Below the pieces are notes generated by a model that worked only from the letters and a program-made list of their open reading frames with translations, did no database searches and was not told the DNA's origin. A stretch of DNA of 48,903 nucleotides from an uncultured Saprospiraceae bacterium. Lineage in GTDB: Bacteria; Bacteroidota; Bacteroidia; Chitinophagales; Saprospiraceae. Positions 1 to 48,903 of this stretch are shown here, one piece after another. The position numbers and the translations under genes were made by a program. The stretch is from NCBI GenBank assembly GCA_937967625.1, contig CALCJP010000093.1:1-48903 (forward strand), given 5' to 3'. The stretch's first letter is position 1; every line of letters begins with the position of its first letter.

Positions 1-1
1 T

Positions 2-412
2 AAAAAAGGCGCGAATGATTACCTGCCGAAACCATTTAATTTAGAAGAGTTTTTGCTACGGGTCAAAAACTTGATTCAGCTCACAAGCAAGTCTCCTGAG
101 AACACGCCTGATCTTTTTCAATTTGGAGATAATCAAATCAACTTCCGCACCTACGAAGCGACGGGGGTTAATGGAAAACTTACCATGACTAAAAGAGAGG
201 TGATGTTATTGAAACTGCTGATTGATAGAAAAAATGAAGTGGTCTCTCGCCAGCAAATTCTCCAATCAGTTTGGGGCTATGATGTTTTTCCTTCTACGCG
301 TACGATTGATAATTTTATTCTTTCCTTTCGGAAATACTTTGAAGCTGACCAACGCAATCCGCAGTTTTTTCATTCAGTGAGAGGAGTGGGGTATAAATTT
401 GTAATGAACTAA
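2..412 (+). CDS. Response regulator, 3' part only (5' end outside window); OmpR/PhoB-type winged-helix output domain
   Basis: Frame is open from nt 2 (KKGANDYLPKPFNLEEFLLRVK looks like the end of a receiver domain). Winged-helix motifs follow: LTMTKREVMLLKLL, RTIDNFI, VRGVGYKF. TAA at 410-412 is followed by a hairpin terminator. Confidence 0.85.
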   Translation, partial: KKGANDYLPKPFNLEEFLLRVKNLIQLTSKSPENTPDLFQFGDNQINFRTYEATGVNGKLTMTKREVMLLKLLIDRKNEVVSRQQILQSVWGYDVFPSTRTIDNFILSFRKYFEADQRNPQFFHSVRGVGYKFVMN

Positions 413-444
413 AAAAGCACTCTGAACTGAACCAGAGTGCTTTT
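411..444. terminator. Bidirectional intrinsic terminator between convergent response regulator and htpG
   Basis: A-run, 8-bp stem gcactctg/cagagtgc (417-440, 8-nt loop), T-run. Confidence 0.75.
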
Positions 445-450
445 AAAGCA

Positions 451-503
451 TCCGATAATTTTAGATTATCGGATAATCAATCACATTTGCCGAAAGGCTA
501 AAA
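451..503. repeat. 9-bp hairpin tccgataat/attatcgga (451-473) plus GNRA mini-hairpin unit catttgcc-GAAA-ggctaaaa (484-503)
   Basis: The 20-mer at 484-503 is identical to 44763-44782. Confidence 0.85.
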
Positions 504-506
504 AAA

Positions 507-2360
507 TTATTTAACCATTTCTAACGACTTGTAGATGAACTCGGTCAAGTCGCTTCCTGTAAGCATATTTTGATGAAGGAGTGCTAAATTGAAGAAGTAC
601 TCCGCCAACTCTCCTTGCTTTTTGCCTTTTGCAGCGAGCAGTTTTTTAGCGACTAAAGGGTGATTCGCATTTACCGTAAGGTTATAAGAATCAGGCATTT
701 CGCCTAAATTCATGCCGTTCATGGCTTGCATTTCTTTCATGCGGCGCATAAACTCAGGACGCGTAATCTGCACTGGCGGCGAATCAGGAGAAAGTGATTT
801 GACTTGAATCGTCACGTTACCTTTTCCTTCTGTCAATTTTTCAAAAACACCTTTTACTTTCTCCTCTTCTTTCTCGTTGAGAACGGACTCTTGCTTTTCA
901 TCTTTTTCAATCAAGTTGTCAATCGTATCTGAATCCACTCGCTTGAATGAAATGTCTTGACGTTTGTATTCCAACTGCTGAATGAAGTGATTGTCAATCA
1001 TGGTGTCGAGTAGCACCACATCATAACCTGCGTCGGTTGCATTCTTAATATAAAGGTCGTGCTGCTCTTTGTTGTTAGTATAAAGGATGATGGTTTTATC
1101 ATACTTATTGGTCTGAGTCGCTTTGATCTTTTCTACATACTCGTCCAATACCGCATACTCATCCTTACAGTTCTGAAGCAAAAGAAATTTTTGCGCCTTT
1201 TCGGCAAATTTCTCGTCAGAGATAAACCCATATTTGACAAATACGCCGAGGTCTTTCCACTTCTCTTCAAATGCATTTCTATCCTTTTTGAAAAGCTCGT
1301 GGAGTTTATCCGCTACTTTTTTAGTGATGTAGCCAGTAATCTTTCGCACGTTGCTGTCACTTTGCAAGTAACTTCGAGATACATTGAGCGGAATGTCAGG
1401 GGAATCAATCACCCCATGCAATAATGTCAGCCATTCAGGTACAATTTCTTTTACATCATCGGTGACATAGACTTGATTGCAATACAACTGAATTTTATTC
1501 CGCTGCACCTCAAACGAGTTGCTCAACTTCGGAAAGTAGAGGATTCCCGTAAGGTTAAATGGATAATCAATATTCAAGTGAATGTGAAACATTGAGTCAC
1601 CACTAAATGGATGTAACTCCTTATAAAAAGACTGATAATCTTCTTCTGAAAGTTCGCTTGGGTTCTTTTTCCAAGCAGGAGTCGGGTTGTTGATGATGTT
1701 ATCAACTTCGGTTTCTACTTTATCATCACCTTCTCCTTCCCATTCTTTGCGCGTTCCGAATTTGATAGGCACTGGTAAGAAGCGGCAATACTTAGTAAGA
1801 AGCTCTTCGATTCTATTTTTATCTAAGAACTCTTTGCCTTCTTCTCCGATATGCAAAACGATATCTGTTCCTCTATCTTTCTTTTTAATGTCTGCCAATT
1901 CATATTCAGGCGAACCAGTGCAAGTCCATTGAACTGCTTTTGATTTTGGGCGCCATGACTTTGTGTTGACCTCTACTTTATCTGCAACCATAAAAGCAGA
2001 ATAGAAGCCCAAACCGAAATGACCAATGATACTTGCATCATCTTTAAACTTATCCAACCACTCGCTCGCACTCGAAAAAGCAATCTGATTAAGGTATTTC
2101 AGAACTTCTTCTTCAGACATCCCGATACCTTTGTCACGAATCGTAAGTGTTTTTGCCTCTTCATTTAAAATGATTTCGAGAGTCGTATCTCCGATTTCAT
2201 TTTTTAGTTCGCCTTTATTGGCTAATAATTTCAATTTAGTAGTCGCATCAATAGCATTTGCGATAAGCTCTCTAAGAAAAATTTCCTGGTCAGCGTACAG
2301 GAATTTCTTGATAATTGGAAAGATATTTTCCGTTTGTACTGATATGTTACCCTTTTGCAT
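507..2360 (-). CDS. htpG: Molecular chaperone HtpG (Hsp90 family)
   Basis: 617-aa ORF with GHKL ATPase motifs (FLRELIANAIDA, IGHFGLGFYSAFMVA) and full-length middle and C-terminal Hsp90 regions. ATG at 2358-2360. Confidence 0.95.
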   Translation of the reverse strand: MQKGNISVQTENIFPIIKKFLYADQEIFLRELIANAIDATTKLKLLANKGELKNEIGDTTLEIILNEEAKTLTIRDKGIGMSEEEVLKYLNQIAFSSASEWLDKFKDDASIIGHFGLGFYSAFMVADKVEVNTKSWRPKSKAVQWTCTGSPEYELADIKKKDRGTDIVLHIGEEGKEFLDKNRIEELLTKYCRFLPVPIKFGTRKEWEGEGDDKVETEVDNIINNPTPAWKKNPSELSEEDYQSFYKELHPFSGDSMFHIHLNIDYPFNLTGILYFPKLSNSFEVQRNKIQLYCNQVYVTDDVKEIVPEWLTLLHGVIDSPDIPLNVSRSYLQSDSNVRKITGYITKKVADKLHELFKKDRNAFEEKWKDLGVFVKYGFISDEKFAEKAQKFLLLQNCKDEYAVLDEYVEKIKATQTNKYDKTIILYTNNKEQHDLYIKNATDAGYDVVLLDTMIDNHFIQQLEYKRQDISFKRVDSDTIDNLIEKDEKQESVLNEKEEEKVKGVFEKLTEGKGNVTIQVKSLSPDSPPVQITRPEFMRRMKEMQAMNGMNLGEMPDSYNLTVNANHPLVAKKLLAAKGKKQGELAEYFFNLALLHQNMLTGSDLTEFIYKSLEMVK

Positions 2361-2425
2361 GAGTTATTTTAATTTTTTCTAATAAATACACAAGTCAATT
2401 TTTTCAATTGATGTGCCACTGCTTT

Positions 2426-2449
2426 TTGACTGACAAATTGACTGACAAA
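2426..2449. repeat. Perfect tandem 12-mer ttgactgacaaa x2 in the htpG upstream region
   Basis: 2426-2437 is identical to 2438-2449. It lies 66-89 nt upstream of the htpG ATG; an inverted ttgact copy sits at 2391-2398. Confidence 0.8.
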
Positions 2450-2498
2450 GAGGCGGTTAAATTCAATAGATTTCTTTAATGCTAAGCAACATATTAAT

Positions 2499-2514
2499 TT
2501 TTCCTTTCGGAAAA
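2499..2514. repeat. Mini-hairpin ttttcc-TTTC-ggaaaa (inverted GAAA unit)
   Basis: 6-bp perfect stem in the htpG upstream spacer. Confidence 0.8.
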
Positions 2515-2872
2515 TGCGCTTTACGATGTCACAAAAAGTGCAATTATTGGAAAAACAATGCCTGCATTCCCCATAGATTTGTGTCGTTATTTAGATGAGG
2601 AAGCAAACACATAGAAAAAGATTTATGCCTCAGTTGTGCTAATATAGTTTTGCCCCCAAAGACACTATATTATTTTCTTACAGAATTTTATTTGGCACAG
2701 TTTTGGTCATTTTCCTATGTAAATAAAAGAAGGGCTTTACAAAATTTTCCCCACCGATTTTTCCTTCCCTTCCTAATTCATTTAAAACATCCCTATACCG
2801 TAAAGAGGTGTCAATTGACATTTCGAAAAAGAACTTTGATTAATATAATCCTTAATGCATGTATTTGTATGC

Positions 2873-2886
2873 ATTTCGAAAGAAGT
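2873..2886. repeat. Mini-hairpin atttc-GAAA-gaagt
   Basis: 5-bp stem with one G:U. Confidence 0.55.
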
Positions 2887-2910
2887 CGAGAGTCAGAAGT
2901 GGCTTGAGAC

Positions 2911-2966
2911 AGTGAGTGAGACCAGTTCATTTGGGGGGTAGAGCTGGTCTTAAACTCACTTTTTTT
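2911..2966 (+). terminator. Plus-strand intrinsic terminator with no credible upstream CDS
   Basis: Outer stem agtgagt/actcact, inner stem agaccagttc/gagctggtct (G:U allowed), then T7 (2960-2966). Confidence 0.6.
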
Positions 2967-3176
2967 AAAAATCAGATCCTTAAACATATCATAAAGGGCG
3001 TAAGAATTAATTTTCTTGCGCCCTTTTTCTATTCTCAAGGACATTACGGTCAGTTGATTCTCTATGGCTCGAGACATTTCAGAATTAAATAACTTACCTT
3101 TGCGACTGAAAAACTTACCCACCTTCAAAATCCCACTCAAATTTATTTTTCCAGAACGAACATATCTGCTTCTTTT

Positions 3177-6167
3177 ATGAAAACCATAAGTCTGACACTA
3201 TTAGCACTCTTTATACATGTTTTGGCTTTCAGTCAAATAATTTATGTCAAACAAAATGGAACAGGCAACGGAGACTCTTGGGCAACTGCATTAGGAGACT
3301 TACAGACTGCCTTACAAAATGTGCAATTTGGAGAAGAAATTTGGGTTGCCACAGGTAATTATAAGCCCACAGTTTGCACAGTATGTGGAGAGCCTGAAAG
3401 AAACCTTCCTTTTACTGTCCCCAATGGAGTCAAATTATATGGAGGTTTTGTGGGGACTGAATCTGCAGTGGACGAAAGAAATATCTCTCAAAACTTAACC
3501 ATATTAAGCGGTGATATAGATAATGACAATACTTTAGCAAATAATTCCTACACAATAGTCTATACCGAAAATGTTTCTAATCAAACGGTAATTGATGGAT
3601 TCACCATTCAACAAGGCAACGCCGATTTTCCTAATGCAGCAGCTGGAGATAGACATACAAGTGGAGCAGGTTTTTTCAATAAAGGAGAGCAGGCAACTTT
3701 CGAATCTCATCCAATCATCAGAAACTGCATTTTTGCTCAAAACTATGCCGTTGGCTTAGGTGGTGCCTTCTATTCGAATGGAGGTTTTAGTGGAAAAACT
3801 ACACCTGTCTTTGAGAATGTTTCTTTTGAGAATAATGCTGCAAAGGGTGATGGAGGGGCATTTTACGGCTATGGCAGTTTTAGCGGTCTCTGTAATCCTG
3901 AATTTAGAAACTGCCTATTTGTAAATAATAAATCAGAAGAAGGAAATGGTGGAGCCATCGCAAATTCTGGCGCAGAGCAAGGAGTTGTAAACGCCATTAT
4001 AGAAGATTGTCAGTTTGAACTAAATGAAGCTTTTAATAAAGGAGGTGCTCTTTATAGTTTTGGAAAAACTGGACAAGCGAATCCTCGAATAAAAAGATGT
4101 ACGCTCATATTTAACACTGCAAAAGATGGAGGTGCGATTTATTCTGACGGAAGTTTCTCAGGTAGTGCTGTGCCTGTTTTTGAAAATTCATTTTTTGAGA
4201 ATAATTCATCTACTGAATCAGGAGGAGCCTTCGAAGGCGACGGTTCTTTTGAAGGAGTGAGTAGTCCCGTGTTTAAAAATTGCCGATTTTTCAAAAACAG
4301 TTCCACGAATAGACATGGCGGAGCTATTGCGAATTCAGGAACTGCCGGAGGAACGGCTCATGCTAAGATAGAAGATTGTGAGTTTGAGGGAAATGAGGCG
4401 AAAGTGAACGGAGGTGCTTTATTTAATTTTGGAAATAATGGACATAGCAATCCAATTGTAAAAAGATGTTTGTTTAGAAAAAATTTGGCGGAAGAGGGTG
4501 GAGCTATTTATTCTGATGCGAGTTTTTCAGGAGAAAGTAGTCCAGCAGTTTCTGATTCTGAGTTTATAGAGAACGAAGTGATTGGAGATGGCGGAGCTAT
4601 TTACAACTCAGCTTCAGGAGGTGGTCTTTCTCAAGGAGTATTCGAAAGATGTCTTTTTGAAAATAATAAATGTGCTAACGCCGGAGGAGCAATATTGAAC
4701 AATGGGGCGGATGGCAACTGTCGCTCAAAGTTTTCAAATTGTGAGTTTATTAGGAACAGCACCCCAAATTATGGCGCTGCAATGTATAATATTGGAAACA
4801 GCGGGCGCTGTAATCCAGAAATATATAATTGCCTTTTCGCAAAAAACAGAGCGTTCTCTGCCGGAGCTATCTATAATTTAGGATCCAGTTACGGAGAAAG
4901 TAGCCCATTGATTACCAACTGTACATTCTTTAAAAATTCTGCTGAAGTTGGCAGTACTATATATTGCAATGCAACCGATTCGACAGGTTTGAGTGCGCCA
5001 ATTATTACGAACTCTGTTTTTTATGAAAACTTTGCACCCACAGGTCGTGTCTTTAGACTGATTTATGGAAAACCTACGGTAAGTTACTGTTCATTTGACA
5101 TTGATGATTGTTCCATTTTGAATGATGGAATAAATGGGGATGTAAATTGTGGTGATGGATTGATATTCACAAATGAGTTGTTGTTTGAAGACACACTGAG
5201 TCAACATTATAATCTAAAGGCAGGAACTTCGATTATTGATGCAGGAAACAGTCAAGCTACCCAAGCTGCTAATATCCAGTTTGACTTAGATGGCAATCCA
5301 CGAATCGTTAACTCAGTAGTGGATTACGGGGCTTTTGAATACAGTAGTGGCGTAGTGCCACCTCCAACAATTATTGAAAATCCACAATCAGAAAATCTTT
5401 GTGAAGGAGCAAGTCATTCGTTGAGTTTAGAAGTTGATAATTTAACCAACGTAACGTTTCAGTGGAAAAAAGATGATGCACCTATCGCCGGAGCTGTCAA
5501 TAAAGAATTGATATTTAATTCAATAAATTTAGCTGATAGGGGGGAGTACACCTGTCTGGTGTCTAACCAGAGTAGTTCGGTAGAAAGTGCCGCGGCGACT
5601 ATTTCTGTAACTGAAAATCTATCACTTGAAATTGAAATTATTCACCCCGACACAGTTATTTGTGAAGGCGAAGAAGTAAGTTTTGAGGCAAATATAAATT
5701 TTCCAGGAATGAATCCAGTTTTTGAGTGGAGTATTAATGGACAATCAATTCCTAACTCTAATGACTCAACTTTCACGTCAAGTGAATTACTTAATACAGA
5801 ACAAATCAGATGCACTTTTCTTTCTTCTGAAAGATGTGTAGTTGAAAATCCAATAATTTCGGATCCAATAATTATTGAAACGAAAGACTGTAGTGTAGGC
5901 ACCAGTTCAGTCTTCAAAAGCAATTCAGTAATAATCTATCCGAATCCAGTAAAAGATCACCTCAATATCTCTATTAAAACCCTTGCCCAAGGAGGAGTTG
6001 TCAAAATTTATAATATGCAAGGCAGCGAATTAGCCAGCCAAAAAGTTATAAAGAACGATATCTCAAGAGAATTAATTTTTGATATTAAAGACTACCCAAC
6101 CGGAGCTTATTCGATTCAAATTATCGACGGATTGCTCTCCTCCACTAAGCTTTTTATAAAAAAATAG
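3177..6167 (+). CDS. Secreted right-handed beta-helix protein with Pmp-type (GGAxY) coils, Ig-like domains and a T9SS type A C-terminal sorting domain
   Basis: Signal peptide MKTISLTLLALFIHVLAFSQ. Beta-helix start IYVKQNGTGNGDSW..IWVATGNY. About 14 repeated F.NN.A..GGAIY units. Ig I-set-like TFQWKKDD..GEYTCLVSN. The C-terminus IIYPNPVKDHLNISI..GAYSIQIIDG..LFIKK matches the Por_Secre_tail pattern. Confidence 0.85.
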   Translation: MKTISLTLLALFIHVLAFSQIIYVKQNGTGNGDSWATALGDLQTALQNVQFGEEIWVATGNYKPTVCTVCGEPERNLPFTVPNGVKLYGGFVGTESAVDERNISQNLTILSGDIDNDNTLANNSYTIVYTENVSNQTVIDGFTIQQGNADFPNAAAGDRHTSGAGFFNKGEQATFESHPIIRNCIFAQNYAVGLGGAFYSNGGFSGKTTPVFENVSFENNAAKGDGGAFYGYGSFSGLCNPEFRNCLFVNNKSEEGNGGAIANSGAEQGVVNAIIEDCQFELNEAFNKGGALYSFGKTGQANPRIKRCTLIFNTAKDGGAIYSDGSFSGSAVPVFENSFFENNSSTESGGAFEGDGSFEGVSSPVFKNCRFFKNSSTNRHGGAIANSGTAGGTAHAKIEDCEFEGNEAKVNGGALFNFGNNGHSNPIVKRCLFRKNLAEEGGAIYSDASFSGESSPAVSDSEFIENEVIGDGGAIYNSASGGGLSQGVFERCLFENNKCANAGGAILNNGADGNCRSKFSNCEFIRNSTPNYGAAMYNIGNSGRCNPEIYNCLFAKNRAFSAGAIYNLGSSYGESSPLITNCTFFKNSAEVGSTIYCNATDSTGLSAPIITNSVFYENFAPTGRVFRLIYGKPTVSYCSFDIDDCSILNDGINGDVNCGDGLIFTNELLFEDTLSQHYNLKAGTSIIDAGNSQATQAANIQFDLDGNPRIVNSVVDYGAFEYSSGVVPPPTIIENPQSENLCEGASHSLSLEVDNLTNVTFQWKKDDAPIAGAVNKELIFNSINLADRGEYTCLVSNQSSSVESAAATISVTENLSLEIEIIHPDTVICEGEEVSFEANINFPGMNPVFEWSINGQSIPNSNDSTFTSSELLNTEQIRCTFLSSERCVVENPIISDPIIIETKDCSVGTSSVFKSNSVIIYPNPVKDHLNISIKTLAQGGVVKIYNMQGSELASQKVIKNDISRELIFDIKDYPTGAYSIQIIDGLLSSTKLFIKK

Positions 6168-6230
6168 TTAGAGGATTCCCCATATCTTATTCCCCTACAA
6201 TGTGATATATATAATAATAATTTGTTATTA

Positions 6231-6238
6231 TATTTTTG
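6231..6238 (+). promoter_or_regulatory. Candidate Bacteroidota -7 box (TAnnTTTG) upstream of the PorP/SprF-like gene
   Basis: tatttttg, about 100 nt upstream of the start. Motif match only. Confidence 0.3.
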
Positions 6239-6341
6239 CAAATAGATAACTTCCTCCCAAAAAGCGCTATTTTCGCGCCAAATTGGCTTGAATTTAGTAT
6301 TCCGTTATTAACCGATTTCCAAAAACAATAATTCCTACAAG

Positions 6342-7379
6342 TTGAAACTTAGATTATTACTCCCGATCTATTTGGTATTCTTGACCTATATCTGTAATGC
6401 TCAAGACATCCATTTTACTCAGCACTACAACACACCTCAAGCGGTCTCTCCTGCACTCACAGGTATTTTCAATGGAGATCAACGCTTTATAGCTGCTTAC
6501 AGAGGTCAATGGTATTCTGCTGACGCACCCTATACGACCTTTCATGGGGCTTTTGACCAGAAATATTATAGCAGAAAACTCAAAAAAGCCTTCATGGGCT
6601 ATGGTGGTTCAATTTTCTATGATAGAGCTGGTGACTCTCGATTGTCACACATGGTAATCAACCTGTCTGGGTCGTACTCTTACTTAATTGATCCAGAAAA
6701 TATTATCACAGGCGGTTTGATGCTTGGATTAGGTCAGCGCTCATTCAATTTTGATGACCTGACTTGGGCTAATCAATATACGGATCAGTTTGATCCGTCC
6801 AATGACCCTCGTGAGAACTCATTAAATGAAAACGGAGGCATCTACCCCGACTTTGCCTTGGGAATCAATTATCGAGCACAAAAAGCCAAAGACGATAACA
6901 ATAAAAGAAATAGATCTCGCCTTGACATAGGAGCATCGATACATCATCTACATAGACCTAATCAAAGTTTTTCCGATCAAGGAGAAAGTGTTTTGCAACC
7001 TCGTGCTAATGTTTATCTGAACCAACTACTTCAAGTTAATAAAGACCTTGATTTATACTGGAATGGTTTAGCTCAATTTCAGGATAAATACTTCGAAGGA
7101 GTTGTTGGAGCAGGTGGACGCTTTCATTTGAGTCATCGAAGAGGTCGCGAACTTGCCATTCAAGCAGGATTAGCGTGGCGTCTAAATGAAATAAGTGATG
7201 CCGCTATTTTAGCAGCAGAACTTCATTATCAATATTGGCGATTTGGATTCAGCTATGACTTTAACGTCTCACAATATAGAACCGCGTCTAACCGATTCGG
7301 AGGTCCAGAAGTAACACTTCGTTACATCATTAAATTCGTAGATCCAGTTCCGGTATTCCGAATTTGCCCAATTATCTAA
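6342..7379 (+). CDS. PorP/SprF family type IX secretion system membrane protein
   Basis: Signal peptide followed by QDIHFTQHYNTPQAVSPALTG..YRGQW..DAPYTT, the characteristic N-terminal pattern of PorP/SprF proteins. The only in-frame start is TTG 6342, so the start is provisional. Confidence 0.8.
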   Translation: MKLRLLLPIYLVFLTYICNAQDIHFTQHYNTPQAVSPALTGIFNGDQRFIAAYRGQWYSADAPYTTFHGAFDQKYYSRKLKKAFMGYGGSIFYDRAGDSRLSHMVINLSGSYSYLIDPENIITGGLMLGLGQRSFNFDDLTWANQYTDQFDPSNDPRENSLNENGGIYPDFALGINYRAQKAKDDNNKRNRSRLDIGASIHHLHRPNQSFSDQGESVLQPRANVYLNQLLQVNKDLDLYWNGLAQFQDKYFEGVVGAGGRFHLSHRRGRELAIQAGLAWRLNEISDAAILAAELHYQYWRFGFSYDFNVSQYRTASNRFGGPEVTLRYIIKFVDPVPVFRICPII

Positions 7380-7414
7380 TAAGAACCACTCAGTCATAAA
7401 GACCGAATTGATTG

Positions 7415-7424
7415 CCCTTACGGG
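7415..7424. repeat. Mini-hairpin ccc-TTAC-ggg (inverted GTAA unit)
   Basis: 3-bp GC stem with partial T/A clamp (ttgccc..gggaaa). Confidence 0.5.
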
Positions 7425-7537
7425 AAATGTGGTTGTATAAACTTAGAGCAGTAGGAAAGATTAAAGACCGCAATCAAATTTCGTCTTTACAATTAATTTG
7501 AAAATAAATTAACTCCCTTGTTGTAAAAGGCGTTGAC

Positions 7538-10006
7538 ATGAAATACAAAATTTTACCTCTCATTACACTCCTAATCTTAGTTGTTACAGCAGCTACTTTT
7601 GGGCAAACCAAAAAACAATATTTAAAGGCTGCCAATAATGCTTTTGAACAAAAGAATTATTACGCAGCCATGAAATATTACGGTGAAGTCCTAGACTTCG
7701 ATTCTACCCAAACCCAATCGTGGTATAACTTAGGCTTGTCTGCAAAAGAGTTCAACGCATTCACATTGGCAGAGCAGAGCTTTAAGCAAGTACTGAAAAT
7801 GCCAGATGGAGCTAATTTCCCGCAAGCACTTCTTCATCTTGGAGAAGTTCAGAAAAGAATGGGGAAATATGAAGACGCCATCAGCTCCTTCGAAAAAGTA
7901 ATGGTGGACTCTATCGTTCTTGCAAATGCAGTGCAGAAAGAGAAAGCCACCAAAGCATTAAATGATTGCGAATGGGCAGTGGAAGTAACATCCAACCCAA
8001 ACGAAAAAATTTATATTGAAAATTTGGGCGACCAAATTAATTCACCTGCTTCTGAAATTGCTCCTCAAAAAGTTGGAAATAAACTATTCTACTCTTCACT
8101 AAGATTTGACGACCCTAACGATAAAAACAATCCACCTCGGAAGTACAACAAGGTAATGGTCTCCGAAAAAGGAATGATGGGCGAAGAATGGGAAGGGTTT
8201 AATGCATCTAAAGGGCACACTGCTCATTCGGCATTTAGCATAAATGGTTACACAAGAGTGTACTACACGCTTTGTGACTATATCAATGAAGCAGATATCA
8301 GATGTCAAATCTACTATCGCGAAAAAGACACACAAACCGACACTTGGAAGGAAGCAGTTAAATTACCAGAAACGGTCAATAAAATGGGCTACACTTCCAC
8401 CCAACCGGAGGTTGCATTAGTTGGAGAAGAACATTGGCTTCTTTTTTCTTCTGACAAGCCAGGTGGAAAAGGTGGAATGGACATCTATAAAGTAATTATA
8501 GATCCAGAAAACAATGAGTTTTCTACAGCAGAAAACCTTGAAACGATCAACACTGACGGTGACGACATTACCCCCTTTTACCATACAGCCACTAATACGT
8601 TATACTTTAGTAATAACTCACGACAAGGATTAGGAGGGTATGACATCTTCAAATCTGAAAAAACTGGAGATGAATGGTCAGAACCAGAACATGGAGGCTA
8701 CCCATTGAATAGTAGCTTGGATGATATTCATTACAAACAAAGCCCAGGTGGCGCAACTGCCTACTTTGCTTCTAATAGATTAGGCTCAACCTATATCGAA
8801 CGTGAAAAAGAATCATGTTGTCATGATATTTATGCAGCTCAAACCGAGTTAGTTGACTTGCTTGTTACTTCCTTTGAAAAAAGATCTGGTGCTCCTCTCA
8901 ACGGCGTAAAAGTAACCTTAACGAAATTAAACAGATCGGGGGAGCCTGAGTCAAAAACCAATGACGCTGGAAATGATTTCGCTTTTACGCCAAAGCGGAA
9001 ATTTGCCTATCTAATCACCGCAGAAAAAGAAGGATACAACTCCGATTATGATACCGTTTATTTAGATAGGTCTCCGTGGAATGATATGCTCGCAGTGACA
9101 AGTGAAGTTTATCTCGAACCTTCCGAAGTAACTTTGACAGTGTTAACTTTCGATGATTTTACTAAGACCGGATTAGTAGGAACCAAGGTTCAACTATTTG
9201 AAGTAGTCAATGGTGAAAGAATACTCGTAAAAGAGTTAGTCAATAAAAATGGTAACGACTTCACCTTCACCTTAAAACCAGGAAAGACGTATGTGATCAG
9301 AGGTTCTAAAAATGGATATGAGCATGATTTAAAAACCATTACAGTGCCTGAGGCTGGTGATCTAAAAGATGTTAATATTCAAGAGGACCTTTATTTAGCA
9401 CCATTAATTTTTGCAGAATACCTGCCGATTTCTCTCTACTTTGATAATGATGAACCTGATAAAAATACAAAATCAGTAACTACAGCAAAATCATATTTAG
9501 AAACTTGGGATCAGTATTATGGAAGGAAACCAACATTCATAGATGAGTTCGGAAAAGGGATGACGGGACAGAAAAAAATGATGGTGACCAATCGACTTGA
9601 AGGATTCTTCGAAGATCAAGTGAAGAAGTCTGGTGATAATTTGAAACTCTTCTCTGACCTGCTTTATCAATTTCTCAAGCAAGGCAACAATATAGAATTG
9701 ATCCTAAAAGGATACACAAGCCCGCGTGCCGAATCCGATTACAACGAATACCTCTCTAAGCGAAGAATTGTCTCTGTGAAAAACCACTTTGAGAGGTACA
9801 GTGGAGGTATCTTCAAGCAATACATTGACTCAGGTAGCTTGGTCATTAGACAAAGAGCATTTGGGGAAACCCAAGCGAAATCCGATGTGAGTGATAAACT
9901 CGACGACGTTAGAAACTCAATTTATGGTGTACCCGCTTCTTTGGAAAGAAGAGTTGAGATTATAGAGGTGAAGCAAGCAGAAAATTTTCAAAACGGTACG
10001 CGATAA
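7538..10006 (+). CDS. PorE (PG1058)-like protein: TPR + PD40/WD40-like beta-propeller + two beta-sandwich (carboxypeptidase-regulatory-like) modules + OmpA_C-like domain
   Basis: Signal peptide. TPR-like helices (NYYAAMKYYGEVL, GKYEDAISSFEKV). PD40-like repeats (INSPASEIAP, GGYDIFKS, LNSSLDDIHY..YFASNR). Two ~70-aa V.V.L modules. C-terminal LILKGYTSPRAESDYNEYLSKRR..RRVEII resembles OmpA_C. Confidence 0.75.
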   Translation: MKYKILPLITLLILVVTAATFGQTKKQYLKAANNAFEQKNYYAAMKYYGEVLDFDSTQTQSWYNLGLSAKEFNAFTLAEQSFKQVLKMPDGANFPQALLHLGEVQKRMGKYEDAISSFEKVMVDSIVLANAVQKEKATKALNDCEWAVEVTSNPNEKIYIENLGDQINSPASEIAPQKVGNKLFYSSLRFDDPNDKNNPPRKYNKVMVSEKGMMGEEWEGFNASKGHTAHSAFSINGYTRVYYTLCDYINEADIRCQIYYREKDTQTDTWKEAVKLPETVNKMGYTSTQPEVALVGEEHWLLFSSDKPGGKGGMDIYKVIIDPENNEFSTAENLETINTDGDDITPFYHTATNTLYFSNNSRQGLGGYDIFKSEKTGDEWSEPEHGGYPLNSSLDDIHYKQSPGGATAYFASNRLGSTYIEREKESCCHDIYAAQTELVDLLVTSFEKRSGAPLNGVKVTLTKLNRSGEPESKTNDAGNDFAFTPKRKFAYLITAEKEGYNSDYDTVYLDRSPWNDMLAVTSEVYLEPSEVTLTVLTFDDFTKTGLVGTKVQLFEVVNGERILVKELVNKNGNDFTFTLKPGKTYVIRGSKNGYEHDLKTITVPEAGDLKDVNIQEDLYLAPLIFAEYLPISLYFDNDEPDKNTKSVTTAKSYLETWDQYYGRKPTFIDEFGKGMTGQKKMMVTNRLEGFFEDQVKKSGDNLKLFSDLLYQFLKQGNNIELILKGYTSPRAESDYNEYLSKRRIVSVKNHFERYSGGIFKQYIDSGSLVIRQRAFGETQAKSDVSDKLDDVRNSIYGVPASLERRVEIIEVKQAENFQNGTR

Positions 10007-10020
10007 TTATTCTATTTAAC

Positions 10021-10078
10021 CATGATTTTTTCGGCTTTCGCCAAATAAGCGCATTTCGCGAAAGCGAGAAAAAACATG
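10021..10078. repeat. Compound element: outer stem catgatttttt/aaaaaacatg enclosing ggc-TTTC-gcc (10033-10042) and ttcgc-GAAA-gcgag (10054-10069)
   Basis: 10032-10046 is the inverted copy of the 15-mer atttggcgaaagccg seen at 34783 and 34847. Confidence 0.8.
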
Positions 10079-10122
10079 GAAAATCCCTTAATCGATATTA
10101 ATACTCAAAAAATATATTCAAA

Positions 10123-13100
10123 ATGAGGCTTGAATTAAAGAACATAATAAAACTCGTAACTATTGCCATCATTCTGGCAATGGTCCCTCAAGCGGTAAAA
10201 GCTTCTCACATCATCGGTGGAGAAATACAATATAAATGTCTTGGTGGTAATCAGTACGAAATAACAGTAAACGTCTATCGTGATTGTTTTTTTGGAAAAG
10301 ATGATGCGCCATTTGATGATCCTGCATCTGTTGGTATTTTTGATATGAATACCAATGATTTGTTGATCGATATGCGTATCCCTTTTATGGGAGATGATAC
10401 ATTAGATTCTTTTTTGGCAGATCCATGTTTTATCGTTCCTCCAACGGTTTGTGTGCATACTACCACTTATAGAGATACGGTAGAGTTGTTGCCAAGAGCA
10501 GGCGGTTATCGAGCAGTTTATCAAAGATGCTGTAGAAACCAAACAGTCAATAATATCATCCTACCAGACAGAACTGGTGCTACTTATGAAATCATAATTA
10601 CAGAGCGAGCCTTAAACGAATGTAATGCTTCTCCTGTATTTAAGGAATGGCCTCCGATTTTCATTTGTGCCGGTACTGAGATTTTCTACGATCACGGAGC
10701 GGTTGATGCACAAGGTGATTCGTTAGTCTATAGATTGTGTACGCCCAATGAAGGAGCTTCTTTTGGTTTTCCATTGCCGCAGCCACCAAACAATCCTCCT
10801 TACGATACATTGGTGTGGAGAGCTCCATATAATCTAAATAACATTTTAGGTTCTGGTCGTCCTTTGGCAATTAATCCAAGTACAGGTTTGCTTACAGGTC
10901 GCCCTGATGATATTGGACAATTCGTTGTAGGTATTTGTATTGAAGAATATCGAAACGGAACTTTGCTTTCTCGCACGATTCGTGACTTTCAATATAATGT
11001 TGGGCTTTGTGGGCAAATATTCTCCTCAATACAATCTCCTGCTGCTCAGTGTGATAACTTAGAAGTTGATTTTGATAATGATAGTCAATTTGCAGATGAG
11101 TATCTATGGATTTTTGACTTTCCAAATATGAATCTTACCTCAACAGAGGTATCTCCTACTTTCACATTCCCGGACACGGGGACTTATAGGGTGGCATTGA
11201 TTGCTGAGCCTACTAGTGTTTGTGCAGACACCTCCTTTGTAGATTTAGTTTTACAAAACAATTCCTTAAATGCGGATTTTGAGATCGTTCTGTTTGACTG
11301 TACCGATAGTACTCAGATTGTGATTACGGATCGTTCTGTAGATCCAGTTTCACCCGTTGTTTCATGGAATTGGACGTTTACTTTCCCTGATGGAAGCACT
11401 CAAACGTCAACAATGCAAAATCCTATTTTTAGTACCATGATATCCGACACCATAGATATTCGCTTAGACGCTGAATCTCAGAATGGATGTTTGTCCACGG
11501 TTTCTAAAAAAATACCTACTCAAATATTTGATCCAGGGTCAACTATTCCTGACTCATTATTTATATGTCAAGGACAGTCTGTTGAGTTGAATCCCAATGG
11601 TTTTTCAAACTATAATTATAGTTGGACTCCTGCCGTTAGCTTAGATCGGACGGATGTGTTTAATCCAACAGCTACTCCAACGACAACGACAACGTACCAA
11701 GTTGAGATATTTCAAAACCTTCAATTTTGTAGGAATATGAATGAGGTGACGGTTGTTGTTCAACCAGGACCTTTACTTGATTTTACTTCTGAGTTGAATT
11801 GTGATAACCGAACGATCAGTTTTACAAATAATAGTGTCTCTGCTGTAAATAGCTATACGTGGAGTTTTGGAGACCCAGCTAATTCTACATCGAATCAGCT
11901 CAATCCTGATTTCACCTACCCTGGTCCTGGTACTTATACCGTTACCTTGAATTTGGATCAAAATGCTTCACTATGTGATGCTCCATTGAGTAGAGATGTG
12001 GTAATTGAGGATCGAAATTTAGATGCTGATTTCACCTTAGAGTATGTGAATTGTGAACCTGGAAATTTAGAGGTGAAAATTGATAATGCAAGTAATGTGT
12101 CAGGTCATAACGTAACAGACTACAATTGGAACTTTGGAGGTTCGTTAGGAACGGCTACCGGTCCAAATCAAACGTTGACTTTTAATTCAAGTCAGGTGTT
12201 GACAGTTGACTTAGAAATTGTTACTGACCAAGGGTGTAACAATAGAATATCAAAAGACTTCGACATTAATTTAGTTGAACAGGTTCCCGATGCTTCCCAG
12301 CAGACTTGTATCGCTGACAGCATTGAATTAAACCCATCTTTTAATCCAAACTATACCTACGAGTGGTCGCCATCAACTGGTCTAAGTAATCCTAATTCGC
12401 CTAACCCAAAAGTGGCTTTAGGGAACCCTCAAGATTATACAGTTAAGATTTCTGCTTTTGGAGCAGATACTTGTGAGATAGTTCAAGACGTATCAGTTTT
12501 TGTTCCGCCTGCACTTAACTTGCAAGCAAGTGATGATGAATTGACATGTGACGCTTCTGCTACTTTACTTGCAAACTCTTCCTCAAATGATATTGAATGG
12601 TTGGACGCAAATACAATGGCAATTGTCGGAACCGGTGGCACTCTGACAGTGGCGGTTTCTGGTCAGAATACTTATATCGTTCGAACTGGAGATAGCTTTG
12701 GGTGTGAAGAGTCGAAAGTGATTCAAGTAGCAGGAGGCCCGGTAGATGTGGATTTTCCAACTGATCAAGCGCTGTGTTTAGGAGAGCCATATACAGTTGG
12801 CGTAACGAATCTTGACGTCAACGATGATTTACAGTATTCTTGGAATCCAAGTAGTCGAGTCCTATCAGGCGGAAATACTGCCAACCCAACCATTGATGAA
12901 TCTCCCGGCAATTTCGATTTGTATGTTGATATCGTTTCTCAATATGGTTGCCGCTATGCAGATACTTTGAATTTGGTTTTGGTTGATCCATCACCAATGG
13001 ATTTTGATTATGAAGTGCAATGTGATGGAGAAACAGTTGAGTTCAATAACCTTACGGCAAATGGATTTGACTTTAGATGGAACTTTGGCGATTTGACTAC

Positions 13101-15477
13101 CAATGCGGACACCTCTCAAATTGCTTCACCTTCGTACTCTTACCCAGGTTTGGGTACTTATCAAGTCGCCTTGACGATTCCATACAATGTGTCTTGTCTT
13201 GATACCATCATAAAAACAGTAGATGTCTCAGATAGAGTTTTAGACGCTGACTTTGACGTAGAATATTTGAACTGTGATGAAGACGAAGTGACAATTCAAT
13301 TTACAGATCGCTCATTTAGTTTGCAAAACAATATTACTTCTTCAGTTTGGGATTTTGGACCTCGCGGTAATCCGACTGGTCCTGTGATAACTTTCACCTT
13401 GACCGCAGATGAGGTAATAAATGCCAACTTGTTTATTGAAAATGCAGCGGATTGCGCCGATACGATGATGCAAGTAGTCGATTTTGAATTGTTCCAGTTA
13501 GACTTGCCAGATGAGCCATTGGTTCAATGCGAAGGATTTGATATTTTCTTGAATCCAAACGGCAATCCAAATTACATCTATGAATGGACTCCCGCGAATA
13601 GAGTAGATGATCCAACTGCAGCCAACCCAATGTTTACGGGGACAGAAAGCACGACATTTTCCGTAAGGATATTAAATATAGGTTTTGATACCTGCGAAGT
13701 GATCAAAACGGTTGATGTTGAAGTTCCAGATCCAATCAGAATCGGTCTCGATGCAGATACGACTACCTGCGGCAATCCAATCGTTCTTCAGCCTTCGCTG
13801 AATGTGAGTGTAGATTACTTTTGGACAAATCCGCAAGGAGATAACTTGGGCGATACGCCAACCCTTACCGTTAATCCGCAAGACACAGCAGTTTATATTT
13901 TAAATGTTGAAGACCCCTCTGAATGTGCCTTATCTGATACGATTACAGTAATTAATCGACAGGTGGACGCAATGCCTAATGGTAACATTGATGTTTGTCA
14001 AGGTTATCTTTCTTTTGCAGAGGTGACCAATTTTGACCCTGACGATGTGTTTACCTCAATTACGTGGACTCCCCTTGATAAAATTATTTTGGGACAAGGA
14101 ACACCACAGGTTCAGGTATCTACAGAAGAGCCAGGTCAAAATATTTATAGAATATTTATTGAAAACCAGTTTGGTTGTAAAGACACCGTTAGTGTCATTC
14201 AAAATGTTGGACCTTTTGATTCTGGAGGAGACCGTAGTGTGGAAATTTGTTCTGAAGTGGCGACAGAAATCAATCCTGACTTTAACCCAAATCATCAATA
14301 TGAATGGATTCCAACAACAGGACTAAGTGATCCAAATAGTCCAAATCCAACAGCAACCTTGATGGGAGGTACTACTACCTATACCGCAGTCATATCAGAA
14401 ACGGTAGGCGCGTTGACTTGTGTTGATACAGTCCAGGTGGCTATTGATGTTCAAACACCAATTCAATTGCAAGTAACGCCTGATGACACCTTGTGTCAAT
14501 CACAATTGGTTACCTTAGAAGTCTTCGCACCTCTTGCCGGTTTGGATTTTGAATGGTCATTGAGTCCAACTTTCGATGATGTAATTAGCGATGAAAGAAC
14601 CCTTCTTGTCAATAATACGGGTGTAAATACTTTTTATGTAAGAGGATTTACACAAGACTCTCTGATGTGTCAATATCTGGGAGACGTGACTATTAGTATG
14701 GTTCCGATAGAGGTGACAATAGATCCTGACACGGTGGTTTGTTTTGACGTTACCGAAACGATTGACTTGACCAATGAAAACCCAGATCAAAATCTGACTT
14801 ACATTTGGTCTCCGACAACCGGAATTCTCTCAGGAGTAAATACTAATTCAGTTGAAGTAAATCTGACCAATAGCGTCACTTATAATGTAGAGGTTGAGAA
14901 TCAATACTTGTGTAAGGAAGACATAACCGTCAATGTTGATGTCTCTAATTTCGGTTCGCAGATTGACGTTTCAGCTACACCTGATTCAGTTATTGCAGGT
15001 GGCGAATCTCAACTTGAAGCTACTTTCTTAGGTGGAGTCAGCTATAATTGGACGCCACCCGCGACACTTGATGATGAGTCCGCTAATAATCCAATTGCGA
15101 GACCAGAGGAAACAACTACATATACTGTTAACTTAGCAGATGAATTTGGATGTGTTGACAGTCGAACAGTGACCGTGGTCGTTTTCGATCCAATTTGCCA
15201 AGAACCTGCTATTTTCCTACCGAATGCCTTCTCTCCTAATCGAGACGGAGAAAACGATGTGCTCAAACTATTAGGACTTTTTGTTGAAGAAATGCACTTG
15301 GCAATTTACAATCGTTGGGGACAATTGGTATTCGAGTCTCGCGACCAAAGTTTTGGTTGGGATGGAACGTACAAAGGCGAAGAATTGAGTCCTGACGTAT
15401 ATGGATTTTACCTTACGGTAAGATGTATTGATGGCGAAGAATATTTCAAAAAAGGAAACATTTCACTCTTCCGATAG
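10123..15477 (+). CDS. Giant (1784 aa) surface adhesin-like protein with PKD/Ig-like repeats and a T9SS type B (gliding-motility-associated) C-terminal sorting domain
   Basis: Signal peptide. N-terminal SHIIGGEIQYKC..YRDC module. PKD signatures (FTFPDTGTYRVAL, FTYPGPGTYTVTL, YSYPGLGTYQVAL). Five or more C.G...LNP..NPNY.Y.W.P...L....NP units. C-terminal LPNAFSPNRDGENDVLK..IYNRWGQLVFES..GWDGTYKGEELSPDVYGFYL is the type B CTD pattern. Confidence 0.9.
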   Translation: MRLELKNIIKLVTIAIILAMVPQAVKASHIIGGEIQYKCLGGNQYEITVNVYRDCFFGKDDAPFDDPASVGIFDMNTNDLLIDMRIPFMGDDTLDSFLADPCFIVPPTVCVHTTTYRDTVELLPRAGGYRAVYQRCCRNQTVNNIILPDRTGATYEIIITERALNECNASPVFKEWPPIFICAGTEIFYDHGAVDAQGDSLVYRLCTPNEGASFGFPLPQPPNNPPYDTLVWRAPYNLNNILGSGRPLAINPSTGLLTGRPDDIGQFVVGICIEEYRNGTLLSRTIRDFQYNVGLCGQIFSSIQSPAAQCDNLEVDFDNDSQFADEYLWIFDFPNMNLTSTEVSPTFTFPDTGTYRVALIAEPTSVCADTSFVDLVLQNNSLNADFEIVLFDCTDSTQIVITDRSVDPVSPVVSWNWTFTFPDGSTQTSTMQNPIFSTMISDTIDIRLDAESQNGCLSTVSKKIPTQIFDPGSTIPDSLFICQGQSVELNPNGFSNYNYSWTPAVSLDRTDVFNPTATPTTTTTYQVEIFQNLQFCRNMNEVTVVVQPGPLLDFTSELNCDNRTISFTNNSVSAVNSYTWSFGDPANSTSNQLNPDFTYPGPGTYTVTLNLDQNASLCDAPLSRDVVIEDRNLDADFTLEYVNCEPGNLEVKIDNASNVSGHNVTDYNWNFGGSLGTATGPNQTLTFNSSQVLTVDLEIVTDQGCNNRISKDFDINLVEQVPDASQQTCIADSIELNPSFNPNYTYEWSPSTGLSNPNSPNPKVALGNPQDYTVKISAFGADTCEIVQDVSVFVPPALNLQASDDELTCDASATLLANSSSNDIEWLDANTMAIVGTGGTLTVAVSGQNTYIVRTGDSFGCEESKVIQVAGGPVDVDFPTDQALCLGEPYTVGVTNLDVNDDLQYSWNPSSRVLSGGNTANPTIDESPGNFDLYVDIVSQYGCRYADTLNLVLVDPSPMDFDYEVQCDGETVEFNNLTANGFDFRWNFGDLTTNADTSQIASPSYSYPGLGTYQVALTIPYNVSCLDTIIKTVDVSDRVLDADFDVEYLNCDEDEVTIQFTDRSFSLQNNITSSVWDFGPRGNPTGPVITFTLTADEVINANLFIENAADCADTMMQVVDFELFQLDLPDEPLVQCEGFDIFLNPNGNPNYIYEWTPANRVDDPTAANPMFTGTESTTFSVRILNIGFDTCEVIKTVDVEVPDPIRIGLDADTTTCGNPIVLQPSLNVSVDYFWTNPQGDNLGDTPTLTVNPQDTAVYILNVEDPSECALSDTITVINRQVDAMPNGNIDVCQGYLSFAEVTNFDPDDVFTSITWTPLDKIILGQGTPQVQVSTEEPGQNIYRIFIENQFGCKDTVSVIQNVGPFDSGGDRSVEICSEVATEINPDFNPNHQYEWIPTTGLSDPNSPNPTATLMGGTTTYTAVISETVGALTCVDTVQVAIDVQTPIQLQVTPDDTLCQSQLVTLEVFAPLAGLDFEWSLSPTFDDVISDERTLLVNNTGVNTFYVRGFTQDSLMCQYLGDVTISMVPIEVTIDPDTVVCFDVTETIDLTNENPDQNLTYIWSPTTGILSGVNTNSVEVNLTNSVTYNVEVENQYLCKEDITVNVDVSNFGSQIDVSATPDSVIAGGESQLEATFLGGVSYNWTPPATLDDESANNPIARPEETTTYTVNLADEFGCVDSRTVTVVVFDPICQEPAIFLPNAFSPNRDGENDVLKLLGLFVEEMHLAIYNRWGQLVFESRDQSFGWDGTYKGEELSPDVYGFYLTVRCIDGEEYFKKGNISLFR

Positions 15478-15500
15478 AGAAAAATTGTTTAAAAGTATAA

Positions 15501-15540
15501 AAAGTGCTGATTTTCGAAAGGAAGTCAGCACTTTTTGTTT
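15501..15540 (+). terminator. Intrinsic terminator after the 1784-aa adhesin gene, capped by a GAAA tetraloop
   Basis: A continuous 15-bp stem aaagtgctgattttc/gaaggtcagcacttt-like (two G:U), with loop GAAA 15516-15519, followed by tttttgtttt. Confidence 0.75.
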
Positions 15541-15567
15541 TAAGCCAAAAAACAAAACAAAATTTTT

Positions 15568-15588
15568 ATTTCTCCCCTTTCGGGAAAT
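15568..15588. repeat. Mini-hairpin attt(ctc)ccc-TTTC-gggaaat followed by T-run
   Basis: ccc/ggg core plus attt/aaat clamp, with a 3-nt bulge. Confidence 0.6.
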
Positions 15589-15678
15589 TATTTTTTTTGT
15601 TGATCGGACATTAATCGAAATATGCTCCCAATAAATACATAGTATTTTTTAGCATTTGAAATCTCCTTCAAAAATGTT

Positions 15679-15690
15679 CCCCGAAAGGGG
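15679..15690. repeat. Mini-hairpin cccc-GAAA-gggg
   Basis: 4-bp GC stem, GAAA loop. Confidence 0.7.
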
Positions 15691-15734
15691 GTAAAAAATG
15701 GCGATGTAAGTTTTTTCTATCCCGAATGTTTGCC

Positions 15735-15742
15735 TACTTTTG
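15735..15742 (+). promoter_or_regulatory. Candidate -7 box (TAnnTTTG) for the atp operon
   Basis: tacttttg, 48 nt upstream of ATG 15790. Motif match only. Confidence 0.35.
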
Positions 15743-15789
15743 CACCTCTTTTGAATATGAGGTCTGACAAAATAAAATTTGGCAACTCG

Positions 15790-17190
15790 ATGCGAAAATA
15801 TTTTCTAAGCTTTTGTTGTATTGTTTGTTTGTCTTTGTTTGCTTCTGCGCAGCATGATGGACACAACCACGATGGTCATGATCACTCAGGACATGACCAC
15901 AGTCAACACCAACACGGTGACCACTCAGGTCACAACCATTCTCACGATGGGCACGATCATTCAGGACATGATCACAGCAATCACGATCATGGCGCACATG
16001 CAGGTCATGCACATGCTGCCGATCAAGGTCACGGACACCACGGTACAAAAAATGGATGTGGTGTAGAAACTCATCATGAGTTCAAGCCAGGGGAAGCGGC
16101 TTTCCACCACATCTCCGATCAGAACATTTATAGTATTGGACCATTTTCTCTCCCATTACCTTGTTTTTTATATGCACCTGAAAAGGGATGGGATGTTTTC
16201 TCTTCAGGAAAATTTTACGCAGACTCACACGGAACGGGTGAAAAAGCATACAATAAATATGTCCTTTTCGAAGGCTCAGTAAGAAGAGTACAAGATGCTT
16301 CTTTCCCTGATGGGGCAGTTGAATTGGGACACCATGCAGTTTTTGGCAAAAAATTGAAAGACGCAAAAGGAAAAGATAAAGAATTCGCCTTTGTTTGTTA
16401 CAACGGACAGCAATACCAATGTGATAGTAAAAGTACCGCAGACGCAGGGATGTTTGGTGGAGGAATTACTTCTTTCTATGATTTCTCAATGACCAAAAAT
16501 GTTGTTTCAATGATTTTGGTCTTCTTGTTTTTGGCTTGGGTATTCTTGTCAATGGCAAAATCATACAAAGCACGCAGAGGAATGGCGCCAAAAGGCATTA
16601 CTAATTTCATGGAGCCAATTTTCATCTTTATTCAAGATGAAGTAGCAAAACCATTTTTGGGACATAAGTGGATGACTTACTTGCCGTTTTTGCAGTGTAT
16701 TTTCTTTTTCATCCTTGGCTTAAATCTTTTTGGACAAGTTCCATTCTTGGGAGGTTCTAACGTTACTGGAAACTTGGCTTTCACTGCAGTTTTAGCAATT
16801 GCAGCATTCTTAGTAACTAACCTCAGCGGTAATGCACATTACTGGGGACACACGTTGTGGATGCCTGGTGTACCTGCCATTTTGAAAATTTTGGTAATCA
16901 CGCCAGTGGAGATTTTGGGTTTGTTCATCAAGCCGATTACGCTCATGCTTCGTTTGTTTGCCAACATCACAGCAGGGCACATGGTAATCGCAATTTTCGT
17001 AGGATTGATTTTCGTCTTTGGACAATCAGGAGCGAACCCCGGAGCTGCTTATGGTACTGCCGTTGGCTCAACGATATTGACGCTGTTTATGATGGCGATT
17101 GAGTTGCTCGTAGCATTCATTCAAGCATTCGTGTTTACGATATTGACTGCCTCTTACATTGGAGCAGCCGTAGAAGAAGCACACCATTAA
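15790..17190 (+). CDS. atpB: F0F1 ATP synthase subunit a with N-terminal signal peptide and His-rich extension
   Basis: The C-terminal half has subunit-a helices including LFANITAGH (essential Arg region: LMLRLFANI). A Bacteroidota-type N-terminal extension is present (FHHISDQN..LPLPCFLY). Start chosen at ATG 15790 (MRKYFLSFCCIVCLSLFASAQ); ATG 15757 is an alternative. The ORF track begins at a non-ATG codon, 15730. Confidence 0.9.
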   Translation: MRKYFLSFCCIVCLSLFASAQHDGHNHDGHDHSGHDHSQHQHGDHSGHNHSHDGHDHSGHDHSNHDHGAHAGHAHAADQGHGHHGTKNGCGVETHHEFKPGEAAFHHISDQNIYSIGPFSLPLPCFLYAPEKGWDVFSSGKFYADSHGTGEKAYNKYVLFEGSVRRVQDASFPDGAVELGHHAVFGKKLKDAKGKDKEFAFVCYNGQQYQCDSKSTADAGMFGGGITSFYDFSMTKNVVSMILVFLFLAWVFLSMAKSYKARRGMAPKGITNFMEPIFIFIQDEVAKPFLGHKWMTYLPFLQCIFFFILGLNLFGQVPFLGGSNVTGNLAFTAVLAIAAFLVTNLSGNAHYWGHTLWMPGVPAILKILVITPVEILGLFIKPITLMLRLFANITAGHMVIAIFVGLIFVFGQSGANPGAAYGTAVGSTILTLFMMAIELLVAFIQAFVFTILTASYIGAAVEEAHH

Positions 17191-17199
17191 TTGATATTT

Positions 17200-17262
17200 A
17201 TTTCCCCTTTCGGGAAATCGCTTGTCCCGATTTATCGGGGATCATATTTCGCGAAAGCGAAA
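17200..17262. repeat. Composite repeat (copy D) in the atpB-atpE spacer: atttccc-cTTTC-gggaaat, cccgat..atcggg, tttcgc-GAAA-gcgaaa
   Basis: Three consecutive hairpins. It shares cttgtcccga..tcggg blocks with 28101, 31243 and 42977. Confidence 0.85.
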
Positions 17263-17272
17263 CTTAACTTGA

Positions 17273-17506
<234 letters not shown>

Positions 17507-17524
17507 TTCAGTTTCAACGAAAAT

Positions 17525-17562
17525 GGGTTAGCTACGAAAACGGTTGGTTTTTGGGCTAACCC
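17525..17562 (+). promoter_or_regulatory. Intercistronic hairpin between atpE and atpF
   Basis: 8-bp stem gggttagc/gctaaccc around a 22-nt loop, followed by a T-rich tract 17571-17577. Possibly an mRNA stabiliser or partial terminator. Confidence 0.4.
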
Positions 17563-17617
17563 TACTTCAACTTTTTTATAATTAGGAATTATTTCAAACG
17601 ATAAAAATACTTAAAGC

Positions 17618-18136
17618 ATGAGTTATATAATACTTGCAGACTTTAGTGTTATCAGACCTGACTTTGGTTTGTTTTTCTGGACGACAGTTATCTTTCTACT
17701 CTTTTGGTTTTTGATGTCTAAATTCGCTTTCAAACCAATCGCAGAAGCATTGCAAGAAAGACAACGTGACATCCAAGACTCTTTAGATGAAGCCAAAAAA
17801 GCTCGCGAAGACATGGCGAACTTGAAGTCAGAAAATCAAGAATTGTTGCGTCAAGCTCAAGAGGAAAGAGTCAACATTTTGCGTGAAGCAAAAGAGGCTA
17901 AAGACTCAATCATTGCGGAAGCAAAAAATAAAGCAAGAGACGAAGCAAAGAAAATTGTCTCTGATGCCAAAACGCAAATCGAAAATCAGAAGATGGCTGC
18001 CATCGTAGAGATGAAAAACCAATCGGGAAGAATGGCAATTGATATTGCTGAAAAGTTGCTCAAAAGCGAGTTGAAAGGAGAAGGTGCAAATGAGTCATTT
18101 GTGCAGCGATTGGTAGATGAAGTAAAATTAAATTAG
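17618..18136 (+). CDS. atpF: F0F1 ATP synthase subunit b
   Basis: One N-terminal TM helix followed by a long charged coiled-coil (AEAKNKARDEAKKIV); position between atpE and atpH. Confidence 0.9.
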   Translation: MSYIILADFSVIRPDFGLFFWTTVIFLLFWFLMSKFAFKPIAEALQERQRDIQDSLDEAKKAREDMANLKSENQELLRQAQEERVNILREAKEAKDSIIAEAKNKARDEAKKIVSDAKTQIENQKMAAIVEMKNQSGRMAIDIAEKLLKSELKGEGANESFVQRLVDEVKLN

Positions 18137-18182
18137 AAAATTCGAGAATAGAGCATCTGCTCAATCTCTCAATCTCTAAAAA

Positions 18183-18752
18183 ATGTCAGTAACTAGAATA
18201 GCAACTCGATACGCAAAATCTTTAGTCGATTTAGCGATAGAGCAAAATAAATTGGACCGTATCAAGGAAGATGTGCAAGCCTTTGAAAAGGCGACCAATC
18301 AGCGCGACTTTCAGATGTTGATGAAAAGTCCAATCGTAAAAGGCGACAAAAAATGGAAGATCCTTCAAGAGATATTTGAAGGTAAATTCGATCCATTGAC
18401 GATGGCTTTTATGAAGATTTTGGTTAGCAAAGGGAGAGAAAGCTATTTGCCGGAGATTGCGCGCGAGTTCAACTCATTATTCAAACAACGCAATGAGATT
18501 TCTTCTGTGAAAATCATCACAGCTAAAAAACTCTCAGATGCTGCCCTTGAAGCAATAAAAAGCAAATTGGTAGGAAGTAGCAATACTTATAAGAACATCG
18601 AAATTGAAACCGAAGTTCAGGAAGATTTGCTTGGTGGTTTTGTAATTGAATTTGACGATAGACTATATGATTCAAGCGTCAAGCATAAATTAGAAAAACT
18701 CAGGAAAGAATTTAAAGACAATCTATATAAATCAATGATTATTGCTGATTAG
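18183..18752 (+). CDS. atpH: F0F1 ATP synthase subunit delta (OSCP)
   Basis: 189 aa, ATRYAKSLVDLA start and GGFVIEFDDRLYDSSVK C-terminal motif typical of delta/OSCP; operon position. Confidence 0.9.
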   Translation: MSVTRIATRYAKSLVDLAIEQNKLDRIKEDVQAFEKATNQRDFQMLMKSPIVKGDKKWKILQEIFEGKFDPLTMAFMKILVSKGRESYLPEIAREFNSLFKQRNEISSVKIITAKKLSDAALEAIKSKLVGSSNTYKNIEIETEVQEDLLGGFVIEFDDRLYDSSVKHKLEKLRKEFKDNLYKSMIIAD

Positions 18753-18763
18753 GATTGACCATT

Positions 18764-18805
18764 TTTCTCCCTTTCGAGAAATACTATTATTTCACGAAAG
18801 TGAAA
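18764..18805. repeat. Two mini-hairpins in the atpH-atpA spacer: tttctc-ccTTTC-gagaaa and tttcac-GAAA-gtgaaa
   Basis: Both have 6-bp stems (18764-18781, 18790-18805). Confidence 0.85.
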
Positions 18806-18875
18806 AAATAAATGCCTTTCAAAACAGCAATTACATTTTTTAAAAATCCTTTTTTTAAAAGAAAAATTTATAACC

Positions 18876-20471
18876 ATGGTTGATGTAAAACCGGACGAAA
18901 TATCAGCAATTTTAAAACAGCAATTATCTGGCTTTGACGCAAGCACTGAGTTAGAGCAGGTAGGAACCGTACTTCAAGTAGGTGATGGTATCGCTCGTGT
19001 GTATGGTTTGAATAGTGTACAATCAGGAGAGCTGGTACAATTCGAAACAGGCGTGAACGCAATCGTTTTGAACTTGGAAGAAGATAATGTTGGGGTTGTA
19101 TTGATGGGGCCAAGTGATGGCATCAGAGAGGGTTCTAAAGTAAGACGAACTGAAGAAATTGCTTCTATCGAAGTTGGAGAAGGAATGTCTGGGCGTGTAG
19201 TAAACACTTTAGGTCAACCAATCGATGGTAAAGGAGAAATAAAAGGTACTAAGTATCGTATGCCATTGGAGCGAAAAGCTCCAGGTGTAATTTACAGAAT
19301 GCCTGTATTTGAGCCACTTCAAACTGGTATCAAAGCGATTGACGCGATGATTCCGATTGGACGTGGACAACGGGAGTTGATTATTGGTGACCGCCAAACT
19401 GGTAAAACAGCTGTGGCGATTGATACGATTATCAATCAAAAAGAATTTCACGAAAGAGGTGAGACCGTTTACTGTATCTATGTGGCTTCAGGTCAAAAAG
19501 CATCTACAGTAGCAAACGTTGCTAAGACATTGGAAGAGTACGGTGCGATGGAATATACGACTATCGTTTCCGCTTCTGCTTCTGATCCTGCACCACTTCA
19601 ATTCTACGCACCATTCTCAGGAGCTGCGATTGGAGAATATTTCAGAGATACAGGTCGCCCAGCTTTGATTATCTATGATGATTTGTCAAAGCAAGCAGTG
19701 GCATATCGTGAGGTGTCACTTTTGCTTCGTCGTCCTCCAGGGCGTGAGGCATACCCAGGTGATGTATTCTACCTTCACTCACGTTTGTTGGAGCGTGCAG
19801 CAAAAATCATTGCAAATGACGAGATCGCGCGCCAGATGAATGATTTGCCAGATTCATTAGCAAATGCAAAAGACGCAGACGGAAATCCATTGGTGAAAGG
19901 AGGAGGATCTTTAACAGCACTTCCAATTATCGAGACGCAAGCAGCCGATGTATCTGCCTATATTCCAACCAACGTAATTTCGATTACTGACGGTCAGATT
20001 TTCTTGGAAACCAACTTGTTTAACGCAGGTGTACGTCCAGCGATTAATGTAGGTATCTCAGTAAGTCGAGTGGGTGGTTCTGCTCAGATTAAGTCAATGA
20101 AGAAGGTATCAGGTACCCTCAAATTAGACCAAGCACAGTATCGTGAGTTAGAGGCATTCTCTAAATTTGGTTCTGACTTGGATGCTTCCACAATGGCTGT
20201 ACTTGAAAAAGGAAAGCGAAACGTGGAAATCTTGAAACAGCCACAATACACTCCTTCAGCAGTAGAAGATCAAATTGCGATTATCTACTTAGGAACTAAA
20301 GGGTTATTGAAAGATGTACCAGTAGATAAAATCAAAGAATTTGAAGGTGTATTCCTTCAAGCAATGAAGCAACGTCATAGCGATGTTTTAGCAACATTGA
20401 AATCAGGTAAATTGGAAGGATTGGATAAAATTGAAGCATTGGCAGCTGAATTATCCTCTCAATACAAATAG
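18876..20471 (+). CDS. atpA: F0F1 ATP synthase subunit alpha
   Basis: P-loop GDRQTGKTA, the signature [21 protein letters not shown], and full length (531 aa). Confidence 0.97.
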
Positions 20472-20474
20472 CAT

Positions 20475-20538
20475 AAAGTGTATTTCGCTTTCGCGAAATA
20501 ATGTTGTTTCGCGAAAGCGAAAAGTAAAAATACACTTT
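20475..20538. repeat. Compound element in the atpA-atpG spacer: 11-bp outer stem aaagtgtattt/aaatacacttt enclosing atttcgc-TTTC-gcgaaat and tttcgc-GAAA-gcgaaa
   Basis: All three stems are perfect. The two inner units are inverted copies of each other. Confidence 0.9.
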
Positions 20539-20575
20539 AGAAAAACCTATTAATAAAGCAGAACTGACTTAGATT

Positions 20576-21475
20576 ATGGCAGGTGGCTTAAAAGAAGTTC
20601 GGGAGCGGATAGTATCCGTCAAAAATACACAGCAGATTACCAAGGCAATGAAGATGGTAGCTGCGGCTAAGTTGCGTCGTGCCCAACAAGCAATTACGCA
20701 ACTTCGTCCATATGCAGAGAAGCAAAACGCGATGTTGAAAAACATTCTCTCCAATCTTGGAGGGGAAGCAGACATTTCTTTTGGAAAGGAAAGAGAAGTG
20801 AAAAATGCTTGTGTGGTAGTCGTGACGTCCAATAGGGGTTTATGTGGCGCATTCAATTCCAATATAATCAAAGCTGCCAACGCAGTAATCAAAGACCAGT
20901 TTGCTGATTTAGAAAAATCAGGAAACTTGAGAATACTTCCTATTGGAAAAAAAGCGAATGATTTCTACAAAAAGCGCTATCCTGAAAATGTGCTTATCAA
21001 TGACCACGTCATGCTTTTTGATGACCTTTCTTTTGCAAATGTATCGCAAGTGGCTCGTCGATTGATGACGGCTTTCGCCGAAAATGAGTTTGATAGCATC
21101 TATGTTTCTTACGGGAAATTCAAAAACGCTGCAACGCAATTTGCAATTACCGAAAAATTTCTACCTGTCACACAGACAACGGTAGCTGAAGAAAGTGACA
21201 ATACTTCCAAGGCAAACTACATCTTTGAGCCTAATATGGAACAACTTTTGGAAAATCTTGTGCCAAGCATTCTGCAGTCAAGTTTTCAAAAGTATGTTTT
21301 AGATACTCACGCTTCAGAACATGGTGCAAGAATGACCGCAATGGATAAAGCTTCTGAAAATGCTGATGAGTTATTGAAAGAGTTGAAACTGTCCTATAAT
21401 AAAGCCCGCCAAGAAGCAATTACTAAAGAAATTTTGGAAATTGTAGGAGGTGCAGCAGCATTAGAAGGCGGCTAA
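20576..21475 (+). CDS. atpG: F0F1 ATP synthase subunit gamma
   Basis: MAGGLKEVRERIVSVKNTQQITKAMKMVAAAKLRRAQ start and C-terminal ITKEILEIVGGAAAL, both classic gamma motifs. Confidence 0.95.
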   Translation: MAGGLKEVRERIVSVKNTQQITKAMKMVAAAKLRRAQQAITQLRPYAEKQNAMLKNILSNLGGEADISFGKEREVKNACVVVVTSNRGLCGAFNSNIIKAANAVIKDQFADLEKSGNLRILPIGKKANDFYKKRYPENVLINDHVMLFDDLSFANVSQVARRLMTAFAENEFDSIYVSYGKFKNAATQFAITEKFLPVTQTTVAEESDNTSKANYIFEPNMEQLLENLVPSILQSSFQKYVLDTHASEHGARMTAMDKASENADELLKELKLSYNKARQEAITKEILEIVGGAAALEGG

Positions 21476-21520
21476 CGTTATATATTTGAACATCTGATAA
21501 TATGTTTTTATAAAAAAACG

Positions 21521-21528
21521 TATATTTG
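21521..21528 (+). promoter_or_regulatory. Candidate -7 box tatatttg (second copy at 21481-21488) upstream of OmpA paralog 1
   Basis: Exact TAnnTTTG match. The same octamer precedes paralog 2. Confidence 0.3.
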
Positions 21529-21564
21529 TGTGTTCACAGAGAGTCTAACAAATTAAGAATAATA

Positions 21565-21612
21565 GCCCGAAGAGTTGACAATGTCTATACTCTTTGGGCA
21601 TTTTATGTTTTT
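21565..21612 (+). terminator. Intrinsic terminator downstream of atpG
   Basis: 11-bp stem gcccgaagagt/actctttgggc (one G:U), 13-nt loop, then attttatgttttt. Confidence 0.7.
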
Positions 21613-21673
21613 AATTCTATTCTATTTTAACAGTTATAAGAGTTGATTATTTTTTAAAAAAACTTATTACGTC

Positions 21674-23335
21674 ATGAAATCTCGTATTACAATTATGACG
21701 GTTGCTTTACTGCTTTTTGCAACCGCTGCCTTTTCTCAGGATGAGGCAAAATCTAATAAAAAAGCGCCTTCCAATATGATTCCTTGGGAAGTCGGAATCT
21801 TCCTCGGAGCATCTAATTATCAAGGTGATTTAGTTGAGCCTATTTTTGCCCTAGAAGGTAATACAGGCTTTGCTGCAGGGCTTTATGGACGGTATCATAT
21901 GACTCCTAATTTTGCTTTAAGGGCAAATTTTCTTTATGGACAAATTAGTGGCGATGAATCCATTTATGAATCAAGAGTTGAGCGAAGCTATTCATTCGAG
22001 TCTGCGATAAGCGAAGTCTCAGCAATGGTAGAATGGGACTTGCTCGGCCAACGAAGATTCAAAGATGGGAAATACAATACAATTGTTTCACCATTCATAC
22101 TTGCTGGAATTGGATATGCCTTTTATGATCCAGAAGTTGACTTTTCTAAGTCAGCTAACCGCCCAGGAGCAGCCGAAGATATGGCAAATGATGAAACAAG
22201 TCGGATAGCAATTCCTCTTGGCGCAGGTGTGAAATTTGATCTAACGAAAAAGTGGACATTAAGTGTGGAAGGTGGTTTTAGGACTCCAACTTCAGACTAT
22301 CTTGATGGTGTCAGTGAATCAGCGGATCCAGAAGATAATGATTGGTTTTCTTATTTAGGTTTTAACTTAGGGTATAGGTTCTATGGAAGACTTGATACGG
22401 ATGGAGATGGAATTCCAGATGTAAAGGATAAGTGCCCTTTAACAGCAGGCGATAAAGCTTTAGAGGGTTGTCCTGATAGAGATGGTGATACTGTCATCGA
22501 TAAAAGAGATAACTGCCCTGATATTGCCGGCCCAGTTGATTTAAAAGGATGCCCAGATACCGATGGTGATGGTATTGTTGATATCGAAGATCAATGTCCT
22601 CAAGTAGCAGGAGGAGCAGCATTGAAAGGCTGTCCTGACTCAGACGGTGATGGTGTTATTGATATGGAAGATCAATGTCCGAACACTGCAGGTTTAAGAA
22701 GTATGAGTGGTTGCCCTGACTCAGATGGAGACGTTATTGTTGATGCAAATGACGAATGCCCAAATGAAGCTGGAACCTCCCTAAATAATGGCTGTCCTGA
22801 AAAAGATTCGGACGGTGATGGTATTAAAGATAGTGCAGATGATTGTCCTGACGTGGCAGGTATAGGTGCTTTCAAGGGCTGTCCAGATACAGATAAAGAC
22901 GGAGTCCAAGATTCAAAAGATAAATGTGCTACAACTCCTGGCCCTGCATCTAATGGTGGCTGTCCTGAAATCAAGCAAGAGGATAGACAAGTGCTTCAAT
23001 TAGCAGTTCAAGCAGTTAGGTTTGAAACTGCAAGAGATGCATTGAAAACAGAGTCTTATGCAATTCTTGATCAGGTAGTTGATATCATGAACAGGTATCC
23101 AGATTACAATGTAAGAGTAAGAGGATATACTGATGATAGAGGAAATGCAGCAGCGAACCAGAAACTTTCTGAAAATAGAGCGAGAACGTGTGCTAAATAC
23201 TTAGAAAGTAAAGGAGTTTCAAGAAGCAGAATTACATCACAAGGATATGGTGAAACAAATCCAATTGCATCAAACGACACTCCAGAAGGAAGGAGATTGA
23301 ATCGTCGTGTTGAATTCGATTTAAATTTACGTTAA
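21674..23335 (+). CDS. OmpA family outer-membrane protein: N-terminal beta-barrel, thrombospondin type 3 (Ca-binding D.D.DG..D..D.CP) repeats, C-terminal OmpA_C domain (paralog 1)
   Basis: Signal peptide. About 9 TSP3-like repeats (DTDGDGIPDVKDKCP and similar). OmpA_C motifs: RVRGYTDDRGNAAANQKLSENRA..NRRVEF. Confidence 0.9.
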   Translation: MKSRITIMTVALLLFATAAFSQDEAKSNKKAPSNMIPWEVGIFLGASNYQGDLVEPIFALEGNTGFAAGLYGRYHMTPNFALRANFLYGQISGDESIYESRVERSYSFESAISEVSAMVEWDLLGQRRFKDGKYNTIVSPFILAGIGYAFYDPEVDFSKSANRPGAAEDMANDETSRIAIPLGAGVKFDLTKKWTLSVEGGFRTPTSDYLDGVSESADPEDNDWFSYLGFNLGYRFYGRLDTDGDGIPDVKDKCPLTAGDKALEGCPDRDGDTVIDKRDNCPDIAGPVDLKGCPDTDGDGIVDIEDQCPQVAGGAALKGCPDSDGDGVIDMEDQCPNTAGLRSMSGCPDSDGDVIVDANDECPNEAGTSLNNGCPEKDSDGDGIKDSADDCPDVAGIGAFKGCPDTDKDGVQDSKDKCATTPGPASNGGCPEIKQEDRQVLQLAVQAVRFETARDALKTESYAILDQVVDIMNRYPDYNVRVRGYTDDRGNAAANQKLSENRARTCAKYLESKGVSRSRITSQGYGETNPIASNDTPEGRRLNRRVEFDLNLR

Positions 23336-23342
23336 ATAAATT

Positions 23343-23374
23343 AATCAGGACGGATATTCATATCCGTCCTGATT
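23343..23374 (+). terminator. Strong hairpin just after OmpA paralog 1 (no clean T-run)
   Basis: 14-bp perfect stem aatcaggacggata/tatccgtcctgatt with loop ttca. Confidence 0.5.
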
Positions 23375-23403
23375 CTCTTAGTTGTTCTTTTAGAATAAAT
23401 TTA

Positions 23404-23411
23404 TATATTTG
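23404..23411 (+). promoter_or_regulatory. Candidate -7 box tatatttg upstream of OmpA paralog 2
   Basis: Exact TAnnTTTG match, 249 nt upstream of the ATG. Confidence 0.3.
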
Positions 23412-23659
23412 CAGTCCCAACCCCTTTATAACTAAAACACCTGAAATAACTCGACAAAAAGTATTTCTGCCCAAGAAATAAGCCCAGATTTTATTTGCAT
23501 AAATTTTGTGAAAAACATCCCTTTACCCCTTAATATATTTTTCTAAAGTCCTTTTTTTGACTAAAAAATTACTCAGATGAAGATTTTTTAAGTGATCTTC
23601 ATCTGCTTATTTTGTATCTAAAAAAACGTATTAATTCTACAAATCTTAAAAATTGAATA

Positions 23660-25288
23660 ATGAAAAGATTGATAACAACTTTCATCGCGCTCGCGATGTT
23701 CGCTTTCAATGTGGAAGCACAAATAGCAGGCTCTGTAAAACTTGGGCTTGCTGGATATCAAGGAGATGTCCATTGCCGTACTGACGAAAATATTGGTGCA
23801 CTTAGCCGACTAAGTGGATCCTTTGGGCTTGGCGCAAGAATTCCTCTTGCAGAAGCGGTAGGTCTCAGAGTAGAAGGAACTTATTTCAGCCTTTCTGCCG
23901 ATGAAACTGAATTCAGTGACAAAGGGCACATTTCACGTGGATGGACATTTGAAAACAACTTTTTAGAATTAGGTGCTCTTCTTGATTGGGAAATTCTTGG
24001 AAACCGTCGTTTTGATGAAAATGGTAAATTCAAGAGAACTCTTACCCCATTAGTTTTTGGTGGTATTGGATTGGCGTTTAACAATCCCGAAGTAAATTTT
24101 GCTGGTTCTAATCATCCAGAAATTCCTACAGATATAGATGAGGGTGATGGTATTCAATTCGCAGTTCCTTTAGGAGTAGGGTTGAAATATTATCTAACTG
24201 AAAAGTTTGCTCTTGGATTAGAAACTGGAGTTCGCTTGCCTCTTCATGATTACGTTGACGGAGTTAGCCTTACGGCAAATCCTGACGAAAACGATGCTTA
24301 TGGTTGGGGTGGACTTAAAGCGTATTTTGGTCTTGGCGGAAAGAAAGACGCTGACGGCGATGGTATCTCTGACAAAAAAGATGCTTGTCCTAACACACCA
24401 GGTTTAGCTGAGTTAGATGGTTGTCCAGATAGAGATGGCGACGGTATTACTGATAAAAGAGACAACTGCCCTGACGTGGCTGGTCCTATTGATTTGAAAG
24501 GCTGTCCAGATACGGATGGAGATGGTATCGTTGATATTGAAGATCAATGTCCACAGGTGCCAGGTGGTGCTGCTCTTAAAGGTTGCCCTGATTCAGATGG
24601 TGACGGAGTTATTGACATGGAAGATCAATGTCCAAATACTGCTGGTTTAAGAAGTATGAGCGGTTGTCCTGATTCAGATGGAGACGGTATCGTTGATGCA
24701 AATGATGAGTGTCCAAACGAAGCAGGTACTTCCCTAAATAATGGTTGTCCTGAAAAAGATTCAGATGGTGACGGCATCAAAGATAGTGTTGATGAGTGTC
24801 CAACTGTAGCAGGTATTGGTACATTCAAAGGATGTCCGGATACTGATAAAGACGGCGTTCAGGATTCTAGAGATAAATGTCCTACTACTGCTGGTTCTCC
24901 AAGCAATAATGGTTGTCCTGTGATCAAGGAAGCAGACAGACAAGTACTTCAATTAGCAGTTCAAGCAGTTCGGTTTGAAACTGCAAGAGATGCATTGAAG
25001 ACAGAGTCTTATGCAATTCTTGATCAGGTAGTTGATATCATGAATAGATATCCTGATTACAATGTAAGAGTAAGAGGATATACAGATGATAGAGGTAATG
25101 CAGCAGCAAACCAGAAACTTTCTGAAAATAGAGCAATAACTTGTGCTAAGTACTTAGAAAGTAAAGGAGTTTCAAGAAGCAGAATTACTTCACAGGGATA
25201 TGGTGAAACAAATCCAATTGCATCAAACGATACTCCAGAAGGAAGAAGATTGAATCGTCGTGTAGAGTTTGATTTGAACTTAAGATAA
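23660..25288 (+). CDS. OmpA family outer-membrane protein with TSP3 repeats and OmpA_C domain (paralog 2, tandem duplicate)
   Basis: Same architecture as paralog 1. The C-terminal ~290 aa are about 92% identical to paralog 1 by eye, while the N-terminal barrel is only distantly similar. Confidence 0.9.
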   Translation: MKRLITTFIALAMFAFNVEAQIAGSVKLGLAGYQGDVHCRTDENIGALSRLSGSFGLGARIPLAEAVGLRVEGTYFSLSADETEFSDKGHISRGWTFENNFLELGALLDWEILGNRRFDENGKFKRTLTPLVFGGIGLAFNNPEVNFAGSNHPEIPTDIDEGDGIQFAVPLGVGLKYYLTEKFALGLETGVRLPLHDYVDGVSLTANPDENDAYGWGGLKAYFGLGGKKDADGDGISDKKDACPNTPGLAELDGCPDRDGDGITDKRDNCPDVAGPIDLKGCPDTDGDGIVDIEDQCPQVPGGAALKGCPDSDGDGVIDMEDQCPNTAGLRSMSGCPDSDGDGIVDANDECPNEAGTSLNNGCPEKDSDGDGIKDSVDECPTVAGIGTFKGCPDTDKDGVQDSRDKCPTTAGSPSNNGCPVIKEADRQVLQLAVQAVRFETARDALKTESYAILDQVVDIMNRYPDYNVRVRGYTDDRGNAAANQKLSENRAITCAKYLESKGVSRSRITSQGYGETNPIASNDTPEGRRLNRRVEFDLNLR

Positions 25289-25327
25289 AAAAAACATAGA
25301 GAGGTGATAAAATATTTATCACCTCTC
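25287..25327 (-). terminator. Hairpin whose T-run lies on the minus strand (candidate terminator for the DUF5916-type gene)
   Basis: 13-bp stem gagaggtgataaa/tttatcacctctc (25299-25327). A8 on the plus strand at 25287-25294 gives a T-run on the minus strand. Confidence 0.45.
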
Positions 25328-25393
25328 ATAAAGAGCGTTAATACGAGAGTTACAATATGTAACTAAGTTTTTTTAGACTCTTAAACTGTTTTG

Positions 25394-25423
25394 AGTCTCC
25401 CTTTGCAAAAGGGAGACTTTTTT
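25394..25423 (+). terminator. Intrinsic terminator for OmpA paralog 2
   Basis: 11-bp stem agtctcccttt/aaagggagact, triloop gca, then T6. Confidence 0.7.
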
Positions 25424-25486
25424 CATGTCTGTAATTGTGATTAGAATTGCTTTTAAGCCTTCCTTTAGCGTTCACAATTGGTAACA

Positions 25487-25502
25487 TTCCACGAAAGTGG
25501 AA
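25487..25502. repeat. Mini-hairpin ttccac-GAAA-gtggaa
   Basis: 6-bp perfect stem. Confidence 0.85.
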
Positions 25503-25564
25503 CGAGTATTTTAAGAGCTAACCATATTAAGGTGCAAACTTTTTTAGTTCTCCCCTTATTTCAA

Positions 25565-28024
25565 TCATTTCTTGAGCTGTTGATAATCGACGTAATAGAT
25601 AAACTTAATGGATAGACTATTTGACTGGGGTAAAGCCCCTAATTCATCAGTGAGATTATCGAAATAGTTGGAAGGTAACTGATCGTCAATTTCTGCCCCT
25701 AAAATTGCGTTTTTCCAGATCACAAAGAGGTCGCTACCAGGAGCAAAACGCCATCTGAAGATTGCATCAATATTAAAAGCATTGAAATTGGTGTCATTGA
25801 CTTCATCGTATGTGGTTGGCTCCAATTGACCATTGGAAGGGTGAAGTGAGAAATAATCATAGTTTACAACGGTTGCCCAGTAGTGTCGAAGTCTAAAGGA
25901 TAGATTCATTTTGTTATTAAAGGCGTAATTGCTTCTGATGCTATTTTCTAAGACCTTCTGATCTCTTTTTGCATAAATGATGGTTCCGTCATCAAGTGTT
26001 TTTGCCCACCCTAATTCTTTAATCTCATTTTCAGTTTCGATGCCTAAAATAAATGATAGCTTATCATTTACTCTAATTCTTGGGAGGAAGCGTAAGTCAT
26101 AACCATATCTACCTTCACCTTGATTAAAATCATTAAATCTCCCTATGCGCCAGCGAAAATCATAGGCTAATTTTTTTCGATAATCTGAGCTAAGGAATCC
26201 GCCCCAAAATACGAATCGAGGTTGCTCATAATAGGTAGTCCAATTAAAAGCTCGTGGACCAAAAAAGTCGCGTCCTCTTGCTGGTTCAAAATATACCCAA
26301 GTACCTAACCCTAAGAAGCCTTTTGTAACGGCTCCTGTTTCAATATTGAAGCCTAATTCGGTAAAAGTGTTAGGGGAATACAAAGTTCCATAACTTCCAG
26401 AACCACGCAGCCAGCGACGATTGAACCTTCCTTTGGGCTGATAGTCATCAAAAGAGGCTCCTGCATAATATTTTCGTTCATTTGGAGCGAAGAGAATTCC
26501 TAAATCATTGATATCATAGTTTACGCTTTCCTGATTGTAACCTGCTTCCCATCTGTAATTTCCAGTTACTTTTTGTATTTGGAGATTGGCAGTGTTACCG
26601 AGGCTGATCGAATCTGGATAGTACTGCTGAGAGAGACCATATTTCCCGCTAAGGGAGTAAGATTGTTTTTTGTTGAAAAAATCAAAAACGGTACCTGTGA
26701 CGTTTGCATCATAAGTGCTGCCGGCACGCATGACATTGGTATTGATTAGCGAAATGTAAGAGTTGTTTGGTAAGTTTTGGTCAAGAGAAACTACGTTGTA
26801 GTTAGTCAATGGAGATGTAATAACCTTTCTTTGATCGCCTTCGGAGTTTTCGATTGTTGCTTCGGTTTTTGCCGAAACTGCATTGAAAAAACCAATGCCT
26901 AAACCATTTGAATTCCTTCCTGAAACTTTAGTGGCATTGTATAATTGAGTTTCAAGAGGGTTATTGATTATTTCCTCATCTGCTGTTGTTGCTACATTGA
27001 AATAATTGACGGGTCTTCCGCCAACTCTACGAGAGTAGAAGAAATTGCCTTTATTGAAAAGTTCGACTCCTTCAGTAAAAAATTGCCGATTTTCATTAAA
27101 TCGAATTTCGAAAGGGGATAGGTTCAAAACTTGATTGTCAGATTGCGCTTCGCCAAAATCTGGAATCAATGCCATGTCTAAAGTAAAGGCATCATTGATT
27201 CCATATTTTAAATCCATACCGCCGCCAATTGAGCGTCCCCACGCATGAGCAGGGTCGTTTCCTCTGTCATAATAATCTTCAAGGTAGGTAACGGCAAATG
27301 GAGTAAAGGATAGTCTAAAAGGCGGTTTAATATCTTTAATTCCATTTAAAACACCAGACTGAAAGAGCAATTTAGAATTGGCAGGATCGACCTCATTCCA
27401 AAAACTGGTTTGGCGGAAACGCCTAACCATTCGAGCAAAATTGACGCTCCATTTTTGTTCCTCTGCGTCAGGAAATCGTAGTGCAGAGTAAGGAATTTCC
27501 ATCTCAACTTGCCAGCCATCATCTGTAAATTCAATAGCACTATTCCAAACGGCATCCCAGTTAGAATCGCCTCCAAAAACATTGTCAAAGTTTCCCTCCC
27601 CCGCTGCCGCGGAATATTTGATGTCATACTGAACCCCCGCAGCAGTTGTGAAAAAACCAAGGGCATTGGTTCCGTCTTGATAAGCATCTATAATGATTCC
27701 GAACCAATCAACAATCCCTATCTGATCTCGCTCGGTAAATTGTCTCATTATGCTATCAGGAGAGACATCATCCATCTTAGCGAAAACGTACATGGACTGA
27801 TTGTCATATAAAATTCGTACCTCACTTTTTTGAGCACATTCGATGCCTGGGTTGGGAGAATTTTCTATGAAGCCATCTGCGACAGAAGCAGATAACCACT
27901 CTGGCTCATCCATTTTTCCATCTATGGAAATGGAGTTTTGAATCTTTAGCGCATTGAGCGATTTAGGTTGGCAAAATGCCAATAGCGGAAAGCAGATGGC
28001 AATGATAAGTAGCGTTAACCTCAT
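25565..28024 (-). CDS. Outer-membrane DUF5916-type protein with N-terminal CBM9-like/DOMON-like domain
   Basis: Signal peptide. ISIDGKMDEPEWLSASVADGFIENSPNPG..WQVEMEIPYSALRF matches the CBM9-like module that precedes DUF5916 barrels. The long C-terminus is rich in aromatic-ended beta-strands. Confidence 0.75.
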   Translation of the reverse strand: MRLTLLIIAICFPLLAFCQPKSLNALKIQNSISIDGKMDEPEWLSASVADGFIENSPNPGIECAQKSEVRILYDNQSMYVFAKMDDVSPDSIMRQFTERDQIGIVDWFGIIIDAYQDGTNALGFFTTAAGVQYDIKYSAAAGEGNFDNVFGGDSNWDAVWNSAIEFTDDGWQVEMEIPYSALRFPDAEEQKWSVNFARMVRRFRQTSFWNEVDPANSKLLFQSGVLNGIKDIKPPFRLSFTPFAVTYLEDYYDRGNDPAHAWGRSIGGGMDLKYGINDAFTLDMALIPDFGEAQSDNQVLNLSPFEIRFNENRQFFTEGVELFNKGNFFYSRRVGGRPVNYFNVATTADEEIINNPLETQLYNATKVSGRNSNGLGIGFFNAVSAKTEATIENSEGDQRKVITSPLTNYNVVSLDQNLPNNSYISLINTNVMRAGSTYDANVTGTVFDFFNKKQSYSLSGKYGLSQQYYPDSISLGNTANLQIQKVTGNYRWEAGYNQESVNYDINDLGILFAPNERKYYAGASFDDYQPKGRFNRRWLRGSGSYGTLYSPNTFTELGFNIETGAVTKGFLGLGTWVYFEPARGRDFFGPRAFNWTTYYEQPRFVFWGGFLSSDYRKKLAYDFRWRIGRFNDFNQGEGRYGYDLRFLPRIRVNDKLSFILGIETENEIKELGWAKTLDDGTIIYAKRDQKVLENSIRSNYAFNNKMNLSFRLRHYWATVVNYDYFSLHPSNGQLEPTTYDEVNDTNFNAFNIDAIFRWRFAPGSDLFVIWKNAILGAEIDDQLPSNYFDNLTDELGALPQSNSLSIKFIYYVDYQQLKK

Positions 28025-28100
28025 GGAGTGATTTCTTTAGTTTTACAAAATCTGCAAAACGAGTTTTCTTACTTCTTTGGGGTAGATTATTTCAAATGTA

Positions 28101-28160
28101 TTTATGCTTTCGCAAAATGACGTCATTTCGCGAAAACTTGTCCAATATTTTATATCGGGA
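28101..28160. repeat. Composite repeat (copy B), partly decayed
   Basis: tgc-TTTC-gca, then acgtcatttcgcgaaaacttgtcc (22/24 identical to 42996-43019), then the degenerate tcc..cggga arm. Confidence 0.75.
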
Positions 28161-28183
28161 GTGAAATGATTCAAGAGGAAAAA

Positions 28184-29230
28184 TCACTCAAGAACCAAAT
28201 TCTCGTTTTTATTAAAAGCTTTATAACGTCCTTTACTAAAATGGGTGCCGTTAAATTCCATTGTTTTTCGCAATTCTTTTTGTTCTTCAAGTGGGCGTTT
28301 TGAGAAATCAGAACACTTTGTGGAGCAGCAATTCGTGAATTTCTCAGAGCACTTCTCACATTGAATAAAAAGAATATGGCAGGCATCATTGGCGCAATTG
28401 ACATGAGTGTCGCAAGCGTCTCCACATTGGTGACACTTCGCGATGATGTCTTCGCTTATGCGCTCCCCCATCCGTTCGTCAAACACGAAGTTCTTACCAA
28501 TAAATTTATTTTCTAAACCTAATTCTTCTGCTTTTCGGGTGTATTCGATGATACCGCCTTCGACCATATAGACATTTTCAAAACCTTTGTGCTTGAAGTA
28601 TGCGCTTGCTTTTTCGCAACGAATGCCGCCGGTGCAGTACATGACGAGGTTTTTGTCTTTCTCAGTTTCAAGCATCTTTTCGACAATCGGTAAAGACTCT
28701 CGAAAAGTCTCAACGTCGGGTCGAATGGCGTCTTTAAAATGTCCCACTTCGCTTTCATAATGATTGCGCATGTCCACAACGACTGTGTTGTCTTGCTCAG
28801 TCAACTCATTGAATGCCTTGGCGTCCAACTCTACTCCTCGTGCAGTCACGTCAAAAGAGTCATCGTCTAAACCATCCGCCACGATTTTAGGGCGCACTTT
28901 TATTTTTAACTTGTAAAAAGACTTTCCGTCATCATCAACGGCGATATTGAGTCGGATCCCCTCCAAAAAAGAAAAGGAATAAAGTTTCTCCTTAAAAAGG
29001 TTAAAGTTCTTTTTGGGTAAAGAAAGCTGCCCATTGATGCCCTCTTTGGCGACATAAATTCGACCAAAAACCTCCATCTTATCAAACATCAGATACAACT
29101 GATTTCGAAAATCATCGGGGTCAGTAATGTTGGCGTATTGATAAAAAGAAAGGGTCATGCGGGGCTCAGTGCTTTCGAGCATGCGCTGTTTTAACTCATC
29201 GCTATTGATGCGATTGTATAATTTTTTCAT
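28184..29230 (-). CDS. trhO: Rhodanese-domain tRNA U34 hydroxylase TrhO (UPF0176/YceA family)
   Basis: The N-terminal [27 protein letters not shown]0176 module, a rhodanese active-site loop [13 protein letters not shown], and a Cys-rich C-terminus. Confidence 0.85.
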
Positions 29231-29319
29231 GATAGGAGTTTATGGTTGACAATTGCAGGTTATCTGCCATAAAAGATTGAGCCGCAAAGGTACGGGTTAA
29301 ATCCCCTTAAATGTGATTT

Positions 29320-29404
29320 GACGGAAGTCTATTTTTCCGAAAGGAAATAAAAATGGGTCAGACTTATATTGAGATTTGACGAAAGTCAAATGCCCCTTTC
29401 GGGG
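29320..29404. repeat. Cluster of four mini-hairpins: gac-GGAA-gtc, tttcc-GAAA-ggaaa, atttgac-GAAA-gtcaaat, cccc-TTTC-gggg
   Basis: 29320-29329, 29334-29347, 29374-29391, 29393-29404. Confidence 0.85.
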
Positions 29405-29427
29405 AATGTTGGGAAAGAGCAGGCTGT

Positions 29428-30387
29428 CTAAGGACGAGCCTTCTGATTCGCTTCTTTATGCACTTCTCCTTTTCCGAGACACTGAGGGCATAAGCGCATC
29501 TGGTCCAACATTTTCTTACCTGAGCAAACCCTACAAGTAAGTTTTCCAGATTGATCGCAGAGATTGCATCGATGAGTTTTATGTTCGAACTCAAACTTGC
29601 CAGTTCCCTCACAAACATAGCAGATGTGTTCTCCCGCACCTGAACAGACATCACAAGAGGCAGGCGCATCTGTGGTCTTTTTTCCATTACATAAATCGCA
29701 ACGAATCATTTGCGATTTTTTTGGATCGATACGTTTGTAGGTGTGGAAATAATGAAGACTTTTTTGGTAAGCATTTTCAAGACTTAACTGAGCATTATGA
29801 TAGCCATCTATCATCGCTTTGGAGCGTTCGATAGGCGTTCCGTAATAGAAAGGATTATACCATTCGCCCTCAAATAAATTGGTAGCAAAAGGAATAATCG
29901 CGATGTCGTATTTTAATTTATAACTATTTCTTCCGATGAAATAACCCGCTAAAAAATCTGCTTGAAGTTCTCTTTTCCAAGTTTTGAGTGAAGTGTTTAT
30001 TTTGCACTGATAGATGTGAACATAAGCATGAGCCAATAACGCAATAGCGGAGTGTTCTCCAAATTCGCGTGTCCAAAGCTCATCGTTTAAGAGATTTTTT
30101 CCGAACTGAATCGTGCCATCATAAAACTCAGGGTGTAGCGAAGAGCATAAGGTAAGTGTCTCAAATCGCTTGATGTCTTCATGTATGTAAAAATCAGATT
30201 TGATTCCGAAAACAGTATGTAACTCCTCTCTGGTCTCGTAGAGAATATTATCAATTGCAACGTCGCCGGTTGTGTGTGTGCCCAAATCAGTGCTATGCAA
30301 ATCGTCAACATGCCCACTACACTGAGCGTGAAGTTGAAATTGACTGAAACCCATAAGGACAAAAAATAAAATTCTCAGAAAACTCAT
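29428..30387 (-). CDS. Hypothetical exported protein: degenerate YpfJ-like zinc-metallopeptidase-like domain (HAYVH, ELQADFLAG) fused to six CxxC(xGxG) DnaJ-type zinc-finger motifs
   Basis: Signal-like N-terminus MSFLRILFFVLMGFSQFQLHAQ. The last 90 aa contain CDLCNGKK, CDVCSGAG, CYVCEGTG, CNLCDQSG, CRVCSGKK and CPQCLGKG. Confidence 0.7.
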   Translation of the reverse strand: MSFLRILFFVLMGFSQFQLHAQCSGHVDDLHSTDLGTHTTGDVAIDNILYETREELHTVFGIKSDFYIHEDIKRFETLTLCSSLHPEFYDGTIQFGKNLLNDELWTREFGEHSAIALLAHAYVHIYQCKINTSLKTWKRELQADFLAGYFIGRNSYKLKYDIAIIPFATNLFEGEWYNPFYYGTPIERSKAMIDGYHNAQLSLENAYQKSLHYFHTYKRIDPKKSQMIRCDLCNGKKTTDAPASCDVCSGAGEHICYVCEGTGKFEFEHKTHRCNLCDQSGKLTCRVCSGKKMLDQMRLCPQCLGKGEVHKEANQKARP

Positions 30388-30465
30388 TTGAAACTATTAA
30401 AAGGGAGTTGGGTGTAGAAGTTACAAGCAAAAAATTAGCCAAGTATATTGAATTGATTGTCAACA

Positions 30466-31185
30466 CTATAGCGCTTGAAAAAGTACTGCTGCAAGGATTC
30501 CTCCAATGATGGGACCAACCACTGGAATCCATGAATAACTCCAATCACTTCCTCCTTTTTTCGAGATTGGTAGGATAGCATGAGCAATCCGTGGTCCTAA
30601 ATCTCTTGCGGGGTTGATAGCATAGCCAGTCGTGCCTCCAAGAGATATTCCAATGCCTAAAACAACCAGCGCAACCGGCAACGCATCCAAAGAACCCAAA
30701 CTCACCGCTTCTTCGCCCATGGAAGCTCCTGTAATATATAACACACTGAAAACCAGAACAAAAGTCCCAATTACCTCAGAGACCAAATTGGAAAAAGTGG
30801 ATCGAATCGCAGGTGCCGTGCTAAAAGTTGCTAATACTAAATCCTTATCATCGGTAACATCATAGTGGTCTTTATATTGAAGCCAAACGAGCGATGTGCC
30901 AACAAATGCACCTGCCAATTGAGCACCAATATAGGTAGGAACTAAACTGAAGCTAAATTTGCCGGCCACGGCTAACCCAATCGTCACAGCTGGATTGATA
31001 TGCGCACCTGAATAGGGAGCCACAATAAAAACAGCAATGAAAACGGCAATCGCCCAACCAAAATTGATGAAAAGAAAACTACTACCTGATCCCTTAGTGT
31101 CTTTGAGCAATGCGTTGGTGACCACGCCATTCCCTAATAATAGAAGCATGGCGGTTCCGATAAATTCTCCGAGTAGTGGTGTCAT
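30466..31185 (-). CDS. glpF: MIP-family aquaglyceroporin (glycerol uptake facilitator type)
   Basis: Two NPA boxes (HINPAVT and GYAINPARDLGPR); the NPARD form is typical of glycerol facilitators. Start set at ATG 31183-31185 (MTPLLGEFIGT); the ORF track extends to 31230. Confidence 0.85.
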   Translation of the reverse strand: MTPLLGEFIGTAMLLLLGNGVVTNALLKDTKGSGSSFLFINFGWAIAVFIAVFIVAPYSGAHINPAVTIGLAVAGKFSFSLVPTYIGAQLAGAFVGTSLVWLQYKDHYDVTDDKDLVLATFSTAPAIRSTFSNLVSEVIGTFVLVFSVLYITGASMGEEAVSLGSLDALPVALVVLGIGISLGGTTGYAINPARDLGPRIAHAILPISKKGGSDWSYSWIPVVGPIIGGILAAVLFQAL

Positions 31186-31242
31186 GATTTTTTCGTTTTG
31201 TAGGAAATAATTTGGACGCAAATTAAACATTCAGCAGTACTT

Positions 31243-31285
31243 TTCCGCTTTCGCGGAATGACGTTATCCCGATTAAAAATCGGGA
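31243..31285. repeat. Composite repeat (copy C): ttccgc-TTTC-gcggaa + aatgacgt + tcccgatt-aaa-aatcggga
   Basis: 6-bp and 8-bp perfect stems, followed by gcgaaaa as in copies A and B. Confidence 0.85.
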
Positions 31286-31350
31286 GCGAAAAATAATAAA
31301 TCATTTGAACCCAAACTTCTCTAAAGTTGCCTAATTACGCATCTTTGTGT

Positions 31351-31360
31351 CGCTTTCGCG
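31351..31360. repeat. Mini-hairpin cgc-TTTC-gcg
   Basis: 3-bp stem, short copy. Confidence 0.5.
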
Positions 31361-31508
31361 GAAAACGTGAATTGAAGTTGTTTAAGAATAGGTTTTAGAG
31401 GCGAAAATTTGAGGTTGAAGGTTCTGAAGAAGTCAAATTTTCAAAATCGGATTTGCAGCTTAAAAGCTATTTTTAAATAACTTCATTAATCAAAAATAAC
31501 TTGAGAAA

Positions 31509-33188
31509 ATGGCAGACGACAAAAAGATTATTTTTTCGATGGCAGGGGTTTCAAAAATCTACCCGCCACAAAAACAAGTATTAAAAAACATTTGGCTTTC
31601 CTTCTTTTACGGAGCGAAGATTGGCGTTTTGGGGCTCAATGGCTCTGGTAAGTCAACCTTACTAAAACTAATCGCAGGACTTGATGATAACTATCAGGGC
31701 AAAATAGAGTTTGACGGCACTTACAAAATCGGCTATTTAGAGCAAGAGCCAACTTTGGACGAAACCAAAACCGTCAAAGAAATTGTCGAAGAAGGCGTCG
31801 CAGATACCGTCAAGTTGATGAAAGACTACGAGGAGATTTCTCTCAAACTCGCCGAGCCAATGGACAATGATGAGATGATGAAGCTCATCGAACAGCAGGG
31901 AGAGATGCTCGATAAAATCGAAGACATCAATGGCTGGGAACTTGACCATAAACTCGACACCGCAATGAATGCCCTTGCGTGTCCGCCAAGTGATCAGAAG
32001 ATAAATGTCTGTTCAGGTGGAGAGCGACGTCGAGTCGCATTGTGTAGATTGTTATTGAGCAACCCCGATATTTTACTACTCGATGAGCCGACCAACCACT
32101 TGGATGCGGAGTCAGTGCATTGGTTGGAGCAATACTTAGCCAACTTTAAAGGAACCGTAATCGCCGTAACTCACGACCGTTACTTTTTGGACAATGTCGC
32201 TGGTTGGATTTTGGAATTGGATAGAGGCGAAGGCATTCCGTGGGAAGGAAATTACTCCTCATGGTTGGAGCAAAAATCAAATCGTTTGGCACAAGAAGAA
32301 AAATCTGAAAGCAAGCGCCAAAAGATTTTGAAACGAGAGTTGGAGTGGGTGCGTAGTTCGCAAAAAGCGAAGCAGTCAAAAGGAAAAGCACGTCTGAATG
32401 CCTATGAAAAAATGGCGGGACAAGAATCAAGAGAAAGAGAGGCAAAACTCGAATTATTTATTCCGCCTGGCCCAAGATTAGGAGATAAAGTCATCGAAGT
32501 AAAAAACCTCTCAAAATCGTATGACGGTCGTATTCTTTTCGAAAACTTGAATTTCGATATTCCTAAAAATGCCATCGTTGGCATCATCGGTCCCAACGGT
32601 ATGGGTAAATCTACCCTTTTCAGAATCATCATGGGGCACGAGACTCCCGATACGGGCGAAGTAATCATCGGCGACACCGTGCAGATGAGCTACGTCGATC
32701 AAAGTCACGAAGACCTCAAACCTGACAAATCAGTTTACGAAGTCGTCTCTGGTGGCAATGACATCTTGGAAATAGGAAGCATGACTGTCAATGCACGTGC
32801 CTATCTAAGTAAATTCAACTTTAGTGGCACCGACCAGCAGACCAAAGTAAAAGATCTCTCTGGTGGAGAGCGAAATAGGGCGCATTTAGCAATCACATTG
32901 CGCGAAGGCGGCAATGTCTTGCTCCTTGACGAACCTACCAACGATATTGACGTTAACACCTTGCGTGCCTTGGAGGAGGCAATTGATAACTTTGCGGGTT
33001 GTGCAGTGATTATCTCTCACGACCGTTGGTTTATCGACCGTTTGGCGACGCATATTTTAGCTTTTGAGGGCGACTCACAGGTGGTGATGTTTGAAGGAAA
33101 CTTCTCTGCCTATGAAGCAGCGAAGAAAGAACGACTGGGCGATATTACGCCAAAACGTCCGAGATTTAAGAATGTGATTAATGGGTAA
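31509..33188 (+). CDS. ettA: Energy-dependent translational throttle protein EttA (ABC-F ATPase)
   Basis: Two ABC cassettes (GLNGSGKST, GPNGMGKST; LSGGERRR/LSGGERNR) with an inter-domain linker. The N-terminus IFSMAGVSKIYPPQKQVLKNI is typical of EttA. Confidence 0.9.
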   Translation: MADDKKIIFSMAGVSKIYPPQKQVLKNIWLSFFYGAKIGVLGLNGSGKSTLLKLIAGLDDNYQGKIEFDGTYKIGYLEQEPTLDETKTVKEIVEEGVADTVKLMKDYEEISLKLAEPMDNDEMMKLIEQQGEMLDKIEDINGWELDHKLDTAMNALACPPSDQKINVCSGGERRRVALCRLLLSNPDILLLDEPTNHLDAESVHWLEQYLANFKGTVIAVTHDRYFLDNVAGWILELDRGEGIPWEGNYSSWLEQKSNRLAQEEKSESKRQKILKRELEWVRSSQKAKQSKGKARLNAYEKMAGQESREREAKLELFIPPGPRLGDKVIEVKNLSKSYDGRILFENLNFDIPKNAIVGIIGPNGMGKSTLFRIIMGHETPDTGEVIIGDTVQMSYVDQSHEDLKPDKSVYEVVSGGNDILEIGSMTVNARAYLSKFNFSGTDQQTKVKDLSGGERNRAHLAITLREGGNVLLLDEPTNDIDVNTLRALEEAIDNFAGCAVIISHDRWFIDRLATHILAFEGDSQVVMFEGNFSAYEAAKKERLGDITPKRPRFKNVING

Positions 33189-33195
33189 CCATATT

Positions 33196-33239
33196 TCGCG
33201 AAAGCGATGAAACCGTAGCCTGAGCGAAGCCGAAGGCTA
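33196..33239. repeat. tcgc-GAAA-gcga unit (33196-33207) and agcc-GAA-ggctaaa variant (33228-33240 region)
   Basis: Degenerate members of the cgc and gcc subfamilies in the ettA-sucB spacer. Confidence 0.55.
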
Positions 33240-33371
33240 AATAGCAAAGTCGAATTTTTTGATTTCGGTTTCGACTCCGCTCAACCTCCGGTATAGTTGG
33301 GACAATCATTAAAAATACCGACCTTTGTATTTATTCATTTACTAATTTGAAATTCACTCATTTAGAATAAT

Positions 33372-34628
33372 ATGGCTTTAGTAGAAATGAAAGTGCCGGT
33401 CATCGGCGAATCAATATCAGAAGTAACCCTTTCCTCATGGCTCGTAGGCAATGGAGAATACGTCAAATTAGACCAACCCATTTGCGAATTCGAATCAGAC
33501 AAAGCAACATTGGAATTTCCGGCGGAAGCCGCTGGTAAATTAATATACGTAGCCGCAGAAGGCGATGATATCCAAATCGGCGCATTGGTCGCAAAAATTG
33601 ATACAAGCGTAGCTGCTCCAGCAGGCGATGCTGCACCAGCCGCACCCGCTCCAGAGAAAAAAGAAGAAGCACCCGCTGCTCCGGCACCTGCCCCAACAGC
33701 GACTTCTCATGCCGCTGGCCACCCTTCTCCCGCTGCCGCGAAAATATTGCGTGAAAACGGCACTGCCACTTCAGCCGTAACGGGCACGGGCAAAGGAGGA
33801 AGAATCACAAAAGAAGATGCTCAAAAGGCAGTAGCATCTGCGTCGGCACCTGCTCCGGTAAAAGCCCCAGCAGCAAAACCTGCGGCACCTGCGCCACAAA
33901 AACCGAACTTCGGTACAAGAAGTTTTAGCAGAGGCGAAGAGCGCAAAAAAATGAGCCGCATGCGCCGAACCATCGCCAAGCGTTTGGTTTCTGCAAAGAA
34001 CAATACCGCCATGCTGACTACTTTCAATGAGGCAGACATGACGGGGATTTTTGCAATGCGTAAAAAATATCAAGAGCAATTCGTTGAGAAGTTCGGTATT
34101 AAACTGGGCTTCATGTCTCTCTTCTCGAAAGCATGTGCGAAAGTGCTTATGGAGATGCCTGACGTCAATGCGTTCATAGATGGTGACCACACAATCTTTC
34201 ATGATTATGCGGACATCTCAATAGCAATTTCTACAGACACCGGTTTGGTTGTTCCACCAGTAAAAAATGTAGAATCACTCAGCTTAGCTGAAATCGAATG
34301 GGCAATTAAAGAACTCGCTGGCAAAGCACGTTCTGGCAAATTGACCATCGAAGAGATGACTGGAGGAACATTCGCAATCACCAATGGCGGTATCTTTGGC
34401 TCGATGATGAGTACTCCAATTTTGAATGAACCACAATCAGCGATTTTGGGAATGCACAACATCATCCAACGCCCCGTGGCAATCAATGGTGAAGTCGTAA
34501 TTCGCCCGATGATGTATTTGGCATTGAGTTATGACCACCGTGTGATTGATGGAAAGTCTTCTGTGACCTTCTTGAAGAAGGTGAAGGAATTGGTGGAAGA
34601 TCCGACGAGTTTGTTATTGGATTTATAA
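33372..34628 (+). CDS. sucB: 2-oxoglutarate dehydrogenase E2, dihydrolipoyllysine-residue succinyltransferase
   Basis: A single lipoyl domain ([12 protein letters not shown]), an Ala/Pro linker, a subunit-binding domain (SPAAAKIL), and a catalytic domain with SYDHRVIDG. Confidence 0.9.
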
Positions 34629-34631
34629 TTC

Positions 34632-34643
34632 TTCCTTTCGGAA
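34632..34643. repeat. Mini-hairpin ttcc-TTTC-ggaa just after the sucB stop
   Basis: 4-bp stem. Confidence 0.6.
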
Positions 34644-34690
34644 AAAATCCGCTATGAGCGCCACCGCGTGGTGAATCTCTAAATGGAACA

Positions 34691-34752
34691 AAAAAAAGGT
34701 GCGTAGCATAATCTTATTAAATTTAAAAAGATTGTTGCACGCACCTTTTTTT
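34691..34752. terminator. Bidirectional terminator between convergent sucB and sucA
   Basis: A7, then ggtgcgt(a)gca...tgcacgcacc, then T7; the long loop has a secondary stem ataatctt/aagattgt. Confidence 0.7.
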
Positions 34753-34781
34753 ATTGGCTATGTTATGATTTTCAAAATGCG

Positions 34782-34861
34782 CATTTGGCGAAAGCCGCCT
34801 CAGCTTTGAGCGTCATCTTCTTAGAGAGACAAGCCTCAAATAAATCATTTGGCGAAAGCCG
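34782..34861. repeat. Two direct copies of the 16-mer catttggcgaaagccg (34782-34797 and 34846-34861)
   Basis: Identical 16-mers 64 nt apart. The second encodes the last codons and stop of sucA. Confidence 0.9.
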
Positions 34862-37622
34862 TATCAATAATAGCTTGCTGCTCTTTCTCATGCCGCTTTT
34901 TGAAACCTGTCGCAGGAGAAGCACTTGCTTTCCTTGCCGCCAATTTCATTGGCACTTTTGAGCAGTAATGGAAAATCATGTGTTGCCATGCACCCATGTT
35001 GGCGGGTTCTTCTTGTACCCAGATGACTTCGGCACCTTTATATTTTTTGAAGACAGCTTCCAATTGTTTTTCCGGCAACGGATACAATTGCTCAATGCGA
35101 ACGATAGCGACATCGTCTCTTTTATCTGCTTCTTTTTGAGCCAACAAGTCGAAGTAGATTTTACCGGAGCAAAGCAACAAGCGCTTGACTTTTTTAGCAG
35201 CTTTTGCGTCCATGCTTGGGTCATCCAATACTTCTTGGAATTTATTTCCCGTCTCGAAGTCTTTGAAATCAGAAATACACTGAGGATGGCGCAACAATGA
35301 TTTGGGCGACATCACAATCAATGGTTTTCTAAATGGTCGCTCCAATTGTCTTCGCAACACGTGGAAGAAGTTGGCAGGAGAAGTGATATTGGCAACTGTT
35401 ACGTTCTTTTCAGCGCAACCTTGCAGGAAGCGTTCGAGGCGGGCACTTGAGTGCTCCGGTCCTTGCCCCTCGTAGCCGTGGGGGAGCAACATGATTAAGC
35501 CGCTCATGCGTTGCCATTTCGATTCGGCAGCCATGATGTATTGATCGACCATTACTTGAGCGCCGTTGTAGAAGTCACCAAACTGTGCTTCCCAAATCAC
35601 CAAGGCATCGGGCGTTGCCAAAGAGTAACCATATTCAAATCCAAGCACAGCAAACTCAGAGAGTAGCGAGTTGAAAATTCGATATTGTCCTTGATCGGTA
35701 CTCATGCCATGCAAGCGATTCAACTCCTCATATCCTTTTACATCTCTGAAAATCGCGTGGCGGTGACTGAAGGTTCCGCGTTTGACATCTTGACCGCTCA
35801 TGCGCACATCTTTGCCTTCGAGCATGATGGAGCCATAGGCTAATAATTCGGCGAAAGCCCAATCCAATTGCTTTTTGTCAAGCAATTTTTGTGCATTCTT
35901 TAGCAAGCGATTCACTTTGCCGAGAGGCGTAAAGTCCTTTGGCAAAGTCATCAGGTGATTCAAAACCTTTTGAATCGTTTTCTTATCGATTCCCGTAGCA
36001 GGGGAGGTTTCGTAATCCTTATGTGTGGTTTGTTTTTTTAATTTTTTCCACGCCAATTCTGGTTCTTGGTGGTCATAAGGAAGTGGTTTTTGGCGCACAT
36101 TATCTAAGCGATCTTGAAGAAATGCCCAAAACTCTTTATCTAATTTTTCCGCCATGCTCTTATCTACATCGCCTCTTTTCGTCAAAGTATCCACATAAAT
36201 CTCACGTGGATTTTTATGGTTCTTGATGAAAGAGTACATCTCTGGTTGCGTGAATTTTGGGTCATCTCCTTCATTGTGACCATGCTTGCGATAGCAAACC
36301 ATGTCGATGAAAACATCGTTGTTGAAAACCTGACGATATTCCAATGCCAATTCGGCTGCGAAAATCACCGCTTCAGGATCATCTCCATTTACATGAAATA
36401 CCGGTGCTTGCACCAAACTCGCTGCGGCAGTACAGTAAGTTGACGAACGCGCATCTTCAAAATCAGTGGTAAAACCAACCTGATTATTGATGACATAATG
36501 GATTGTTCCGCCAGTGTAGTAGCCATCCAATTGGCTAAACTGAACAGTCTCATAAGTCACGCCCTGACCCGCAACAGCCGCATCTCCATGAATCAAAATC
36601 GGAAGGATTTTGTCATAGTCACTCTTATAAAGAATGTCTGCTTTCGCTCTCGCAAAACCTTCTACCACCGGGTTGACTGACTCCAAGTGAGATGGGTTAG
36701 GAACGAGTTTGAGGTTCATCGTCTTACCACTGATTGTTGGCAATTGACCTGAAAATCCTAAGTGATATTTTACATCGCCGTCGCCATAGATTTCATCTGG
36801 CACAGCGGTTCCTTCAAATTCGTTGAAAATTTGGTCATAGGTTTTGCCCATGATATTTGCCAACACATTCAAGCGCCCACGGTGCGCCATACCGATGATG
36901 GTTTCCTTGACGCCTAATTCAGCACCTGCATTGATGATGGCGTCCAAAGCGGCAATCGTTGACTCTCCTCCTTCGAGTGAGAATCGTTTTTGACCGATAT
37001 ATTTTGTGTGGAGGAATTTTTCGAAATTAACGGCGCCATTTAGCTTTTCTAAAATACGCTTCTTTTTTTCTTTGCTTAAGCCAAAATCGCTTGAGAGGTT
37101 TCTGTTTTCGATTCTTTCACGAAGCCATCTTCTTTTTGCGCGACTTTCTATCTGATGATATTCGAAGCCGATGTTGCCGCAATAAATTGTTTTGAGTTTA
37201 TCGACGATTTGGCGCAATGTGGCATTTTCTAAACCGATTTCGCCCCCTGCTTGAAAGACTCGATCCAAGTCATTTTCCGAAAGGTCATAATCAGCCAAGT
37301 CCAAATGAGGGCGACGGTCGCGTCGTTCTCTGATGGGATTGGTGGTCGAAGCCAAATGTCCACGATTACGGAACCCTTTGATGACGCTGAATACTTTCAA
37401 CTCATCTTTGAAAAGGTCAGCAGAAACTTTGGCTGCTGCGCCATTGGTAGCAGCTCCGTTGGTCGCGCCATTCGCGTGCTCGTCTGCGTGATTGTGATAT
37501 TCGAAACCTTTGAAGAAGGTGCGCCAATTTTCCTCGACAGAGGTAGGGTCTGCTGTATATTTTTCATACATGCCTTCGATGAAGGTCGGGTGCGCATTTG
37601 CTATGAATGAATAATCTGCCAT
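34845..37622 (-). CDS. sucA: 2-oxoglutarate dehydrogenase E1 component
   Basis: 925 aa. N-terminal ANAHPTFIEGMYEKY, the ThDP-binding region GDAAVAGQGV, and the C-terminal transketolase-like region. Confidence 0.95.
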   Translation of the reverse strand: MADYSFIANAHPTFIEGMYEKYTADPTSVEENWRTFFKGFEYHNHADEHANGATNGAATNGAAAKVSADLFKDELKVFSVIKGFRNRGHLASTTNPIRERRDRRPHLDLADYDLSENDLDRVFQAGGEIGLENATLRQIVDKLKTIYCGNIGFEYHQIESRAKRRWLRERIENRNLSSDFGLSKEKKKRILEKLNGAVNFEKFLHTKYIGQKRFSLEGGESTIAALDAIINAGAELGVKETIIGMAHRGRLNVLANIMGKTYDQIFNEFEGTAVPDEIYGDGDVKYHLGFSGQLPTISGKTMNLKLVPNPSHLESVNPVVEGFARAKADILYKSDYDKILPILIHGDAAVAGQGVTYETVQFSQLDGYYTGGTIHYVINNQVGFTTDFEDARSSTYCTAAASLVQAPVFHVNGDDPEAVIFAAELALEYRQVFNNDVFIDMVCYRKHGHNEGDDPKFTQPEMYSFIKNHKNPREIYVDTLTKRGDVDKSMAEKLDKEFWAFLQDRLDNVRQKPLPYDHQEPELAWKKLKKQTTHKDYETSPATGIDKKTIQKVLNHLMTLPKDFTPLGKVNRLLKNAQKLLDKKQLDWAFAELLAYGSIMLEGKDVRMSGQDVKRGTFSHRHAIFRDVKGYEELNRLHGMSTDQGQYRIFNSLLSEFAVLGFEYGYSLATPDALVIWEAQFGDFYNGAQVMVDQYIMAAESKWQRMSGLIMLLPHGYEGQGPEHSSARLERFLQGCAEKNVTVANITSPANFFHVLRRQLERPFRKPLIVMSPKSLLRHPQCISDFKDFETGNKFQEVLDDPSMDAKAAKKVKRLLLCSGKIYFDLLAQKEADKRDDVAIVRIEQLYPLPEKQLEAVFKKYKGAEVIWVQEEPANMGAWQHMIFHYCSKVPMKLAARKASASPATGFKKRHEKEQQAIIDTAFAK

Positions 37623-37683
37623 TTTTAATAATTTTTCAGATTAGAGGCGTTTTCAAAAAATCGGTTGTAAAGGTACTTTTAAT

Positions 37684-38829
37684 TTATTTTTTTGTAGCCA
37701 CTTTCCCTTTTTTTAGCTTACGCTGAAAATCAAGAAAACGATTCAATATATGGAAATCAATTACTCCAAGAATTTCTCCATTATCAAGCACCGGAAGAAT
37801 TGAGTGAGAATGTTCATGCAGTTTTTCATAAACACTTTTTAAACTCTCATTTGGCGAAAGCCCTGGAAGTGGATTTTGATTCGTATAATCCAAAATAGAA
37901 GCATCTAAATCACTGTCCTCTACTGCTTTGATAATTGACTTTTCATTGAGTGTTCCGATGAGATCTTGACTCCCGAAGCCAGTTCGGGACAAGTTTTCGT
38001 CAAATACCAGAAAATTATATTCCTCCACTCTTTTCAGGTAGCCAAATGGAATCTGCATTTGATCTTTACTTTGCAATCGCGAAAATTTCGAATGAAAAAC
38101 CTCCCCTGCTGTAAACTGCTCTAAATTGCTTTCAAAACGAATATTTGCCAACTCCTGTCGTGCCGCCACGAAGATGAAAACCCCTATCAATCCCAATCCA
38201 AGTCCATTATTATTAAAAGCATAAACGATAAAAAGCACCGCAAATAACTGCCCAACGCGCACTGCGATATTGGTAGCCATCAACCGCGAAGTTTTCATCG
38301 AGAGCAAGGAGCGAAGCACTCGCCCGCCATCCATCGGAAATGCAGGAATCAAATTAAAAACCGCCAACGCCACATTGATAAATAGCAACGCCGGAATCAA
38401 ATCAGACCAAGTCTCAAAATTGAGAATCGGCTGCGAACCAACTAAATGTTCTGATAGTGGATTGAATAAAAAATAGGGCATGAGCAGCGCCGCAATCACG
38501 ACATTGACTGCGGGCCCTGCAATCGCAATCAGGAACTCATGCAACGGTTTTTCGGGCAATCGATTCAATCGCGCCACCCCTCCGATGGGGAGCAGAATGA
38601 TGTCTTTGGTGGTGACGCCATAATGTTTCGCGGTAAGCGCATGACCAAATTCATGCATGACTACGCAAGCAAAAACGCCCAAAACCAAAACCGTGATGAA
38701 AATGATTTCTTTAGTATTCAGTCCCATCCCTTGCAGTGCCAACGGGATGATGAGCAGTAACAGCCCAAAGCTCCAATGCAACTTGACTGGAATGTCGAAT
38801 ATTTTCGCGATTAAAAGTGATTGAGACAA
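37684..38829 (-). CDS. Site-2 protease family (M50) membrane metalloprotease with C-terminal CBS pair
   Basis: HEFGHAL (HExxH) in a TM helix, the second motif NLIPAFPMDGGRVL, and CBS-like C-terminal domains. The start is a TTG and is provisional. Confidence 0.85.
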   Translation of the reverse strand: MSQSLLIAKIFDIPVKLHWSFGLLLLIIPLALQGMGLNTKEIIFITVLVLGVFACVVMHEFGHALTAKHYGVTTKDIILLPIGGVARLNRLPEKPLHEFLIAIAGPAVNVVIAALLMPYFLFNPLSEHLVGSQPILNFETWSDLIPALLFINVALAVFNLIPAFPMDGGRVLRSLLSMKTSRLMATNIAVRVGQLFAVLFIVYAFNNNGLGLGLIGVFIFVAARQELANIRFESNLEQFTAGEVFHSKFSRLQSKDQMQIPFGYLKRVEEYNFLVFDENLSRTGFGSQDLIGTLNEKSIIKAVEDSDLDASILDYTNQNPLPGLSPNESLKSVYEKLHEHSHSILPVLDNGEILGVIDFHILNRFLDFQRKLKKGKVATKK

Positions 38830-38851
38830 GTTGCTAAGTTTAAAAATTAAA

Positions 38852-38877
38852 GCATCGTCTCTCGAAGAGGACGATGC
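38852..38877 (-). terminator. Terminator-like hairpin after acyl-CoA dehydrogenase (T-rich on both strands)
   Basis: gcatcgtc(t)ctc-gaa-gag-gacgatgc. It is followed by T7 on the plus strand and by tttaattttt on the minus strand. Confidence 0.55.
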
Positions 38878-38916
38878 GTTTTTTTGTGTCGCATCGTCCC
38901 TTTCAGGAGACGATGC
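38852..38916. repeat. Twin hairpins sharing the same 8-bp arms gcatcgtc/gacgatgc (38852-38877 and 38891-38916)
   Basis: Direct repetition of a hairpin 39 nt apart; a different family from the GNRA units. Confidence 0.8.
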
Positions 38917-38926
38917 TCAACTAATT

Positions 38927-40111
38927 TTATGCGTGTTCTGCGACCCCTTTCGAAATCGGAATATATAGATTCCCTTTCAAAAGATTTCGAGAGATAACGA
39001 TGCGTTGCACCTCTGAAGTGCCCTCATAAATTTGAGTAATCTTAGCGTCACGCATCAATCGCTCCACATGATATTCTTTTACAAATCCATAACCGCCATG
39101 CACTTGAACGGCTTCGACTGAGTGTTTCATCGCAACTTCTGAAGCATACACTTTCGCCATTGCACTTGCAGCGGCGTAGTCCATGTGTTGGTCTTTCAAC
39201 CATGCCGCGCGATAGACTAACATTTTGGCAGCTTCGATGTCGGTTGCCATATCGGCTAACTTGAACGCAATTGCCTGATGCTTGCTGATCGGTTTTCCAA
39301 ATGCCTCTCTTTCTAAAGAGTAAGCAGTTGCCAATTCGTAAGAACCTCCTGCAATTCCGAGCGCTTGGGCAGCAATTCCGATTCGTCCTCCAGAAAGTAC
39401 TTTCATAGCGAACTTGAATCCGAAACCATCCTCTCCAATTCGATTTGCTTTTGGCACTTTGACATCGGAGTACATAATGGTATGCGTATCAGAGGAGCGA
39501 ATTCCTAATTTATCTTCTTTTGCGCCAATCGCTACGCCATCCCAATCTGTCTCCACGATGAAGGCATTGATACCTTTGTGTCCTTTTTCAGGGTCAGTTT
39601 GAGCAATGACCAAATGTATTTTTGAGGTGCCGCCGTTGGTGATCCAGTTTTTGGTTCCGTTCAAAAGATAGTGGTCGCCCATGTCAACAGCAGTGGTTCT
39701 TTGACTCGTTGCATCACTCCCTGCTTCCGGTTCGGAGAGGCAGAAGGCGCCTATCCATTCACCCGTAGCGAGTTTGGTAAGGTATTTTTGCTTTTGATCT
39801 TCAGTTCCGAATTCTTCTAATCCCCAACAAACGAGCGAGTTGTTGACAGACATGATTACGGAGCAAGAATTATCAATTTTGGAAATCTCTTCCATCGCCA
39901 AAACGTAGCTAATCGTATCCATTCCGCTACCACCGTATTCAGGTGAGACCATCATTCCCATAAAACCTAATTCGCCCATTTGGCGAACTTGATCTGTTGG
40001 ATAAATCATATCGCGATCTCTTTCGATGACGCCTGGTTTCAATTCATTTTGCGCAAATTCGCGAGCTGCTTCTTTTACAGCAAGTTGTTCTTCGGTTAGG
40101 CTAAAAAACAT
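38927..40111 (-). CDS. Acyl-CoA dehydrogenase (short/branched-chain type)
   Basis: LTEEQ..REFA start, GAFCLSEPEAGSDA, and the C-terminal catalytic-base region QIYEGTSEVQRIVISR. Confidence 0.9.
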   Translation of the reverse strand: MFFSLTEEQLAVKEAAREFAQNELKPGVIERDRDMIYPTDQVRQMGELGFMGMMVSPEYGGSGMDTISYVLAMEEISKIDNSCSVIMSVNNSLVCWGLEEFGTEDQKQKYLTKLATGEWIGAFCLSEPEAGSDATSQRTTAVDMGDHYLLNGTKNWITNGGTSKIHLVIAQTDPEKGHKGINAFIVETDWDGVAIGAKEDKLGIRSSDTHTIMYSDVKVPKANRIGEDGFGFKFAMKVLSGGRIGIAAQALGIAGGSYELATAYSLEREAFGKPISKHQAIAFKLADMATDIEAAKMLVYRAAWLKDQHMDYAAASAMAKVYASEVAMKHSVEAVQVHGGYGFVKEYHVERLMRDAKITQIYEGTSEVQRIVISRNLLKGNLYIPISKGVAEHA

Positions 40112-40245
40112 ATTTATTTCTTTTATTAAGTTTAAGATAGTGAAGTTGTTTTATGTAACTTCAGAGGGGTAAAGCAAATGTTTATAGTTTCAGACTGCAA
40201 AAATAGTCTTTTCACAACAAGGAAGGAAACATGAAAATCAAATGA

Positions 40246-41307
40246 TTGTTTCGCCGTTTTTTAAAAGCATTTTTTCAAATTTGCGGTTCAAATCTAAAAT
40301 ACTTGAATTTCTTTCAAAACATACATTTTGTCAATTGGTGGGTTTTGGGTTTTCTACTCCTACTTCCGCTGATTTATTGGTGGTATTATCGCTCGCTTTC
40401 GCGAAATAGGCTGACATTGCGAATGCCCAATATCGGTAGCTTTCAGCAGACCGGTTCGTGGAGAAGTCGTTTGCGAAAACTCTTGCCATTGCTCAGAGTG
40501 TTGGCGTTGGGGGCGCTAATTTTTGCATTAGCGCGACCTCAGAAAACACTCAAAGAAGAAGACATCAAAGCAGAAGGCATTGATATTTTCTTAGTGATGG
40601 ATTTGTCGCGCAGTATGCTTTCCAGAGATTTTGACCCTGATCGATTGGAGGTGAGCAAGCAGGTAGCTGCCAATTTCGTTGACAAACGCCCCCACGATCG
40701 AATTGGGCTAACCATTTTCTCCGGCGAAGCATTCACCCAATGTCCCCTCACCACCGACCATCGAATTGTAAAAGAATTTTTATCAACCCTCCAATGTGGA
40801 TTTTTAGCAGATGGAACTGCCATCGGCATGGGGCTGAGTAGCGCCGTCAACCGAATTAAAGATTCCAAATCAGAGTCAAAAGTCGTCATCTTGCTTACTG
40901 ATGGCGTCAATAATTCAGGCTACATCCAACCGATGACGGCTGCCGAAATTGCAAAAAAATTTGCCGTTAAGGTCTATACGATTGGTGTGGGAAGCACGGG
41001 CATGGCGCGCTCGCCCGTAAGAAAAAGAAGAGATGGAACTTTCGAATTTGATTTCACCAGAGTTGAAATTGATGAAGCATTGCTCCGACAAATTGCCGAA
41101 CAAACCGGTGGAAATTATTTCCGCGCCACCAATGAAACCGAGTTAGGACGTATCTATGATTACATCGACAAGTTAGAAAAAACAGAAATAGATGTTACCG
41201 TCATCAAGCGACACAGTGAGATGTTTCATCCTTTTGCGCTTGCTGCTTTGATTTTGATTTTATTGGAAATTCTTTTGAAGCAAACTGTTTTGAGAAGTTT
41301 GCCGTAA
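40246..41307 (+). CDS. batA: VWA-domain membrane protein, BatA-like
   Basis: N-terminal TM WWVLGFLLLLPLIYWWYY, a VWA MIDAS motif DIFLVMDLSRSM..LLTDGVNN, and a C-terminal TM. The start is uncertain: no ATG is available, candidates are TTG 40246 or TTG 40303. Confidence 0.75.
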   Translation: MFRRFLKAFFQICGSNLKYLNFFQNIHFVNWWVLGFLLLLPLIYWWYYRSLSRNRLTLRMPNIGSFQQTGSWRSRLRKLLPLLRVLALGALIFALARPQKTLKEEDIKAEGIDIFLVMDLSRSMLSRDFDPDRLEVSKQVAANFVDKRPHDRIGLTIFSGEAFTQCPLTTDHRIVKEFLSTLQCGFLADGTAIGMGLSSAVNRIKDSKSESKVVILLTDGVNNSGYIQPMTAAEIAKKFAVKVYTIGVGSTGMARSPVRKRRDGTFEFDFTRVEIDEALLRQIAEQTGGNYFRATNETELGRIYDYIDKLEKTEIDVTVIKRHSEMFHPFALAALILILLEILLKQTVLRSLP

Positions 41308-41385
41308 GGCGAAAAATAATTGATTCTTACATTTAGCCTTTCGGCAAATGAAATACTTTCTCGCTCATTTGCCGTAAGGCTAAAA
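41296..41385. repeat. Three gcc/ggc-subfamily units: tttgcc-GTAA-ggcgaaa (41298-41313), inverted atttagcc-TTTC-ggcaaatg (41331-41350), catttgcc-GTAA-ggctaaaa (41366-41385)
   Basis: The inverted copy is 19/20 identical to the 20-mer at 484 and 44763. The first copy contains the batA-like stop codon. Confidence 0.85.
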
Positions 41386-41483
41386 AATCTTAAAATCAGA
41401 CCACTCCCGTTAAATCTTGGTTAAACAGGTCAACTAAGTTTACAGAAAATCTATTTTTGTGAGTACGCGTTAGATTAGCGATT

Positions 41484-42977
41484 ATGAATAAAACAGCGAT
41501 TTGGTTAATTATTGGATTGATGGGATTGGCATTGATAGGTAGTATGTACCTACAAGCCAAGTGGATCAGTGATTCGATTAAGACCAATGAAGAGCAGTTT
41601 GATAAAAGTGTTTTCGCTGCGCTCAACGCCGTTTCCAATCACCTCGAAAATGTAGAAAAAAAAGAAGCCTTTCATTACATGAATGGGTATTCGACTATTT
41701 ATTTTGAGAAAGAAGTTGTGAGGCGTGAGGGAAATAGCTCCATAAAAGTTGACTTTTCTTACGAAGAGGTTTCTGGTAATGAAAACTTAGATGTTCTCGA
41801 AAATAATTGCCAATGTGCCAAATGCGTCAGTGAGCGAACTGCCAAGTTTGCCAGAATGATGCGTTTCAATGAGCAAATTCATGGAATTCCGATAGCAGAG
41901 CGGGTTTCTGATTTAGATATGCTTAGCACTTTTATGCACAAGGAGTTAGCCAACCATGCGATTCATATTGATTACAACTACGGCGTTTATTCCAATAAGG
42001 AAAAAAGTTTGGTGATTACAGACGACCACTTTGTGGTAGAAGATAGCAGTCCGCGAGTCGTTCAGGCAGGGCATAAAAACTTGATTACTTCCAATTATAA
42101 AGTCGATCTTTTTAGAGAAGACATCCCTTCTCCGGGGTTGTTGATGATTTATTTTCCGAACAAAAGCGAGTATGTCTGGGGTTCGGTTTGGCGTAACTTG
42201 CTTGCGGCACTACTTTTCACAGCTATCATCATGTTTTGTTTTGGATATACGATCAATGTAATTTTCCATCAGAAGAAACTGTCGGAGATGAAAGGAGATT
42301 TCATCAATAACATGACGCATGAGTTCAAGACACCGATAGCTACCATTTCACTGGCAGCCGATTCGATCACGAATCCATCTATTTTAGGTAGTCCTAATAA
42401 AGTGAAGCGCTTCGCAGACATCATCCGTCAAGAAAACAGACGGATGAATAGTCAGGTGGAAAAAGTGCTCCAAATGGCACGAATCGACAAACGTGATTTT
42501 GATCTAAAACTCACGCCACTCAACATGCATCAGGTCATCGAAGGGGCAGTTGCTAATTTTGCCTTACAGGTAGAAAAACGAGATGGAAAACTCGAAATGG
42601 ACTTGCAAGCATCGACTCCAACCATCGAAGGCGACCTCACTCACGTCACCAACATCATCCATAACCTAATGGACAATGCCAATAAATATTCTCCCGAAAA
42701 ACCCGAAATCACCCTCCGAACGCGCAACGTTCGCAATGGCGTAGAAGTAACCGTCGAAGATAAAGGAATGGGTATGAATCGCGAAGCCCTCAAAAATATC
42801 TTTGATAAATTCTACCGCGTCCACACCGGCGACTTGCATGATGTGAAAGGATTTGGACTGGGGCTGAGCTATGTGAAAGCTATCATGACTGCTCACAAAG
42901 GGCAGATTGATGTGAAGAGTAATTTAGGAAAGGGGAGTAAGTTTATCTTATTTTTCCCTTTTAAAGTGAGTGAATGA
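41484..42977 (+). CDS. Sensor histidine kinase (two TM helices, ~210-aa extracytoplasmic domain, HisKA + HATPase_c)
   Basis: H-box NNMTHEFKTPIATI, N-box HNLMDNANKYS, G-boxes EDKGMGM and GFGLGLSYV. Confidence 0.9.
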   Translation: MNKTAIWLIIGLMGLALIGSMYLQAKWISDSIKTNEEQFDKSVFAALNAVSNHLENVEKKEAFHYMNGYSTIYFEKEVVRREGNSSIKVDFSYEEVSGNENLDVLENNCQCAKCVSERTAKFARMMRFNEQIHGIPIAERVSDLDMLSTFMHKELANHAIHIDYNYGVYSNKEKSLVITDDHFVVEDSSPRVVQAGHKNLITSNYKVDLFREDIPSPGLLMIYFPNKSEYVWGSVWRNLLAALLFTAIIMFCFGYTINVIFHQKKLSEMKGDFINNMTHEFKTPIATISLAADSITNPSILGSPNKVKRFADIIRQENRRMNSQVEKVLQMARIDKRDFDLKLTPLNMHQVIEGAVANFALQVEKRDGKLEMDLQASTPTIEGDLTHVTNIIHNLMDNANKYSPEKPEITLRTRNVRNGVEVTVEDKGMGMNREALKNIFDKFYRVHTGDLHDVKGFGLGLSYVKAIMTAHKGQIDVKSNLGKGSKFILFFPFKVSE

Positions 42978-43042
42978 TTTCACTTTCGTGAAATACCGTC
43001 ATTTTGCGAAAACTTGTCCCGAAGTTACTTCGGGGGCGAAAT
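42977..43042. repeat. Composite repeat (copy A): atttcac-TTTC-gtgaaat + ccgtcattttgcgaaaacttgtcc + cccgaag-tta-cttcggg + gcgaaat
   Basis: Two 7-bp stems. It starts at the last base of the kinase stop codon. Confidence 0.85.
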
Positions 43043-43089
43043 AAAAACCGTCCACCTTCAAGCGAAGCGACCATCCACCGTCAACCGTT

Positions 43090-44088
43090 CTATTCCTCCT
43101 CCTCTTTCGCCTTTTTAGCTTCGTATGCAGCACGCCGTTTAGCGTCTGATTTCTCATAAGCTCTAATGATGGCTTTCACTAATCGGTGACGCACCACGTC
43201 ATCGGCAGTTAGATTTACGGTATCAATTCCCTCTACATGATCCAATAAATTCAACGCAATTCGCAAACCTGATTTTACCTGATAAGGCAAGTCAATCTGC
43301 GACAAATCTCCCGTGATAATACACTTGGCTGAAGGTCCCAAACGCGTCAAAAACATCTTGATTTGTGCATGGCTACAGTTTTGCGCTTCATCTAAAATGA
43401 TGAAGGCATCGTTGAGCGTTCGCCCACGCATAAATGCCAACGGAGCAATTTCAATGGTTCGCTCTGCCATGAATTTGTTGAGTTTTTCGGCAGGAAGCAT
43501 ATCATCGAGTGCGTCATATAATGGACGCAAATAAGGATCAACTTTATCTTTCAAATCACCCGGCAAAAAACCCAAACTCTCCCCTGCTTCCACTGCCGGA
43601 CGTGTTAAAATAATTTTTTTAACCAACCGATTTTTCAAGGCACGAACAGCGAGTGCCACTGCGGTGTAAGTCTTACCTGTACCCGCAGGTCCGATGGCAA
43701 AAACAATATCATTCTTTTCGCTTGAGTCAAAAAGGCGCTTTTGATTGACTGTTTTTGCTTTAATCTCTCTGCCTCCGCGACCATGCACGATGGTTGGATT
43801 TCCGCTTCCATTGCTCAGTTTCGTATTAAAAGGATTATCACCTTTTATCAAATCCTGAACCGTTTGGAAAGACAATTCCTTGTGCTCTTTGAGCAACCTG
43901 ACCATCAATTCAAACTTGGATTTTACCTTTTGCGTGTCCTTTTTGTCGCCAGAGAGTTTGACACTATTGCCGCGAGAAGTAATCGTCACGTTAGGAAATG
44001 CTCTGGTCAACAGATTTAGATTTTCGTTGTTTCGACCATACAATTCAACTAAATCGAGATCGTCAACGGTTAGATTTATTTCACTCAA
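43090..44088 (-). CDS. phoH: PhoH family ATPase (PhoH-like/YbeZ type)
   Basis: Walker A GPAGTGKTY, the conserved FLPGDLKDKVDPYLRPLYDAL, and ILDEAQN. Confidence 0.9.
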   Translation of the reverse strand: MSEINLTVDDLDLVELYGRNNENLNLLTRAFPNVTITSRGNSVKLSGDKKDTQKVKSKFELMVRLLKEHKELSFQTVQDLIKGDNPFNTKLSNGSGNPTIVHGRGGREIKAKTVNQKRLFDSSEKNDIVFAIGPAGTGKTYTAVALAVRALKNRLVKKIILTRPAVEAGESLGFLPGDLKDKVDPYLRPLYDALDDMLPAEKLNKFMAERTIEIAPLAFMRGRTLNDAFIILDEAQNCSHAQIKMFLTRLGPSAKCIITGDLSQIDLPYQVKSGLRIALNLLDHVEGIDTVNLTADDVVRHRLVKAIIRAYEKSDAKRRAAYEAKKAKEEEE

Positions 44089-44249
44089 TATTTGTAATTT
44101 TTTAATTCGGACGAATAGAACAGGTATAAGTCAATATTTGTTCCATTGTCTTTTCGAACTTGTGCAGATCAGTTCCCAAAGATATTTTTATAAAAATAGA
44201 ATCGAAACATTTCGAGTTCAAAAAGAGGGAAAAAGTTACCTTCGCCACC

Positions 44250-44723
44250 ATGAGTTCTATACATCAATTTAAAGTTCCCTCGCTCAATGGAGGCGAGATA
44301 GATTTTTCCGCTTTCGCGGGAAAAAAGATAATGGTTGTCAACACTGCGAGTGAGTGTGGACTGACGCCTCAATATGAACAATTGCAGGAATTGCACGAAA
44401 AATTCTTTGAGAAGGTAGTCATCGTCGGCTTCCCTTGCAATGACTTCGGAGGGCAAGAACCCGGAAGCGAATCTGAGATTGAAAAATTTTGCGTCTTCAA
44501 TTACGGCGTGACTTTCCCCCTTTCGGGAAAAGTGAGTGTAGTCGGCGAAAAACCACACCCAGTCTATAAATGGCTCCGCAACAAATCTGAGAATGGCGTA
44601 GAAAGCAGCGAAGTAGAATGGAATTTTCAAAAATATCTGTTGGACGAAAAAGGGCAATATGTCAAAATGTTGGCGCCATCAGTGATTCCGATTGATGAGC
44701 AGATTTTGGATTGGCTCAAGTAA
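44250..44723 (+). CDS. gpx: Glutathione peroxidase (Cys-type)
   Basis: VVNTASECGLT (Cys codon TGT 44355-44357), FPCNDFGGQEP and WNFQKYL motifs. Start set at ATG 44250 (MSSIHQF); the ORF track extends to 44160. Confidence 0.9.
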   Translation: MSSIHQFKVPSLNGGEIDFSAFAGKKIMVVNTASECGLTPQYEQLQELHEKFFEKVVIVGFPCNDFGGQEPGSESEIEKFCVFNYGVTFPLSGKVSVVGEKPHPVYKWLRNKSENGVESSEVEWNFQKYLLDEKGQYVKMLAPSVIPIDEQILDWLK

Positions 44724-44730
44724 AAAGTAG

Positions 44731-44815
44731 CACCCAAATAAATTTGGGTGTCGAAATCATCTCATTTGCCGAAAGGCTAAAACGTGTAAAATTTCCGCCC
44801 AAATAAATTTGGGCG
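44731..44815. repeat. Composite: palindrome cacccaaataaatttgggtg (44731-44750) - catttgcc-GAAA-ggctaaaa (44763-44782) - palindrome cgcccaaataaatttgggcg (44796-44815)
   Basis: The 16-nt core cccaaataaatttggg is repeated exactly and flanks a mini-hairpin unit. Confidence 0.85.
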
Positions 44816-44820
44816 CTACT

Positions 44821-45933
44821 ATGAACCAAGTCATCGGTCAAGAAAGGGTAAAACAGCAACTGCGCACAGCAGTCAATAGTGGTCGTATGTCGCATGCACA
44901 AATCCTATTGGGACCGAAAGGAGCAGGTGGATTAGCATTGGCGTTGGCAACTGCACAATACCTCCTTTGCCAAAACAAAACAGATGATAAAGTTTGTGGA
45001 ACCTGTCCTGCTTGCCACAAAGCTGCTAAAAACATTCACCCTGATATTCACTTTACGTTCCCTACCATCGGTGGAAAAGCGACGAGCGAAGACTTCATGA
45101 ATGAGTGGCGCTCGGCATTGGACGAAAGTCCTTATTTTGATGATTTCAAGTGGCTGCAAAAAATTGGTGGTGAGGGCAAGCAAGGCAACATCACCGCCCT
45201 CGAATGCAATCGAATGATTTCAAAATTAAGTTTGAAATCATTTGAAAGTCCTTATAAAGTTCAGATCATCTGGCAAGTTGAATATTTGCAAAAAGAAGGA
45301 AATCGCCTCCTCAAACTCATAGAAGAGCCACCGGCGAATACTTACTTTTTGCTTATTGCTCATGATTCTGATCAGGTGCTCAACACTATCCTTTCAAGGT
45401 GTCAAATTGTGAAATTTGGGGCACTTAAAGACACTGAAATTGCAGCTGCCTTGCAGCAACGCAATCAGGTTTCTGAAGAAAAAGCGAACTCAATCGCGCA
45501 CTTGGCAGATGGTAGTTTTTCGGAAGCACAAAGCATTTTGCAGCATGCAGATGACGAAAACAGTGTGAATCGTAGCGCACTATTTCTTGACTGGCTACGA
45601 AAGTGTTATCTTGGCGACGGCGTTGCAATGACCAAATTATCGGAAGCACTGGCGAAGCTCGGAAGAGAGCCGCAAAAGTTTTTCTTGCGATACGGTCTGC
45701 ATTTTTTTCGAGAATTTTTGTTTTTTAAGACAACGGGAACGGAAAATGTGCGACTTTTGCCATCAGAACTTGAAACCGCTCGTAAGATGAATCAAGTTCT
45801 CGATTTTGAAAAAGTGGAAAAAATCACGCAATTGTTTTCAGATTGCATTTATCATGTAGAGCGAAATGCGAATCCAAAAGTGCTATTTTTAGACGCTTCG
45901 ATTCAACTGAATAAGATTTTCAGACGTTCCTGA
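44821..45933 (+). CDS. holB: DNA polymerase III subunit delta'
   Basis: GRMSHAQILLGPKGAGGLALA, zinc module CGTCPACHK, LLKLIEEPP and SRCQ. Start set at ATG 44821 (MNQVIGQ). Confidence 0.85.
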   Translation: MNQVIGQERVKQQLRTAVNSGRMSHAQILLGPKGAGGLALALATAQYLLCQNKTDDKVCGTCPACHKAAKNIHPDIHFTFPTIGGKATSEDFMNEWRSALDESPYFDDFKWLQKIGGEGKQGNITALECNRMISKLSLKSFESPYKVQIIWQVEYLQKEGNRLLKLIEEPPANTYFLLIAHDSDQVLNTILSRCQIVKFGALKDTEIAAALQQRNQVSEEKANSIAHLADGSFSEAQSILQHADDENSVNRSALFLDWLRKCYLGDGVAMTKLSEALAKLGREPQKFFLRYGLHFFREFLFFKTTGTENVRLLPSELETARKMNQVLDFEKVEKITQLFSDCIYHVERNANPKVLFLDASIQLNKIFRRS

Positions 45934-45964
45934 TTACGAGTGATTTTTTCAAATTTGAAACACG

Positions 45965-46016
45965 GATAGAGTGAAGTTGAATGATTTTGTAGATAAATGT
46001 ACTCTATCGATTTTTT
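45965..46016 (+). terminator. Possible terminator after holB (large loop)
   Basis: 8-bp stem gatagagt/actctatc with a 28-nt loop, followed by T6. Confidence 0.4.
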
Positions 46017-46027
46017 AACTTGAAGGT

Positions 46028-46085
46028 GCTTTTCACTTTCGTAAAATATTGATAATCAATGTTTTACGAAAGTAAAATAAAAAGC
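46028..46085. repeat. Compound element: gctttt/aaaagc outer stem, tttcac-TTTC-gtaaaa (one mismatch), palindrome attgat-a-atcaat, ttttac-GAAA-gtaaaa
   Basis: 46030-46047, 46048-46060, 46062-46077. Same inverted-pair layout as 20475-20538. Confidence 0.8.
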
Positions 46086-46104
46086 GCTTCCCAAAATATA
46101 ACCT

Positions 46105-47496
46105 ATGGCATGTGTAGGATGTACCTGCGGAAAAGGTACAAGTGACGACACGGGAGTTAGTGGGTGCCAAAGCGGAGGGTGTTCCTCAGGAGGTTGCAAT
46201 CGACTCAATACTTTCGATTGGCTCTCTGCTTTAGAAATAGAAGATTCCCAAAGATTTGACAAAGTGGAAGTCAGCTTCAAAAATGGAGCACGCAAAGAGT
46301 TCTTCTACAATCCAGATTATATTGATGCGGTTACTGGCGACTATGTGGCAGTGGATACTGGCGCTGGCTACGACGTAGGAAAGGTGACCCTTTCTGGTGA
46401 ATTGGTGCGCCTGCAGATGAAAAAGAAGCGTGTCAATGAAAAGAAAGACTTGAGCAAAATCCTTCGTATTGCCAACAACAGGGACATTGAGCGTTTGGAA
46501 GAAGCTCGTGCGAAAGAGAAAGATACGATGATTCGTGCGAGAGTGATTGCACGTTCTTTGGACTTAAAGATGAAAGTGGGCGATGTTGAATATCAGGCAG
46601 ATGGGAAAAAGGCTACTTTTTTCTATACAGCAGACGGTCGTGTAGATTTCCGTGAATTGATTCGCCACTTTGCAAGAGATTTCAAAGTAAAAATTGAAAT
46701 GCGTCAAATCGGTATTCGACAAGAGTCGGCTCGAATTGGTGGTTTGGGTTCATGTGGACGTGAATTGTGCTGCTCGACTTGGTTGACTAATTTCAAATCA
46801 GTCAACACGGGTGCTGCACGGTATCAAAATCTCGCTATCAATCAGGCGAAATTGTCTGGTCAATGCGGTCGCTTGAAGTGCTGTCTTAATTTTGAATTGG
46901 ATGCCTATATGGATGCTTTTTCGAAGTTTCCGAAAAGAGCAGATAAACTCAAAGCACAATCAGGCACGGCATCACTTTTCAAGACAGATATTTTCAAGCA
47001 GATCATGTATTACATGTTAGAAGTGGATGGCGGTCGTCGCATTACTTTTGCTCTGGACATCGAGGTGGTGAAGAAAATTAAGGAGATGAATAAGCGAGGT
47101 GAGTTTCCTGTTGATTTCACGAGTTTGCAGATAGTCGAGGAGAAACAAGCTGATGAAGAAGAATTTGATTTCGAGGCAAGCGACTTGACAGGCGTGATAG
47201 AGCTACCTGCCGAAAAGCGCCGCCGAAAAGGTCGTCGCAATAACCGTAATAAAAATAAGCCTTCCGGCAAACGTCCTCAAAACCGCTCTCAAAACGGAGC
47301 AAAGAAAAAGGATGAAAAACCTGGAAATAAGCCAAAACCTAAATCGAATCAACCAAAGAATAAGGCCCAAGGCAACGATTCGAAAGATGGAAATAAAGGC
47401 GGCGGCGCTAATAGAAAGAAAAGAAACAACCGCAATCGCAATAGGAATAGAAACCGCAATCAAAATAATCAGAACAACAACAAAGGAGACAAATAA
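46105..47496 (+). CDS. ricT: PSP1-domain protein RicT/YaaT-like with N-terminal Cys cluster and long basic low-complexity tail
   Basis: The PSP1 core (VEVSFKNGARKEFFYNP..GDYVAVDTGAGYDVGKV..CCSTWL..CGRLKCCLNFE). Conserved position after holB. The last ~100 aa are K/R/N-rich. Confidence 0.8.
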   Translation: MACVGCTCGKGTSDDTGVSGCQSGGCSSGGCNRLNTFDWLSALEIEDSQRFDKVEVSFKNGARKEFFYNPDYIDAVTGDYVAVDTGAGYDVGKVTLSGELVRLQMKKKRVNEKKDLSKILRIANNRDIERLEEARAKEKDTMIRARVIARSLDLKMKVGDVEYQADGKKATFFYTADGRVDFRELIRHFARDFKVKIEMRQIGIRQESARIGGLGSCGRELCCSTWLTNFKSVNTGAARYQNLAINQAKLSGQCGRLKCCLNFELDAYMDAFSKFPKRADKLKAQSGTASLFKTDIFKQIMYYMLEVDGGRRITFALDIEVVKKIKEMNKRGEFPVDFTSLQIVEEKQADEEEFDFEASDLTGVIELPAEKRRRKGRRNNRNKNKPSGKRPQNRSQNGAKKKDEKPGNKPKPKSNQPKNKAQGNDSKDGNKGGGANRKKRNNRNRNRNRNRNQNNQNNNKGDK

Positions 47497-47499
47497 ATT

Positions 47500-48903
47500 A
47501 TGCAATACGACGTAACTGTCATTGGCTCCGGTCCTGGGGGCTATGTTGCCGCAATCCGATGCGCGCAATTAGGAATGAAAACCGCTATCATCGAAAGGTA
47601 TAATACACTCGGAGGCACTTGTCTCAATGTGGGGTGTATTCCTTCCAAGGCGTTACTCGATTCTTCTGAGCATTATCACAATGCCGTTCATAAATTTGAG
47701 TCGCATGGGATTGACATCAAAGGAGTCAAAGTGAATTTGCCGCAGATGATCAAGCGAAAATCAGAAGTAGTAGATCAAACCTGCAACGGCATCAACTTCC
47801 TGATGAAGAAAAATAAAATTGATGTTCATCACGGTCATGGTAGCTTTAAAGATAAAAACACCATTTCCATCGCGAAAGACGATGGCTCAACTGAAGAAAT
47901 AACTACTGCCAAAGTCATCATTGCAACGGGTTCGAAACCAATAACGCCGCCTGCTTTCAATTATGATAAAAAACGGGTCATCACTTCCACAGAAGCATTG
48001 AATATCACTAAGCTTCCACAGAAAATGGTAATCGTTGGCGCAGGAGTGATAGGCTTAGAGTTAGGCTCTGTTTATGCCCGTTTGGGCACTGAAGTCGAAG
48101 TGGTTGAATATGCAGATAGCTGCATCGCTTCAATGGATAAAGATTGCGGAAAAGAACTCAGGCGCTCCCTCAAAAAATTGGGCATGAAGTTCCACCTCAA
48201 GCACATGGTGACTGGAGTAAAAGCAACTTCAAGAAGCGTAACCGTCGGTGTCCAAAAAAGAGATAGTGAAGAGACTTTCGAAATCAAGGCAGACTATTGC
48301 CTCATCGCCATCGGCAGAAGAGCATATACTGACAACCTTGGTTTAGAAAATGTAGGCATCGCAAAAGACGATCGCGGTCGCGTCGAAGTCAACGGTCATC
48401 TCGAAACCAGTGTGCCAGGCATCTACGCCATAGGCGATGTGGTCAAAGGAGCGATGTTGGCGCACAAGGCAGAAGAAGAAGGCGTCTTCGTCGCCGAAAC
48501 AATGGCGGGGCAAAAGCCACACATTGATTATAATTTGATTCCGGGAGTCGTTTATACCTGGCCCGAAGTGGCAGCCGTTGGGCAGACCGAGCAGCAATTA
48601 AAAGATGCCGGTATTGCCTACAAAGCAGGTAAATTCCCTTACAAAGCATTGGGGCGCGCACGCGCGAGTACCGATATCGAAGGCTTCGTAAAAGTTTTGG
48701 CTCATGCCGAAACTGACGAAATCTTAGGCGTCCACATGGTCGGCGCCCGTACCGCAGATATGATTGCAGAGGCAGTAGCGCTGATGGAGTTTAGAGCATC
48801 TGCGGAAGATGCGGCTCGCATGAGTCATGCACACCCGACGTTTACAGAGGCGTTTAAGGAAGCGTGTTTGGGAGCGACAGGGGATAGGATGATACATGTT
48901 TAG
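47500..48903 (+). CDS. lpdA: Dihydrolipoyl dehydrogenase (E3)
   Basis: FAD motif VIGSGPGGY, redox disulfide GGTCLNVGCIPSK, NAD motif VGAGVIGLE, and the C-terminal HAHPTFTE. The ATG lies 3 nt after the ricT stop; TAG at 48901-48903. Confidence 0.95.
   Translation: MQYDVTVIGSGPGGYVAAIRCAQLGMKTAIIERYNTLGGTCLNVGCIPSKALLDSSEHYHNAVHKFESHGIDIKGVKVNLPQMIKRKSEVVDQTCNGINFLMKKNKIDVHHGHGSFKDKNTISIAKDDGSTEEITTAKVIIATGSKPITPPAFNYDKKRVITSTEALNITKLPQKMVIVGAGVIGLELGSVYARLGTEVEVVEYADSCIASMDKDCGKELRRSLKKLGMKFHLKHMVTGVKATSRSVTVGVQKRDSEETFEIKADYCLIAIGRRAYTDNLGLENVGIAKDDRGRVEVNGHLETSVPGIYAIGDVVKGAMLAHKAEEEGVFVAETMAGQKPHIDYNLIPGVVYTWPEVAAVGQTEQQLKDAGIAYKAGKFPYKALGRARASTDIEGFVKVLAHAETDEILGVHMVGARTADMIAEAVALMEFRASAEDAARMSHAHPTFTEAFKEACLGATGDRMIHV

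Follow-up and report, generated by a model that had tools for sequence, protein, structure and literature searches.

REP elements are known from E. coli and Pseudomonas. They characteristically form head-to-head and tail-to-tail (HH/TT) dimers, BIMEs and REPINs (PMC3733652, PMC6006769), and some of their families contain subfamilies whose stems differ in a compensated way (PMC6006769, supplementary file 2). C(GAAA)G is a known DNA mini-hairpin, resistant to nucleases and able to exclude SSB; d(CGGCGAAAGCCG) melts at 89 °C (PMC13037366). How does the present locus compare with these? The window, by which we mean the whole 48,903-nt stretch of DNA that was analysed, carries in its spacers a family of small units whose core is this 'extraordinarily stable' C(GAAA)G mini-hairpin (table 1).

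Each unit is an asymmetric hairpin, and its foot is a conserved sequence tag. The spacer consensus is 5'-RTTY(mostly ATTT)-nn-C-GAAA-G-n'n'-(R/A-rich), about 14–22 nt in length with a stem of 3–7 bp. The C:G closing pair is invariant and the two inner pairs vary freely, provided that pairing is kept. Both inner pairs are formed in all 27 distinct copies, with 4–5 pair types each, and their covariation score of 0.567, against 0.208 in shuffles, was matched by none of 500 shuffles. This bears out the compensating stem changes reported in the preliminary description and, together with the GAAA loop, supports its view of the family as a structure with a fixed loop. The symmetric (A)TTT/AAA(T) outer stem that it proposed is, on the other hand, refuted: the 5' foot ATTT hardly varies (A 21, T 27, T 28 and T 24 of the 29 spacer cores), the 3' arm is less strict (A 16, 19 and 22), and the conserved 5' A of the foot has no pairing partner in 18 of 27 copies. 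Among C:G-closed 3-bp stems the loop is GAAA in 26, GTAA in 2 and GGAA in 1, any other loop occurring at most twice. C-GAAA-G and C-TTTC-G account for 16 of the 68 hairpins in non-coding DNA with a 4-nt loop and a stem of at least 4 bp, other loop classes for no more than 2 each. That loop variants stay GNRA agrees with the three GTAA units and one GGAA unit found, a basis of just four copies.

How many units are there, and where do they lie? The 5,181 nt of spacer contain 26 perfect NNC-(GAAA/TTTC)-GNN hairpins, against 0.31 ± 0.55 (maximum 3) expected from 300 dinucleotide-preserving shuffles; the claimed spacer excess over chance thus survives its shuffled control. Wobble copies included, there are 29 spacer cores, which with the three GTAA units and the GGAA unit make 33 units spread over 18 spacers, matching the earlier hand count (about 33 in 18). 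This number takes in the GTAA unit overlapping a stop codon (41297–41314) and the loop of one canonical terminator. All coordinates and sequences quoted previously were correct on re-checking, and a CGAAAG loop does cap the terminator at 15501–15540, though it is probably not a member of the family. The 43.7 kb of CDS contain 9 perfect hairpins against 1.98 expected. Since the CDS density (0.21 per kb) is similar to that of syntenic relatives without the unit family (0.14 per kb), most CDS copies may be background, and with this proviso the confinement to spacers is borne out. The preliminary description lacked four features: the asymmetry given by the 5' foot, the head-to-head rule and its constant 24-nt spacing, the restriction to one lineage and the conservation in place.

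Table 1. Positions in the window of the units and their associated modules; the strand is that bearing GAAA (or its variant), and parentheses give strand and subfamily of component units.
Position	Strand	Unit	Context and remarks
485–502	+	GC subfamily (ATTT-GC-CGAAAG-GC-TAAA)	8 nt beyond htpG stop; 20-mer identical to 44763–44782
2498–2515	-	TC subfamily, 6 pairs	upstream of htpG
2871–2888	+	weak unit, foot GCAT, TT inner stem	
7411–7428	-	GTAA-loop variant, ATTT foot	
10029–10070		head-to-head dimer: 10029–10046 (-, GG), 10053–10070 (+, CG)	cores 24 nt apart; reads CTTTCGnnAAAT-N6-ATTTnnCGAAAG
15509–15526	+	CGAAAG as loop of canonical 19-bp terminator (15501–15540), foot GATT	probably not a family member
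15571–15588	-	CC subfamily	head-to-head with 15676–15693, 105 nt apart, same subfamily
15676–15693	+	CC subfamily, foot GTTC	
17201–17263		composite: 17201–17218 (-, CC), CCCGA..TCGGG hairpin 17226–17239, 17246–17263 (+, CG)	between atpB and atpE
18765–18806		head-to-head dimer: 18765–18782 (-, CT, two G.T pairs), 18789–18806 (+, CA)	between atpH and atpA; cores 24 nt apart
20482–20523		head-to-head dimer, both CG: 20482–20499 (-), 20506–20523 (+)	between atpA and atpG; cores 24 nt apart
24263–24280		footed CDS copy (GTAA)	
25486–25503	+	CA subfamily, foot ATTC	convergent spacer
28101–28143		28101–28118 (-, TG), degenerate head-to-head partner ATTTCGCGAAAA at +24 nt, cttgtcc module	about 36 nt similar to 42984–43019
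29316–29407		four-unit cluster: 29316–29333 (+, GGAA loop), 29332–29349 (+), 29374–29391 (+), 29390–29407 (-)	every unit upstream of conserved trhO promoter and leader
31242–31259	-	CG subfamily, foot ATTC	followed by tgacgttat and CCCGA hairpin (31268–31284)
31347–31364	-	CG subfamily, 3 pairs	
33193–33210	+	CG subfamily	4 nt after stop codon
34629–34646	-	TC subfamily	directly 3' of sucB stop, ahead of shared bidirectional terminator
34783–34800	+	GG subfamily (ATTTGGCGAAAGCC)	3' arm without complementarity to foot
34847–34864	+	GG subfamily	overlaps final codons of sucA
35846–35863		footed CDS copy	
37849–37866		footed CDS copy	
40390–40407	-	intragenic copy, full foot (ATTT-CG-CGAAAG-CG)	inside BatA/VWA gene
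41297–41384		three GC-subfamily units: 41297–41314 (+, GTAA), 41332–41349 (-, GAAA), 41367–41384 (+, GTAA)	first overlaps BatA stop
42977–43036		42977–42994 (-, CA), degenerate partner ATTTTGCGAAAA at +24 nt, cttgtCCCGA..TCGGG hairpin (43018–43034)	unit overlaps stop codon
44764–44781	+	GC subfamily	between perfect 16-nt direct repeats CCCAAATAAATTTGGG (44733–44748, 44798–44813)
46030–46078		head-to-head dimer, both TA: 46030–46047 (-), 46061–46078 (+)	cores 31 nt apart

Which strand of the unit folds? The GAAA-bearing strand is the folding strand. Its wobbles are G.T rather than A.C by 16:3, regardless of the local direction of transcription, and still by 9:0 in the 14 units in which it is antisense to that transcription, although this asymmetry could reflect conservation of the foot sequence rather than pairing. 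By DNA parameters it folds more stably than its complement in 28 of 29 units; by RNA parameters its mean folding energy is -6.0 kcal/mol, against -4.7 for the complement. The two orientations of the units are equally frequent (15 and 14). Start-proximal units are GAAA-sense by 8:1.

Copies group into subfamilies identical over 14–22 nt, and the 20-mer and 15-mer identities described earlier were found again. The identities include features of no use to structure: a stem-breaking T is common to five copies of the GC subfamily, and the ATTT of the GG subfamily persists with nothing complementary to it in the 3' arm. Of 11 multi-unit spacers, 8 have their outermost units arranged (-,+) (p=0.0012). 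The core spacing is exactly 24 nt in three head-to-head pairs, with degenerate partners at 24 nt in two more, and the same subfamily stands on both sides in four of nine head-to-head pairs (p=0.02).

If the units are this dense here, are they found in related genomes? The window has 4.40 units per kb of non-ORF DNA. Contigs of the same lineage, taken from three independent sequencing runs (ERR9287625, SRR25760724 and SRR25727943), reach 5.2, and the independent assemblies of these runs hold the same units. The density is 0.17 per kb of non-ORF DNA in syntenic relatives (AtpG 77–78%) and 0.03 per kb across 80 other Bacteroidota atp loci; relatives with TrhO at 81–91% have no unit in 1.46 kb, and a metagenome scan with the dimer pattern found no further carriers. 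Throughout the syntenic PorP-to-atpG block each unit-bearing spacer is 40–77 nt longer than in the relatives L092, L093, L094 or L086, and unit-free spacers are not longer. The spacer holding the dimer at 10029–10070 measures 116 nt against 41 nt in the syntenic L092, that between atpB and atpE 112 nt against 35 nt in L092, L093 and L094, and that between atpH and atpA 123 nt against 74 and 63 nt in relatives. Ordinary hairpins occupy the corresponding post-stop positions in the relatives. Downstream of GPx, a unit lies between two perfect 16-nt hairpin repeats that are a single copy in the 92% relative L102.

The atpA–atpG dimer is conserved at 28 of 28 unit positions in L082 and L083. These 28 of 28 unit positions stand against 60 of 81 flanking positions (p=0.0015) at an atpG nucleotide identity of only 87%; a net 5-nt insertion between the two dimer units means that the 24-nt spacing is not kept. 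The comparisons yielded no clean case of a unit present in one and absent from the other of two very close strains, the sole same-lineage comparison being one of retention, not turnover.

The reading that we favour, at about even confidence, is that the units are miniature palindromic repeats of REP/BIME-like type, a family specific to this lineage that spread in the form of single-stranded hairpin DNA and was afterwards retained. Among the roles suggested in the preliminary description it corresponds to the REP/MITE-like one, favoured by the lineage restriction, the extra DNA, the subfamilies and the head-to-head dimers. The REP-like foot, a strand polarity that does not depend on transcription, the nuclease-resistant, SSB-excluding core and the compensated stem differences known from REP families also speak for this reading. 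Pfam searches of all ~30 proteins of the window found no Y1/HUH transposase or other mobile-element gene, in agreement with the earlier statement that no transposase is present, and because of this we infer the mode of spread. Within one Saprospiraceae-like lineage the units would have been copied and pasted as single-stranded hairpin DNA, most plausibly by a HUH/Y1 (RAYT-like) enzyme that acts in trans and has its gene in another part of the genome. Such an enzyme would read the foot and the hairpin shape, ignoring the inner stem sequence, and new copies would settle in spacers, for the most part as head-to-head doublets. Particular copies may later have been retained, nuclease-resistant, SSB-excluding hairpins at gene boundaries being possibly useful or at least harmless. 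Purely selfish DNA does not predict conservation in place; that conservation, together with the ordinary hairpins at the same post-stop positions in relatives, points to a host-level function.

Might the units instead be selected cis-acting RNA hairpins, carried on the transcripts of the flanking genes? They would then serve as stabilisers with a C(GNRA)G cap, as places of processing, or as targets of an RNA-binding protein or RNase peculiar to the lineage. If a head-to-head pair were cut within its AU-rich N6 linker, the upstream mRNA would end in a 3' hairpin and the downstream mRNA would begin with a 5' hairpin, setting, for example, subunit ratios within the atp operon. This is possible but doubtful. 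In its favour are the placing of units between atp cistrons, where relatives have ordinary hairpins just past the stop codon, their conservation across 13% atpG nucleotide divergence, the sense bias of start-proximal units and the special stability of C(GAAA)G as an RNA tetraloop, seen in the energies given above. However, 14 of the 29 units, among them all six single units of convergent-spacer 3' UTRs, give the local mRNA the weaker UUUC form, and the 9:0 wobbles of the antisense units amount to nine C.A mismatches in mRNA. These same observations, with the separate canonical terminators and the lack of a U-tract, weaken the role of mRNA 3'-end stabiliser or terminator cap suggested earlier. 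The distance to the start codon varies without constraint (from 12 to 290 nt or beyond), none of the five units upstream of trhO falls within its conserved promoter and leader, and Rfam has no family matching the units, as their reported lack of a named family would have it. Thousands of de novo sites, arising as 40–77 nt additions in one narrow lineage, are hard to obtain by point mutation.

Polarity that tracks the DNA element and not transcription, and head-to-head dyads with a fixed spacing, would also suit host sites acting as DNA: extruded or transiently single-stranded mini-hairpins for a nucleoid protein, gyrase, primase or a hairpin-promoter polymerase, by analogy with gyrase and IHF at BIMEs and with the mini-hairpins at the phage G4 origin, RSF1010 ssiA and phage N4 promoters. 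SSB is kept off the mini-hairpin, which is found where primase and the N4 RNA polymerase recognise their DNA (PMC13037366), and the BIMEs of E. coli are bound by gyrase, IHF and Pol I (PMC6006769). We nevertheless consider such sites unlikely. The 24-nt spacing occurs in just three (plus two degenerate) of nine head-to-head pairs and is not kept in the 87%-identity relative, the equal orientations leave no replication-strand bias apparent, extrusion of a very short stem requires strong supercoiling, and no partner protein was identified. Could the super-stable CGAAAG loop itself nucleate snap-back, template switching and quasi-palindrome correction, making the units a mutational by-product without dedicated enzyme or function? 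Flanks are pairable at all 29 spacer CGAAAG cores, whatever the inner sequence, 'compensated' stems would arise instantly by template switching, and stem-loop self-templated extension is known for some polymerases (PMC11292364). Such an origin is very improbable: the hexamer itself, beyond any perfecting of its flanks, is strongly over-represented in spacers (29 against ~2 by a rough base-composition estimate), the RTTY foot and its conserved unpaired 5' A are left unexplained, subfamilies have common non-palindromic flanks and a conserved mismatch, neither head-to-head layout nor same-subfamily partners are predicted, and close relatives of the same base composition lack units. Chance, composition or an assembly artefact has practically no probability; the A/T-rich spacers with their many TTTC and GAAA strings are all that favours it, and it is refuted by the shuffles, by the absence of units from relatives of similar G+C content and by their recurrence in the independent assemblies.

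How, then, do these repeats compare with known REP elements? By structure a REP is defined as a short hairpin that has a conserved tetranucleotide at its 5' foot (PMC6006769), as the units do; they also stand head-to-head, as in REP HH/TT dimers, BIMEs and REPINs (PMC3733652, PMC6006769). They differ in having no GT[AG]G or CGTC tag; the earlier statements that they form no CRISPR array and lack a GTAG head are upheld. They differ also in size, any described REP being longer (21–65 nt) than these units of 14–22 nt with stems of 3–7 bp. The family has the look of a REP relative that is unusually small and has not been described before.

Do the mini-hairpins recur more often than chance allows? 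Every coordinate quoted in the preliminary description is correct, and its estimate of about 33 units in 18 spacers was reproduced by a recount that included wobble copies and four GNRA variants (33 units, 18 spacers). The excess over dinucleotide-shuffled sequence that it proposed for the spacers holds: their 5,181 nt contain 26 perfect hairpins of the form NNC-(GAAA/TTTC)-GNN, against 0.31 ± 0.55 in 300 dinucleotide-preserving shuffles (maximum 3). Nine such hairpins were observed in the 43.7 kb of coding sequence, where 1.98 were expected. With 4.4 units in each kb of non-ORF DNA, and 0.21 in each kb of ORFs, the element is a high-copy, mainly extragenic palindrome. The C-GAAA-G and C-TTTC-G classes account for 16 of the 68 non-coding hairpins with a stem of at least 4 and a loop of 4, and every other class for two at most; on C:G-closed 3-bp stems the loops are GAAA (26), GTAA (2) and GGAA (1). 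An origin by chance or as an assembly artefact is excluded by the shuffles, by the absence of the units from relatives and by their recurrence in independent runs. Nor do they form a CRISPR array, as had been argued: they are scattered over 18 spacers in both orientations, with no regular direct repeats.

The window has a G+C content of 40.7% and encodes HtpG, type IX secretion (T9SS) cargo and PorP, atpBEFHAG, two OmpA-like proteins, TrhO, sucA/sucB, PhoH, GPx, holB and Lpd, the housekeeping set of a Bacteroidota organism. Among 185,579 species genomes the top match of its AtpA (84%) lies in Saprospiraceae MAGs. There is no tRNA gene in the window and, as the preliminary description had it, no transposase or RAYT among its approximately 30 Pfam-annotated proteins.

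Which parts of a unit are conserved? We aligned 29 spacer cores without gaps (alignment A1) and used the 27 distinct copies for pairing counts. Oriented to read GAAA, the unit is asymmetric. Its 5' foot consists of A (21), T (27), T (28) and T (24 of 29), followed by n-n-CGAAAG-n'-n' and by a looser, A/G-rich 3' arm (A 16, 19, 22) that runs into an A-tract. The sequence common to the copies spans 14–22 nt; stems have 3–7 pairs, many copies just three. The conserved 5' A of the foot is unpaired in 18 of 27 copies, and ATTT is kept without a 3' complement across whole subfamilies, for example that of ATTTGGCGAAAGCC (table). We conclude from these two observations that ATTT, or more generally RTTY (the feet found are ATTT, ATTC, GTTT and GTTC), is no arm of the stem but a tag in sequence, placed at the 5' foot of a hairpin that needs only 3 bp. 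The preliminary description, right in denying the unit a GTAG head, had overlooked this asymmetric foot.

The compensating changes that it reported between the stem arms are borne out. The inner two positions are paired in all 27 distinct copies, with four to five pair types each. Their covariation score is 0.567 versus 0.208 in shuffles, none of 500 of which matched it, and shifting the partner column by one lowers pairing from 85% to 51–57%. Read on the GAAA strand, the non-Watson–Crick stem positions are G.T in 16 cases and A.C in three. With DNA parameters this strand folds more stably than its complement in 28 of 29 units, with RNA parameters in 25 of 29. Is the polarity that of the element or that of the transcript? 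The bias persists, at 9 G.T to 0 A.C, where the GAAA strand runs antisense to local transcription (14 units). Which strand is constrained depends on the element and not on the mRNA.

Units that share a spacer are arranged (−,+) in nine adjacent pairs, (+,+) in two, (+,−) in two and (−,−) in one. The outermost units are (−,+), with their feet facing each other, in 8 of 11 multi-unit spacers (p = 0.0012). The pattern CTTTCGnnAAAT-N6-ATTTnnCGAAAG is common to three pairs, with a core spacing of exactly 24 nt, and two further pairs have a degenerate CGAAAA partner at 24 nt. Both members belong to the same subfamily in four of the nine head-to-head pairs (p = 0.02), and the inner stems differ in the other five; three pairs, head-to-head or of a unit with a degenerate partner, are self-complementary over 28–40 nt. 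GAAA points toward the nearest gene in 21 of 29 units (p = 0.024), a weaker bias that is probably underlain by the head-to-head rule. Local A/T skew was rejected as the source of the orientation bias: with units masked it is too weak (on the sense strand, 552 A to 458 T before starts and 297 A to 288 T after stops).

Similarity between spacers reaches merely 14–23 nt, and the copies sort into about 10 inner-stem subfamilies. Five copies of the GC subfamily have in common a stem-breaking T, a feature without structural role. Some units are carried in a recurrent composite of TGACGTYAT and a cttgtCCCGA..TCGGG hairpin. The latter is a second small repeat that, in spacers, always adjoins GAAA units; TGACGTYAT often precedes it, and in two copies it is seemingly nested in an interrupted unit, ATTTnnCGAAAA...GYGAAAT.

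How widely are the units distributed? Same-lineage contigs from three independent runs carry 5.2 units per kb of non-ORF DNA, against 4.40 in the window. Syntenic relatives (AtpG 77–78%, AtpB 75–78%) have 0.17 per kb, relatives at 81–91% TrhO identity have none in 1.46 kb, and 80 Bacteroidota atp loci (163 kb of non-ORF DNA) have 0.03 per kb. Units are present in relatives at 96% AtpG identity and absent from those at 75–91% protein identity; their distribution is lineage-specific. A collection-wide scan of JGI metagenomes with the dimer pattern (20 specified bases) returned three unrelated matches, which are long perfect palindromes on high-GC contigs, and the lineage is not in the scanned collection. 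The contig of the relative at 91% TrhO identity (L095) was considered as an orthologous unit-free spacer. Its upstream gene differs, so orthology is limited to the promoter-proximal part and the contig counts as density evidence only. Upstream of trhO it has a short repeated motif of its own where the window has GAAA units, and downstream of trhO in another relative (L100, TrhO 82%) there is a different lineage-specific repeat (table). Related lineages may each have different spacer repeats.

Do the units represent added DNA? We compared spacer lengths across the PorP-to-OmpA block, which is syntenic with the contigs L092 and L086. All unit-bearing spacers of the block are longer in the window than in these relatives (table). 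Reading the TPR-CHU spacer as a clean insertion between TTTTTTTC and AAAA was suggestive; since the alignment is approximate and single units lack a 5' T-tract, we claim no general target site. The unit after GPx is flanked on either side by a 16-nt hairpin, in two perfect copies; the 92% relative L102 has this hairpin once, and its downstream gene differs. A MITE has terminal inverted repeats, a target-site duplication and presence/absence polymorphism; head-to-head units could serve as such inverted repeats, and no general duplication pattern surrounds the units. In relatives at 81–91% identity the promoter box and the leader that precede trhO are conserved, and in the window every unit lies outside that block. 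The box, TAccTTTG, we take to be a Bacteroidota −7 promoter box. The leader is nearly invariant down to 81% TrhO identity, a degree of conservation far beyond that usual for 5' UTRs, and could be regulatory.

Once gained, are the units retained? The same-lineage contigs L082 and L083 keep the atpA–atpG dimer, and their atpG is 87% identical to that of the window at the nucleotide level. In the atpA–atpG spacer the unit positions are identical at 28 of 28, the rest at 60 of 81 (Fisher p = 0.0015). The linker between the two units carries a net insertion of 5 nt, so the distance of 24 nt is not itself constrained.

Two further elements are conserved across relatives. The hairpin between atpE and atpF is kept at 75–78% AtpB identity, the rest of the spacer having diverged; it has no Rfam match and may be a conserved atp-operon RNA element. 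A hairpin-like element upstream of the first OmpA-like gene is conserved, together with downstream 'acagt(t/c)(a/t)taagagttgattat', in an otherwise divergent spacer of 200–270 nt.

Features of the window and of related contigs, with spacer lengths (window versus relatives)
Feature	Position (strand)	Observation
htpG to first T9SS cargo gene	2361-3176	816 nt, no ORF with a Pfam match; long for so compact a window; just two weak or peripheral units
10-mer GGCGAAAGCC	10033-10042 (−); 34787-34796; 34851-34860	three copies in the window
Canonical terminator	15501-15540	happens to have the loop of the units
snoR31 match (Rfam)	15400-15546	spans only the canonical terminator
(cttgt)CCCGA-loop-TCGGG	17226-17239; 31268-31284; 43018-43034; 37972-37988	last copy intragenic
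TGACGTYAT	28118-28126; 31259-31267	
atpE-atpF hairpin GGGTTAGCTACGAAAACGGTTGGTTTTTGGGCTAACCC	17525-17562 (+); L092 ~10226-10265; L086 ~7005-7045	38 nt; interior CTACGAAAACGGTTGGTTTTTGG nearly invariant, outer stem changes compensated
Hairpin-like TAGCCCGAAGAGTTGACAATG..CTCTTTGGGC	21563-21599 (+)	upstream of first OmpA-like gene; also in L082, L092, L086
Tandem OmpA-like paralogues	21674-23335; 23660-25288	both with DUF6089 beta-barrel, thrombospondin type 3 repeats and OmpA C-terminal domain; single copy at this position in L092 and L086
TAccTTTG box, then leader GGCAGATAACCTGCAATTGTCAACCATAA	29240-29292 (−)	upstream of trhO; also in L095, L096, L097, L100, L101
Subfamily of ATTTGGCGAAAGCC	34783; 34847; 37849	ATTT without 3' complement
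Direct repeats CCCAAATAAATTTGGG	44733-44748; 44798-44813	perfect, 16 nt, each a hairpin with TAAATTTG box; bracket a 49-nt unit-bearing segment
Likely holB ATG	44821	second CCCAAATAAATTTGGG copy ends 8 nt before it; the leader would then be very short or absent
Repeated motif of L095	L095 ~520-590	CTCTGCG, CTCTGTG, CTCAGCG
Tandem repeat of L100 (JGI 3300001102)	L100 4381-4518	three tandem ~42-nt motifs (ggacaggatttttggattttacagg...ggcgaggacaagag)
TPR-CHU spacer		unit-bearing; 116 nt versus 41
atpB-atpE spacer		unit-bearing; 112 nt versus 35 (also 35 in the syntenic L093 and L094)
atpH-atpA spacer		unit-bearing; 123 nt versus 74 and 63
atpA-atpG spacer		unit-bearing; 104 nt versus 64 and 78
Unit-free spacers		111 nt versus 93; 46 nt versus 73

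What, then, are the units? They are best filed as a real lineage-specific repeat family of the REP kind, outside any described family. We favour a REP-like reading on account of their narrow distribution at high density, the DNA added relative to syntenic relatives, the copy subfamilies, the 5' tetranucleotide foot, the head-to-head doublets and mosaic clusters, and a strand polarity independent of transcription. The units would have multiplied as single-stranded hairpin DNA, copied by a trans-acting hairpin-specific enzyme. Enzyme and intermediate are both putative, and we give the reading as a whole about an even chance. A selected role as RNA hairpins would account for the conservation of units in place, for their intercistronic positions, at which relatives carry ordinary hairpins, and for the 8:1 excess of GAAA-sense copies close to start codons. 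Yet in half of the units the mRNA receives the UUUC form, which is weaker and has C.A mismatches, the distance to start codons is unconstrained, and the family arose as added DNA in one lineage; we consider such a role rather unlikely. A host site acting at the DNA level, improbable in our view, and an origin by template-switch mutation, very improbable, account for fewer of the features. These readings are not mutually exclusive; the REPs of E. coli are thought to have been both mobilised and co-opted.

It is conceivable, though we doubt it, that the units are not RAYT-type passengers at all but a novel form of genome 'punctuation', or else the smallest self-propagating DNA element yet seen (approx. 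14–20 nt, with a new foot-plus-tetraloop code of recognition). As punctuation they would be strand-specific, ultra-stable ssDNA or RNA mini-hairpins, set head-to-head in spacers with the GAAA-reading strand directed in every case into the neighbouring gene. A so far unknown lineage-specific machinery would install or maintain them, and they would be conserved because they act at gene boundaries, where they might block read-in transcription or replication–transcription conflicts, or mark priming or processing sites. Two more conventional roles were rejected. In promoters of Bacteroidota a TTTG box lies at −33 and a TAnnTTTG box at −7. TAnnTTTG boxes are present in spacers that lack units and, at trhO, downstream of the cluster of units, so the units are not promoters. 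Nor are they transcription-factor operators: their centre is asymmetric and invariant, and the inner 'half-site' bases vary freely yet stay complementary.

If the units are of the REP type, they widen the range of such elements to 14–22 nt, a foot other than GTAG and a C(GAAA)G cap that does not vary. To our knowledge REP biology is barely described in the phylum Bacteroidota. The same premise predicts a cognate enzyme that is specific for hairpins, has a new recognition code and could be a useful ssDNA tool. The family would also be a natural genome-wide use of the 'extraordinarily stable mini-hairpin', which has been known until now from just a few origins of phages and plasmids. The units are recently gained (absent at 75–91% protein identity) yet conserved in place (28 of 28 positions at 13% coding divergence), so that the lineage offers a compact system for how selfish repeats become useful to a host. 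They are a sharp lineage marker for metagenome binning and can trouble sequencing and assembly. We judge their interest to researchers on mobile elements and genome architecture to be moderate to high.

How do the units compare with known systems? Taken together, their features closely match the general description of the REP/BIME/REPIN elements and RAYT (TnpA-REP) of E. coli, Pseudomonas and Stenotrophomonas. Like these, they are extragenic, dense and specific to a species or lineage, and their short hairpin has a conserved tetranucleotide as its 5' foot. In both, a genome has several subfamilies, between which the stem changes are compensated; G.T pairs are tolerated on one strand; and copies occur singly, as inverted (head-to-head) dimers or in mosaic clusters that include other short motifs. 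Both have occasional intragenic copies, and orthologous copies may persist between species. Within known REP families, too, the stems of subfamilies differ in a compensated way (PMC6006769, supplementary file 2), so that the 'compensatory' pattern of the units needs no slow evolution in place. Membership in the REP family proper is nevertheless not established, because foot, size and the fixed GAAA loop differ. The foot is RTTY, and not GT[AG]G (GTAG superfamily) or CGTC; the units span 14–22 nt versus 21–65 nt, with stems of 3–7 bp versus 6–20 bp, and their tetraloop, unlike that of REPs, is a fixed, C:G-closed GAAA. The published descriptor requires a basal stem of at least 6–7 paired bases within 21–65 nt (PMC6006769), and stems of 6–9 bp have been given elsewhere (PMC3733652). 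A REPIN consists of two complementary inverted REPs that fold as one hairpin; four of nine unit pairs are of the same subfamily and self-complementary over 28–40 nt, whereas in the other five the differing inner stems preclude the long hairpin. The cognate RAYT is usually flanked by its REPs, and none is seen beside the units in these 49 kb.

Bacteroidetes are the main source of the atypical REP-like hairpins that flank TnpA-Y1 subclass 2.6 genes (Quentin et al. 2018, PMC6006769, supplementary file 2). They resemble the units in phylum, in their dispersed copies and in their non-GTAG feet (for example GTTC and ATTC in Bacteroides xylanisolvens), but are defined by adjacency to tnpA and have stems of 8–10 bp and loops of 3–4 nt (such as TAT, TGC, GCA or TCT). 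The published subclass 2.6 Bacteroidetes list contains no C-GAAA-G cap and no 3-bp minimal stem (PMC6006769, supplementary file 2).

The failure to assign the units to a named family was confirmed in Rfam, which gave no match at the gathering score. At E ≤ 5 four chance matches appeared, none on units, the top one being snoR31 (table). Intrinsic terminators and C(GNRA)G-capped RNA stabiliser hairpins share with the units their location in UTRs and between cistrons. But terminators have a U-tract 3' of a G+C-rich stem, whereas the units have none and bear an A-tract on the GAAA strand, and their stems are too short; on the complementary strand the T-run precedes the hairpin. Separate canonical terminators occur in the same spacers, and the units were rejected as such. 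Their orientation, unlike that of terminators and stabilisers, is independent of transcription.

The DNA mini-hairpin d(GCGAAAGC) or d(CGGCGAAAGCCG) of Hirao and co-workers (reviewed in PMC13037366) has a core, GAAA on C:G with 2–4 G/C pairs, that is identical to that of the units. The 'extraordinarily stable' d(CGGCGAAAGCCG) has a melting temperature of 89 °C and is both nuclease-resistant and SSB-excluding (PMC13037366). The exact 12-mer is absent from the window, and its central 10-mer, GGCGAAAGCC, occurs three times (table). The known examples are single functional sites, at phage and plasmid origins and phage N4 promoters, and lack a 5' ATTT foot; they do not form a genome-wide repeat family.
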